A stretch of 56,224 bases of DNA. It comes from Rhizaria sp. SCN 62-66 (taxonomy: Eukaryota). The stretch is from the NCBI GenBank assembly GCA_001724265.1, contig MEDY01000120.1, forward strand, positions 62,001 to 118,224. The letters are read 5' to 3'. A model generated the notes under the pieces. That model worked only from the letters and a program-made list of their open reading frames with translations. It did no database searches and was not told where the DNA came from. This document shows, piece by piece, positions 1 through 56,224 of this stretch; position 1 is the stretch's first letter; each line of letters starts with the position of its first letter. The translations under genes were made by a program, and so were the position numbers.

Positions 1-429
1 TGGTTCGCATGGGCCAATGGCCTGTTCGGAGAACTTGTGTTGCATGTTGCCCGCACGCGGCCCTACCTCGTCTTCCATCCCAACGCCACCACTGGCGCCG
101 TGTACAACCTCCCGCAAAAGAAGAAAAAGTCAGTTACCTAACATATCTCGCATCAAATTCGGATTTGATCCGACGGATCAAATCCGTTTATTATTACTTT
201 CTGCACGTATTAAACTTCGTTGTATGACGTTCGATGGGACGCACTCAACCTTAAGCTTACGACCAATAAAGCTTGATTTTCCTTAACATTCATGTCTGTG
301 GGCATTGTTCAGCTTATTTCCATGTTGTTTCAATGTTGATATGCTGTTTTATGTCAACTTGAGTAGAAAAGGTGCATCACGCAACTATGACTGACTTAAG
401 GTTCTCAATGATACTCTTATCGCGAATAT

Positions 430-880
430 TATGGATTCCGAACACAAAATAGATATTTTAAATTATTATTAAATATTATACAGTTAATATTTGTTTTTTA
501 ATTTATAAAATGCGATTTTGATATGTAGTAATTAAAAATAAATTTAAAACAGGTTAACATTTATTATTAAAAATAAAAGTGATTAAAAAAATTGTTTTAC
601 ATTATATCAATCTAATATACGACTTTACTTGCCCAGTAACGCTTTTTTACTAAAAGCGAAAAAAGACAACAACATTCGGCAAAGTAAAAGTTTATGGCTA
701 AAAAACATATAAAATAAGTAATAACAATTATATTGCAAAAAATATTAATTAAAACTTAATGTATGAGAAATATTTCTTATTATGGTTTTATTTTTTTTAA
801 ACAATATTGATGCAATTCAAAATATTAATAAATTTCATTTATTATTATTATTTGTGGGTAATATATTGATTTAAGCCAGA
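430..880. other. Extremely AT-rich non-coding tract
   Basis: Nearly all A/T, no ORF in the track, sharp contrast with neighbouring DNA. Confidence 0.8.
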
Positions 881-1253
881 AATCACGACTCTGCGCTGCT
901 TTGAGGGCTGCTGATCGGAGCTTCGGAGCGTGACTTCTGAGAGCGCTTCTTTCGTCCTGGTTTTGGAGGTTATTAACACCGCTATTCGCGCTTAAACTCA
1001 AGACATTGGTTGTATTTATGTGTCTAAACTATTGTTTTAGTTTAACATTCACGGAATCGCCATTTTATACCATGTAGCGCGGTTTTTGATGAGACCTTAT
1101 GGTATCTTCCGAGGATCTATGTCTTTCATTTCGTCCAACTTACAGCTCCACAAAGAAACGATTCCTTTCTGCCACACCACTCACAGCACAGCTTACCTCA
1201 TCACTTTTCATATAATGCGCTTTTTTGTTTCATCCTCAAAGATCCGTCCGCTT

Positions 1254-2282
1254 ATGTTCCGCGCGAACAAGACCGCTGCTCGCGTTGTTGTTAAGAGCTC
1301 CGCTCGCCTCTTCTCTGCCGCTGCCGCCAAGTCGCCCGTGGGCTTCATCGGCCTCGGCAACATGGGTGGCCACATGGCCAACAACCTGCTCAAGAAGGGC
1401 AACGACCTCGTCATCTACGACGTCGTTCCCGCGGCCATCGAGAGCGTCAAGGCCTTCGGCGCCAGCGTCGGCCGCACCGTTACCGTCGCCAAGACGCCCG
1501 CCGAGGTCTCCCTCGCCGCGGACACCGTCGTGACGATGCTGCCCTCTTCCCCGCACGTCAAGGAGGTCTACGGCGGCGCCTCCGGCCTGTTATCCTCGCT
1601 TAAGGCGCGCACGGCGGCGGGCAAGGCGCCCCTGCTGCTGATCGACTCGTCGACGATCGCGCCCCCCGTGGCCGTCGAGGTCGCCGCCGCGGCGGCCGCG
1701 CACCCCGACGGCAAGGCCGTGATGGTGGACGCCCCCGTCTCGGGCGGCGTCGGCGGCGCCGAGGCGGGCACGCTGACCTTCATGGTCGGCGGCGAGGATG
1801 CGGGCTTCGCGGCCGCCAAGCCCGTGCTGGAGCAGATGGGCAAGAACATTGTGCACTGCGGCGCGGCGGGCACGGGCCAGGCCGCCAAGGTCTGCAACAA
1901 CCTCATCCTGGGCATCTCGATGACGGGCGTCTCCGAGGCCTTCAACCTGGCCGCCACGCTGGGGCTCGATGCGAAGGTCCTCGCGGGCATCGTCAACACC
2001 AGCTCGGGCCGCTGCTGGTCCAGCGACACGTACAACCCCGTCCCGGGCGTCATGCCCAACGTCCCCGCCTCCAAGGGCTACGCGGGCGGCTTCGGCGTCG
2101 ACCTCATGCTCAAGGACATTAACCTCGCGCTTGAGTCCGCACAGGCCTCGGGCGCCGTGCTGCCGATGGGCACCAGCGCTGCCCACGTCTACAAGACCAT
2201 CTCCGCTGGCGGCGACGGCAAGAAGGACTTTGCCTTCGCCTTCCAGCACTTCCAGCAACAGAACAAGAACAAGAAGAACTAA
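1254..2282 (+). CDS. HIBADH: 3-hydroxyisobutyrate dehydrogenase, mitochondrial (single exon)
   Basis: Rossmann motif GFIGLGNMG, plus DAPVSGG, GTLTFMVGG, catalytic K in AAKVCNN, SSGRCWSS and GGF..DLM.KD. Arg/Ser/Ala-rich N-terminus from ATG 1254 resembles a transit peptide. Stop TAA. Confidence 0.96.
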   Translation: MFRANKTAARVVVKSSARLFSAAAAKSPVGFIGLGNMGGHMANNLLKKGNDLVIYDVVPAAIESVKAFGASVGRTVTVAKTPAEVSLAADTVVTMLPSSPHVKEVYGGASGLLSSLKARTAAGKAPLLLIDSSTIAPPVAVEVAAAAAAHPDGKAVMVDAPVSGGVGGAEAGTLTFMVGGEDAGFAAAKPVLEQMGKNIVHCGAAGTGQAAKVCNNLILGISMTGVSEAFNLAATLGLDAKVLAGIVNTSSGRCWSSDTYNPVPGVMPNVPASKGYAGGFGVDLMLKDINLALESAQASGAVLPMGTSAAHVYKTISAGGDGKKDFAFAFQHFQQQNKNKKN

Positions 2283-2544
2283 GTTATTTCTTCCTTTCAT
2301 CTTGGAGACGATAAACAGCAGCGCCAACTGCCACACACTATTATTATAATTATTGCCTTGAATACAAAAGCGACGACGTATCTTACACAAATCTGCATCC
2401 GTAGCTGGCTGTTACGTTACCATGGGGACTGGTGGAAGTGAGGACCGAGTGAGCTTGGAGTGAAGTTGAACTTGCAGAAAGGATATCTCGATAATTTCAA
2501 CGACAATTAGTTTTTTGAGAGAGTTTTAGGGTGAATACTGAATA

Positions 2545-4233
2545 ATGAATGATGGTACGTTTTTATTTTGTCTCTAATGCTTGTTATCCTTTAGATCTGT
2601 TCATTCCCCAACCCTTCGCTATTCCACCGCTCTCACTACTCCTATCTTTCTTGCTCCTGCGCTCGACCATCTTTTTCAAACGCTTGCAGCGGCTGCGCGC
2701 AATCGCGTGTTGATCCGTGATTTTGATGTGCTCTACCAGCAGTCCATGACAGGCGCTGTGCGTCTCGCAGACGCCGTCGCCAACCCGGCTTCTTCGCAAG
2801 CCGCAGTGTACGTCATACTTCTCCTTACTGTCGCTCACACACTTCAATATAAAAACTAAACAACATATCGCTCACATGTGCCGCCAATTACAATTGTTTA
2901 CGTATACCACTCTAGTGACGAGGCGCTGGCGGCTCAGCTGGCGTCTCTGGACGCGATCGCGCTGTCTGCTTCGTCGTCGATCCTGTCCCTGCAGGCGCAG
3001 GCCACGGACGCCGCGCGCTTCGGGGCCGTGCTCTCGGCCTCGGCCGCCTCCTGCGCCGCACTCGCGCGCGAGACCGCCGCCGCCGCGGCCTCTGCGCAGC
3101 GCGAGGCGCGCCGCCGCGTGCGCCGCGACGCGTAGCGCGCCGCACTGACTTCTGTCGCCGCCGTCGCGCCGCGGGCAGCGTCGCTGGCGCAGCACGCGCA
3201 GACGCGCCGCGAAACGGCCGAGCTCCACGCCGCGCGCCGCGCCGCCGCCGCCCGGGCCGCCGCAGTCCGCGCGCAGCTCGCCGCTGCCGTGCACGGCGCG
3301 GCCGTCGCCGGCGGCGCCACCTTGGGCCGGCTGCCGCTGCCGCTCGCGGCCGCCACCGCCGCCGCAGCTGGTGCGCCCGCGCCCGCGCCTGTGCCTGCTG
3401 CTGCCACTGTTGCTGCGCAGCGCAAGAGCAGCAGCAGCAGTAATGGTGAGCACGACGACAACGATGAGGGCGATAACGCGGCCTCTGCGTCCGCCGCCGC
3501 CGCCGTCGCCGCTGCCGCCGCGGCGGCCGCCGCTGCGCCTGTGCTGCTGTTCGGCGCGCTGCTCTCTGCGGCGGACGCGGCCGCGCTGGCCGTGGCCGCG
3601 GCCGCCAGCCTGGACGGCGGCGATCCCGCGCTGCGCGACGTCGGCGTCGCAGAGGCTGAGGCGGCTGCGGCGGCCGCGGCCGAGGCGCGGGGAAGCGACG
3701 ACGACGACGATGACGACGACGACGACGACGGCGACGACAGTGGCAGTGACCGTGAAGGCGACAACGACAGTGACGCGGCGGCCTCTGCCGCTGCCGCTGC
3801 CCCAGAGGCTGCCGAGGCTCAGACAAGGGACAGTAAGACGAAGACCAAGGCTAGCTCTCGCACCAAGCGCCCCGCCGCGGCCGCTGCGGATGGCAACGAC
3901 GCCGACAGCACGGGCGACGGCGACGAAAACGACGACGACACTAGTACTGGCGCTGGCACTGGCGCTGGCGCTGGGCAGAGCAAGCGGGCGCGCCCAGCCC
4001 AGGCTCCGACCCGCGCGGCGGACAGCACCGAGGACCCGGGCGCTGCGGAGAAGAACGACGTCGATGACGACGACGGCGGCGACGGCGACAGCGACGGCGA
4101 CAATGATGACGACGACGGCGATGGCGAGGGCGAGGACGAGGGCGAAGGAGGCGCCCGCAGCAGGCGGAGCGGGCGGCGCAGCGGCCGCAGCGGCCGCAGC
4201 GGCCGGAAAGACGGCCGGAGCGCGCGCCGGTGA
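2545..4233 (+). CDS. THOC7: THO complex subunit 7-like coiled-coil protein with long acidic/RS low-complexity tail; contains in-frame TAG at 3133-3135
   Basis: Exons 2545-2554, 2690-2807 and 2916-4233 are phase-consistent, with GTACGT..AG introns (481 aa). N-terminus MNDAAARNRVLIRD resembles THOC7 D..IR.RLL. The segment after the TAG (PRAASL..E...L..RAQL) aligns without gaps, from memory, to THOC7 (DRHETL..E...L..RKQF). Stop TGA. Confidence 0.65.
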
Positions 4234-4813
4234 GCGAGCGAGCGAACTGTGAGGGCAGTGAGCGAATTGCGAGCGCAGTGAGTAGACGACCTCGCACCTG
4301 TTGGCTGTGACGGAGAGGGTGCGGACATGAGACTATTGAGCTATTTAGTGTGCCGAGGGCCTGTGCCAACTCGGCTGACTCTGCCATCATCAAGGACAAT
4401 TAGAGGATGCTACATACACAATCGTGAAGCAGACAATTCTTCAAGTCGACTCGAACTCCGAAATAGGATATGTGTTGAAAAATCCACCGATATTATGCAT
4501 CGTATGTTTCTTTTGCTGAATATTTTAAGTTGATTTGTGAATCTTCAAGTGGCTGGCGCTGGCTGCTGGCGTCTCAGCTTGGATTCTTTGATGGCCTGGT
4601 TGCCACATTCGATTGTGATAGATTTTGGTCGTCATTTGTCATGAGGTTATTTGCACAGATATTTGAAAGATATTATATTACAGTTCATTTTTTCATATGC
4701 CGAAGTAGCACCATGAAACGATAATATCAACCTTTCCAAATCCCTCTCACTCTCACGCACAGCCAGACCCGCGAGCCTTCGTCTTAGTTAGGCCACAGTT
4801 GTTGTCCCTGAAG

Positions 4814-5533
4814 ATGAGGCCAGCTGTGGTTTTTACGCCCCCGACGGCGCCATCTTGGCAGTACACAGGCACTACTTCCCCAAAGACCGGCAAGTTTCAT
4901 GGACATGGCACGCTTGTTTACCCATCGGGCGCCTTTTACGCCGGCTCCTTCTGCTAGGGCATGCGCAGCGGCTTCGGTCGTCTCAAGTCTGCTGGCGGCG
5001 ACGAATACGCGGGCACCTTTGCCAAAAACCTGTACCACGGCTTTGGCACGCTGCACTACGCCAACGGCGACGTCTACTGCGGCTCTTTTCGCGCGGGCCG
5101 GCGCCACGGGGCGGGTGTGTGCGTCACGGCCGACCTCGTCGAGCACGCCGGCTTCTGGCGCGACGACGTGCGCTGCGGCTTTGGCGTCGAGCAGGCCGTG
5201 CCGCTGGTGTCGGCTGCCCTGGCGATGCTGCGGCGCGGCGTCCGGCCCGCGGCGCAGCGCGACGACGAGCCGGACTCGGACCCCGACAAGTTCGACTCTG
5301 ACGCTGACGAGGACGACGGCGGCGAGAGTCGCCGTCGTGTCTCGGCGAGCGCCGGAAAGAGCAAAAACAAGGTAAAGGGCAAGGGGAGCAAGAGTATGGG
5401 GGGTAAAGGCACGAAGCATAAGATCAAACGCAAGGTCAAGAGCAAGGTCAAGACTAAGGGCAAAGGTAAGGGCAAAGCCAAGGCCAAGAGCAAGAGCACG
5501 GCCAAGCGCAGCACGTTCATTGTCAACGACGAA

Positions 5534-5568
<35 letters not shown>

Positions 5569-8500
5569 AAGCGACGCTCTGGAGGCCCCCCCTGCCCCGA
5601 CCCCGGCCGCGGCCGCCAAGTCTGCGCCCCTGCTGCGGCCGGGCTCGTGGGAGTTCCTGTGCAGCCGCGAGCGGTGCGCGCTGTCCCCGGCGCCCGTGGG
5701 CGTGCGTGGCCGCGCGGGGCTGTTTCTGGGCGGCCGCCTTACGAGCGGCGGCGCGGGGCTGGCCTGGGACGCCGAGACGGCCACCACGTTCGTGGGTTCG
5801 TGGACGGCCGCGGGGGAGCCGCTCGAGGGCACCCTGCGGACCTCGACGGCCTTCCAGCCCGTCTGCACCGCGGACACGCCCGCCTCGGCGTCTACGCGCG
5901 GCGCGGCGCCCCAGCTCTACACGGGCCGCTTTGCGGAGCGGCCGCGCGCGCCGGCGTTTGACGCGGGCGGTCCCGGCGTGTCGGCGCCGTTCGCGGCCTA
6001 CCCGCCCGCGCCGGCCGCCGTGATTGCCGCGGCGGCCGCGGGCGACCCCACCGCGACTGCGCTGGCCATGGCCGCGATCACGGGCTACGAGGGCAAGGTG
6101 CGTGTCGACGACCTGCAGCCGCACGAGCAGGGCCGAGGGCGTCTCCGCGGCGGCGGGCTCGTCGACGGCACCTGGCGCGCCGGCGCACCGCACGATGAGT
6201 GCGCGGCCGTGGGCGCGCTGGGCCGCGGCCGCTACGAGGGCCCCTTCGTCGGCGGCGTGCGGGATGGCGACGGCATCTGGGTCGACGCGCAGGGCGGCGT
6301 CGCCTTCGGCGGGCTCTTCCACGACGGCAGCGCCACACACGGCACACTCACACGGACCACGCTCTCGGGCGCCGACCGCGGCCGGCCCGGCGGCGCGCGC
6401 GACTGCACCGCCCTCTGCGGCCGCGCTGCCGGCACTGGCGCTGGTGCTGCCTCTGGCGCTGGCGCTGGCTGCGGCTGCGGGCGCGCGCTGGCGCGCATGC
6501 CGTGGTGGTGGACAGGCGCGGGCGTGCCGCGGCGCTGGCACAACCCCACATGGCGCTCTGCGCGCTCGGACCGGCTCGAGCAGCACTACTGGCGCCGGCA
6601 GGACACCGAGTACAAGACGCTGCGCGCGTACTAGCAGGCCTGGGACGCAGTGCGGTTGCGGAAAATCATGCGCCGTCCTTGCGACGTCGCCGTCAAGAGG
6701 GGACTGATGCCCGCGCCGGCCAAGATGCTGCCCGCCGCGGGGGTCGCCGAGGCCGCGGCCGCGGCTGATTACGTGCGGCGCGGCGCGCGCTTCAGCTACG
6801 AGGACGCCGAGGCGGGCGAAAGCGCGGCGCGGGCTGCCGAGATCGCGCGCGTCAAGGCCGTCATCGCGCGCACGGACTCCGAAATCGACGACATCTATTT
6901 CCGCAGCCGCAGGAAGGCCTCCTCACTGACGCCCCCGCGCGGCTGCGGGGCCTGGCGCTGGCGCCCGCGCGGTCCGCCGCTGCTGGTGCCGGCGCGCGCG
7001 GTGGACTTCGCATTTATGGCGCGGGCCGCGGCGTGCGCCACCGTGATCGCGCGCGCGGGCAACGAGGACGAGGGCAGCGGCGTCCCGCCGCCGCTGCCCG
7101 CGGCCGCCGCGCAGCACGCTGCCCCGCTGGACCTCGCCTCGCGCCGCGGGCTGGCTCTGCGGTACCCGGACCCCGCGCCGGACTCGGCCCTGACCGCGCC
7201 CGCGCAGAGCGCGCTGCGGGCGCGCGCGCGGCTGCCGCACGAGCCCGTGGGCGGCGCGCCCGTGGAGACGTACAACGGCTCCTTCTCGGTTGAGGAGCGC
7301 TACCACGACGACGAAGGCACGCTGCAGCTCGCCGGCTGCGTGCGCTACGACGGCGGCTTTGCGCACGGGCGCTTCGAAGGCCACGGCCGCCTCTCGGTGC
7401 TTGCGCCGGCCGCGCCGCCGGAGCGCGGCAGTACGGCCGCGCTCGACGACGAGCGTGCGAGCACGGAGTGGGCGGGCCGCTACGTGGGCGCCTTCGCGCG
7501 CGGACTACGCCACGGCCACGGATATTGGTGGCCCGCGCGCGCGGCCGTGCGCTATTGCGGCCAGTGGCGCCACGACCGGCCACACGGCGCGGGCATCGCC
7601 GTCGTCGCCTCTGGCGCCGAGGTGCGCGGCCACTGGCGCGGGGGCCGCCCGCCGCGCGATGCGGTTGTGACGCTGCCGTGCGGCGCCGAATACACGGGCA
7701 CGCTCGACCGGCTGTGGCGCGCCGCGGGCCGGGGGACGCTCTCACTGCGGCGGCCCGGCGCGGGCGGCGGCAGGGGCTCCGTCTACAGCGGCGACTTCCG
7801 CGGCGGGCTACCGCACGGCATCGGCACGCTGCGCCACGGCAGCGGGCTGCGCATCAGCGGCTTTTGGCGCGCGGGGCTTCCGCGCGGCCTCTGCGTCGTC
7901 GAGTCGCCGCGCGCGGCCCTCTACTTCGGCCAGTTGCGCTGGGGCCGGTGGTGCGGCCGCGGGCGCCTCTCCACGCCCCACGTCGCAGTTGCGGGCCGCT
8001 GGTCCGGCTGCGGCGAGCGCGGCGCGCGCTTCGGCCCGCGCTGGGCGCGCCGCGCCGCGTGCGGCCGCGGCGTCGCGCTCGGCCGCAACGGCGACTGCTA
8101 CGAGGGCGCGCTGCTGGGCGCGCTGCGGCACGGGCGCGGCGTTTTACGCACGGCAGCGGGCTACGTCTACAGCGGCCGCTGGCGCCGCGGCCGCTGGGAG
8201 GGCTGCGAGGGCGAGCTGACGCTGCCCGGCGGCCACAGGACTGTGCGCGGGCGCTGGCGCGGGCGTGAGATGCTCGACTGCGACACGGGCGTTGTGCTGT
8301 TTAAAGACGAAGGGCTGTTTGTGCCGCACGACCTTGCGCCAGACACAGATGATGCGGCGTCGCAGTCTAGCAACAACAAGAACAAAAAGAGCAACAATAA
8401 GAGCAATAACAAGAGCAAGAGCAGCAATTACAAGGGCAAGGACCAGAGCAATGCCGACCCCCAGGCTGTTGCGCCTGCTTCTGTTGCCTACCACGGCTAC

Positions 8501-11314
8501 GAGTGCGACTACGACAAGGCACCTTCCGGCGCCGCGCGCGCGGGGCCCGGCAGTCTGCACTTCGCTAACGGCGACGTGTTCACGGGCACCTTCCCGGCCG
8601 GGCTGCTTGAGGGCCAGGGCGAGTGCCGGTACGCGTCGGGCCGCCTCTCCAGCTTCCGCGGGCAGTTCGAGCGCGGGCAGCGCCACGGGTCCGGTGCCGA
8701 GACCGCGGCCGCGGGCGGCGTGCTGAGCGCGACGTGGGTGCGCGGGCGGCGCGAGGAGGGCGGCGCCTACGCGCGCTCGCCGGGGCCCGCGCCGCTGCGG
8801 CAGGCGCTCTCCTGCGACGACCCCGCTGACGCGGAGCTGCTGCGCGCGCGGCGGCAGGGCGCGGCGGAGCGCGGGCGGCGCGTGCAAGACAAGGCCACGG
8901 GCGCGTGGCACGACGAGGGCAAGGGCCAGGTCGTGCTGCCGGGCGGCGAGGTCTACGTGGGCGACTTCCGCGACGGGCGCGCGCACGGCGCGGGCACGCT
9001 CTCGCGCGACGGCGCGGTCGTGGGCAAGGCCGAGTGGCGGCGCGGGCGGCTGCACGGGCGCGGCTGGGTTACGGCCGCGGTCGGCGACCGCGCGCGCTTC
9101 AGCGGCGACTGGCGGCGCGGGCGCCCGCACGGCTCGGGCGAGTTTTCGTCCCCGCGCGGCGCCACCGAGGTTCTGCCCGCGGGCGCAGTCACGTACGTCG
9201 GCGCGGTTGCGCGCGGGCGCCCGCACGGGGCAGGCGTGTTGACGCTGCCGTTCGGGCCCACGTACCGCGGCCACTTCGTGCGCGGCGCGATGGCGGGCCA
9301 GGGCGCCGTGACCGCGCCCGAGGGCATGGACGTGACGCTCATGGCGCCGACGCTGTCGAGCGCCGCGTGGCATCGCGCGTGGGACGTCTTCGCGCTCATG
9401 ACCTTCGAGGCAAAGGGCGAAATGCGGCCGGCGGGCAGCTACGCCGGCCCCGCCGTCTCGCTCTGGGCCTGCGGCACGGGCTCGAGCGCGCTCAAGCAGC
9501 GCAACGGCTGCATTAACGTCTACACCGGCGAGTGGGCTGGCGGGCTGCGCCACGGCCGCGGGCGATGCGGCGTGACGTCGCCGCAGACGGGCTGCTGCAC
9601 CGGCTACACCGGCCGCTTCTCGGCCGGCGGGCGCCAGGGCCCGGGCATCATGGACGCCGAGACGCCTACGGGCACGATGGTGCACCGCGGCGAGTACGTG
9701 TGCGACAAGAGCTTTGGCCGCGGGCGCCGGTTCGTGCCCTGGCTTGGCGCCGCGCACTTTGGCCCCATGTGGGGCGAGGAGGTACGGACAGGGCGCGAAA
9801 AATATTGTCATGTGCTTCTGCCAATGCCAATTTCGAAGAAGTTTCGATGACATTCACGTATTGATTTCTATTAGAATTTTAACTTTCCATCAATGTTTAT
9901 TCAAATTAGACAAACTAAAGTCTAAGCGCGTTTTTTCCACGTAAACTCACACATTTCTTTTACATATCATATTATTATTTTGTGTCGTTTCGCTCTTCGC
10001 AATTTTTGTTGGCTACGACGCTTTTAGCAATTGCAAGGGCGCGCGATAATAGTTGGCGCGGACGGCGGATCCGGCATGGCGTCCGAGGCCGCCCTGGGCG
10101 AGTTGATGCAGCAGTTTATGGCGACCGGCGACCCGCGCGCGCGGCAGCAGCTAGAGCGGCTGAGCTCCGAGCAACACCGCGTGGCCCGCGCCAAGCCCGT
10201 GCCAGCGGGCCGCGGCATCGTCTTCGAGGGGCTCGTCGCTGACGGCGTCATGTGCGGCCAAGGCCGTCTGCTGCAGCTCGGCGGCACTGGCAGGGGCGCG
10301 GGCGCGGCCGCGGGCACGCTCACTGAGGCCAGCTTCATCGGCGGCGCCGTGGCCGAGGGCCGCGGCGTCGTAATTTCGCCCACCGGCGCCCGCCGTGAGG
10401 GCTCCTTTACCGACGGCGAGCTCCAGGGCGCGGGGCTCGAGGTCGACGCGCGCTGCGTGCGCGGCGCGGGCGCGTGGCGCGGCGGGGCCAAGCACGGGCC
10501 CTGGGTCTACACCGCGCCCGACGGCGTCGTTGCCACGACGAGCTACATCGGCGGCACGCGCGTGGGCGCGCACAGGCTCGTTGGCGTTGTGCCGCGCGCC
10601 GTTGCCGCGGCCGCGTTCGGCAAAGACTACTACAACAATATCACGAACGCACGCACAGCTTTGACAGCTTCTTCTACGTCCGCTCATGCAACTGCTGCTG
10701 CGAATGAGCCTATGACTGGTGCTGGTGCTCGTACCAATACCGTTTTTGGCGGCTCTGCTTCCGGCTCTGGCCCCAGCTCTAGCCTGAGTGCCGGTACCGC
10801 GGCGCGCAGCCCAGCGACTCGGTTCTCCGGCCCCTCTGCGGCCGCGCGCGTCATGTGCATGGTGATGCGCGAACACGCGTTGGACGCGACCCCGGTCCCC
10901 ACGCTGGACGGGCCCGCGGGCGCTTCCTTTGCGCCGCTCGTCTTTTCGGATGAAGTCCGGGTCGAGGCGCGCGCGCGCGCGCGGGCCCGCCGCGTCGCGC
11001 GCGCCGTCTGCCGCGCCGTGTGGGCCGCGGCGGCTGACTGCGGCGTGCCCGGCGCCGTCGCGGCGCTGGACGAGACGCTCTGGGGCTGGGTTGACACGCA
11101 GTACCCGCACCTCGGGCGCCCGAAGCAATCGCAGACGCAGACGCAGATGCAGCAGCAGCCGTTGGTGTTCGAGACGACCAAGTTGAGCAAGGCCCAGGCC
11201 GAGGCGGAGGCGCAGGCGGCCGCGGCGAAAGATCGCGCGACGGCTGCAGCCAAGGATGATGAAGACGCGGCGAAGCTCGGTGTGGCGCTACGTAAAATGC
11301 TTTGCATGTTCTAA
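4814..11314 (+). CDS. Giant MORN-repeat protein (~2,084 aa); contains in-frame TAGs at 4955-4957 and 6632-6634
   Basis: One frame from ATG 4814 to 9781 if TAG is read as sense, then a phase-0 intron 9782-10027 (GTACGG..TTTTAG) and exon 10028-11314. Many Y.G.(F/W)..G..HG.G repeats throughout. This joins track ORFs 4961-6634, 6650-9850 and 10031-11314. Stop TAA. A further upstream exon is possible (AG at 4761-4762). Confidence 0.8.
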
Positions 11315-12831
11315 TTGCTCCTTTATCACGTGGCCACAATTTAGTGCAAATTGTGTGTCCGGAACCAATTTTACGATTCATTTTTCTGAATTTCGATTTA
11401 TATAGAAACATACTCACTGATTTATGTGCAGAATACGCATGACGAAATACACATTTCCATTGCATTCATTAAAGAACGAAAAGTCTCTTAGATGGTCTGG
11501 TAGAGTAGCGTAGCTTTGTATTAAGCCCACTGAGGAGAAAAAAAATCTGTAAAAGTGAAGCACAAGACACGCGCTGAGTGAACTGACTTGGACTGGCAAG
11601 TGTGTGACAGAATGCAGTGATTGGTGCCGTTGTGCTCCGGCCGCCGAAGCCAACGGGGTGAAAAGTGTGCACACCGGCACCACACGAAGCGTCGCAACTC
11701 AGCGCAGTCAGCACAGCACCAGCACCATGCGTGCAGTGTAGTGTCGAATTGAGTTAAGTTGAGTCAATGAGGGGAGTGCATCGGGTGCGAGGCGAGTCCG
11801 ATCACACAGACCAAGCCTCGACACGAGCGGCAAAGGGGGAAGAATAGGTACAGTGTCAAAACAGTCCGTATCTATCCTATCGATCATAATGAAGAGAGTG
11901 AGAGTAAAAAACACATGCGAAAAACACGAGTAAAAGAAGAAGCAAAAAGGCGATAGGCAAACATGTCGGCGCGCCCTCGCGCCCGCTCGCGAGCGCCCTC
12001 ACTGCAGAGAGCGAGCGCGGGCGGGGCGGGCGCGAGTACGCACGAGGACAGACGTATATACAAGAAACCCCACGAGGGGGTGGCGAGACTGCGGAGGAGC
12101 AAGTGAGCGAGAATGAAGTGAAAAAGCGTGTGCGAGAGGAAGAGAGTCATGGGAGGGATGTGGAGGTGGTGACAAAATGGGGATCAAATAAGACAAACCG
12201 ATTCAAAATAGACTTTTAAGCTTGATGGGTGCGTGCGAACACCCAATGACGAAACGAAAATGAGAAACAACTATGCACGTGTTAACGACAAGGAAGACAA
12301 AATAAAACAAAGAAGGGGGCGAGGGGGAGGAAAATTTGTGTTTTTAACAGGATCAACAAATTTAAGCTTAACAGACTGTGAGAAAGCTTTTAACGCTTAA
12401 AACAAAAGAGCGAATTGAATGTCCATTATCGATGAACAGTCGACTCGAGGCAAGGGCACGCGTGCGGTGCAGGGTGTCAGTGCCAACTAGATGCTGAGGA
12501 TGCAGAAAAAATGTGAGGCAAAAACCACAACAACACAGGGGCCGATGTAGCGAACGATCCACCAAACCAGCACTAACACTCTGATTATTCGGACCGACAC
12601 CCACCCACATCATTCATATTCAGTTGCATTACGGATTGCCTAGAGATGAAGACGATAGTACGGAAGGATATCATTCGTACGTAAAGATTAAAATATGTAA
12701 CATGTCGTTTCTTTTTAATAACAGATCAAGTGTTACGAGAGAATAGCCACTGCAAGGATCAGCACGATCGAGACAAGAAACATGGCCAAACGACGCACGT
12801 CACAGCTGTTGTCATGTCACACCAAAGTGAG

Positions 12832-14703
12832 TTACTTCTGCTGCGGTTGTTGCAAGTAGCCAAACGAGAACGCCGCGCCAGCACCAGAGCCATTGCCGTT
12901 GCCATTGCCGTTGCCGTTGCCGTTCAGATGCGCGTAATTGCCGCCGCCGCCGCCGTTGCCGCTGCTGCCAGCGGCGCCGTGCGCGCCGTGCGCGGGGGTG
13001 AAAATGGCGGCGGCGGCCTGTTTGGCCACGACGCGGCCGTAGTCGACGCCGTCGTCCGCCGAGCCTGCGCCGACGCCAGCGCCAGCGCCAGCGCCAGTGC
13101 CCGCGCCAATGCCGGAAGGGGTGGCGAGGTCTAGGCCGAGCGCCGACAGCCCCAGGCCGTTGCTGCCGCCGGAGCCCAGGTCTAGCCCGAGGTCTAGGCC
13201 AAGCCCCAGGCCAGGAGTCTGACCGTGACCGTGACCGTGGCTTTGACCGGGTGCCGGGTAGGCCGTCAGACTGACGCCGCCCATACCGAGCCCGCCAAGC
13301 GCACCCTGCCCGTGGCCGTGAGAGTGACCGTGGGCGTGGCTGAGAGGCGGCGACGGCGAGGGCGCCGCAGACGCAGCCGCCGAGTGACTGGTCGAGTGAC
13401 TGGCGCTGGGGCCCAGGGGGTAGCTCGTGTGACCGAGACCGCCCAGCCCGGCCAGTCCGGCCAAGCCAGACAGACCGAGCGAGCCGCCGCTGCCAGTCAA
13501 ACCGCTGTTGCTGAGGCCACTGCTGCTGACTGAGTGGCCGAGCCCGCTGCCGCTGCCGCCGTTGCCAGTGCCGGCGACACCGAGGCCGAGGCCGAAGCGT
13601 AAGCCAGCGCCGGAGCCAGTGACGGCTCTGGCCGCAGCGGGCGTGGCGGCGGCGGCGGCGGCTCCGCTGGCGCTAGCGCTGCTGAGGCCGTGGCCGCCGG
13701 AGCTCTGGCTCGACGGGGAGGCCGCGAGGGAGGTGTTGCCGCTGCCGGCGCCGCTGGGGCCGCCGCTGCTGCCGCTACAGTTGCTACGCGCGCTGGACGA
13801 GGGGTACGAGCTCAGCACGTGCTGCAACGGCTGCTGCTGCTGCTGCTGCTGTTGTTGCGAGAGCTGCGATCGCAGCATCTGCTGTTGCTGCTGCAGCAAG
13901 AGCATCTGCTGCTGCGCGAACTGCTGCTGCTGCTGTTGCTGCTGCAGAGCGCTCCCATACCCATTGTCGGCAGTCATCCCCAGGCTGAGGCCCAGGCCCA
14001 GGCCCAGGCCGAGGCCCGGCGACTGCGCCCGCGACTGCGAATGCGCGAGCGAGTGCGCGTGCGCGCCAGCTGCATTAGAGGCCAAAGCGGATGATGAGGT
14101 CGCTGGCGGCGCGGTGGCGAACAGTCCGAGCGGCAGCGCGGGCGCGGGCGCGGTGAGGTCGGCGCCCGCGCTCGTGGGGTTCGCAGCCGAGGCCGCGGCG
14201 GCGGCGGCGGCGGCGGCCGAGGCGGCGGTGGCGCGCTTGGCGTCGTAGCTGGCCGCGAGCTGCTGCTGCAGACGCGAGATGTCCGCGATCTGCGCCTGCA
14301 GCCGCGCGATCATGGCCTCCTCGCTGTCGACGGAGCCGAGGCTGATGCTCGCACCGGCGCCGGAGAGCGAGATGGGGGCGATGCCGACGCCGCCGCCGCC
14401 GCCGCCCGCGCCGCTGCCGGCGAGAGAGAGGGAGCTGAGGACGGGGCTCGGGCTGGGGCCGGGGGCGGGGCTAGGGCTCGCGGCGGAAGAGAGGAGCATG
14501 TCGAAGTGGTTCGGGCTGGGACTGGGGTGGACCGAGGGCAGTGCGGACAGCGATGGCATGGGGAAGCCACCGCCGCCGGCAACGCCGGTGAGGGCGCTGG
14601 CGTTGGCGTTGTTACTACTGTGGAGGTCCAGAGCACTGAGGCCGGCGCCGTTGAAGCTGACGAGGCTGTTGAGGGTGCCGAGGCCGTTGACGCCGGCCAG
14701 CCC

Positions 14704-14740
<37 letters not shown>

Positions 14741-17700
14741 TAGCCGTAGCCGTGGCCGTGACCGAGCCCGTGACTGAGCCCGATGCCGTGGCCGTGGCCT
14801 TGGGCGTGCGCGAGCGATTGCGCCGTGTCTGCCGCGGAGACGGAGAGCGAGACGGGGGCGGTCGAGTTTCTCCCGCTGCCGCTGCCGCCGCCGCTGCTGA
14901 GCCCGCCAGCCGTCGCCGTCGAGTGACTGTGGGCCAGCCCGTACCCCGCGCTGCCCCCCGCGCCCGCAGTGTTGGAGGCGGAGCCGGAGGCCGAGGCCAT
15001 GACTGAGGGGGCGGCGGTGACGGCGGGCGCAGTCAGGCCCAGGGGCGTGATGGCCAGCGCGCGGCTCAGGTTGTGGCTGCTGTGGCTGAGGCTGCCGAGA
15101 CCAAGGCCGCTGCCGCTGCTGCTGTTACCGTTGCCGTTGTTGTAGCTGTAGCTGTAGCTGTTGGCATGTGAAGTCAGCGTGCGCGCCGGCCGGGCATTGA
15201 CGCCGCCGCCGCCGCCGCTGCTGCTGCCGCTGCCGGTTACGCCAGGTACGCCGGTGGCCCCGGAAGCGGCCCCGGCGGCGGCGGCGGCGAGCGTGGCCAG
15301 GGGAATGTGCACCACCGTCCCGTCGGCCAGAGTCACGGGCGCGGTCGCAGCAGCAGTGCCAGCAGTGCCGACTGTGTTAGCAAGCTGTTGCTGCTGTTGG
15401 AGCTGCATCTGTAGCTGCAGCTGCATCTGCATCTGCATCTGAAGCTGCTGATGCTGCTGCAACTGTTGCTGCTGCTGCTGCTGGCTCGACGACGAGGCCC
15501 CAGGCGCCGCTACAGGCCCCGCGGTGTTGGCGGCGACGGCGGCGGCGTTGGCGGCGGCGAGGAGCTCCGCCGTGACGCCCGCGCGCAGCGCGGCGGCCTG
15601 GCCTTGGAGCTGCTCGAGCAGGTGCTGGCGGTGGGCCGCGGGCACCGGCAAAGCGAGCAGCGCGCGCGCGTGGGCCACGACGGCCGCGTCGAGCCGCGCC
15701 AGCGTCAGCGCGCACCGCTGCACCGGGCCCTCCCTGCCGTCGCCAGCGCCGGCGCCGCTGCTGCTGCTGTTGCTGTTGTTGTTAACGCCGCTGCTGCTGG
15801 CCGCCACGTTGGAGTCTGGGAGGTCGGGACCAGCGGCGGCGACGGCAAGGGGGCCCAGCGACTGGATGAAAGCCCGGGCGGCCGCCTCAGCTCTCGTCGC
15901 CGCCGCGGTGCCGCAAGAAACTGCGCCAGCGCCAGCGCCAGCGCCAGACGGCGTCACGGCACCAGCGCCGAGCTGCTGCTGTTGGAGCTGCGCCTGCTGC
16001 GGCGGCAGCTGCTGCTGGTGCTGCGCGAGAGCCTGGGCCACCAGAGCCTGCGCCTGAGTTTGCGACTGCGAGCGGCCTCGGGCCACGAACGCCGTCGCCG
16101 CGGCCGACATCGTGCTGCCCGCGCCAGCGCTGGCGCTGGCGCTGGGGCTGGCGCTCGGGCTGGGGCTCGGGAGGACTGCGGAGGCGGAGGCGACTGCAGT
16201 GGCGGCCCTCTGGGGGGAGTCGGAGGCCGAGGCCGCGGCCAAAGCGTGCCGACCCAGCCGCGCGCTGGCGCTGCCACTGCCGCCGGCGCCGGCGATGCTG
16301 TGCGCAGCCGCGTTGCCGCTGGCGCCGGCGCCGCGGGGACCGGCGACGGGGGTGTTGTGGTGAGACAGCGCGTGCCCCGAGCCATGGACAGCGGAGTGCG
16401 TGTGCGAGTGACCGTGGGCAGCCAGGTGACCGTGCGCCGAGTGCGGGGGGTGCGGCGCGTGCCGCGGGTGCGTCGGAGTCTGCACCGGGGTACTGACACT
16501 CCCCGCGGCGGCACTTACACCCGGGGTCGACGGGGCAGCGGGGGGACCAAACCCTGGCGGCGGCGCTAATCCTCCAGTCACAGTCCCAGTCGCACTGGCG
16601 CTGGCACTGGCACTGGCGAGAGCGCCCTGCTTAGACAGCTTACCTTGCTGCTTACCCTGCTGCTGATGCTGCTGCTGGCGGAGGGCGGCGCGCACGGCCG
16701 GTCCCGCGACCGCGCCGCCGCCGCCATCCGCGGCCCCGGCTGCGGAAATGGCGGCAAGATCGCTGGCGCTGTTGCTGGCGCTGCCGCTGCCCGCGTTAGA
16801 GTGCGAGTGTGAGTGCGACAGCGCGGGCGCCGGCGAGCCCCGACCAGTCGCGGAGGCGGCAGAGGCGGCGGCGACGGCGCTAGCGGCGGCCGAGGCGGCT
16901 GAGGGCGGGAGCAGCGGCGTGCGGCACCGCGGAGTCGAGCTGACGCTGTTGCGCCCGCTGGCCACCATGTTGTGCTGGCCGTGGCCGAGAACGTGGCCGA
17001 GACCTTGGGCGGCGTTCTTGGCGATGGCGGTGTTGACCACAGAGAAACCGACCCCGGCGCCGCCGGCGACGCCGCTGCTGCTGCTGTAGGGCGCGAGCCG
17101 GACGGGGAACGGCGACGCCGCGGCCGACGCGGCGGCCGAGACGGAGTGGCGGGCTCCTCCCAGCCCGAAGATCTGCGGCGTGAACAACGGGCCCACCGTT
17201 GTCGCCGCCGAAAGCGCGGGGGAGGAGGCCACGCTGCCGTAGACGCTGCTGCTGCCGCTGGCCGGCTGGCTGACGCTGCCTTGGCCCAGGCCGCTGCCCT
17301 GCGGGTGGTGGTAGTAGCCGTAGTGGCCGCCACTGCCCCCGAGCCCCGCCCCGGCGCCGGCGCCGTGGCCCTGGCCGCTGCTTGCGGCCGCGGCCGCAAT
17401 CGCGATGGCGGCGGCAGCTGCCGCGGCGCCCGTAGAGCCAGGGGCGGCGGCGGCGGCCGTGGCCGAGGCCGACAGCGGCAGCCCCAGCAGCGCGGCGAAG
17501 ACCGGCGACAGCGCAGGCCCGGTGCTCCCGGCCGCGGTGCTGTTGGCGCCGCTATGTGAGGCGGTGGCGAGGAGGGCGGCGATGCGGCTGAGCGCCCAGC
17601 GCAGGTAGCGGGCGCCGCAGAGGTCCGCGCCGCCCGCGCCCGCCGCCGCCAGCAGCGAGCCCGCGCCCGCGGACGCGGACGCAGACGCAGCGGTGGCAGC

Positions 17701-20700
17701 GACGGTGGGGCCGTTGGACGATGACGACGACGAGGCCGCCGCCGCTGCCGCCGCCGCTGCCGCTGCCGCTGCAGCCACAGTGGGGGGCGCGAGCGGGACG
17801 CCCGCCGACTCGGGCACTGGCGCGGCGACGAGGGCCTGCGCGTGCGCCACGACCGCGAGCGCAGCCTGGGCCGCTTGAGCCAGCTGCGCCTGTGTCTGCC
17901 CGTGGCCGTGGGCAGCGTGCCAGTGGCCGTGGGCGAGGTGACCGTGGGGCAGCGAGTGCACGGAGCCGCCGGAGGCCGACGACAGCGCTGGAGTCGCGGC
18001 GCCTTGGTGCGCGTGCTGCTGCTGGCCCTGCTGGTGTTGCGGCGGCAGCGGCGGCAGCGGCAGCGGCGTGACCGACCGGAGCTGGAGCTGGGCTCCCGCG
18101 CCGCCGCCGGCCCCCTGCGCGCCGGTCCCACCGCCGAGCGCGCCGCCGCCGCCGACCACGGCCACCGGGGAGACCGCGGCCGCGGCCACGGCGGCGGCAG
18201 CAGCGGCGGCGGCGGCAGCGGCGGCCGAGCCCGAGGGCAATGTGGCCGAGGCCGAGGACACGGTGCGAGCGCCAAGGCCCTTAGCGATCTTGCCGCGAGC
18301 GCCGTAGCCGTCGCCATTATAGTCGACCTCGGCCTCGGTCTCGGCGGCGAGCTCGGCGTCGGCGTCGGCGTCCGTCTCGAAGCGAGAGCCAGCGCCAGCG
18401 CTCACGCCGGCGCCGGAGCCTGCGGTGGAGGCGGCGGCCACATCCTCCGCCTCTGCCTCCGCCTCTGCCTCTGCAGCGGCGGCGGCTGCGGCGGCGGCAG
18501 CAGCCGAGGCGGCGGCGAGCGCGTTGGCGGCCGCGAGTGCGAGCCCCTGGGCCGTTGCGACGGCGTTGTTGGCGAGCGCCTGCGAGACGGGGGCCAGACG
18601 CAGATGCTCGTACAGGCCGAGCGGCACGTAGGCCGAGGCCGAGAGACGGCAGGCCGGCACGGTGAAGAGCGCGTCGACGGCCGCGAGCGTCCGCGCCCAC
18701 AGTGACAGAGCGCCGGGCGGGAACGGCGGGGGCGAGGGGCACGAGGCCGGTGAGACAGTCGTCGGCGAGACAGAGGCGGCGGTGACGGAGGCGGCGGCGA
18801 GGGCGGCTGCGACGGCGGGGCTGACGTCGATGGTCGTCGTCGGAGTAGTTGAGGTGATCGAGGAGTTGTGGGCGATGCTCGTGTGGAGATTCGAGGCGTC
18901 CGAACTCTTGCTGCCGCTGCTGCCGCTGCCGCTCTTGTTACCGATTTCACCGTCAGTACTACTATCCTTGTCATCACAGTTATAACAGTTGTTGCCGCTG
19001 CGAAGCGCGATGATGTGCGCGACGAGGGGCGCCAAGTGCGGCGCAGACAGCGGCGGCGGCGCCAGCGGCACGCTGAAGACGGCCGAGTTGCTGGGCAGCG
19101 CCAGCGGTAACGGCCACGCACTGCGCGGCGCACCGAGGCGACTAGCGCGGCCGGTGCGGGGGCCTGAGCGGCCGGAGGGGCCAGAGCGGGCTGCGGTGGG
19201 AGGCGTAGAGTCAGTTTGTTGAGTGTTGGAATCGGCGTCCGCGCCAGCATCAGCGGGAGACTCAGGTTCCTTGTACTCAAGCAGTAATGGTCCTTGCTTA
19301 CTACCCCTTTGCTGTTGCTGCTTCTGCTTGTTCCACAGTTGCAGCTGCTGCAGGCTCGGCGCCTGCGTCGTCGAGAGGAGCGTGAACAGGGCCGTGAGGA
19401 CCGTGGCCTGCGCGGGCAGCGACGGGGACGGCGCCGCGTCGGCTGGCACGTTGAAGAGCCTAGAGAGCACCGAGACGGGCACGCTCACAGTCGACCTCGC
19501 CCTCGCAGTTGAAGTCGCAGTTGAAGTGGAGTCGGAGTTAGCGTCGTCAGGACTGCTGAGACTGCTGCTGCTGCTGTTGCTGCTCAGAGCGGCTGCGCCG
19601 GTGCTGGTGACCGTGTCGGCGACGGCGAGCGCGAGCGCAAGCGGCAGCGGCAAGCTGGGGTCGCTGCAAAGCACTCTAAACACGGCCTCAGCCTCCGCCC
19701 CGGCAGCAGCATCAGCATCAGCTTTGCGAGCGCCGAGCGTGTCGGCGTCGCCGTCGTTGCTGCCTTTACCGTTGCCGTCGCGGTCAGAGCCGTGGCTCCC
19801 AATGCTGTTACTGCTCTTGCTCCTGCTCAAGCTTCGACCGACGGCGACGTTGGGACTCGCCAAACTGTTCCTGCTTCGCTTGCTGCCCCGGTCTTTCCCG
19901 TCGGCCTCGGCCCCGGCCTCGGTCTCCGCAGCCCCAGCCCCAGCCCCAGCCCCAGCTTCAGCCTCTGCGTCAGCCTCTGCGTCAGCGTCAGAGTCGGAGG
20001 GCGAGGGCGGCCGCATCAGCAGCAGCTGTGCAGCGTGCGCGCGTCCCGCGGTCGGCGTCGGCGCCGTCACCGGCACCGCAGGCCACTCGGACTCGGACTC
20101 AGCGTCACGGTCGTCGTCACGGCCACGGTCACGGCCAGCGGTGCTCTTGGCGCTGCTGCTGGCGTCTCTGTCGGGACCGAGACTCTTGCTCTTGCTGCAC
20201 TGTACTGTGAGCGCCACTTTGGCCGCCGCATCCGTGCCCGCAGTGGCCGTCGCAGCGGCAGCGGCAGCGGCGGTGGCCCTCTTGGCATCGCAGAGCGCGG
20301 CCGGGAAGGCCCGCGGGAAGGCGAAGGGCGTCGCGGCGGGCATGCGGTAGTGCGCCGCGGGCTTGAACAACGCCAGCAGCCGCAGCGCCGCCAGCCGGCA
20401 GTCCTCCGCGTCCTCCGCGTCAGCATCGCAGTCTTCGCCAGCGCCAGCGCCAGCGCCGCTGTCAAGGGCCTCAGTGCCGTCAGCGGTAGTGTCCTTGTCA
20501 TTGCTGCAGACGGCCTTTGCGCTGGCACGAGCGTCCGCCGCGGCGGCTGCGAGCGCCGCGGCGAGCAGGGGCGCGTGCGCGGCGTGGGAGCCGTCGCCCA
20601 GAGGCGTGTAGCGCAGGTCGTGGTCCTGCGCTAGCAGCGCTGCCACCGCCGCCACGGCCGCGGCGCGCGTCCGCGGCGGCGGCGCCGGCGCGGGCAGCGC

Positions 20701-22620
20701 GGGGAGGCCCCGGATCACGCCCGCGGCGGCCTCGGCGGCGGCGGCGGCAGCGGCAGCGGCGGCGGCAGCGGCAGCGGCGGCGGGGGACTCAGGCGCAAGC
20801 GCGGGGGAGCAAGGCAGGGACTCGGGGACCAGGTCTTCCGCCTCCGCCTCCACCTCCGCACTCGTGGTCGCATTCTTCGTGGCCTCAGAGTCGTTGGACT
20901 CGGTCTCAGCCCCACAGTGCGTCAATGCTAGCGTCTGGCTCTGGCTCTGAATCTGGCTGAGCTTGTGACTCTTCACAACGAGACTGTGCGTGCGGTTGCG
21001 ATTGGGCTGCGGCGGCTGCAGCGCGGCCTCAAGCGCGGTGCGCAGCGCGGGGACGAGGCGGAAAGTGAAGGCGTCAAACACCTGCCGCGGGTCGACCAGA
21101 AACACCTCATCGAAGAGGGGCGCGAGGTCGCTCTCGTCCTCGTCGTCCTCATCGTCTTCATCATCATGGTCAGCGTTGTGCCCGTCGCCGTCGGTGACAT
21201 CATCATCACACTCAAAGTCACTGTCGATGTTCACGCGGGATTCGAGAGAGGACGCTGAAGAGGACGCAGACGCGGAGGCCGAGGTCGAGGTCCCCCGAGA
21301 GAAGGCGGGGGCCAGAGGGCTCGAGAGCGCGCTGCTGAGGCTGTTGAGACTGTTGTTGCTGTTGAGACTGTTGTTGTCAGCCAGCGACGCGAGGCCGCTG
21401 AAGCTGTTGCTCGCCAGCACGTTGCTGTTGTTGTTGTTGCTGTTAAGGGAGTTAATGTGGCTGTTAAGAGTGTTTAGGTGAGTGCAGTTCTGATCGTTAT
21501 CGTCAAGATCGTTCTTGCCACCATTGCTGCCGTGGTAGCCCCGCGCGGCGGCCAGCACCGCGGCCCTGCTGCGCGCGAGCCGCCGCAGCGCGCGGCGCGC
21601 CGCGGGGCCCTGGAAGACGGAGGCGGGCGCGAGCAGGTCGGAGCGCGCCGAGGGCCGCATGAGGCGCACGACGACCCACCCCTGGCCGCGCGTGTCGGCC
21701 TGCACGAGCCGCGCCACGTCGGCGAGCCCCCGCAGCGGCGGCAGCGCCGCGGACACCGACGCCGACGCGGATCCTGGGGCTGCCGGGGGCGGGGAGGCGG
21801 AGGGCGAGGGACGCGGGCCGGTGCCGCCGCTGCTGAAGCCGCCGCTGCTGTCTCTAGCGCAGGGGGACGGGGCGGGGACGGGGCAGGCAGCCACGGGCTG
21901 CAACTGCTGCTCTTGTAGCTGCGGATGAGCCTGCGACAGTGAATCAGAGCCCGCGGCGGCGGCGGCGGCGGTGACGCGGGGGCGCATGTAGTGCTGCTTG
22001 TCGAAGAGCGCCCGGTCTGCGACGAAGTCGACGATGCGTGCGCGGTAGAAGCGGTCATGCAGAAAGCACACGGCCTCGGACCACTTGCGCAGCAAGAAGG
22101 CGTAGTCGGGCTCGCCTGTGACAGAGCGAACGAACTGCGTCTCGTCGATGGCGCCGTTGCCGCCCAGGCGGTAGATGCGGTACAGCATGTGCGGTTTGCG
22201 GATCTTGCACGTGACTGCGGGCAGCACGTTCGGGTCATCGTCGCTCAACGGCGCGAAGCGCGCAATCTCGTCGGGCTCGCGCCGCGCGGAGGACGCTGGC
22301 GCAGCGACGGACGCGAACGACGCGGCGCTGGCGCGCGGCGCGGCGAGCGAGCCGGCAATGGCGGCAGTGCCGTCATTGTTGGCGCCGGTGGCGACGGTTT
22401 GCGCGGATGCGGAGGAGGGGGTTGCGGCGGGCGGCGCGGCGGCGGCGTCAGCGTCGTCGGTCTTGTTCTTGGCGTTGACGCGTTTGAACTGGCGGCGCAG
22501 ACCGACGATGACGCCCAGGAGGTTGGGGTTCTGAGGGAGGGTGTAGACGACCCGGTCACCGATGGTGAAGTGTCGGCTGAAGAACTGCTTGGGCCCCGAG
22601 GTGTCGACCGCGAACGACAT
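12832..22620 (-). CDS. Very large (~3,260 aa) mostly low-complexity protein of unknown function, with an N-terminal folded-looking region
   Basis: Uninterrupted 9.8-kb GC-rich ORF; first in-frame ATG at 22620 (MSFAVD). Contains Ala/Ser/Gly/His and polyQ tracts. Stop TAA. Confidence 0.8.
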
Positions 22621-23525
22621 GACGCGCGCAGGAAACGGGAGAGTCGGCCGGCAGTCTGCGCGGACAAAGAGCAAAGCGAAAGCAAGTGAGGATGGGGATA
22701 GACAGAGAGCGGAAAGATGAGCCAAGAAGGTTGACCTAAAAGGGCTCTCAAGATGCAGTCAGTTTAGGTGAAACAAACCTATCGTTTGAATTCCCAAAGA
22801 AATTCAGATAAAAAAAACAGTACACAGTCAGATAATTGAAAATAGTCCCCTCTCATGGACATGCACGAGTGAAATTGACTGACCTCGTGCGAGTCTACCA
22901 GCCAAAGAGCGACTCTTTGTGTTGTCTCGTCGCCCCCCGCCACTTGATCCTGAACCCAAGGACCGAAAAAACCTCACTACCAGCAGCAAGCAGCCGGCCG
23001 ACTTCCTCTGTCTGGGGTGTGTGTAAAACGGATATCTCACGACTTTATTCGGTCGTCGATACCGCTATCATAACGGTATCATGAACTAAACGAGGGCTGC
23101 ACTATTTGTTATATTAACCATATACACCCAACATCGTGGTGGAACTCGCAATCCTTGCTTTTCGAAGGCTTCTTCCCGGCTCTCTTGTTATCCCTCTCGA
23201 CCCCCAACATCATTTCCCTCGCTTTTGTGTCGCTTAATCGCACGCTATGCGTAAATCAACTCACCATCACAGCAGACAAACACTTCATAATAGTTTTACT
23301 ATGCTATCTTACCTTAAGTACTCAAATTATCCCTCTTTATTCTTCCTGATGTGCCCCCAAACTCCACTTCGACCGATACAGAGCCCGTTCCCCCCGGTTC
23401 CTGCCCAGGCCGGTACTCCCACCTTTCCACCTCCCAGCCGTCGCTGTCTCCCCACAGCACCACTATCCTACTCAGAACCCCCTCTCTGGCGCTTTTGTGC
23501 TCTCAACACCCCACCCCCGCGCCCG

Positions 23526-24044
23526 ATGTCTGCGAAGAACCCCGCCGAGTTCGGCAAGACTCTGCTCATGAACCAGTTCAAGCACCTGTCCAAGCACTGC
23601 CCCGATGGCTTCTCCATCGGGCTCGTCGACGACAACGTGTACGAGTGGCAGGTGCTGATGCAGGGCCCCGAGGACACCGACTACGAGGGCGGCTACTTCC
23701 CCTGCCGCCTCTCCTTCACCTCTGACTTCCCTAACTCGCCGCCCACGATGCGCTTCACCACGCGCGGCTTCTGGCACCCGAACGTGTACCCCGACGGCCG
23801 CGTATGTATCTCGATTCTGCACGAGGCCAAGGAGGACCCGTTTAACGAGGCGGAGCAGATGAGCGAGAAGTGGCGGCCCATCATCGGCGTCGAGGCGATC
23901 CTCGTCTCGGTCCAGTCCATGCTCTCCGAGCCCAACTTCTCCTCCCCCGCCAATATCGACGCCAGCGTCGAGATGCAGAAGGACCCCGAGGCCTACCGCA
24001 AGCGCATCCGCCAGCTCGTCCGCCGCACGCTCGAGGAGCTCTAA
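23526..24044 (+). CDS. Ubiquitin-conjugating enzyme E2, Ubc7/UBE2G-Cdc34 family
   Basis: HPNVYPDGRVCISILH (active-site Cys) followed by the family-specific acidic loop EAKEDPFNEAEQMSEKWRP; also GP.DT.YEGG.F and SPANIDA. Stop TAA. Confidence 0.96.
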   Translation: MSAKNPAEFGKTLLMNQFKHLSKHCPDGFSIGLVDDNVYEWQVLMQGPEDTDYEGGYFPCRLSFTSDFPNSPPTMRFTTRGFWHPNVYPDGRVCISILHEAKEDPFNEAEQMSEKWRPIIGVEAILVSVQSMLSEPNFSSPANIDASVEMQKDPEAYRKRIRQLVRRTLEEL

Positions 24045-24652
24045 CTGACCCTTACATTGGCCGCACTTAGATAAGGCGATTAGGCTGAGGCTTTAATTTT
24101 GATGATGTATTATGTCTGTTTTGTTGTGGTTGTGCTTGTGAGGTGAGAGTTCAAGGCTGTTGTTCTTAGTTGTTTAGTCTGCTCTTCGAGTGTTCTTGTG
24201 TTGGTTGAGTTCGTCGTGTGTGTGTAGAGCAATGTCATGCTCTAGATAATATGTGAGATTGAGATATGATATTTGAGATAGCTTCGACACCAGCCAGCCA
24301 GTGTATTCGTGTGATACTGAGTCTGCGTCCGAGTCAGCGTGATGCGCTGTGTCTGAGCCGAGTTCAGTGCTTCGGTGACACAACAAGTGTTTTGTGTGTG
24401 CGAACCGAAACCATGACGACTGACTACGCCACATAAAAAGACAAAAATAAAATAAATCCAATTCAAAATGAACAAGCAAACTTAAATAACTTCATTAAAC
24501 AAACACGGAAATGCTTCATGATAATTGTTATGTTGTCTAAATAGTACAATTTATTTGTCATAACCCATGCTAACCTTAAATGCACTAGGTTCATGACAAT
24601 CATGACGCAAGGTAGGTCTACATATTTTTTTTCTTTGCGTTGTTTGTTTACA

Positions 24653-26503
24653 TTACAGTGCGACGTCCATGACCATCATGACGATGAACCCCACGGTCAG
24701 CCCTAACGACGCCAGCGTCCCCCCCTTGACGGCCCCCACGGCCGCGCAGCACGCGCTCTGCCTCAGCCTCTTCCCTCCACCGTTGCCGTCGGTGTCGTCC
24801 TTGCTTTCACTCTCATCGTCGATGGCGCTTTCGGCGTTGGCTTCGGGGATGAGCTGCTCGGCAACGACGAAAACCATCGCGCCGGCCGCGAAGGCCATAG
24901 TGAAAGGCAGCACCTGCGTCGTGGCCCGCACGGCGAGCGCGCCCAGCAGACCCGCCGCGACCTCAAACAGGCCCGAGAGCTGCCCCCAGAAGAAGCAGAG
25001 CCAGCGCGGGCGGCCCAGGCGCAGCAGCGGGAGCGAGACGGCCATGCCCTCGGGGATGTTCTGCAGCGCGATGCCGATCGCGAGCGCGCGCGCCGCCAGG
25101 AAGGCTGCGGAGCCGTCGCCGTTCGCCGCGGCGGCCACAGTGTCGTTGTTGCTACTGTTATTGGAGAGCGAGCCGAAGCCGACGCCGACGGCGAGGCCCT
25201 CGGGGAAGTTGTGCACCGTGATGGCAACCGTGAGCAGCAACACGCGGCGCCACGAGCGCGCCAGCGCGGCCGCCGACGCAGGCGAGAGAGCCGTGGCAGA
25301 CAACGGGGCAGACACCGCGGACGCAGACGCTGACGCAGAGGTAGTCAGCGCAGTCTTGTTGTCGTCGTTGTCAGCGCTCGCGCCTTCGTTGTTGTTGTTC
25401 GCGGTAGCGGCAGCGCGCGCGCGGGCGCCGCGGGTGCTGCTGCGGGGGCCGCGGCGGCTACGGAGAGTGTCCTTGTCGTCCGCATCAGCGTTGTTGTTGT
25501 TGTTGTTGTTGCTGTTGTTGTTGTTGTTATCATGGTGGGCTTTAGTGGAGGCATTGTTCCTGCGAGTGCCACGGGCCCGGGACCGCGACCGCGACTGTGA
25601 GCGTGACCGCGACCGAGAGGCCGAGGCAGCCTCGGGTACATCAGCAGCACTCGTATTCTCAGTGTCGGCGGCCTTCTTCGCGTCATGGGTGAGCGCGGGC
25701 ACGGCGGCACCGCTCTTGTCAGCGATCGTGCTCTTGTCGCGGCTCTGATCGCCGCCGCCGGTGACTGAGTGAAGCAGAGTGGCCTCGTCGGGCAGCAGCA
25801 AGTCCGCGCCGAACACGAAGAGCGCGCCGGCAAGGAAGCCAAGCGCCACGGGCACCCAGCGTAGGTCGCGGCCGTCCGCGGACCAGCCCATCTGCTCCGC
25901 GTACTCTGCGTGCAGAGAGCGGCAGAGAGCGCGCGGGAGAGCAGCGAGAGGAGGGTTGGGCGCGAATGAGTGATGCGATAATCAAGTGATGAGGATTCAG
26001 AGTGAATATAGAGATTTAAAAAGATTAGTGCATATATTTGAAGTTGAATAATACTATTTTCAGTGATGAAACCACAAAGCTTTGATATCATGCAATATTT
26101 TCGAGATATAGCGTACCAAAGGCGGGCGCGAGGAGCGACCAGTAGGAGGCGGCGAGCATGACGCCGCCAGCGAAACCGAGAGAGATGTCAAGCAGCGACT
26201 TCTCAGACTATAAGAAAGGAGTACAACAACAATTAACCGACCGTGAGGAAGATGTACACCCGAGTTGAGATCAATACGAGAGCACTATAGCAGTTAAAGA
26301 AGCAGTGCAAAGATCGAGAAGGTATGAGAGCCAGCAGCATTATCAAAGCCTCTAATGAGGCCTTGCGGGACAGACAGAGAACGTACCTTCGGGTGCATGG
26401 ACTTAGGCACAAAGAAAACGATGGCGGCACCGGCAGCAGTGGCGCCCCATGTCACAAGCGTGCCTAACAGGGCCTGCATGAGGGGGGATTCGCCCTCGAT
26501 CAT
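24653..26503 (-). CDS. ZIP-family metal transporter, ZIP11/GufA subfamily
   Basis: Exons 26503-26387, 26207-26117 and 25905-24653 (486 aa). Motifs LGFAGGVMLAASYWSLLAPA, HNFPEGLAVGVGFG, QNIPEGMAVSLPL, GQLSG..E, AFAAGAM..VV..LIPE and MM.MDVAL. Stop TAA. Confidence 0.94.
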
Positions 26504-28708
26504 GGCGAGTGCTACTAAGGCCGAAATGCACGGGATACAACACGAGAGCAGTGATTCACCAGGAATAATTTAATGAATAAAGAGGTTTAATAGAGCGAGT
26601 TATCATATACAAGAATTGCATTGAGAGACGGAGACTACAGCGCGTGGCAATGTTCCAAAGATTGGTGTAAAGTGTATTGCTTCGTCATCATCATCAGTGT
26701 CAGCGACAACGAGTGAGCGAAGGAGACATCAGAAAGGGACAGCAAACAGACGCCGGAAGCAGCGGCGGCCGCGGCAGCAATGGCAACGGCAACGCAGCAC
26801 AGCACGCACTGGGAGAGCGGGTGGTGTGTTGCGCACATGTCAACAGCAGCAGCGACACTGAGAGCAAACAAGCACGCACAATGCTGGTAATGCGATGATT
26901 GCATACTGGCGTTGTTACTGATCTTGTTGACGATTTTCACAAAATAAAGTGATAAAAAACGAAAGGACATTTTCTTTGTTGGTTGTTGATTTTGAATTTT
27001 TCTTTTGTTTTTTGGAGGTTTTGCGTGAGAGTTTGGGAGATTGATTGTTTGGTTACCGTAGTGGGTAGCTTTTGCGCGGTTGCCCCTGCGCCGGCCGCTC
27101 GGGACGGCAGCACGGCGCAAGGGCAGAGACGCGCGTGCATAAACAGACGCACGGGAAAAATACAGACACCCAACAATGTACACACACTTATACGCATAGA
27201 ATAACGAGAAAACGAATGAGGAAATGATAATAAGGGCGCTGCACTGCCCCCGCACTCCGCAAACACGCGCGCATATCCAGGCACGGCCGCGGACGGGACG
27301 GCGTACCAACGACAGCGAGCGCGAGGCTGCAGTGCGAGGTATCGATAGGCCGGGCGTTCGTGGCGGTGGCGGAGACGGCGGGTGTGGGTGGCAGAGGCAG
27401 CGACGGTCGTCAGTAATTAGGAAGAACAAAGAGAAAAGAAAAGAAAAGAACGATAGAACAGAAACGAGTGCACGCAATGCACACACAACCCGAGAGCGCA
27501 GCGCCACAGAACGCAGCAGAGTGACTGCTATTGCATTGCTGTTAACGTTGCTGGGAGTCGTGTGGCCGTGACAGGAGCAGTGCCATTGAGCGCAACGACA
27601 TGAGGAGCGACGTTTGCGCACACTCAGCTGTTCCGATGTTCCGATGTTCCGATGTGACGTCGCAACCACGCGAGCCACTGTAAGCAAGCGAACGATAGCG
27701 TCAGATTGCTGCGAGTGGTGTTGGTATTGTTGTTGTTGCTTTCGTTGCCGCAATGATGCGATCAGGCGGTCATGAGGGCCTGCGGTGTTGTGTGGTGAGT
27801 TATAACGTGGGATGGCGCTGGCGGCGGCCGGCCGTGACGACCGGGGTTCGCGCCGCGAAGCGTGTAAGGGCCTCGGTCCCCTACATCCACCGGTGCAGGT
27901 GGGGTCAGGGGGACGAGTCAGTCACGCGAGCGCGCCATACACACGTAACACACACACATACACATACACAGACGAACAAACAAGCAATCCGACAGTGAGG
28001 GGTCATCAGTGACCGGCCACTCACACTCTCTCAGTGTGGCGAGTGGCGCTGTGCGCGGGCTAGGCCGGTGTTGTAAGAGGCAGCACATTGCTGACAGTCA
28101 AAGCGGCCTAGCTTTAAGAGAACAAACACGCACACAGGCAGATACACACACAAAGGCACAGAGAGAGACGAAACACATCAGAAGTGCCACGAACAAACGA
28201 AGTCCAGTCAGGAGACCGCAGCTTGCGGAGACACACTGGACTCGACTTGTTGCATTGACGTATAAACAAATAAACATAAACAAATATACAACAACTGAGA
28301 TATGGTTATTATGGTAGTAATTAATTTACTAAGCAGAAAACGCTAACATTTACACAACAACAACAATTTCTAGAACAACAGAGAACGAGAAAAAGAGGTA
28401 ACTAGTAACGTTAAAGTAATCATACACACACTTCGAGTAACGAGCAGAGAGCAAAGGCAAAGCAAAGCAAAGCAGAGCCATGATAGCACGAAGCGCCTTT
28501 ACTTCCTTTCTCTCAGGTTACTACATCACATTCAGACACATACATACACACACTAACACGTGATCATATCATCATACGCATATCAGATTAATAATTTAAC
28601 AGAAAGAAAAAAACCAAACAGAAAAAGAAGAAGCAGCAAGAGCACTCACGAAACGACTTTCATATGAAAAAAACAGCTGTAAGTACCCCTAGACACAGTT
28701 CCTTAGAC

Positions 28709-31700
28709 TTACGCCATGTCGACGGGCATGCCCGCGATGGCGCTGAGCGTGGGCGCCATCACGGTCGTCGCCGCGTTGGCGTTGCAGTGGGCGGCGGTGG
28801 AGGGCGCTGCGAGCAGGTGGGTGCCGGCGGTGCCGGGGGCGGTGGCGGCCTCGCCCTCGGCCACGGCTTCTGCGGCGGCGGCGGCCACTGCGGCGGAGTC
28901 AATCGGCTCCAGCGCCTCCATCTCGGCCTCGGCGGCGGCGGCGATGGCGGCCGCAGCCTCGATCGCCTCCGTCTCGGCCGCGGCGGCCGCGGCGGCGGCA
29001 GCGGCCGTGTGCGCGGTGGCGGCGGCATTGGAGATGGAGAGCGTGCGGCGCAGGCGCGTTGGCCGGCGCTGGTTGGCGAAGTAGAGCGCGAGCGGGTGCG
29101 CCGACGCCTGTTCGAGGCCGAGCGCGCGCAGCACGGCGCCGCGCTCCTCAGCGGACGCCACGGCGGCGGCGGCCTCGGAGGCGGCGGGCGCGCCCACGGG
29201 CTCGGCGTCGGAGCCTTGCAGCACGAGCAGCGACTGCAGGCGCGAAAGCACGGACGCCACGGCCGCCTCGGCCGCTGACGCGAACTTGGACGACAGCGAG
29301 CCCGTCAGCGGGGGCGGGTTCGCAGCGGCCGACACGGACGCGGCGGCGGCGGCGATGGCGGCGGCGCGGTCCGCGGCCGAGAGGTTGGCGATCGCGTCCG
29401 ACATAGAGACGGCGCCCGAGGAGCCCGACAGAGCCAGGGGGTTCGCGCCCGCGGGGTGGCCGCCGTTGACGTTGCTGCCGTCGCCGCGGGAAGGGAGGAA
29501 GAAGGGCGTGGCGGACGAGTGGTACCCCGCGGCGGAGCCGCCGTGGCCGTGGCCGGGGAAGGGCCCCGTGACCGAGGCCGAGACGGGGATCCCGGGGCGG
29601 CCGCTGCCCGTGGTGGCGCCGCTCTGGCCGACGCCGACGCCAACGCCGTGGCCGACGCAGAGGCCGAGGCCGGAGAGCGGGGGGCGGGCCGTGGAGGCCG
29701 CGTTGACCGACTCGGGGGCCGGGGTGGACGAGGCCAGCGAGGAGCCGTCGGCGTTGGTGCCGTTGTTCATCGAGCCGTTGCCATGGGCGGCAGCGAACGC
29801 GGCGGCGCCGGTGCCCGCGCCGGCCGCGGCGGGGGGACCCTGCTGCTGGGCGAGAGCCATGGCCTTCGCCTTAGCACGAGCCTGGAGATAAGAGAAATCA
29901 AAGTAGATATGGGTTAGGTATGCGTCTTTAAGAATAAAAGTTGTACATATCAGTACAAATTAAAGTATTAAACACGCGCATAAAATATATTCCCAGTTAA
30001 CATTTGTTTCGCGGTGATATAATCTCTCTGTTGGCAGTACCTGAGCGATGTCGCGGGCCAGCACCTGGGCCTGGACCTGCGTGAGCGTGTGGCCGTGCGA
30101 GTGGCTCAGCCCGCCCTCGGAGCCGTGGAACGGGCTCGCCAGACCGTGGCCGTGGTCGTGGCTGTGACCGTGGGCGCAGACGGTGACGGAGCCCGAGCCC
30201 ACGATGGCGGCCGCTGCAGCAGCGGCGGCGGCGGAGATCGAGGCCGCGGTGTAGGGCGCCGCTGCGGGGGTGTTGGGGGCCGTGGCGAAGCCGCTGAGCG
30301 GCGCGGCGGCCACCGCAGCCGAGGGCACGATCGACCGCACGGGCTGGCCCGTCGCGCCGACAGGTGCAGTCGCCGCCGCAGCGGCGGGGGCGGCGGCGGC
30401 CACAGGGGTGGGCTCGGGGGCGGGGGCCGGGGGCGCGACGATGCCGTTATAGTGGACCTCGCAGAAGCCCGTGTCGTCGAAGCGCAGCGTGTAGAGCGGC
30501 ATGTTGGCCGCCAGCGCACCCAGCGACACGTTCACGTGCTGGTCGGCCAGCAGGTTCATGAACGGCAGGTAGGCCGCAGCTGCGTTCTTGGACAGGGGCA
30601 GGATGTCATCCTACGCAGATATATTGGGGGGATATATGACGATATAGATGAGTATCTTACAAACATTATTTAATATACAATTTTACGCGTAAATATATCA
30701 ATATTCCGTAAATCAGGCGTACCTGTCCGATGAACCACTCAGCCTGCTGCTTGCGGAGGTAGGCCGAGATCTGTTCGTGGTTGACGAAGATCTGGTTGCC
30801 CTGGATCGACGGCGGGATGAGCGGGATGCGCGTGAACGAGTGCACGTCGTTGACCAGCGACACGTTGGCGACGCCGCACTCCTCGTGCTGGCCCGCGAGC
30901 ACCACGTAGTCGCCCTCGGTTGCGCCGTCCCACATGGCGTAGAAGAAGCACCGCAGCGCGGTCAGCACCAGCTCGCGGCGCACCTTGTACGTCTCGGACT
31001 TGGTCAGCATGAAGCGCAGGTGGCCGCAGCCGATGTGCGCGGGATTCGTCAGGTGCTCAAGCATGCGCTCGCGCGCCGCGTTCGGCACCTGCATCAGGAA
31101 CGCGCTTGTGCCCACCTGTGGTAGAGTCCAGAAGATAAAAAGAGGAGATATAGAACATGAGATGGAATCATAAAAAGTTTAAACCTAAAGAACACTAACA
31201 AACATCTTACACTAAGGAGTTGCATCACCAAGATGCCAACAAATCCAAAAGCAGATTGAAATGAGACCTATGATTTACGTACGTGAGTCTGCGAGGGGGA
31301 GAAGACGCCCACGAGCTCCGGGTCCTTGCGGACGGCGTCGACGAGCTTGTCGAGACAGGCCTGGTCGGTGTGCATGTAGAAGCGGCCGAAGGCGTCGAGG
31401 CGGCGCTGGAACAGCACGGCGACGTCGGCGTCGGTCAGGTGGCGGTTCATGAGCTCCTCGGCGGCCGTGAGCGCGATGATGAACTCGCCCATGTCGCCGC
31501 CGGGCGTGCCGATAACGCCACAGTCATCGCGCCCGTCGATGCACGACATGCGCCCGTGGACCATGAAGGCCGCCATCTTGATCCACTGGATGCCCTCGCC
31601 ATTGCCGATGTGGTCCGAGATCTGCTGGAGAGACATGGTGCGGCGGCCGAAGCGGTCCTTGGGCGCGGGCGCCGTGAGCGCCTTCGAGTGCACGACGCCG

Positions 31701-33051
31701 CGCCGCGCCAGAATCGACGGGTCGCGCGAGGTCGAGAAGCCCATGAGCTTCCACGCGCGCATGCCGCCGGACATGACGGCGGCAAAGACGCGGCCGTGGG
31801 CCTTGAGCTCTGCGACGACCTCACGCGAGTCGCTGTCGTTCATGCAGACGATCGCGAGCAGCGCGTCGGCCGGGAAGGAGGAGATAATCTTGCCGATGTC
31901 CGTGCGCGGGAACCAGTTGATGCCTGGAGGGAGGGCGGAGTGTGCGCAGGTCAGGTGTGGAGTTTTGAGTGGGTCAAAAGAGATATGGGCAGGCACGGGG
32001 GGAGGGTGTGCGATAGGGGCAGAACAAGGGCGAGCGCCAATAATAAAGTGGCAAAAGGGAATAAAAGAAGGAAAGAGAACGAAAAAAGTGAGAATGAAAG
32101 TTCAAAGAGGACGGGAAAAGGGCGCACTGGTGGAATGCCAGGGAAAGAGTGTCGAGAATATTTGTTGGCGCAGGCATGTTCGGAAGTGAATACATCAGTT
32201 TAGGCGCATCGTAAGCGCAAAAAAGTGTGGGCACGTACCGGGAATGTACCCGACGGGACCGGTGAGCTCGTTTTCGAGGCGCACATCGATGATATGGACG
32301 GCGTGGCCGAGCTGTAAGTGTTGCGGACCAGGGTAGCGATGACGCGAGAGGTCAGCGGGGGTGTTGACCGACGGAGAGGAAAGAGCGAAAATAACGGCAT
32401 AAGTGAGTTTATGGCGCGGCACATGCAGTGAAACTTGTTAAAGAAATGCAGAATGTTCGTATTTAAACAAGAATATCCGTATGTTGCGGTGATAAAACGC
32501 GACAATGGTAGCTTTTTCTGGCGCGAGCCGTAACGTACCTGAGCCACGAAATCGCAGGCCACTGTGAACTTATGCGCCGCCAGGTGGGTGATCCAGTTGC
32601 GGCGGATATAGTATTCGGGGTGCCCGGGCGGCGGGAGGTGCGCGACATACTCTTGGAACTTTTTCTCGTCGTCCAGCATGAGCTGGGCCTTGAGCGTGTG
32701 GATGTGCTGCAGCGACATGGAGCCGGGGAGCGAAGGGGTAGCCGACTGGGGCTTCGAGAAAGGCACGGGGTCCATCGGCGACGAAGGATATAGGCCTGAT
32801 TTAGGATTAACTAACGGCTTTGCGAGGGAACTTGTCGTAAAACAATGCAAAGACACCGCGGAAAACGGCGTGGTTGCGTCGAAACGGGAAGTCGAGCGAA
32901 GGCCTCCGACCTGACTCGGCCCGGCTGACCAGCTCGGACCAATGGGCTGGTTGGGCCCAGTCAGACTCGACTGTGCTGAAGAGCTGAGAGAGAAGGGAGC
33001 GGGGGCCCCGGCGGGGACCCGGCCAGCGAGGCGAGAGAGACCTGCCCGCAT
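28709..33051 (-). CDS. Rhodanese domain + Cys/His/Cys metal-site (carbonic-anhydrase-like) domain fusion with Ala-rich tail
   Basis: Six phase-consistent exons: 33051-32539, 32311-32239, 31923-31283, 31115-30723, 30610-30041 and 29881-28709 (1,120 aa). Rhodanese motifs IIDVR..E...GYIPG, IVC and GGMRAW. Then SCIDGR..GTPGGD, YMHTD and HIGCGH. Stop TAA. Confidence 0.8.
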
Positions 33052-33553
33052 GTCGGATTAAGCGAAAACGTGTAACTTACACAAAAATGATCTGTGGCAA
33101 GAGCCTGGGTTCAGAGGAGGTTGTTTGGGCCAGATACACACTTTTTCGAAAGGGCTCCAAACCCCTCACGCCTCTTCACCCACGCCCAGCGCCCGTCAGG
33201 CCGACCGGCCGCCGCTGGGCGAACGCGACGTCACTGCCGCACGCTGCGCAAGCCCCTGCTACCAGGTCTCCGTTTCTACATATTTTCATTTCAATATATT
33301 GCGGAGAGCACATGGTATTATTTGATTCTTAACTTTTTTTCTCTTCATTGCACGTCTATCTTCTATACAAGTGACGCTCTGATTGCCGTCTTTCCCGTTG
33401 CTCATATCTACCTTGTCATTCTCGCCTTCGTCCTGTTTCCTCGCAGCAGCGTCCCGACCCCAAACCGGCTTGCCTTGCACAGACAGGTCTTATTCTTTTC
33501 ACTAACACAGGTTTTGCGCCCCCGCGAGACCTCTCTGCCGCGCTACACCCGCC

Positions 33554-36493
33554 ATGGAGACCCCCTCGAAACGGCCGCTGGAGCGCTCCCGCGGCTACTC
33601 GATCGATGAAAAGGTACACTATCACTCTCATTCCTTTTATAACAGCTCTAAAGCTATCGCAACAACATACCTCACATACTTGTCTATTATATGCACTTGT
33701 TTTTGCGATGCTTCACAACATCCTACTGCGTTCCAGGCGTTTGGCAGCGTCGTGTCGACGATGGCCGCGACGGCGCCGTCGTGGGTGCCCGACAAGGACT
33801 CGACGAGCTGCATGAACTGCCGCGCCAAGTTCTCCGTCTTCGTCCGCCGCCACCACTGCCGCTCCTGCGGCTTCCTCGTCTGCAACTCGTGTTCCCGCAC
33901 GCGCGCGCCGCTGCCGAACGCGCTCTCCACGGGCCGCGTCCGCGTCTGCGACCGCTGCTGCGCAGACACACACACAAACGCATCCGCCGCCGCCGCCACC
34001 TCGGCCGCCTCTGCTGCCTCTGCCGCGGGCGGTGCGGACGCGCTGCCCAGAGGCGTGGCCTCCGGCTCTGTGCTCTCGCCGGCGTCGCCGTCCTCTCTGG
34101 CTGCGGCCGGCCCCCTCGCAGGCTCCGCCTCCGCCGCCGCCAGAGCTGCCAACGCCACCGGCGCCGGTGCGGGCGCCTCGTCTCTGTCCCCGTCCGCGTC
34201 ATCCTCCTCTTTCTCCGCCGCCGCCGCCGCGGCTGCGGGCGCCGCGACGGGCAGTGGCGCTGACTTCCTCGCGTCGGACCCGTACGCGGTCGGCCTGCCC
34301 GCCGAGGCCGCCGCCGCCGCCGCCGCCGCGGCCGCCGCGGCCGCCGCCTCGGCCCCCGCGTCGTCGCTGGCCTTCTCGCTGCCCGCATGGACCGTGGCAC
34401 TCGCCCCGCTGTCCGCGCTGCCCGTGCGCGCCGCCGTGGGTCGGCTTCTGGTCCGCCCGCGCTGCGTGCGGTCACTCGCGGTGCGCGCCCCCGCCACCGC
34501 GGCCGCCGTCGCCAAGGCGGGCCGCATCGGCGCAGACCAGCGCGCGCTCCGCCACAGCGCCGCCGCCGCCGCTGCCGCGGGCGGGCTGGCCGCGCGCAGG
34601 CAGCAGCAGCAGCTCGCCGCCGCCGTCGCCGCCGCCGTGCCCGTCGTGCTGCCGCAGGACGTGCCGCTCCTCGCGCTCCGCGTACGCTTCATCACCACGA
34701 ACAACAACGGCGGTAGCAACAGTAACAGTGACGGCTCTGCTGCCGCCGCTGCCTCCGCGGCCGCCATGTCCGCGACCGCCGCGGCCGCCTCGGCTCCCGG
34801 CGCGGGCGGCGGCGTCGGCGGCGGCGTGGTCGCCCGCACCCGCCCTGTGCAGGCCGTGGCCCAGCCCTACGCCGCTGCGGCCGCCGCCAAGGCCGGGCGG
34901 GTGGCGTCGCCGGCCGCGCTGGCGCAGACACTCACCACACCCGGCGCGCAGGGCGGCGCGCGCGTTGACGCCGACTTCCCCGCCCTCTCCCATAGTAACC
35001 CGGCTGGTGCGAGCTCGAGTGCGAGCGCGAGCGCTTCCGGCTCTGGGGGCTCGACGGCGGGCGACTTGTTGCTGGACGTGGCGGGGCTGGGCGCTAGCGC
35101 CGTGCTCGAAGTGGTCGACGTGCGCTCCAACAGTCTAAGCGCCCCCTTAGACGAGGCCGTGCTGGGCTCGGTCCAGGTGCCCCTTTCGTCGTTGCTGCAC
35201 CAGAAGCGCGTGCGGCTCATCTTGCCGCTCACGGCCGGCGCCGCGTCCGTCTCTGTCTCCGCCGCAGTCAACGCCAGTGGCGCCAACAGCACAGGCAGCG
35301 GCGCCGAGGCAGACGCCGAGGCCGGCTCCGACGCTGCCGCCGACGCTGCTGCGGCCGCTGGCCCCGGTGCCGCCGCCGGCGGCCGGCTGGAGGTGGACGT
35401 GCAGCTGGTGGTGTCGCAGTCCGCGTCGTGGTGGGCCGGCCTCACCGCCGCGCCGCCGTCTCTCTTCGACGTGCTCCTCACGTCATCCAGCCTCGGCCAC
35501 GCTGGCGCCGCTGCGGCGGGCTCGGGCGCCGCATCGGGCTCTCTGGTGGTCGCGCCGCTGATGACGGGCGCTGACGCAGAGGCCGCGGGGGCCGTCGCCG
35601 CGCGCGCCGCCGCCCGCGCCTCGGCGGGCGCCGGCGTTGCCAACAGCAGCAACAACAGTGCCAGTGGCGGCACGAGCGGCCCTGTGGCTCCGTTCGTGCG
35701 GTCGCTGTGTTTCGCGCTGCTGGAGCTGCAGCCGCTCTTCTGGCTGCTCGACGCCGCGGCGCCCGTGCTCTCCTTCCGCGCGCCCGCGCTGTCGGCCGTG
35801 GCGTTCCTCGCGCTGCTCTTCCTGCTGCTGCAGCCCTGGGCGCTGCTGCCGCTCGCGCTCTGCCTCGCGCTGCGCACAGTCGCCATTCGCGTCCGCGGTC
35901 TCACGTGCGCAGACCGCCCCGCGCGCGCCGCCCGCGCCGCCGCCGTCGCCGCCGCCGCCGCCAACGCCGCCGCCGCGGGGGCGGGCGCGCCCGTGAAGGA
36001 GCACGACGACGACGAGTACGACGACGAGGACGACGAGGACGACGTGGCTGCGGCGGGCGAGGTTCGGCCGCACCACGCCGAGGCGCTGGCGGCGCTGTGC
36101 CCGGGCGCGGCGCGTGCGTCGCCGCTGTACGAGGTCGGCGACGCGCAGCTGCAGACGCTGCTGGCTGCGCTCTTCGCGCAGGCCTTCCCGCTCATGGGCC
36201 GCCGCTGGTCGCTGCCGCAGGCGCACGCGGGGCTCGACGGGCTGCGCGCGGCCGCGGGCGCGCTGCGCGCCGTGAGCTCTTGGCAGAGCCCCGGGGCGAC
36301 AATCGCGCTCGCCGTCGCGCTGGCCGCCGCGCTGGCGTGGGCGCTGCTGGTCGGGCAGCGCGCGCTCTGGGGGCTGCTGCTGGCCGCCGCTTTCGCGCTC
36401 CACACACCGCTGCGCGCGCTGGGCCAGGCCGCCGTGGACCGCGTCGCCAGGCGGCTCGGTAAAGACGGCGCAGACGCCGGCGCCGAAGCGTGA
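33554..36493 (+). CDS. FYVE zinc-finger protein with degenerate C2-like region and C-terminal membrane segments
   Basis: Canonical FYVE (WVPD, CxxC, RRHHCRxCG, CxxC, RVCxxC). Beta-strand-like LEVVD..LGSVQVPLSSL..RLEVDVQLV. Two hydrophobic blocks near the C-terminus. Probable intron 33614-33736. Stop TGA. Confidence 0.85.
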   Translation: METPSKRPLERSRGYSIDEKVHYHSHSFYNSSKAIATTYLTYLSIICTCFCDASQHPTAFQAFGSVVSTMAATAPSWVPDKDSTSCMNCRAKFSVFVRRHHCRSCGFLVCNSCSRTRAPLPNALSTGRVRVCDRCCADTHTNASAAAATSAASAASAAGGADALPRGVASGSVLSPASPSSLAAAGPLAGSASAAARAANATGAGAGASSLSPSASSSSFSAAAAAAAGAATGSGADFLASDPYAVGLPAEAAAAAAAAAAAAAASAPASSLAFSLPAWTVALAPLSALPVRAAVGRLLVRPRCVRSLAVRAPATAAAVAKAGRIGADQRALRHSAAAAAAAGGLAARRQQQQLAAAVAAAVPVVLPQDVPLLALRVRFITTNNNGGSNSNSDGSAAAAASAAAMSATAAAASAPGAGGGVGGGVVARTRPVQAVAQPYAAAAAAKAGRVASPAALAQTLTTPGAQGGARVDADFPALSHSNPAGASSSASASASGSGGSTAGDLLLDVAGLGASAVLEVVDVRSNSLSAPLDEAVLGSVQVPLSSLLHQKRVRLILPLTAGAASVSVSAAVNASGANSTGSGAEADAEAGSDAAADAAAAAGPGAAAGGRLEVDVQLVVSQSASWWAGLTAAPPSLFDVLLTSSSLGHAGAAAAGSGAASGSLVVAPLMTGADAEAAGAVAARAAARASAGAGVANSSNNSASGGTSGPVAPFVRSLCFALLELQPLFWLLDAAAPVLSFRAPALSAVAFLALLFLLLQPWALLPLALCLALRTVAIRVRGLTCADRPARAARAAAVAAAAANAAAAGAGAPVKEHDDDEYDDEDDEDDVAAAGEVRPHHAEALAALCPGAARASPLYEVGDAQLQTLLAALFAQAFPLMGRRWSLPQAHAGLDGLRAAAGALRAVSSWQSPGATIALAVALAAALAWALLVGQRALWGLLLAAAFALHTPLRALGQAAVDRVARRLGKDGADAGAEA

Positions 36494-36919
36494 AGCAGCT
36501 AACCGCGCAAGAGTGTTCCATAAAATGGCTTATTCAATTTCATGCCAGATATGGCCAACTTTATTATATAATGCACTGAAAGAATACATAATATATGCAT
36601 TGTTAACGAACTTAGGAGTTGCTTTCGTATTTTAATTGATTTGTTTTGTATTGAGAGGTTTGTGTTCATTAATATTCTTTGAGAGTGACGTTGCTTACTG
36701 TGTACATTTCACTAGGATCTTATCATAGTCAAGATACGGACACCACACTGCACTCTTTGTGTTTCCTGGCCTTCATTATCCAGCGCAGTGGCATTTTATC
36801 TCCCTAAACTCACACACATCTACGCATCCACATACACCATCCATTCCTTAGATCTCCAACACGAGACTCTACTTCGTAGCATAAAAATGCTCCTTCCACT
36901 CCTGCTGCGGCTGCGCTGC

Positions 36920-39900
36920 TCATGAGCCCTTGCGCTTGAGCTGCTCCCACAGCTCCTCGGTGCCGTAGTAGTCGGTGTAGTAGTCCGAGTAGAAGGACGC
37001 GTAGTACTCGCCGTGGTACAGCGCCGTGGGCGTGCCCTGGCGCATCGAGCCGTGGCACTCGTCGCAGTAGTGGCTGTGGTACTTGCAGTAGTAGCAGTAG
37101 TAGTGCACCAGCGGGGACTGGCCCAGGGCCCAGACCATCGTGTGCGTCATCGCGTGGGTCACGGCGCGGCCAATGGTGTTCATCGCGCCCACGGTCGCGC
37201 GACGCACCACGTGGCTCGGCAGCAGGCGCAGCAGCAGCTCGGGGACCGTCGTGCCCACGGTCAGCGGCAGCGCGGCCGTGAGCACGTGCGTGATGGCGTG
37301 CGAGGTTGCGTCGGGCAGTATGCGCTTGCCCACGTCCGTCACCTTGTCGAACACCAGAGGCATTGTCTGCGCCGAAATCTGCTCTGCCGAGCCCTGCGCC
37401 ATGGTCATCGTCAGCCGGTTCACCAGCCGCGTGAAGAGCTCGGACTTGAAGATTGGGATGATGCCCTCGCGGCTCGAGTTGACCGGCTCCGCGTCGTCTC
37501 CCATGCCCATGCCCATGTCCATGCCCATGTCGGCGGCGACGCGGGCGCGCGCGGCGGCGCTGGCGCGGGCGCTAGCGTGGGCGCCCGCCGAGGCCAGGGC
37601 CCCGTACTCCGTCCCCGCCAGCGCGTCGGCGGCGGCCGAGGTCTCGATGAGCGCAGCCAGTGGGATGCCGCCCGAGAGCGGGCGCGAGCCGCGCTCCTCG
37701 AGATCCGAAGCACGCGACCACAGGAACGGGGCCATGGCCTCCTCAGCGGCCTCGCGCGCCACGTACGCCGCGTAGTCGTCGCCCTCTTCTTCCTCCTCTT
37801 CGCCCTGGTTCTGCCCGGGGGCAGTGTCCGCGACCGAGACGCCGTGCGCGCGCGCGTGCTTGCGCAGCATCGCGTCGCGGGCCGCGGCGAGGTCCTCGGT
37901 GTAGGCGGGCACGCTGTTGTCGTCCGCCTCGGCCGCGATGCGCTCCCCCGCCTCGTTAACATGGGCGACGGGGGCGGCGTGGCCCTGCACGCGCGCGAGG
38001 GTCTCTGCGATGGTGGTGCCCTCAAAGCCCGGGAGCGGGCCCGCGAAGAGCTCGGCCAGCTCGCCCGGCGACAGCGCGCGGTCCTGGGCCGCGGTCACGA
38101 GGTCCTGGCGGCGCTCCTCGGCCGCGGCTGCGGGGGTGAGGCCCACGCGCGCGGAGGCCGCCCAGGCGTCCTCGACGGCCGTCGCGTCGAGCGTGCCCAA
38201 CGTCGCCTCGCGGTCGCGCGGGTCGCCAGACAGCAGCGCGCGCGCGGCGGCGGCGGCCGCAACCTCGGAGGCGGGCGGCACGGGCGTCTTGGCCCTCCCC
38301 GCGGCGACGGCGCGACCGCCCAGCGCGACGTCCACGCGCGACTCGATGAAGGCAGAGACCAGGTCGCGGTCGCGCGCGCGGCGGCGGGCGTCGCGCAGCT
38401 GGTCCGGCACCAGCGCGAAGGGGTCCTTAGTGTATTTGGTGCTCAGCATGCGCGCCAGCGCGTTCGGCACGCGCGGGGCAGCAGTACTCACGGCCGTTGC
38501 GGAGGCGCTAGCAGAAGAACTCTGCGGCGAGCGGGCGATGGGCATGTGGGACAGCAGTTCTTGCTCGAGCAGCGAACCGCGCTCACTCGCCCTCTGGCCC
38601 ACACTAGACGCGCTAGACGCACCAGAAGCAGCGCTGTTGACAGTGTTAGAAGCACTGTTGGCGGAGATGAAGTCGTTCTCGGTCTGGATGAAGGCCGAGA
38701 GCAGCCCGGAGAGCTCCTGTGCGTCGGCCACGGCCTCCTGCACGGCTTCCCGGGGCACGCCCTTGACCGCGCCGCTGCCGGCGCCACTGCCGCTGCTGAG
38801 GGTGGTGACCTGGTCGAGCTGGAGCAGGATGGCGTTGGCGATCTGCAGCGGCGCGTCCTGGCCCTCCATCCAATCACGCGGCGCGGCGTCGATGCCGGAG
38901 TTGATGAGCGCAGGGACGAGACACTTAATCATGATGTTGACGATGATCAGGAACGGGATCGGGAAGGGACACATCAGGTTCGCAATCGGGTTGCGGAGGT
39001 CGCACCACACCCAGATGTTGAGCGGCGCGTCGATCGGGTTGCGGCCGTACGACGTCTGCCCGTTGCCCAGCCCGTCGCCAGTACCCGCGTACACCGTGCC
39101 GATGCCGTTGAAGAAGCCCGTGCCGCCCGAGAAGCGCGTGAGCGAGTTGGAGCGCTGGTTCTCACGGCCCAGCCGCTTGATGTCGTTGGATCGCAGCATC
39201 TTGGGCGGCAGCGCGGAGCCTCTGGCAGCCTTCTCACCCGTGCGCATGCGGATCGCCGGCGCCGCGGGGTCCTTCTCCTCCGGCACCTCGGTCTGCAGGT
39301 GCTCGGGCAGCTCGTAGGGCGCCACGGGCGGCGCGAACGGCACTGCGCGCGGCGACGGCGAGGGCCGGGGCGGCACTGTGGCCCGGACGGCGCCCTTGCC
39401 GAACTGGGGCAGCGCGCCGGTCTTCTCGGCGTTGTCCAGCGCCGTCGCCACGGACGTCGACAGCGGCGCGTTGACCGAGGTCTTGAGCGAGCCGCGCACG
39501 GGCCCCGCGGCGGCCGCGGCGGCGGCGGCGGAGCCGGGGGCCGGCGCCACGGGCTTGTAGTGCTCCTCGGGCAGGAAGGGCCGCGGGTATGGCGCCGAGG
39601 CGGGCAGCACGGCCCCGGAGGCGGAGCGGCGGAGCGGGTCGTGGCCGCCGAGCGCGCCGGGCCGGGGTACAACGTCCGAGCCCCAGAACGGCTGCGGCGC
39701 GGACGGCGCCGTCACCGGCGGGAAAGGATTACTTGCACTCGCGCTCGCGCTGGCGTCGGTACCTGTGCTGGCACCGGTGCTTGTGGTGGCAGTGGCCTCA
39801 GTCTCGAGGAACACGCTGTCGCTCGCGTCGCCGTCGACGTAGGCGTAGGCCTCCAGAGGCGCAAGCTCGAAGAATGACAAGAACGAGTCACTTGCGTTGT

Positions 39901-42253
39901 CCTCAGTCTGGCGAGACGCAGCCGCATCAGTCTCAACATTGCCCGTGTTCACGATCACGTTGCTGTTGCTGCGGTAAGAAGTTGAGACGCCGTCCCCGGC
40001 GCCCTCGGCCCAGTCGGCCGCGGCGGGCGCCCCCGTAAACGCCTCGGGCCTGGCCTCGAAGAGCGTGTGCGGAACGGGGTCCTCCTCCTCGGCGAAGTCG
40101 CCCCAGTCGCCCCAGCCGCGCGCAGCCCAGTCGGGCGGCAGCGGCAGCGCGCGCTCCACCGCGCTCGCCACCACGGCGCTGTCGTACGTCGCGTTCGCAC
40201 TGGCGCTGGCGCTGTTGCTGGCATCAGACGCGTCGCAGTCGGCGGCGTTTGAGGTGCCGCTAGGGCTGCTGTGCGAGATGATGGTGGCGATTTCTGCGAA
40301 CACGCCGCTCGCGTCCAGCTCGTCGCTCTGACCGTTCGCGCCGGCCGAGGCGCCAAAGGGGGAAGAGAGGCGGGCGAGCGCGGCGGTGCGGAGGGCCAGG
40401 ATCGACTCGGGCTCCGCGCGGGGGCCGTAGAAAGTGCTATCATGCGCCTTGAGCATCGTCCCCGTCGCGCCAGCGCCGTTGCCGCTGCCGTTGCCGTTGC
40501 CGTTGCCCGAGAGAGGGCTGGGGTGGCTGTGTCCTGTGGCGAGCTTGAGCTTGCGCAGCGCAGACCGCAGGATGTCGAACCCCGTCTCCATGAACACCGG
40601 CGCATCGCTCTCGCTGTCGCCAAAGTCCCTTTTGTCGTTGCTGGCAGAGTTCGCCGTGTTGGCGCGGCTTGACTTTGAGTTCGCGAGCGCAGGGACGAGG
40701 TCGATGGTGACCGTGTTTCGCCCGCGGCCAGCGCGGCTAGTCGGGTCAATCCGGTCAATCCGGTATACGTCATCGATCACACGGCCGCGCAGCGTCGCCT
40801 TGCCGTCGTGCGCGGTCTGGCCATCGCGCGCGGTGTTCTCGCCACTACCGTCGCCGCCGTCACCGGCGTGCTCGCCGTGGGCGCGGCGGTGGCCGCCCTT
40901 ACTGCCGAGGCCCTTGCCCTTGCCCTTGCCGTGGCCCTTGCAGGCGGGCGCGGGGGGCGGGGTGGCGGTGAGGGCGGGCGCTAGCGGCGTCGAGGACCGG
41001 TCGGAGAGCCACGCAGCGCGCAGCGTCCAGCCAGCGATCCACGGCAGCGGCTCATCAACAGCAGCAGCAGCAGCAGCAGCGCTGTAGCTAGGGTTAGCGC
41101 TGTCGGTGTTGTTGTAGGAGTTGGGCGGGGCGGAGAAGCGGATGCGACACTGCAAACCAGACTGGGACTGGGCCTGGGGCTGAGACGCAGTGGCAGTGGC
41201 AGTGGCACTGGCGTCGTCGAAAGCGTACGAGAGGACGACGAGGCGCAACTCGTTGGCGTCCACGCTCACTGCGCTCTCACCGTCACGGCTCTCACCGCCG
41301 CCGCTGCCGCTGCCGCTGCCGCTGCCGTTGCCGCTGCCGCCGTCGCCGTCGCTGCTGCTGCTGCGGCGGCGGTGGTGGCTGCGGGGCGCGAGGGACGCAA
41401 ACTGGCGCTGCGCCGCGGCCAGCAGAGCCGCCGCGGAGGCCTTGCTCGGCACGACACCATTCACACTTGCACTGGCAGGGTGAGCGACTGTGAAGTTGTT
41501 GGAGACGGCGTCGGACAGCCAGGCAGCGAGCGACTCCTCGGCGCGCGGGTCGAGCGGAAGGTAAGCCGCCCACACGGAAGTCAAGCCGCCGGTACCCGTG
41601 CTATCCGCGCCAGCGCTGGCGCCGGCGTAGGGCATGCCCGTCTCGGTGTCGATCGTGCGGGACACGCCCAGAGGCAGGAACCACTTAAGGTCATCGGTAT
41701 TCGCGCCACTGCTTGCGCCACCCGTACTGTCGCACTGGGCGCCGCAGCAGAGGCGCGCGGCGGTGTGCGCGTGAAGCATCGAGGGCGGCGCGGCGACGGG
41801 CGCGAGCGTGGCCGTGCGGTGCTGGCGCTGCACCGCGGCGGCCGTGTAGAGCCGCTCCAGCGGCGCGGGCGCGGCCTCGGGCGAGGAGCTGTCTCCGGAG
41901 TGCAGCGTCGAGAGGAACAGCGGCTGGTCGAACTGGTATGACAGCTGCTGAACCGCGAACACGCGCAGCGGGGCAGCAGCGGTGTCGCTGTTGTGACTGT
42001 TATCGACGTCGGTCGGGGAGTTAGCCAGGGCAGTGAGGTGGCGAAGGCGGCAGCTCGAACGCAGTAGCTCGGGGCCCCACGCCGCGTCCGTCACAACGGG
42101 CCGGGGCGCGTCCGCCGCGACGGGCACCGCCGAGTCAGAACCAGAGCCAGAGCCAGAGGCAAAGACAGAGGCAGAGGCGGTGGCAGTGACAGGGGCGAGC
42201 AGAAGCAGGAACGAAAGGCAAAGAGAGAGCAACAGAGACATAAGGGGCGCCAT
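36920..42253 (-). CDS. Large secreted protein (~1,777 aa) with Cys/Tyr/His-rich C-terminal motif
   Basis: Single long ORF. Signal-peptide-like MAPLMSLLLSLCLSFLLLLAPVTA at ATG 42253. C-terminal HYYCYYCKYHSHYCDECH..YYASFYSDYYTDYY. Stop TGA. Confidence 0.8.
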   Translation of the reverse strand: MAPLMSLLLSLCLSFLLLLAPVTATASASVFASGSGSGSDSAVPVAADAPRPVVTDAAWGPELLRSSCRLRHLTALANSPTDVDNSHNSDTAAAPLRVFAVQQLSYQFDQPLFLSTLHSGDSSSPEAAPAPLERLYTAAAVQRQHRTATLAPVAAPPSMLHAHTAARLCCGAQCDSTGGASSGANTDDLKWFLPLGVSRTIDTETGMPYAGASAGADSTGTGGLTSVWAAYLPLDPRAEESLAAWLSDAVSNNFTVAHPASASVNGVVPSKASAAALLAAAQRQFASLAPRSHHRRRSSSSDGDGGSGNGSGSGSGSGGGESRDGESAVSVDANELRLVVLSYAFDDASATATATASQPQAQSQSGLQCRIRFSAPPNSYNNTDSANPSYSAAAAAAAVDEPLPWIAGWTLRAAWLSDRSSTPLAPALTATPPPAPACKGHGKGKGKGLGSKGGHRRAHGEHAGDGGDGSGENTARDGQTAHDGKATLRGRVIDDVYRIDRIDPTSRAGRGRNTVTIDLVPALANSKSSRANTANSASNDKRDFGDSESDAPVFMETGFDILRSALRKLKLATGHSHPSPLSGNGNGNGSGNGAGATGTMLKAHDSTFYGPRAEPESILALRTAALARLSSPFGASAGANGQSDELDASGVFAEIATIISHSSPSGTSNAADCDASDASNSASASANATYDSAVVASAVERALPLPPDWAARGWGDWGDFAEEEDPVPHTLFEARPEAFTGAPAAADWAEGAGDGVSTSYRSNSNVIVNTGNVETDAAASRQTEDNASDSFLSFFELAPLEAYAYVDGDASDSVFLETEATATTSTGASTGTDASASASASNPFPPVTAPSAPQPFWGSDVVPRPGALGGHDPLRRSASGAVLPASAPYPRPFLPEEHYKPVAPAPGSAAAAAAAAGPVRGSLKTSVNAPLSTSVATALDNAEKTGALPQFGKGAVRATVPPRPSPSPRAVPFAPPVAPYELPEHLQTEVPEEKDPAAPAIRMRTGEKAARGSALPPKMLRSNDIKRLGRENQRSNSLTRFSGGTGFFNGIGTVYAGTGDGLGNGQTSYGRNPIDAPLNIWVWCDLRNPIANLMCPFPIPFLIIVNIMIKCLVPALINSGIDAAPRDWMEGQDAPLQIANAILLQLDQVTTLSSGSGAGSGAVKGVPREAVQEAVADAQELSGLLSAFIQTENDFISANSASNTVNSAASGASSASSVGQRASERGSLLEQELLSHMPIARSPQSSSASASATAVSTAAPRVPNALARMLSTKYTKDPFALVPDQLRDARRRARDRDLVSAFIESRVDVALGGRAVAAGRAKTPVPPASEVAAAAAARALLSGDPRDREATLGTLDATAVEDAWAASARVGLTPAAAAEERRQDLVTAAQDRALSPGELAELFAGPLPGFEGTTIAETLARVQGHAAPVAHVNEAGERIAAEADDNSVPAYTEDLAAARDAMLRKHARAHGVSVADTAPGQNQGEEEEEEGDDYAAYVAREAAEEAMAPFLWSRASDLEERGSRPLSGGIPLAALIETSAAADALAGTEYGALASAGAHASARASAAARARVAADMGMDMGMGMGDDAEPVNSSREGIIPIFKSELFTRLVNRLTMTMAQGSAEQISAQTMPLVFDKVTDVGKRILPDATSHAITHVLTAALPLTVGTTVPELLLRLLPSHVVRRATVGAMNTIGRAVTHAMTHTMVWALGQSPLVHYYCYYCKYHSHYCDECHGSMRQGTPTALYHGEYYASFYSDYYTDYYGTEELWEQLKRKGS

Positions 42254-43066
42254 AGTAAGCGCGGCAGACAAGCGCTGGCTACGACAGGTCTGCGCGAGCT
42301 CACCGCGCTGCTCCAGCCGCTGGGCCAGGGCTGTCTGTGTGTTGGACAGCGGCGGCGGCGGCGAAGTGGTGGATTGTAGCAGGGACACCGACCGACGCGC
42401 CGAGGGAAGCGGCGCGCGCGGCCAGTGCTGCTGAAACGAGGGCCCGCAGGGTGGCATCACGCCTGAGGTCCGCACGTACACACTGCGCGGGGTTTGGATA
42501 AAGCCAGGATTGATTGAGGGGGAGCAGCGGGTGTGGGAGCAAGGGGAGAGCAGTAAAGAGAGAAGGGGCGAGAGAGGGGCGAAAAAGTCAGGTATCGAGC
42601 GTGTACAATCGTCAGTAGAGAAAATGAACAAATGATACAAAGCCTATTATCTTTCGATTTCATGAAATGTTTTTGGTAGGTGCGCAGGACGGATTCAGGG
42701 TCGGCTATCAGGTTCTTTTTGTGCCCGTTTGTTGACCTTTGCTCAGCGAAAGGAGGCAGCAGTCGAGGCAACATGGTTCGCAAAAAAGGGTCTGGAAGCA
42801 GAGAGATTCGTTCGTCGGTCAGCAAAGACGGCGTGAAGAAAAGCCTAAAGAGCGAGTCGCAATCGACGTCAATATCGCTTTAATCGTACTATTTTACAGA
42901 ATCACTTGCCATGTTTTTGTTTATTTGTTTTTATCTCCGTTACCGAATGGTATTACCTTCGCTATCCCTCGCCTCTCACCGTTGCTCTGCCCCATCACCT
43001 TTCCCCTGCGTCCCGTCCTCTCCCCTCGCGTCCCTCGCCTTCTGTCACTCTTCCTGACTCGCACAG

Positions 43067-44364
43067 ATGTCGTACTCTCACGCGCTTCCCGCCACGCACG
43101 GCGGCGTAGACATTTCCGCCAAGATCGAGACTTTCATGTCGAACAAGCAGTACTACGAGGCTGAGCAGCTCTTCATGACGCAGGTCAACCGCGCCGTCGC
43201 GCAGAAGAACTACGCCACCGCCGACGATCTCGCGCAGCGCGGTATCCAGGCCATGCTTACCGTCGCACAGGCCCACGTCTCGGCGCACGCTCCGTCGTCC
43301 GTCAAGAGCGCCGTTCTGGCTGCTGGCGAGCTCGGCAAGCTCTACATCTCCGCCCTCAAGCGGTCCGGTGCCGCGCTGTCCGAGTCCGTCGTCGACGACA
43401 TCATCCGCCTCGGCGCCGCGATGGCCGCCGTACGTACCGCCGCCGAGGCACAGGGCGCGGCGTACAACGACAATGATGAGAGCGGCGAGCGCGCCTCGCT
43501 GCCCGCCATTTCGCGCGTCGCGGAGACCTTCCTCCGCGAGGCCCAGGTACGCCTGCTAACTCACGTTTCAAACGATACATGATTTATATCGCTTACACGC
43601 AAATATTTATTAAGTCATTATATATCAATAGTTTCGTTAAAGTATTCTACCACTTTTTACGACGAGTGATGCTTATTTATCGATATGTCTTAACTCTTCC
43701 TTGGTGTCTTCCTTTGTCTTCGCAGGAGTGGGTTGCCGATACCGCGGCCGCCGCCTCCGACGCGTCTTACCCCTCGTACGGCTCCCCGCGCATCGAGGCC
43801 GCCCGCGCGGCCGTTGTGGAGCTGCTCCGCGGGCCCATCGCGGCGCAGCCCCACTACGCCCGCGCCTTCGCCTATGCCGCCTCCGCGGGCTCCGCCGTCG
43901 ACACCGCCTACGCGACGACCTTCGCCACCTGGCTTAAGGCCCAACGCGGCGGCGACGCCGACTGGTCCCTCGCCCAGTGCCTCCGCGGCGGCCTCTACGC
44001 TGTCGCCCTCGCGCTTGAGGGCACCGACCTCCGCGGCGCCAATGCCGTTGCGGCGGCGGTCGAGGCCGCATTCCCCTCGGCCGAGGTCGCGGCGTCGGGC
44101 TCGGCGGCCGCCGCGGCGCTGCGCGAGTTCACGGCGCAGCTGCTGGCGCTGGCGCGCTGCGACAAGGCCGCTGCGCCGCTGTTTGAGAGCGCGCGCAAGG
44201 CCGCCGCCAAGAAGGGCGTGTTCGAGAAGGAGGGCGAGGAGGCGTTCCCGTTGTCAGCGGCCGTGGCCAAGGTCGGCGCGGCGCTGTTCGATGTGCAGCC
44301 GCCGCGCGGGATGCTCGAAGAGCTTCTCGGCATCTCCAACATCGGCGACCTCTTCAAGAATTGA
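43067..44364 (+). CDS. GET4: Golgi-to-ER traffic protein 4 (Get4/TRC35) homologue, divergent
   Basis: Exons 43067-43546 and 43726-44364, with a phase-0 GTACGC..CAG intron (372 aa). N-terminal YYEAEQLFMT..R..QKNY..A..L..G matches the Get4 YYEAHQ helix pair; later G.P motif (YGSPRI). Stop TGA. Confidence 0.75.
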
Positions 44365-44779
44365 AATGGGCCGGGCGACTGCGAACAAATAGCGACGAAC
44401 GAGCAAGCTACTCTCTACGACGACGCTGACGATTAAGTCTGAGACGACAAGCAGGAGACTCTTGAGCTGGAGTCTGCGTCGGTGATTGGCATGACTAGGA
44501 TAAGTTGTTGTACACGAGTGAGCTTGCTGGTGTCATACCATAGCTCAAGCTTCGTATGTTCGAGGTTGAGACACATGCACAAGAGTGTGGTGTCTGGCGG
44601 GCCAGAGCTCTGGCTGCTCTCAAGTAGTATACAAAAAGTGTTTATGTTCTGAAGTCATATCTCGCGCATTTCATCATCAAACTAGATTTACAGAATTGAA
44701 CAGAATCTACAACTTCGTCATTTTTTTCATTTTCTTTTTATACATCGCCAGTGTTTTGTTAAGGGGTATATCGGCGCGA

Positions 44780-45586
44780 ATGGATTCTACTCTTCGGGAC
44801 CGCCGTCCAGCCCCGCCCTCCGCGGCCGCTGCTGCTCCCGCGGCCTCTCTCGCGCGCTCCGCAGCCCAGCAGGTGGACCGCAGCCGCGCCGGCCCACTGC
44901 CCTTGCCCTTGCTGCCTCCGCGCGCCACAGCAATCCTTGCAGCCGCCGCCCTGCGCGCCCGCGATACTGACAAGAGCAACAGCAACGATACCACCAACAG
45001 CAACAACAGCAACAACAGCAGCAACAGCAGCAACAGCAGCGGTGTAGCAGGCGATGACAGCGACTGCGGCGGCAGCGGTGAGGCAGCCGGCACCCGCGCG
45101 CGCGCCGCGAGCAAGCGCGCTCTGCGCGATGCGGCCTCCGAGGCCGTGTTGGCACGCTCGGCGGCTCTGCTGTCCTCACGGCAGTCGCAGACGCACGCGC
45201 AGCAGCGGCGTCGGCGCGGGGCCCTCGCGCGCGCGCTCGTCCCGCTCGTCGTGCTGGCCTTTGTCTACGCGGGGTACTGGCTCTGGCGGCGGTCGGCGCA
45301 CCACGCGGCCTTCTGCTGCGGTCGCGCGGAGACTGTTGCCGTCCCCACCGTCTTTGCTGCTGCACATGTCCCCCGTGACGCAGCAACGGTCGGCACTGAG
45401 ACCGAGATGACCTCGGCAACTGCGACTGGGACTGGGACTGGGCCTGCGGCTGACATCAAGAGCGCTGCTGCTGCAGGTGTGGGCAACACGGGCACTGTGC
45501 GGGCGCGTATCCTGCGTCTCGTGTGCACCTGTGCCGACGACGACATCGCCTTGCCACATCCCGCGCCACAACCCACAGTCCCTTGA
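44780..45586 (+). CDS. Hypothetical single-pass membrane protein
   Basis: GC-rich ORF from ATG 44780. Basic RRRRG followed by hydrophobic ALVPLVVLAFVYAGYWLW; Asn/Ser tract; FCC and CTC motifs after the TM segment. Stop TGA. Confidence 0.6.
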   Translation: MDSTLRDRRPAPPSAAAAAPAASLARSAAQQVDRSRAGPLPLPLLPPRATAILAAAALRARDTDKSNSNDTTNSNNSNNSSNSSNSSGVAGDDSDCGGSGEAAGTRARAASKRALRDAASEAVLARSAALLSSRQSQTHAQQRRRRGALARALVPLVVLAFVYAGYWLWRRSAHHAAFCCGRAETVAVPTVFAAAHVPRDAATVGTETEMTSATATGTGTGPAADIKSAAAAGVGNTGTVRARILRLVCTCADDDIALPHPAPQPTVP

Positions 45587-45813
45587 AGTGCTCCAGCAAG
45601 CATGCTGAAGAGATATTTTCGTATGATAACAATGTTATATAGATATTTAGGTCACCAAATAATATGTATTTGTTTATACTAAAGTATTATTCAAAGAAAT
45701 AAACCAACCCGGCCCCTTGTTTTGTCCCTCATCATAACTCCAAGCAAAGCACAACAAAAAGAGATCTTTTAGTTTTCTTCAAACAGTTGTAATATTTCTT
45801 TCTCAAGCTTCAC

Positions 45814-47675
45814 TCAAAAGTACCGCTTGTGGATGATGGTCTTGTCGGCCTCGAACTCGGCGCGCGTGACACGGCAGAGCTGGAACGTGGGCAGACTGGC
45901 GAACATGGACGCACCGACCCACGAGGCCCACTTGCGCGACATATCCAGCACCAGGTTCACCGGCACGCGGCCCTGCGTGCGCTTGACGAGCTCGCTCTTG
46001 ACGCGCAGCGGGAGTCCCGGCAGCAGCGAGCCGCCACCGACGACGACGACGCAGTTGTAGAGGTCCTCGCGCAGCGCGGGGTCGCACGCTGCGATCGCGC
46101 AATGGAGCATCTCCCCCGCGCCGTCAGCGGGCCGTGCCGCGGGGGTCGCCGCCAGCAGCTGCAGCGCGGGGGACCGGATCGGGATCGAGGCCAGTGACAG
46201 CGGCAGCGGGAAGTGGCGCATCGGGCCCCCGCCACTGCCGGAGCCGGGGGCGTTGCTGTTGTTGCCGCCGCCGCCGCGGACGCCGCGACCGCCGCCCCGG
46301 CCGCCGCCACGACGCGCGCTGCTGCCGCCGGTGTCGTCGCCATTGATGTCGCCGTTGCCGTCGCCCTCGTTGTCGTCGTCGTCGTCGCCGTCGCCGTTGC
46401 CGCCGCCGCGGGGACGGCTGCTGCTGCCGGCGGCGCCGTCGCCGTCGGCGTGCGCGGCCGCGACAGGGTATAGCGAGGACGGGTTGACGACGGCCCCCGT
46501 GGCGTCAGTCGCGGTGACCGCGCGCGCGGGCGAGAAGATGACCTCCGCGGCGGCCGCGCGCAGGGGCTCGTCGAGGCGCAGGATGGAGCCGTCGGGCAGC
46601 TCGAAGTCCGCCGCGCCCACGGTCACCGCCGCGGCCGCGGCCGCAATCGCCGCATCCGTCTCAGACACGCCCGCTGTCGCGCCGGAAGCGGAGGCGGAGA
46701 CGGAGGGCGTGGGGGAGCAGATGCAAACGCGCTCCTTGATGGTGCGTGCGAGGTCAAGCTGCGCGTGGGGGTTGTTTCCCAGCGCCGCAAGGACGCCCAC
46801 CTCGGCGAGCGCGGCCAGCAGCAGCTGCGTAATGTCGGCGCCCGCGACGCCGAGGTTCTGCGCCGCGTGGTTGAGCGCGAGGCCCTCGAAGACGGGCACG
46901 GCCGAGGTGACGCCCTCACCGATGTCCAGCACGACGCCCGTGGTACAGCCGGTAGAGAAGAGCGCGAGCACAGCAGAGTTGTACAGGTACAGGCTGGGCG
47001 GCGCAAGCCGCTTGAACAGGTGCTCGACGAGGTCGGAGCGCGTTTGCGGGCGCGAGTTAGGGGAGACGGCGATCATCAGCGGGTGCTGCGTGAGGCATGG
47101 TGATAGGTTGGGTTTGTTAGGGAAGATTGTGGTGATTGGGAAGTCAAGTGAGATAGAAAAAGACATAATTTTAAATTAAAAACTACCCCGTTACTATAAT
47201 ATATCAGAGTGATATCAGTTGAGTCAAATTGCAGCGAGAAACAGATCATAGAAAGAGAGATACTGGGGAAGAGCAGCTTTGTTAAGGAGAGTTGAGCGGA
47301 GAGGGGACGTACGAGAGCGGGCTCGCGAACGGCGAGCGAGACGCAGATAACGTGCTCGATAAGGAGCTCGAAGGCCTCCCAGTCCTTGATGACGCCCCGC
47401 TCGATGGGGCGGATGACTGCGAGCGTCTGCTTGCCCGTGGCCTCGAGGGCCAGACGCAGCGCGTCGAGCGCGGCGTAGCCGAAAACCCACTCCAGGTCCT
47501 TGAAGACGTGCGAGACTTCAGCGGGCACGGCCTGGTTGGCGAGATGAATGGCGATGGAAGGGATCACAACGCGCGGAATGTCTTCGCCGGCGAATCCGGC
47601 CTTGATGTAGCCGGATCCGGGGTCGATCACAATGACGTCGTGCTCCGCCAAAGTGGACATCGGGACGGGGTTCAT
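45814..47675 (-). CDS. Divergent actin-related protein
   Basis: Exons 47675-47313 and 47085-45814 (544 aa). Motifs IDPGSGYIKAGFAGE, PIERG.I.DW, TGVVLDIGEG, FELPDG, VVGGGSLLPG and SWVGAS. Alternative start at 47660. Stop TGA. Confidence 0.9.
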
Positions 47676-48171
47676 GGCGACGCGGGGAAAGTGTTGAAGC
47701 GACTGCACTTAAATTATATAATGTCCAACCTCAGGTTCTATCCGAAAAGTAAGGCGAGAGTTCGGGATTTCGATCGAAACTGGCGATTCGAACAGCGCCT
47801 TAACACCTGCACTCTTCGACTTCCTCTGCAACCGAGGGTAACGGACGGTCGGTTGTCGGTGGCCGGTGGCAGGCCAGCCCAGACTCGGGTCTTAGATCGA
47901 TCCGGAGCCTCACTTTCGGCCGAACACTGTGAACGTTTCTGATCGTCAGAGCTACATCATTTGGTTTATCGAGACTGGAAACTTGGCTTTTTAGCCGCCC
48001 CTTTAATTAAATGAGCACTACGCCTCTCGCTCCCAACACTGCTATCCCAGACGGGTACTCAGGTCCGTCTCTCCGCCCACTCCTTGCCACTTCCACCACT
48101 CCAGCATGATTTGAGAACATAATTCGACTATTTTAACTACCAGACTCAAACACCACTTTGAAAACTATCCT

Positions 48172-48661
48172 ATGTATTGTCATGCAGATCCATGTCCGTA
48201 CCCGGTGCCGTCCCCATTCGCACCGGCCCCGGCGCTGGTGCCCGCCCACTGGGCCGCGGCCCCGCCCTACGCCCCCCTGCGCGTCGCCGTCTGGTTTGCG
48301 AAAAAGAAGTACGACGAGTTCGTCCACAAGGGCGCCTTTGCCGAGACCGAGATGATGAAGCACAGCGAGCTCTTCTACCACCCTGACCTGCTCTCACATC
48401 TCCCGACCCTCCCGGCCCTTCCGGCCCTTCCGGCCCTTCAGTCGCTGGTGCTGGCGCAGGCGCAGCAGTCCTCTAGCTCTGGCTCTAGCTCTAGCTCTAG
48501 CTCTAGCCCTAGCTCTGGTTCTGGCTTGTCTGACCCCAGCACTGCTGCTGGCGATGGCGATAGCGCCAACTTTGCAGTTACTGGCTCTGCTGCGTTCCCG
48601 AGCGCTCCCGTCTCGTATCATTACCTCTCCTTCCCTCCCCTAGCTCAGTCACACAGCAGCT

Positions 48662-48696
<35 letters not shown>

Positions 48697-51600
48697 GACA
48701 GCGGCAACGGCAGCGGCAGCAGCAGCAGCACCAGCAGCAGTGCGTCGAACGCCGCCGACGCTGAGACAAGGTCCGGCGACAGCGCCGCCGCCGGCTACAA
48801 CGGCGCCACCGCTGGCTACGACGGCACAACATTTTTGCGCGCCTCGCTGCAGCCCCCAGTGCCTGCCCTGCCTCCGTGCGTCGTCGCCGCTGCCGCGGCC
48901 ACTGCCCCCGCCACGGCAGCAGCGACAGCGACAGCGGCAGCATCACAGTCTCAGTTGCAGTCGCAGGCACCGCAGTTGCAGCCTCGGCCGTCGTCGCAGT
49001 CGTCGCGGTCGCCGTCGTTGTCATCGCCGTCGCCGTCGCTGGTGCTTGTGCCGTCTCCGCACGTCGTGATCATGAAACACACCGAAGTTCTGGTGGGCGC
49101 GCTCTTTTTTCAGCACAAGGGCAGTCTCGACTCGTTCGCTGCGTTTGTGCACTACTTGAACAGCATCACCGGCACAAGTACCGCCAGAGATTGCGGCAGC
49201 AGCAACAGCCTGAGCCACAGCCCGGCTGCGACTCCAAAGGTGAACACAAAGGCTGAGGCTGAGACGAAGACTGCTGCATTCTTAAGCCAGCAGATCCCCG
49301 CTGCTGCGCCTGCGTCGGCCGCCGTCACTGCGGCCACCGCCGCCGCCGTTGCCGCCGTCGAGGCCGAGTCTGCCCTGGCTTCTGCTCTGCTGCTGCCGCC
49401 GCTGCCGCACTACCTGCCCCGCTCCGCCTGCGCCCAGTCACCTGATGGCCAACTATGCCCACGGTCACTCTGCTCACAGTCTCTCGCCGAGACTGTCTCA
49501 GCAGAGCCCGCGTCGCCAGAGGAGACTCTGGCCCACTCGGAGACTATGGCCCACGGGGAGACTGTGGTTCACGCGGAGACTGTGTCCCACGCCCGGTCGC
49601 TGTGGGGGGCGGCGCTGGCGCGCTCGCGGCCGCCGCCGGCGCTGGTGCTGGAGCCGGTCCGCGCCGTGCTTGCGCTCGCGACGCGGCCCTCGATGCGCGC
49701 CATCCTCTCTCCGCACACAGAGACCGACGCGGAGGCGGAGGCGGAGGCTGAGGCTGAGCCAGAGGTTGCCTCTGAGATCAAGACGGAGTCGAAGAGTGCT
49801 GAGGCGAATACAGAGACCGCGACCGCGATTGCGAATGAGGCGAGGGTGAAGGCTGCAGCTGCCGCCAGGGCCAAAGCCGCCGCGGACGCCGCCGCTGAGG
49901 TGGCGGGCACTGTGCGCCTCACGTTGCCGCCTCTACCCCACCATGACGCCACCTCTGCTGTCACTGTTGACGACTGCGCCGGTGGTTGCGCTGAGACGGC
50001 GGCGGCGGGGGGCTTCGACGCCGAGACCGCAACCGTGGCCGACTGGAACGCCGAGGCGCGGCGGCGGGCGCGGCTGCTGAGCTACGACCCCATCGCATCA
50101 CAGAGCAATAACGCTGACCAAGATAGTGTGACCGCGAGTGGTTGCTACAGCTGCGGCTGCAGCTCTTCGACGACTGGCTCTGGCGCTAACAGTTGCCCTG
50201 GTAGCAGCCATGCAAGCTGCGGCAGCAGCGAGGACGACAGCGGGCTGCTACCGGTCTCGACCCCGAGCTCCGCAGTTCTCTTCATCCCCCCGAAGGGCTT
50301 CGTTTACAACGCAAACATTGCATGCGATGTCGACGCGAGCAACAATAACGTTGCTGCTCACAGTCACCCCGCCGCGACTGCCCACGGTCACCCCGCCGCC
50401 CTCGGTCCCTGCCCGCCCGTGTTGGCCGCGCACGGCCATCACGCGCACCCGCTGCGGCCACTGTTCGGCCTCGATGCACTGCTGCGCCACAGCGTGCTCG
50501 CCGCGGGCCCTGTCATCGTCAAGTGCATCGTCGCCTCGGGCACCGTCGACTCGCACACCATGCTGCTACTGCGCTCGCCCGTCGTGTACACGAACGCGCG
50601 CACTGGCCAGCGCTTGGGCCCCGCGAGCGGCGCCGCGAGCGACTCGGTGACCGCGAGTCCACACCCCGCGCTGCTGCGGCTGCCCTCCGGCGCCTACTGG
50701 GTCGAGGCCTACCTGCCCCACCACGGGTCCCTCTTCAAGGTCTACGCGGCCGACTCAGACGTGTTGGTTCGCCACCGCGGCTCCGTCACGGAGCCGTGGA
50801 ACCGCGCGGGCGGCTTGCATTCGGACGCAGAGGGCGGCTTGACTTCTGGCGACGACTGTGAGGATGCGTGGATCTTTAACTCGCAAGACATGCACTTGCA
50901 CAAGGCGTCCTACTCCAGTGCGCGTGCGGCGCACAGTGACGACGGCTCTGGCACTGCCACAGGATGCGGCGTGTCTATGCCCAGTGGCGCCGTCTCCTTC
51001 GGCGGCCCCAGCGACTTCAGGCTCACGCCCTTCGTCCCCAACCCCGCGCACTGGGCGCACTTCGCTCACACTCAAAGCCCGGACAGCAATCGCGATGAGA
51101 CCGAGGCCGACACGGACGCCGAGGCCGATGCGCGGGCCGAGGCCGAGGCCCGGTTCGTGCGCGCCCTCCTGCGGACGCCGCTTGCGCGAAACGTCTTGGC
51201 CGCCTCCGAAGCCATCCTCTCTCAGCCTCAGCCCCAGCCCCAGTCAAGCTCACAATCAGAGGCGCCGCGCATCGCCCGTGCGCTGCCGTTTCCCCCCGGC
51301 GCGGCGTGGGATCGCTACCGGCGCCCGCCGCTGCTGCCGACGCCGGCCACAGCGGCGCGCTTTGCTGTGGAGGCGGCGTGGAGTCTAACCGCCGGGTACA
51401 GAGCCTTCTTTAAGAGCAGGAAGGCCAAGCGCGCCACGCTCGTTGACAAGGACTCCCACAGCAACAGCAACAGCAACAGCAGCAGCAGCAGCGGCGGCAG
51501 CAGCAGCAGCAGCAGCGACATCAGCGGCGACAGAATCGGCGGCCACGGTAGTAGTCATTCCACTACGACTACGACTGCGCCTGCGCCTCCTGCGCACGCG

Positions 51601-53751
51601 CGCGCGCTGCGGCCGCCATGCCCGCGCTGTCTGGCGCTGGTGACGCGCACCGTGCGCGCGCTGGCCCCGCGCCTGTGCCGCCGCAGCGGGCTGCACCTGC
51701 TGGGCTTCGACCTCGTCCGCTGCGCGCGCACCGGCGGCCTGACGCTCGTTGACCTGAACCACCTGCCGACGTTCGACGGCATGCCCGGCTTCCCCGCGGT
51801 GCTGGCCGCGACCGTGCTGCGCGCCTGGCACGAACACTGGACCGCGTGGCACAACCGCACCGTCTGCGCCACTGTCGCCATCCTGCTGCAGCAGCAACAA
51901 CAGCAACAGCAGCAACAGCAACAACTCGCTGTATGTCGCTTCAGTGCGTCTAAGGGGGTGCTTACCTGCGCAGCTCCAGTGCCGCACCCGCTTGCGCTTG
52001 CTCCTGCGGCGACCCGCAGCGGTCTGGCGGCGGCCGCGGCCGCGCTGCCGGCCTGGGTGACAGTGCTGGGCTACGGCTCGCTGCTGTCACCGGTCTCCAC
52101 ACGCGTCACGTGCCCCAACCTCAGGGGCTTTTCGGCCGCGCTGCTGCCCCCAACGGCCTACGCCGACACACCGCGCGACAGGAGCAGAAACGACGCTGAT
52201 GTGACACCATGCCCGCAGTCGCATTCGCAGTCCTCTGACTGGCTGATGACGTACGACCGCGTGTTCTCGCTGATCGCGATGTCCATCATCCGGTCCCGCA
52301 ACAAGGAGTTCACCGGTCGCCTCGCGCTGCTGTCCCCGTTGCCCGCGCGGGCGACGGCCGACTTGGTGCAACCGCAGCCGCTGCAGAGCGCCGCACAGCC
52401 GCAGACTGCCCCCGCCTCGACTGCGGCAACAGCGGCAACAGCTGCGCCAGCAGCGCCAGCAGTAGCAGCAGCAGCAGCGGCGGCAACTCTGCCGGCGGCA
52501 ACTGCGGCTTCGGTGACCGAGACGCCTTCGTGGTGGTGCAACGACTGGGACGACCGCAACATCGCCGCCGTGGGCGTCGCGCCGCGGCTATACAGGCGCA
52601 ACCACACTTGCTGTCACGGTTCGCTGAGCGACTCGCAGCTCCAGCACAGTGTGCTGGTGTCTGCATTCCAGCTTTCCCGCGAGGACTTCGTGGCGTACCT
52701 CAGGCGCGAGCAGCGGTACGAGTTCACCACGGCCACGGCCACGCTTGTCGACGCGACGGTGCTGCGCCAGTTCAGCGCGGGCGCGCCGCTGACCGCGCTG
52801 TCCCCACAGCAGTCGCCGTCGCAGTCAGAGGCACAGTTTGCGGCGCCGGTGCAGACAGCGGACGAATGTGAGGCCGCCGCGGCCGCTGCGGCGACATCGG
52901 AGACAGAGAGCGGTGTGAGCTTTGCTGACAAGAGCCTTGCCGACGTGCTTGCTGCGACAACGCTGCCGCAGCGCGTCATGCGCGTTGCTGCGGCCGTCGC
53001 TGCCGCCAACGCCGCCAACAGCTGCTACACGAACGCTCAGAGTCTGCGCTCGCAGGCTTATTGCCCAGTAACCGTGACTGGCGTGATCTGCGTCGGCTCG
53101 ACCGAGCTGCGGTACTGGACCGAAAAAATGGCGAGCGCCGTGCACCACTTCGACTCAGTGAGTCGCGACATCGCCGCGCCGCTGTGGCAGTGGGGCTCGG
53201 AGAGCGACCGGGCCTCTGGGCTGCTCGACACCACCGCACCTACGACGACAGAAACAACGGGAATGATAGGCACGACTGGCACGAACGCCAAGGACGGCAG
53301 TGGCAACATCGTCAGCGCGACTGCGAGTACGGCCGACAGCTGCCAGTGCCGGTGCGGCAGCGGCTGCCGCTGCAACTTCAGCGGCCACTGCCACCCCCGC
53401 CAGACACTGTCGTCGACCGAGCTTCGACCCGGCAAGCGGTACTTGCAGTTCTGCCTCCGGGCCTCGTACGAGCTCGCCGGTCGGTGGGGCTTCGCCAACT
53501 TCCTCCACACGACGAGGCTTGCAGACGGGCGCGCGGTGCCGCCGCCGCCGCTGCCGCTGCCGCTGCCGCCGCTGTCTGATGAGGTTGCGGCTCCTGTGAC
53601 CGCGACTGCGACTGAGACTGATGCTGGGTCGGAGACACTTGTGGAGGCGGGATACTGCGGCGCGACGACGCTGGCGCAGTACATCGCGGAAGGCCGGGAG
53701 GGCGACTACGGGCTTAAGGCGGTCAAGGCGCTGCGGTTTAAGTACATGTGA
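48172..53751 (+). CDS. Inositol-trisphosphate 5/6-kinase (ITPK1-type ATP-grasp) fused to a gamma-glutamylcyclotransferase-like domain
   Basis: ITPK motifs in order: PVIVK..VASG..DSH.M, H.G.LFKVY, R.S, GL.LLGFD, VDLNHLP.F.GMP. C-terminal VLGYGSLLS, YDRVF, RE..Y, YL..C, FL.TT.LADG and TTL..Y. Single 1,859-aa ORF. Stop TGA. Confidence 0.8.
48471..48515 (+). repeat. Imperfect (TCTAGC)n hexamer microsatellite encoding poly-Ser
   Basis: Directly visible tandem TCTAGC units within the ITPK ORF. Confidence 0.8.
49522..49593 (+). repeat. Four imperfect 18-bp in-frame tandem units (ETxxHx)
   Basis: GAGACTnnnnnnCACnnn x4, encoding ETLAHS-ETMAHG-ETVVHA-ETVSHA. Confidence 0.85.
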
Positions 53752-54191
53752 TTAACTGTGGAGAGAGCAAGATATGAGTTTTGGAGCTTACTAGTTAAGC
53801 GACATTAAAATACATATTTTATATAACATGAATAAAACATGATTTTAAAGACCTTGAAAACACGTTAAGCAAAGTTGACATGCTTGATGCAAGAATTCGC
53901 TGATCTGATACAAAAATTTGAGATCAAGATTCGTATAAATACGAGAGGACCACACCAATACATTGCTCCAGTTTAGCTCTAAGAGTATTTTTATTAGGCA
54001 CATTTGCTTGAGAATTGAGATTATATTCATATCTGCTGCAGTCAGGCACTTCTTCAACATGGCGTCCGCAGCTTGGCGTGGGCGATGGGAGGGGGACTTT
54101 CTGTCAAGCTTATCGATCGCTATACGCTTTCCCCAGATACACAGGTTATGTGTTATAATACCTTATGAAGTGTTGTATGTTCTAGTATAAT

Positions 54192-56224
54192 ATGTTTATC
54201 TACAAGAACAATGATTTATCCACAATAGACTCACTCAAGCTGATCGATCGCGATACGCTTTCCTTCTTTCATTCCCCAGGTTTGAACACCATTTCTCTTC
54301 AACAGAGCTCACCATGTAACACGAACTTCAGCTCGCGGAGGGATCGCGAGCTTCTCCGAGTTCACACAGCGATTAGTCGCATTGCAGCTTTGGACACGGA
54401 CCTGGCCGCACTCATTGAGCTCGATGAGGCGTATTGTGACAAGTCGCTCTTCGCAGTGCTCTGCGAGAGCGGGATCGTTCCGTTGCTTCTACGGTCCCTC
54501 GTGCTTCCCAGCAACTCAAGTAGCGTCGATAATAGCGCGGTTACTGCCCGAATTTTTACCCTTGTAGCCATGTTCAAAGCTATGCTCCGTCATGATGGTG
54601 GCCTAGAGCTTCTACGTGACTCCCGTGCTTTAGAGAGCCTGATTGCTGTGATACCACATCTCCAGACCGACCGCGAGCTGGCTCGTCTGATCGAGGTTGC
54701 AACCTCTCTTTCAATTAATTCGACCATCCCAACGCCCACCAGGCTTGCTGTGCTGGCGCAGGTGCAGGCGCATATGCGCGCTAAAGAGCAACGAGAACGC
54801 CAGTCTCCACAGCAGACGAGGACGGAAGAACAGTACGAAGAAGATGACTACTATTACTACTCTCTGAGTGGATTGATCAATGATATTCTTTCTCCAAGTA
54901 AGGAAATAATCTACACTTCTGATGCGCCCCGCATTTTGTACGCGAACGTCTCGACGCTTGTCCCGCTGCTGCGCAGTGTGATTCGGCGTCATGTACTCGC
55001 CAGTAAGTCTCCTCGACTATAGTTCGAACACGTCCCTATATATGACGCATTGTGCAGCGTGTACAAATGCGGCTACATCGCTGGCAGCAACGATGATGGC
55101 AGTGGTCAATCCGACAACAGCAGCGGAAATAGCAACGTCCCAATAGACGAACAATGCCGACGTGACTTTGCTGACTTTGTGGCTTGTGAGGATTTTGAGC
55201 CCCTGCTGCTGTCCGATCTGACTGACTGGTCGTATCTCCATACTATGTGCGAATATCTGCCTTTGTTTGACGACGAAATCTTTACACGCGTATTTACAAA
55301 ACAGCGTATTGAGAGCATTATTACGGATTTTGAAACGACGCAATTTCCTTCGACTGGTCATCTGTCGACGTTTATGAAAATTTCTGCGCAATTGGCCATC
55401 CGATCCCCGATGTTTGCGCAGCGAATCTCCTTTGTAACATGCTTTGGGGAAATTCGGAAGTTATATGATGAAATGTTTAGCCTCCACGACTATATAAATC
55501 ATTGGGAAATGCTCAATAATACTGCCACTGTGTTGGATAGACATTTGCGCGCTGCCTCTGATGTGACGCTCACAGCGCAGCAGCTGCTGGAGAGTAACGT
55601 CGTGCCGCTTTGCTGCACATTATTGCGACATTTTGTTTTGGCAAGGTGGGAGCTAGTAGAGCAGACATCCCATCCGAGCTTCATACCTATCGCGCTTCTT
55701 CTGCGCGTGCTGCGCGTGATGATGAATACCCGTGACACTTCACCTGACTTTGCACTGCTTGACCGCGAGGGTGAGCCGCGGAATCCCTTCGTAACACAGT
55801 TTGTCCGAAACCATGGAGTGCGATTGCTGGAGACGCTGCGCGGTGGGGACGACTGTTCAAACATTGCTGGAGGTTGCGAGGTGCTGCAGGAGCTTTTGCA
55901 AATGCACACGTTGCTTGTGGGTATGGCCATAATCCCGCCTGGCACAGCCGCAACAAGGTCGCCTGACGCACCAACTCTGCAGAAAAACTGGCAAAAGACA
56001 TTTGACGCGCACATTGCCAGCGTCTTAAAGAAGAGCGGCTACCCACAGCGAGTCAAGTCCGGCCGCCGCACCGCCGCATCATCATCCATCGGACCCCCGC
56101 CCGTTGCTGCGCCCAAACCGGGAGCAAACACAACATGCGCACAGTCAGCCGCTGTGCGCACGCAGAGAATTAACGCGCCAGGTGAGCTGTCTGCTGCTAC
56201 TCTGACTTTGATGCAGAAAATGGC
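54192..56224 (+). CDS. Partial hypothetical helical-repeat (ARM/HEAT-like) protein; in-frame TAG at 55020-55022; 5' end uncertain, 3' end outside window
   Basis: The frame of ORF 54192-55022 continues after the TAG for about 400 stop-free codons to the window end (FEHVPIYDAL...LMQKM). ARM-like phrases occur on both sides (LCESGIVPLLLRSL; LLESNVVPLCCTLL). The true start and any 5' introns are unresolved. Confidence 0.65.

Follow-up and report, generated by a model that had tools for sequence, protein, structure and literature searches.

Results

Genes of the window and in-frame TAG codons

The window, by which we mean the whole 56,224-nucleotide stretch of DNA analysed, carries 16 genes per 56 kb, with 60-77% GC across most genes and a GC3 of 0.8-0.9, and the genes are separated by spacers of hundreds of AT-rich bases (33-50% GC). 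GT-AG introns, absent from the account given in an earlier note on this DNA, are present and are AT-rich and approximately 108-160 nt long. The DNA comes from an uncultured eukaryote of bioreactor/wastewater metagenomes that is rich in GC and poor in introns. The window yielded no tRNA gene (Rfam matches 0) and no rRNA or lineage-marker gene. The genes and sites of interest are the following:

2746..4233 (+), gene G2; exon 1 2746-2807, exon 2 2916-4233, TGA terminator at 4231..4233
2808-2915 (+), G2 intron, GTACGT..AG
3133..3135 (+), TAG no. 1, codon ~94 of G2, a low-complexity Ala/Asp-rich protein
4814..9850 (+), gene G3, a 1678-codon MORN-repeat protein; TGA terminator at 9848..9850, then AT-rich spacer
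4955..4957 (+), TAG no. 2, codon 48 of G3, position 7 of a 23-residue MORN unit
6632..6634 (+), TAG no. 3, codon 607 of G3
54192..56222 (+), gene G20, a helical protein of unassigned function that runs off the window end; the true start may precede a possible intron
55020..55022 (+), TAG no. 4, codon 277 of G20

The earlier note had described these four TAGs as flanked by open, coding-like sequence, and this was borne out when the frame was checked at all four, each lying within a long frame free of TAA and TGA. Its statement that genes lack in-frame TAA and TGA also held: across 15 coding segments (13,763 codons) TAG occurs four times in frame (~0.3 per 1000 codons, or 0.03%) and TAA and TGA not once, while the two off-frames of the same segments contain 78 TAG, 102 TAA and 342 TGA. 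Past 3133, 4955, 6632 and 55020 the frame stays open for 366, 558, 1071 and >400 codons, respectively, and around the first three the GC3 excess runs on in the same frame on either side. Other TAGs were rejected as sense codons: those at 31270 and 30613 of the minus-strand ORF track are intronic, that at 26637 closes an ORF without codon periodicity, and those at 1038, 4706, 10025, 42646 and 54183 lie upstream of likely start codons.

Evidence at the individual sites

At 4955 the codon falls inside a recognisable repeat. The Pfam MORN score is 19.1 bits (E 0.0011) for the 47 residues upstream alone and 56.4 bits (2 stretches) for the downstream part alone, rising to 70.1 bits (4 stretches) when the TAG is read through, with a gain of two stretches; HMMER alignments to unrelated MORN proteins also cross the site (query residues 8-127). 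The TAG at 55020 is bridged by homology, since alignments to the relatives P0004 (67% identity) and to P0005 (75%) continue collinearly across it, and therefore the site can be neither intronic nor the border between two genes. The possible GT..AG pairs at this point are confined to spans of 20 or 55 nt, neither being a multiple of 3, against 108-160 nt in the real introns. In the corresponding column P0004 has S and P0005 an indel-rich L/S stretch.

The frame of G2 is set by the ATG at 2746 and the intron, the exons joining in phase; because neither the exon-2 frame nor the opposite strand contains an ATG, the spliced form is the sole model with a start codon. Around 3133 GC3 goes from 0.96 before the TAG to 0.86 after it, the downstream DNA has ~80% GC versus 33-50% in spacers, and the G2 frame offers no ATG downstream of the TAG. 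Around 6632 the values in the same frame are 0.94 and 0.86, and a stop ends each alternative frame within 75-135 nt; the public ORF calls P0006 and P0163 begin just after this TAG. Homology searches found no orthologue spanning 6632 or 3133, and for these two sites frame, composition and codon periodicity are the only support.

Contigs of three studies, a JGI contig and gene calls of the ENA show the same TAGs, which answers the possibility of assembly error raised in the earlier note. In the X1 contigs 3133, 4955 and 6632 are all present unchanged, contigs of a different study (X3) have 3133 and 4955, and X4 (2025) keeps 4955 with two SNPs nearby; the metagenome contig L001 equals window positions 52569-55638 with 0 mismatches, and 7 contigs on record carry the ORF ending at 55020 (P0156). 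Samples are dated 2015 to 2025. Recurrence in independent assemblies rules out assembly error; it does not rule out a fixed mutation. Among the 32 pieces of polyA RNA contigs listed (of >7,631), none covers 3133, 4955 or 6632. Splicing, which the note had also raised, is excluded at 55020 by the collinear homologues, and at 3133 and 6632 composition speaks against it. An explanation by sequencing or assembly artefact, or by introns hiding the TAGs, is scarcely credible and has already been largely refuted: it could draw on the metagenomic origin of the window, on the introns of this organism and on the two intronic TAGs of the ORF track, but it faces the shared bases of the independent contigs, a GC content of 75-80% around 3133 and 6632 where introns are AT-rich and 108-160 nt long, the position of 4955 within a repeat unit, and at 55020 both the bridging homologues and GT..AG spans that would shift the frame.

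Termination codons

The remaining terminators are:

2280..2282 (+), TAA of G1, 3-hydroxyisobutyrate dehydrogenase-like; Pfam NAD_binding_11 ends 14 residues before
11312..11314 (+), TAA of G4, gene model
12832..12834 (-), TAA of G5; 3297 codons, no TAG
24042..24044 (+), TAA of G6, ubiquitin-conjugating enzyme; UQ_con ends 8 residues before
24653..24655 (-), TAA of G7, ZIP transporter; Zip domain ends 4 residues before
28709..28711 (-), TAA of the multi-exon gene G9-G11 (28709-32101), gene model
32200..32202 (-), TAA of G12; no Pfam, less certain gene
36491..36493 (+), TGA of G13, FYVE protein, gene model
36920..36922 (-), TGA of G14; 1906 codons, no TAG
44362..44364 (+), TGA of the two-exon gene G15 (43067-44364), gene model
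45584..45586 (+), TGA of G16; no Pfam, less certain gene
45814..45816 (-), TGA of G17, actin-related protein, two exons; protein ends ...IIHKRYF
53749..53751 (+), TGA of G19, ITPK-like ATP-grasp; 1859 codons, no TAG

The placing of TAA and TGA where predicted domains or homology put the end of the protein confirms both, at the level of sequence, as real terminators; the end of G17 presumably resembles the usual actin C-terminus. With G2 and G3 included, there are 15 complete gene models, of which seven stop at TAA, eight at TGA and none at TAG; nor does an in-frame TAG occur close to the 3' end of any of them. The earlier note had counted 13 genes (six TAA, seven TGA); the absence of TAG ends stood and the count has grown by the Pfam-less genes at 32200-33051(-) and 44585-45586(+). 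Its probability of about 2% for 0/13 was correct (0.75^13 = 2.4%), and for 0/15 the value becomes 1.3% if the share of TAG were 25%, a result that, with 15-16 genes examined, is still compatible with a TAG share up to ~18%. The absence of TAG stops is notable because GC pressure should favour TAG over TAA.

Fixed nonsense mutations as a possible alternative

Under the standard code the TAGs would be fixed nonsense mutations, so that G2, G3 and G20 are truncated, split or recently dead, G20 being a decaying family copy, and the lack of TAG ends is a small-sample accident. With the codon frequencies seen here, TAG would result from 64-66% of single-base changes to a stop, so that finding four of four (p ~0.17-0.19) is unremarkable, and the exclusive occurrence of TAG among internal stops is, taken alone, weak evidence. 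The sites are also clustered, three of the four (3133, 4955, 6632) lying within 3.5 kb in two adjoining genes, and the ~9,000 codons of the four largest other genes contain no TAG, a distribution with an estimated chance of ~1% under even usage. In addition, ATG 4961 and ATG ~6668 could serve as standard-code starts of separate ORFs immediately behind two of the TAGs. The TAG of G20 could mark a decaying copy because its GC3 is atypically low (0.56) and the family has at least 3 other copies.

Relatives of G20 carry in-frame stops, each of which may be TAG, TAA or TGA, at window columns Q192, Q570, W600 and P206, and the series Q, Q, W, P is also the spectrum expected of transition nonsense mutations (CAG>TAG, TGG>TAG/TGA). 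Two of these four stops recur in second cluster members, and copies with in-frame stops still have ORFs of 395 and 705 residues, with 67-79% identity, a divergence at which neutral decay would, on a rough estimate, give several stops per 400 codons. G20 shows no RIP signature (TpA/ApT 0.62, substrate index 1.36). Moreover, three of ~16 genes would be broken without a single frameshift, TAA or TGA, the long frames past the TAGs would have stayed open, and the MORN repeat and the homologues bridge two of the sites. The implied gene gaps of 3-33 nt are GC-rich, in contrast to the real spacers, the TAGs persist over ten years of samples, and TAG ends are lacking from the complete genes. We regard fixed nonsense mutation as unlikely.

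Discussion

We propose that in this genome UAG is probably translated as an amino acid and that UAA and UGA alone terminate. The UAG-only reassignment put forward in the earlier note is upheld in its observations, namely in-frame TAG, no TAG ends and real TAA and TGA ends; fixed mutation, editing and leaky UAG each keep a small share of the probability. If true, this would be a rare kind of nuclear genetic code change. Decoding would require a tRNA whose anticodon is CUA, for which the simplest origin would be a single-base change in tRNA-Gln(CUG), and an eRF1 that has lost recognition of UAG. Gln may be the inserted amino acid, being the weak favourite: two of the four stops of the G20 relatives lie at Gln columns, p ~0.01 by Gln frequency. 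No one consistent amino acid emerges from the aligned columns, S and L/S at 55020 and Q, Q, W and P at the relatives' stops.

A leaky or context-dependent UAG, read by near-cognate readthrough or an inefficient suppressor and ending some genes elsewhere, is distinctly unlikely. Dual-meaning codes are reported for Condylostoma and Blastocrithidia (PMC5304391), a usage of 0.03% of codons is as expected if readthrough were costly, and 15 terminators are compatible with a minority of TAG stops. However, the +4 bases of the four sites (C, G, C, T) show no common context, local RNA structure does not exceed shuffled controls (z -0.01 to +1.17), and a GC3 of 0.8-0.9 should have favoured TAG over the seven TAA seen.

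Repair of premature stops at the RNA level, such as A-to-I editing that turns UAG into UGG (Trp), is very unlikely. Filamentous ascomycetes with such editing still use TAG as an ordinary terminator, unlike the 15 genes here. An in-frame stop of the relative P0005/P0160 does sit at a Trp column kept in the window and in P0004, but Q, Q, P and S/L stand in the remaining aligned columns. Three affected genes in ~16 is far above the 71 pseudogenes reported with restorative UAG>UGG editing in the whole genome of Fusarium graminearum (PMC10776026, PMC11156358, PMC4817773). The sites resemble those of ascomycete editing in having in-frame TAG with intact downstream sequence, and differ from them, as described in PMC4817773 and PMC10776026 (standard code, few genes, hairpin contexts), in the absence of significant hairpins and of TAG terminators. 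The genes, among them those of a large MORN protein and an ITPK-like kinase, and the 75% GC would also be unlike a filamentous ascomycete.

The reassignment of UAG alone has few known counterparts with which to compare the window. Ciliate genomes are AT-rich. The two precedents named in the earlier note, a sainouroid rhizarian and Iotanema, both apply, and the list is now out of date, ciliate cases having since been reported: UAG-only changes in phyllopharyngean ciliates (PMC11687900) and a ciliate in which UAA and UAG code for different amino acids (PMC10553269). [quoted passage not shown] The present case would share with them a UAG-only change found partly via metagenome-assembled genomes, and differs in its 60-77% GC, its 16 genes per 56-kb contig and its frequent TGA stops.

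In Iotanema spirale (Fornicata) UAG is Gln and UAA and UGA are stops, with 204 in-frame UAG in 126 genes and UAA in 104/119 stops (PMC5304391). As there, UAG occurs in frame and never as a terminator, UAA and UGA are kept, and Gln is weakly favoured here; unlike there, we find four TAG in ~16 genes, TAA and TGA about equal (7:8) and a GC-rich genome. The hydroxyisobutyrate dehydrogenase-like enzyme would be mitochondrial and the organism aerobic, in contrast to Iotanema. UAG is used 10-100 times less often than in lineages reported to have reassigned it, and so low a frequency would be in keeping with a reassignment that is young or little used.

The rhizarian exLh (Sainouroidea) reads UAG as Leu, with 384 in-frame UAG in 71 genes and stops of UAA (56) and UGA (15) (PMC5304391). 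Leu is well supported in exLh, whereas here a single ambiguous alignment column points to it; as in exLh, UAG would be split from UAA, UAA and UGA both serve as terminators, and the organism is uncultured and recognised from its sequence only.

In-frame TAG codons and terminators

In the 13,763 codons of 15 coding segments four TAG, no TAA and no TGA were found in frame; the two off-frames of the same segments contain 78 TAG, 102 TAA and 342 TGA. The four positions named in the earlier note (3133, 4955, 6632 and 55020) are confirmed, as is the absence of any frameshift, and they lie in three genes of the forward strand, listed here with the other recognisable genes.

Genes of the window
2746-4233 (+), G2, low-complexity protein, TAG at 3133
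4814-9850 (+), G3, MORN-repeat protein (Pfam) of 1,678 residues, TAG at 4955 and 6632
12832-22725 (-), very long intron-free gene, 3297 codons, no Pfam domain
36920-42640 (-), very long intron-free gene (G14), 1906 codons, no Pfam domain
48172-53751 (+), very long intron-free gene, 1859 codons, ITPK-like ATP-grasp (Pfam) in a 1,859-residue protein
54192-56222 (+), G20, running off the window end, TAG at 55020
in window, 3-hydroxyisobutyrate-dehydrogenase-like enzyme (Pfam)
in window, ubiquitin-conjugating enzyme (Pfam)
in window, ZIP transporter (Pfam)
in window, FYVE protein (Pfam)
in window, actin-related protein (Pfam)

Of the 15 genes with complete models, seven terminate in TAA and eight in TGA, none in TAG, and close to the 3' ends of these genes TAG does not occur in frame. 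The earlier count of 13 genes (six TAA, seven TGA) was right about the missing TAG and is extended by two models; when the two models of lowest certainty (no Pfam domain, lower GC3) are left out, the terminators are 6 TAA and 7 TGA. The probability of 0 TAG among 15 terminators is 1.3% at a TAG share of 25%, in a small sample that sets the upper bound of this share at roughly 18%. The absence is more striking because a GC3 of 0.8-0.9, found in most genes, should favour TAG over the seven TAA observed. Three of the TAA ends sit 4-14 residues past the end of a Pfam domain, and the TGA of the actin-related gene directly follows IIHKRYF, an ending which we take to resemble the actin C-terminus. 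The TAGs at 1038, 4706, 10025, 42646 and 54183 were rejected as coding, being located upstream of probable starts in AT-rich leaders, and that at 26637 was rejected as a terminator, the ORF ending there having no codon periodicity. Given the codon usage of the window, 64-66% of random one-base nonsense changes would produce TAG, so that the restriction of the internal stops to TAG is in itself weak evidence.

Gene structure

The window is eukaryotic nuclear DNA, in which AT-rich spacers, a few hundred bases long, lie between coding blocks of 60-78% GC (2-kb bins). The sequence is present in bioreactor, wastewater and activated-sludge runs of at least three studies from 2015 to 2025. Ala/Ser/Gly/Gln low-complexity runs extend throughout the genes of 3297, 1906 and 1859 codons, and Protein Atlas gave no usable match for the 1906 residues of G14. 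Introns are of the GT-AG type, AT-rich and about 108-160 nt long, with the 5' sites GTACGT, GTACGC, GTACTG or GTAAGT, GTACG being preferred. Because introns of this type are present, the ORFs at 28709-32101 (-) are read as one gene in place of three apparent ones, with at least three AT-rich introns at about 29883-30040, 30611-30722 and 31130-31281; the TAGs at 31270 and 30613 are both intronic and were rejected as in-frame interruptions. The adjoining 26100-28700 (about 2.6 kb, 51% GC) contains no convincing gene and nothing in Rfam, and its longest ORF, 26587-27921 (-), is devoid of codon periodicity. In the window as a whole no tRNA gene, no Rfam match and no eRF1 gene was found.

Context of the four TAG codons

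TAG 4955 lies inside coding sequence. The codon takes position 7 in a MORN unit of 23 residues, and the exact register is kept by the neighbouring units. The 47 residues upstream score by themselves 19.1 bits for MORN (E 0.0011), which falls short of the curated threshold of 22.5, and the downstream part by itself reaches 56.4 bits in two stretches; reading through the TAG gives 70.1 bits in four. Unrelated MORN proteins align over the site (query residues 8-127). This continuity matters because under the standard code a gene could otherwise start only two codons past the TAG, at ATG 4961. Position 7 of the unit is variable, being mostly R, A, G or H in G3 as judged by eye.

For TAG 55020 the homologues likewise place the codon, on alignment, within coding sequence. 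The window reads RRHVLASKSPRL-TAG-FEHVPIYDAL where P0004, a G20-related protein, reads RRHVLPSESRRSSYKYVAIYDAL, and both P0004 and the second related protein, P0005, from other assemblies, continue uninterrupted, with a slightly longer linker in P0005. This is the sole TAG of the window with homologues at its column, and the column belongs to a variable linker, with S in P0004 and L/S in P0005. Short introns were rejected at this site, since GT..AG spans of 20 and 55 nt break the frame and are far below the real intron sizes, and a 30-nt GTACTC..TAG intron is contradicted by the collinear homologues. Splicing out, which the earlier note had considered, is thus excluded at 55020.

TAG 3133 is probably inside coding sequence as well, on frame and composition only. 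The sole model with a start codon begins at ATG 2746 and, across an intron at 2808-2915, continues into a second exon in the phase of the TAG frame; after the TAG, 366 codons remain open at about 80% GC with coding-like periodicity. The G2 product is a low-complexity protein without homologues, and a minus-strand gene over it was rejected, the 490-codon antisense ORF having no ATG.

Frame and composition are also the only support for placing TAG 6632, probably, within coding sequence. GC3 in the same frame is 0.94 before and 0.86 after the codon, the other frames close within 75-135 nt, and MORN repeats flank the site on both sides; reading two genes here leaves a GC-rich gap of about 33 nt. 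A search for an orthologue across the site by word index with G3 residues 500-800 gave a single match, the ORF of the window itself, and HMMER with residues 1-1200 returned, among the best 150 of 32,046 matches, that ORF and generic MORN proteins at about 8-152 only.

Reproducibility of the TAG codons

The TAGs are not an assembly artefact, a possibility raised in the earlier note, as they are unchanged in contigs of three DNA runs (X1, X3 and X4) and in L001, a JGI metagenome contig. Positions 3133, 4955 and 6632 are unchanged in X1, which is possibly the source of the window itself; contigs of X3, from another study, span 3133 and 4955; in X4, from a 2025 study and with T>C changes at 5089 and 5116, TAG 4955 is kept; and L001 equals window 52569-55638 at 0 mismatches, TAG 55020 included. 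The ORF ending at 55020 is recorded on seven contigs and those starting just after 6632 on four, and the corresponding public entries (P0156; P0006 and P0163) bear out the claim that standard-code callers fragment these genes. Taken together, an explanation of the TAGs by artefact or by intron is extremely unlikely.

After 7102, AA is inserted in one contig of X3 at a depth of 112.6 of 501, a depth that suggests an origin in another organism or a repeat and not in this locus. Strain SNPs in G3, two synonymous and two nonsynonymous, are uninformative on selection. Contigs of the polyA RNA run X5 map to each half of G3 (5077-5343, 6714-6977 and beyond); among the pieces listed none covers 3133, 4955 or 6632, so that they are silent on expression or editing of the TAGs.

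A very improbable alternative is restorative A-to-I editing of UAG to UGG, of the kind described for filamentous ascomycetes. Against it, 41-nt folds around the TAGs are no more stable than shuffles (z -0.01 to +1.17), and the sole aligned TAG column of the window holds S or L/S and not W. The folds, and the lack of a sequence context shared among the four sites, also stand against a leaky or dual-use UAG, which we regard as improbable.

The G20 family

The small protein family of G20 (P0004, P0005 and P0157-P0162) is helical, of unknown function and without a Pfam domain; the GC3 of G20 itself, 0.56, is atypical against the 0.8-0.9 of most other genes. A search of shorter proteins provided family fragments representing at least three further copies, 67-79% identical: A (P0161 and P0004), B (P0158 and P0005/P0160) and C (P0159/P0162). 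Each copy is cut by in-frame stops, which may or may not be TAG, at the window columns Q192 (CAG), Q570 (CAA), W600 (TGG) and P206, the last of which adjoins QQ in an indel-rich stretch. P0158 stops one residue short of the aligned Gln, and P0005 begins three codons further along, at the next Met; because the one ends and the other restarts there, the break is attributed to an in-frame stop and not to a contig end. Two of these four ends fall at Gln (p ~0.01 given 4.3% Gln).

These stops can be read in two ways: UAG as Gln would make two or three of them synonymous, while Q and W codons are also those that transitions convert to nonsense. As an explanation of the TAGs of the window, fixed nonsense mutations or a decaying family are considered unlikely. 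By a rough estimate, neutral decay at such divergence should give several stops and frameshifts, and tolerated, translated stops are favoured because ORFs of 395 and 705 residues survive despite the divergence. G20 has no transposon domain, and a RIP-like origin of its TAGs was rejected on indices that show no RIP signature.

Searches for the DNA of the relatives gave one locus, identical to the window, in metagenome contigs. Two scans of genome contigs produced no contig of the organism, with 0 of 46 candidate stretches in the first and 0 of 600 in the second, which used mostly low-complexity peptides; in viral contigs the result was 0 of 72. Weak Protein Atlas look-alikes of the C-terminal part of G20 (zf-MYND/Basidiomycota, 0.89-0.91) had low recognition and were not used. 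A possible GT..AG intron in the 5' portion of G20 lies between the two copies of a 26-nt direct repeat (54105-54130 and 54234-54259), because of which the true start may be upstream of 54192.

Discussion

The force of the argument is in a conjunction: three of about 16 genes are affected; the 13,763 codons contain neither a frameshift nor another stop; after each TAG the frame stays intact over a long distance; and two of the sites are bridged, one by a repeat and the other by homologues. Three of the four sites are clustered within 3.5 kb and the four largest other genes have no in-frame TAG in about 9,000 codons, which speaks against an even genome-wide use of sense UAG.

We propose that most likely UAG encodes an amino acid and UAA and UGA alone terminate. 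The earlier proposal that UAG alone is reassigned is partly supported, by the in-frame TAGs, the lack of TAG ends and the retention of UAA and UGA; no single dominant residue emerges at the aligned columns (S; L/S; Q, Q, W and P in the relatives). Gln is a weak favourite with about even chances, because of precedent, the abundance of CAG (391 against 67 CAA) and the Gln columns in the G20 relatives; Leu, Trp, Glu or others may be inserted. By analogy with the published cases (PMC5304391), decoding would be performed by a tRNA(CUA) together with an eRF1 that ignores UAG.

More tentatively, the window may represent a UAG-only reassignment that arose independently and is still at an early stage, in a eukaryote that is free-living, GC-rich, probably aerobic and not a ciliate, sainouroid or fornicate. 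Such a natural intermediate, possible at less than even confidence, would have lost UAG from all terminators against GC pressure and regained it in coding sequence at about 0.3 per 1000 codons, mostly in genes that evolve fast or have a lower GC content, the G20 family being an example. To our knowledge this stage has been argued in theory and is unseen in a nuclear genome. We also know of no nuclear code splitting UAG from UAA before 2017, and of only a handful of lineages since. Each new UAG-only case is a test of whether a real constraint couples UAA to UAG, and this one, if true, is unusual in its very high GC, in using UAA about as often as UGA as stop, and in its very low density of sense UAG, which together could show what happens first once UAG termination has been lost. 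Because standard-code callers already split the genes of this organism, eukaryotic wastewater bins would be mis-annotated.

On the basis of 16 genes, the window most likely represents a new case, from a wastewater eukaryote, of a rare known nuclear code variant; the open-access literature searched contained nothing specific on recoded UAG in a eukaryote that is GC-rich or from wastewater. According to PMC5304391, the sainouroid rhizarian exLh reads UAG as Leu (384 in-frame UAG in 71 genes; 56 UAA and 15 UGA stops) and Iotanema spirale reads it as Gln (204 in 126 genes; 104 UAA and 15 UGA stops). Phyllopharyngean ciliates use UAG as Leu or Gln, with internal UAG in 78-91% of genes and UAA as about 87-98% of stops (PMC11687900), and one ciliate is reported to assign different amino acids to UAA and UAG (PMC10553269). 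The window resembles the UAG-only reassignments of the Iotanema, exLh and phyllopharyngean type in three sequence-level features; it differs from all of them in its high GC, in the near-equal use of TAA and TGA stops, and in a density of sense UAG that is lower by one to two orders of magnitude.

Follow-up and report, generated by a model that had tools for sequence, protein, structure and literature searches.

Only a handful of lineages are known in which UAG has been reassigned while UAA is kept as a stop, going by the available portions of PMC5304391 and PMC11687900, and each additional UAG-sense code tests ideas on how codes change. The nuclear code of the rhizarian exLh reads UAG as leucine and uses UAA and UGA as stops, all 384 in-frame stops being UAG and all 71 terminators UAA or UGA in the part of the report available (PMC5304391). 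The same partial account gives UAG as glutamine in Iotanema spirale, with UAA as the main stop. According to the discussion of PMC11687900 (available part), Protocruzia tuzeti also reads UAG as glutamine, several phyllopharyngean ciliates read it as glutamine, leucine or others, and the green alga Scotinosphaera reads UAG as serine with UAA kept as a stop. A stop codon is likewise passed, and a longer product made, in programmed stop-codon read-through.

Here we describe a 56,224-nucleotide stretch of DNA (the window) whose protein-coding genes resemble those of exLh in that the in-frame stops are exclusively UAG and the terminators exclusively UAA or UGA, and in that the source is uncultured and represented in mixed sequence data. 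The argument has the same form as the one made for exLh, on far fewer sites: exLh has 384 UAGs in 71 genes, whereas the window has three in about 15 genes. exLh lives in an insect, whereas the organism of the window occurs in bioreactor and wastewater metagenomes (both comparisons limited to the available text on exLh). In Iotanema spirale, Protocruzia and the phyllopharyngeans, as far as the available accounts go, UAG alone is reassigned and UAA is still a stop, as appears to be the case here; phyllopharyngean genomes, however, are 27-54% GC with UAG in 78-91% of genes (PMC11687900, available part), whereas the exons of the window have a GC3 of about 0.9 and rarely contain TAG. In contrast to programmed read-through, the stops lie internal to conserved coding sequence, in several genes and their relatives, with no common downstream context. 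Our data suggest that in this nuclear code UAG is likely a sense codon and UAA and UGA the stops, which would make it a probable addition to the known class of UAG-sense nuclear codes. If UAG is recoded, the very GC-rich coding sequence, with TAG still rare and TAA a common terminator, is unusual and looks like an early stage of reassignment. A literature search of limited coverage for UAG-sense codes in activated sludge or in eukaryotic metagenome bins found none.

Gene content and introns of the window

The window contains no N and alternates strongly in composition, with exons of 60-78% GC (GC3 up to 0.98) separated by spacers and interrupted by introns of approximately 35-45% GC. Genes lie on both strands, and the Pfam matches are eukaryotic: a 3-hydroxyisobutyrate-dehydrogenase-type protein (HIBDH), an E2 ubiquitin-conjugating enzyme, a ZIP transporter, a FYVE protein, an actin-related protein (Arp) and an inositol-phosphate-kinase-like protein. 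Four introns were recognized, all of spliceosomal type, AT-rich, about 110-230 nt long, starting with GTAC(G/T) and ending with YAG:

47086-47310, minus strand: intron of the Arp gene, approximately 225 nt, GTACGT...CGCAG
29882-30040, minus strand: AT-rich intron of 159 nt, GTACTG...CAG, containing TAA 29960
about 30614-30720, minus strand: AT-rich intron with GTAC start and YAG end
about 31120-31282, minus strand: AT-rich intron with GTAC start and YAG end
45814-47674, minus strand: Arp gene, with an upstream exon from ATG 47674 to about 47311

Three of the four introns belong to one minus-strand gene (28709-32101) and start with GTACTG, GTACGT and GTACGC. Because its length is a multiple of three, the 159-nt intron mimics an in-frame TAA (29960); TAG 30611 is the 3' splice site of another intron. 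The upstream exon of the Arp gene is separate from the open reading frame (ORF), which is why Pfam's actin profile matches the ORF only from position 92 onwards; the database protein for this gene (P0005) lacks that exon and begins at an internal methionine. Searches with the Arp protein returned metagenome proteins only, the best relative being 64% identical, and bioreactor and wastewater metagenome runs contain the stretch 4300-9900. The best explanation is that the window derives from an uncultured eukaryote whose exons are GC-rich and whose introns and spacers are AT-rich. A giant-virus origin was considered in passing and set aside, there being no viral hallmark among the Pfam matches and spliceosomal-type introns being present (giant-virus codes are treated in PMC13524828, of which part was available). 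A scan of the window and of the metagenome loci L002-L004 described below against Rfam at the gathering threshold gave no matches.

Between 26000 and 28700 the AT skew is strong (about 0.2) at a GC content of 0.52. An ORF of 428 codons ended by TAG lies within this region (26635-27921, minus strand); since its translation is of low complexity it was not counted as a gene, and it probably is not one.

Two TAG codons in a MORN-repeat gene

MORN-repeat proteins (PF02493) carry 23-residue repeats of the form Y-x-G-x-[WF]-x-x-G-x-x-x-G-x-G. The features that concern us at the 5' side of the window are as follows:

4814..9850, plus strand: MORN-repeat gene, 1,678 codons from ATG 4814 to TGA 9848-9850, with two in-frame TAGs
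4889..4933, plus strand: MORN repeat preceding the TAG, matching positions 8-22 of the profile; 18.8 bits with our own HMM; in Pfam, residues 26-39 and positions 8-21
4937..5005, plus strand: TAG-bearing MORN repeat YAGSFC-TAG-GMRSGFGRLKSAGGDE, 23 residues; 13.0 bits with our own HMM, positions 1-22
4955..4957, plus strand: in-frame TAG number 1, at position 7 of the 23-residue repeat
4961..4963, plus strand: ATG downstream of the TAG (TAG GGC ATG), where translation could start instead if TAG 4955 is a stop
5006..5188, plus strand: three further MORN repeats in register; 31.2, 19.0 and 12.7 bits with our own HMM
6632..6634, plus strand: in-frame TAG number 2, in a GC-rich exon with no spacer

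A sequence-only reading of this DNA had proposed that the frame opened by ATG 4814 carries a TAG inside a MORN repeat, and both translation and profile searches bear this out. The frame reads MRPAVVFTPPTAPSWQYTGTTSPKTGKFHGHGTLVYPSGAFYAGSFC up to TAG 4955-4957, which follows 47 codons, and continues beyond it as GMRSGFGRLKSAGGDEYAGTF, starting with GMRSGFG. With the Pfam profile (gathering score 22.5 bits) the upstream piece alone (4814-4954) falls short, at 19.1 bits (E 0.0011), and the TAG-bearing repeat alone scores 14.7 bits, aligned to positions 1-22 of the 23 in the profile. When the TAG is written as X, 4814-5005 passes the cut-off in two stretches, at 28.0 bits (E 1.7e-6), so that the read-through translation does score as MORN and the match spans the TAG; 4814-5188 reaches 75.2 bits in five stretches and the entire read-through product 155.9 bits (3.6e-47), again above the cut-off. 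An HMM of our own, for which 68 MORN repeats were taken from unrelated proteins in the database, places five repeats in the TAG frame (4889-4933, 4937-5002 across the TAG, 5006-5074, 5075-5134 and 5150-5188), the other five frames giving no MORN repeat and all scoring below 0 bits. With this HMM the upstream peptide alone scores 22.9 bits, a value reached by none of 200 shuffles (maximum 7.2). The TAG was also said to occupy a variable position with the repeat spacing preserved, and it does: position 7 is N, D, K or A in our HMM, and because the repeats 4937-5005 and 5006-5074 are exactly 23 residues each, the register is kept across the TAG. The upstream repeat is indeed absent from the track of standard-code ORFs, in which the ORF begins only at 4958.

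Under the standard code the frame of ATG 4814 contains two directly adjoining ORFs, 4958-6634 and 6635-9850, which become one only when TAG is read through. In all 300-nt windows from 4814 to 9614 GC content peaks at the third codon position, and GC3 stays at 0.8-0.97 from about 4960 to 9800. The 50 codons that precede TAG 6632 have a GC3 of 0.94 and the 50 that follow it one of 0.86, and the AT-rich spacer that marks every true gene boundary in the window (about 44% GC) is absent there; the frame then stays open for 1,071 codons. At the 5' end, GC3 of 4814-4954 is 0.62, between the non-coding level (GC 0.44 in 4300-4813) and the downstream value of at least 0.80, and ATG 4814 has A at -3. If UAG is recoded, the MORN gene would be a single ORF running from ATG 4814 to TGA 9850, and TAG 4955 would be a rare but otherwise unremarkable sense codon, placed where the second of the MORN repeats is variable.

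The best database matches are generic MORN proteins with 32-43% identity over the repeats; searches with the N-terminus at near and shorter lengths gave generic MORN proteins only, with no orthologue found, and a metagenome scan with the MORN protein gave 590 pattern matches, none of them confirmed. Unlike known MORN proteins, the product contains in addition extended tracts that are Lys-rich, acidic or Asn/Lys/Ser-rich. These low-complexity tracts (5330-5570 and about 8480-8560, plus strand; Lys/Gly-rich, (Asp/Glu)n and later Asn/Lys/Ser-rich) coincide with local dips in GC3, and many unrelated metagenome contigs pile up there.

Sequence from other data sets agrees with the window at both TAGs. 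Contigs of X2 and X3 cover 4300-5555 with no differences, and a further one (6269-6655) covers TAG 6632, also with none; the figures for these two sets are identical, so that a single data set may have been deposited under both names, and both lie close to the possible source of the window. A contig from another study (X4) covers 4300-5233 and keeps the TAG, with two differences (5089 and 5116), both synonymous; it is counted as DNA-level support only, the kind of library not being known, and the X4 differences in all (two synonymous and two non-synonymous) are uninformative. With the TAG carried unchanged by these contigs, the base at 4955 is real and does not stem from an assembly error. Poly(A) RNA contigs (X5) lie at 5077-5343, 6301-6475, 6714-6977, 7273-7516, 8512-8709, 8788-8940 and 9541-9730; among those listed none lies upstream of 5077 and none bridges 4955 or 6632, and they neither support nor refute read-through.

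Splicing does not explain the TAG any better. A short intron at 4916-4968 was rejected: it would be 53 nt long, is not AT-rich, lacks the GTAC start and would break the repeat. Just 5' of ATG 4814 there is a pyrimidine-rich tract ending CACGCACAG (4740-4762, plus strand) that is like the 3' splice sites of the window's own introns, so that a further exon, or a spliced leader region, may precede the MORN gene as drawn here. Under the standard code the frame of ATG 4814 is open back to 4709.

The next gene 3' of the MORN gene has a weak match of its own:

10028-11314, plus strand: gene with a MORN match of 20.7 bits, below the cut-off

Upstream of this gene its frame extends into AT-rich sequence, which is taken to be non-coding and has a TAG (10025-10027) 34 codons in.

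A third TAG and its metagenomic relatives

The remaining exonic TAG of the window lies near its 3' end, in a conserved gene without a family name:

54192..56222, plus strand: conserved gene P0012, running off the window, with one TAG
55020..55022, plus strand: in-frame TAG number 3, residue 277 of P0012, joining ORFs 54186-55022 and 55023-56222

A HMMER search with the P0012 protein (X at residue 277) found 39 homologues, of which 19 have one best match that runs across residue 277; an alignment of 20 sequences (A1) is continuous across the TAG. The codon falls in a linker that is short and variable and is flanked by the conserved motifs VPLLRxIIRRH and YxAL. In the 78% identical P0013, which shares VLASKS just upstream, the frame is open at this position. 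At least 400 codons remain open after 55020, at about 50% GC, and GC3 of the gene is only 0.55, far below that of its neighbours. The family comprises proteins of about 700-880 residues (39 cluster representatives, all metagenomic, without a Pfam match), and in an atlas search the only leads, to armadillo-like families (DUF3689, 0.78), were below threshold. Introns were considered at this site too. The only in-frame GT..AG pairs would remove 30 nt (54993-55022), or 51 or 81 nt with a GTCTCC start, and were rejected because VLASKS or the conserved Y..AL motif would be deleted; GTAAGT 55003 as an intron start was rejected too, as it gives 55- or 85-nt introns that shift the frame into an early stop (read by eye).

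Scanning metagenomes with a reduced alignment of the P0012 family yielded four loci. One (L001), on a separate metagenome contig, is identical to window 52569-55638, TAG 55020 included, and the other three (L002-L004) encode homologues at 28-31% identity, which may come from other species or be paralogous members of one multi-copy family. Each of these three carries in-frame TAG inside well-aligned coding sequence:

L002, position 482: one in-frame TAG
L003, position 1796: one in-frame TAG
L004, positions 3087 and 3099: two in-frame TAGs

There is no TAA, TGA or frameshift within the 412-658 codons of each of these three genes. Scans of genome and viral contigs with a second alignment (A2) and with the Arp protein found nothing. 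The sequence-only reading had ranked 4955 as the strongest single site for recoding; taken alone it is not, with an ATG two codons downstream, a GC3 of only 0.62 upstream and no orthologue of the N-terminus found. Site 55020 has the best comparative support. Recoding at 4955 is nevertheless the best-supported reading of that site, with most of the support coming from elsewhere in the window and from the related loci.

Stop codon usage and alternative explanations

All seven in-frame stops are TAG, spread over five genes (MORN gene 2, P0012 1, L002 1, L003 1, L004 2), and five of the seven have homologue support on both sides; the two in the MORN gene are without an orthologue. Three of them are the exonic in-frame stops of the window (4955, 6632 and 55020). 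The other in-frame stops found there, TAA 29960 and TAG 30611, are both intronic, and no in-frame TAA or TGA occurs in the exons of 14 window ORFs or in the L002-L004 genes. The same 14 ORFs end in TGA (8) or TAA (6) and none in TAG, a small sample in which some ends lack a homologue and from which the TAG-ended ORF 26635-27921 was left out. TAA as a further sense codon was rejected, TAA 29960 being intronic and the HIBDH domain ending 14 residues before its TAA. At none of the three exonic TAGs does an intron fit that matches the window's own AT-rich GTAC...YAG introns, and 4955 and 6632 lie in GC-rich sequence. TAG is rare, with three in roughly 15,000 window codons and about 15 genes; there is none in five genes with Pfam domains (HIBDH, E2, ZIP, Arp, FYVE) and none in the three largest ORFs (3,308, 1,907 and 1,878 codons). 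Reading UAG as sense would call for a tRNA with anticodon CUA and for an eRF1 that has lost, or is weakened in, UAG recognition; tRNA scans of the window and L001-L004 gave no genes.

The codons could instead be nonsense alleles or young pseudogenes in which TAG is a normal stop and predominates as the commonest nonsense outcome in GC-rich codons, an explanation we regard as unlikely. TAG is expected to make up 0.46-0.62 of random nonsense point mutations in these GC-rich genes, and the probability of seven out of seven under this model is about 0.02 (arithmetic from the 46-62% share), which is suggestive but not overwhelming. The TAGs are also rare, sit at variable positions and are absent from domain-bearing housekeeping genes; the favoured residue, serine, can be encoded by TCG, a single substitution away from TAG; and the P0012 family, with its 39 cluster representatives, may be multi-copy. 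Yet the five separate genes that carry the seven stops have neither a frameshift nor any TAA or TGA, their frames remain open far beyond the stops (at least 400 codons after 55020 and 1,071 after 6632), TAG ends none of the 14 ORFs, TAG 4955 is kept in the X4 strain that differs at four other sites, and poly(A) RNA contigs lie downstream of both TAGs of the MORN gene. This biological pattern carries more weight than the probability of seven in seven in judging the pseudogene model. Because an ATG lies two codons downstream, a truncated protein starting at 4961 is possible on the evidence of site 4955 by itself, with the MORN-like sequence before it an untranslated relic in the 5' leader; the lower GC3 upstream (0.62 against 0.80 downstream), the failure of our searches to find an orthologue of the N-terminus and the lack of a listed X5 contig upstream of 5077 would fit such a start. 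We nonetheless find it improbable, as the upstream peptide is in-frame and in-register MORN sequence (22.9 bits, unmatched in 200 shuffles), ATG 4814 has the A at -3, and a start at 4961 leaves both 6632 and 55020 unexplained.

Least probable of all, and in our judgement very much so, is an unchanged code in which selected UAGs are passed by leaky termination (near-cognate read-through) or changed to a sense codon by RNA editing. Read-through of low efficiency would tolerate the low frequency and variable positions of TAG, and among the RNA contigs listed none covers a TAG. However, the seven TAGs have no read-through context in common, being followed by G, C, T, G, G, A and G, respectively; the next codons are unrelated as well. 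Moreover, each product needs its downstream part with the conserved domains, and the RNA contigs that overlap the MORN gene differ from the window only where X4 also differs.

Which amino acid UAG may encode

With UAG as a sense codon the likely reading, the residue it specifies was approached through the alignment columns occupied by the TAGs. All seven lie in variable columns, and for this reason no conserved residue pins the meaning of UAG; position 7 of the MORN repeat adds nothing on this point. After realignment of 47 homologues and the four read-through sequences (four same-gene proteins were dropped) the residues at the five columns were:

Window, 55020: S2, E2
L002: D10, S6, V2, others
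L003: D8, S7, G6, N5, others
L004, first TAG: S14, D5, P4, Y4, others
L004, second TAG: R1, D1, S1

Log-odds against background, summed over these five variable columns, are +7.6 bits for serine, +5.9 for aspartate and +1.6 for tyrosine, the rest being negative. The serine score is reached by 0.1% of random sets of five variable columns, and the loops in question align uncertainly. Serine is thus weakly favoured as the UAG residue from these columns. Glutamate is disfavoured (-6.9 bits), as is glutamine (-6.6 bits), the residue given for UAG in Iotanema spirale and Protocruzia in the available accounts; leucine, given for exLh in the part of its report available, has the lowest of the three scores (-8.7 bits). 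An ancestral serine fits the nonsense model too, because TCG is one step from TAG.

If this weak signal from five variable columns is real, the assignment would be that of Scotinosphaera as the available text describes it, although the window shows nothing pointing to a green alga. It is conceivable, though we think the odds are against it, that this is a eukaryote common in wastewater reactors in which UAG is read as serine by a tRNA-Ser(CUA), with exons at about 90% GC3 and UAA as close to half of the terminators. Were this so, it would be a second nuclear UAG-to-Ser code, going by the available part of PMC11687900, and the captured stop codon would be one favoured by GC pressure rather than a disfavoured one.

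Gene callers split genes at TAG, and the database proteins of the lineage are therefore truncated: P0022, P0025/P0073 and P0037 are the genes of L003, L002 and L004, respectively, cut at their TAGs. The first MORN repeat of the window was missed by the ORF track because of the same splitting.
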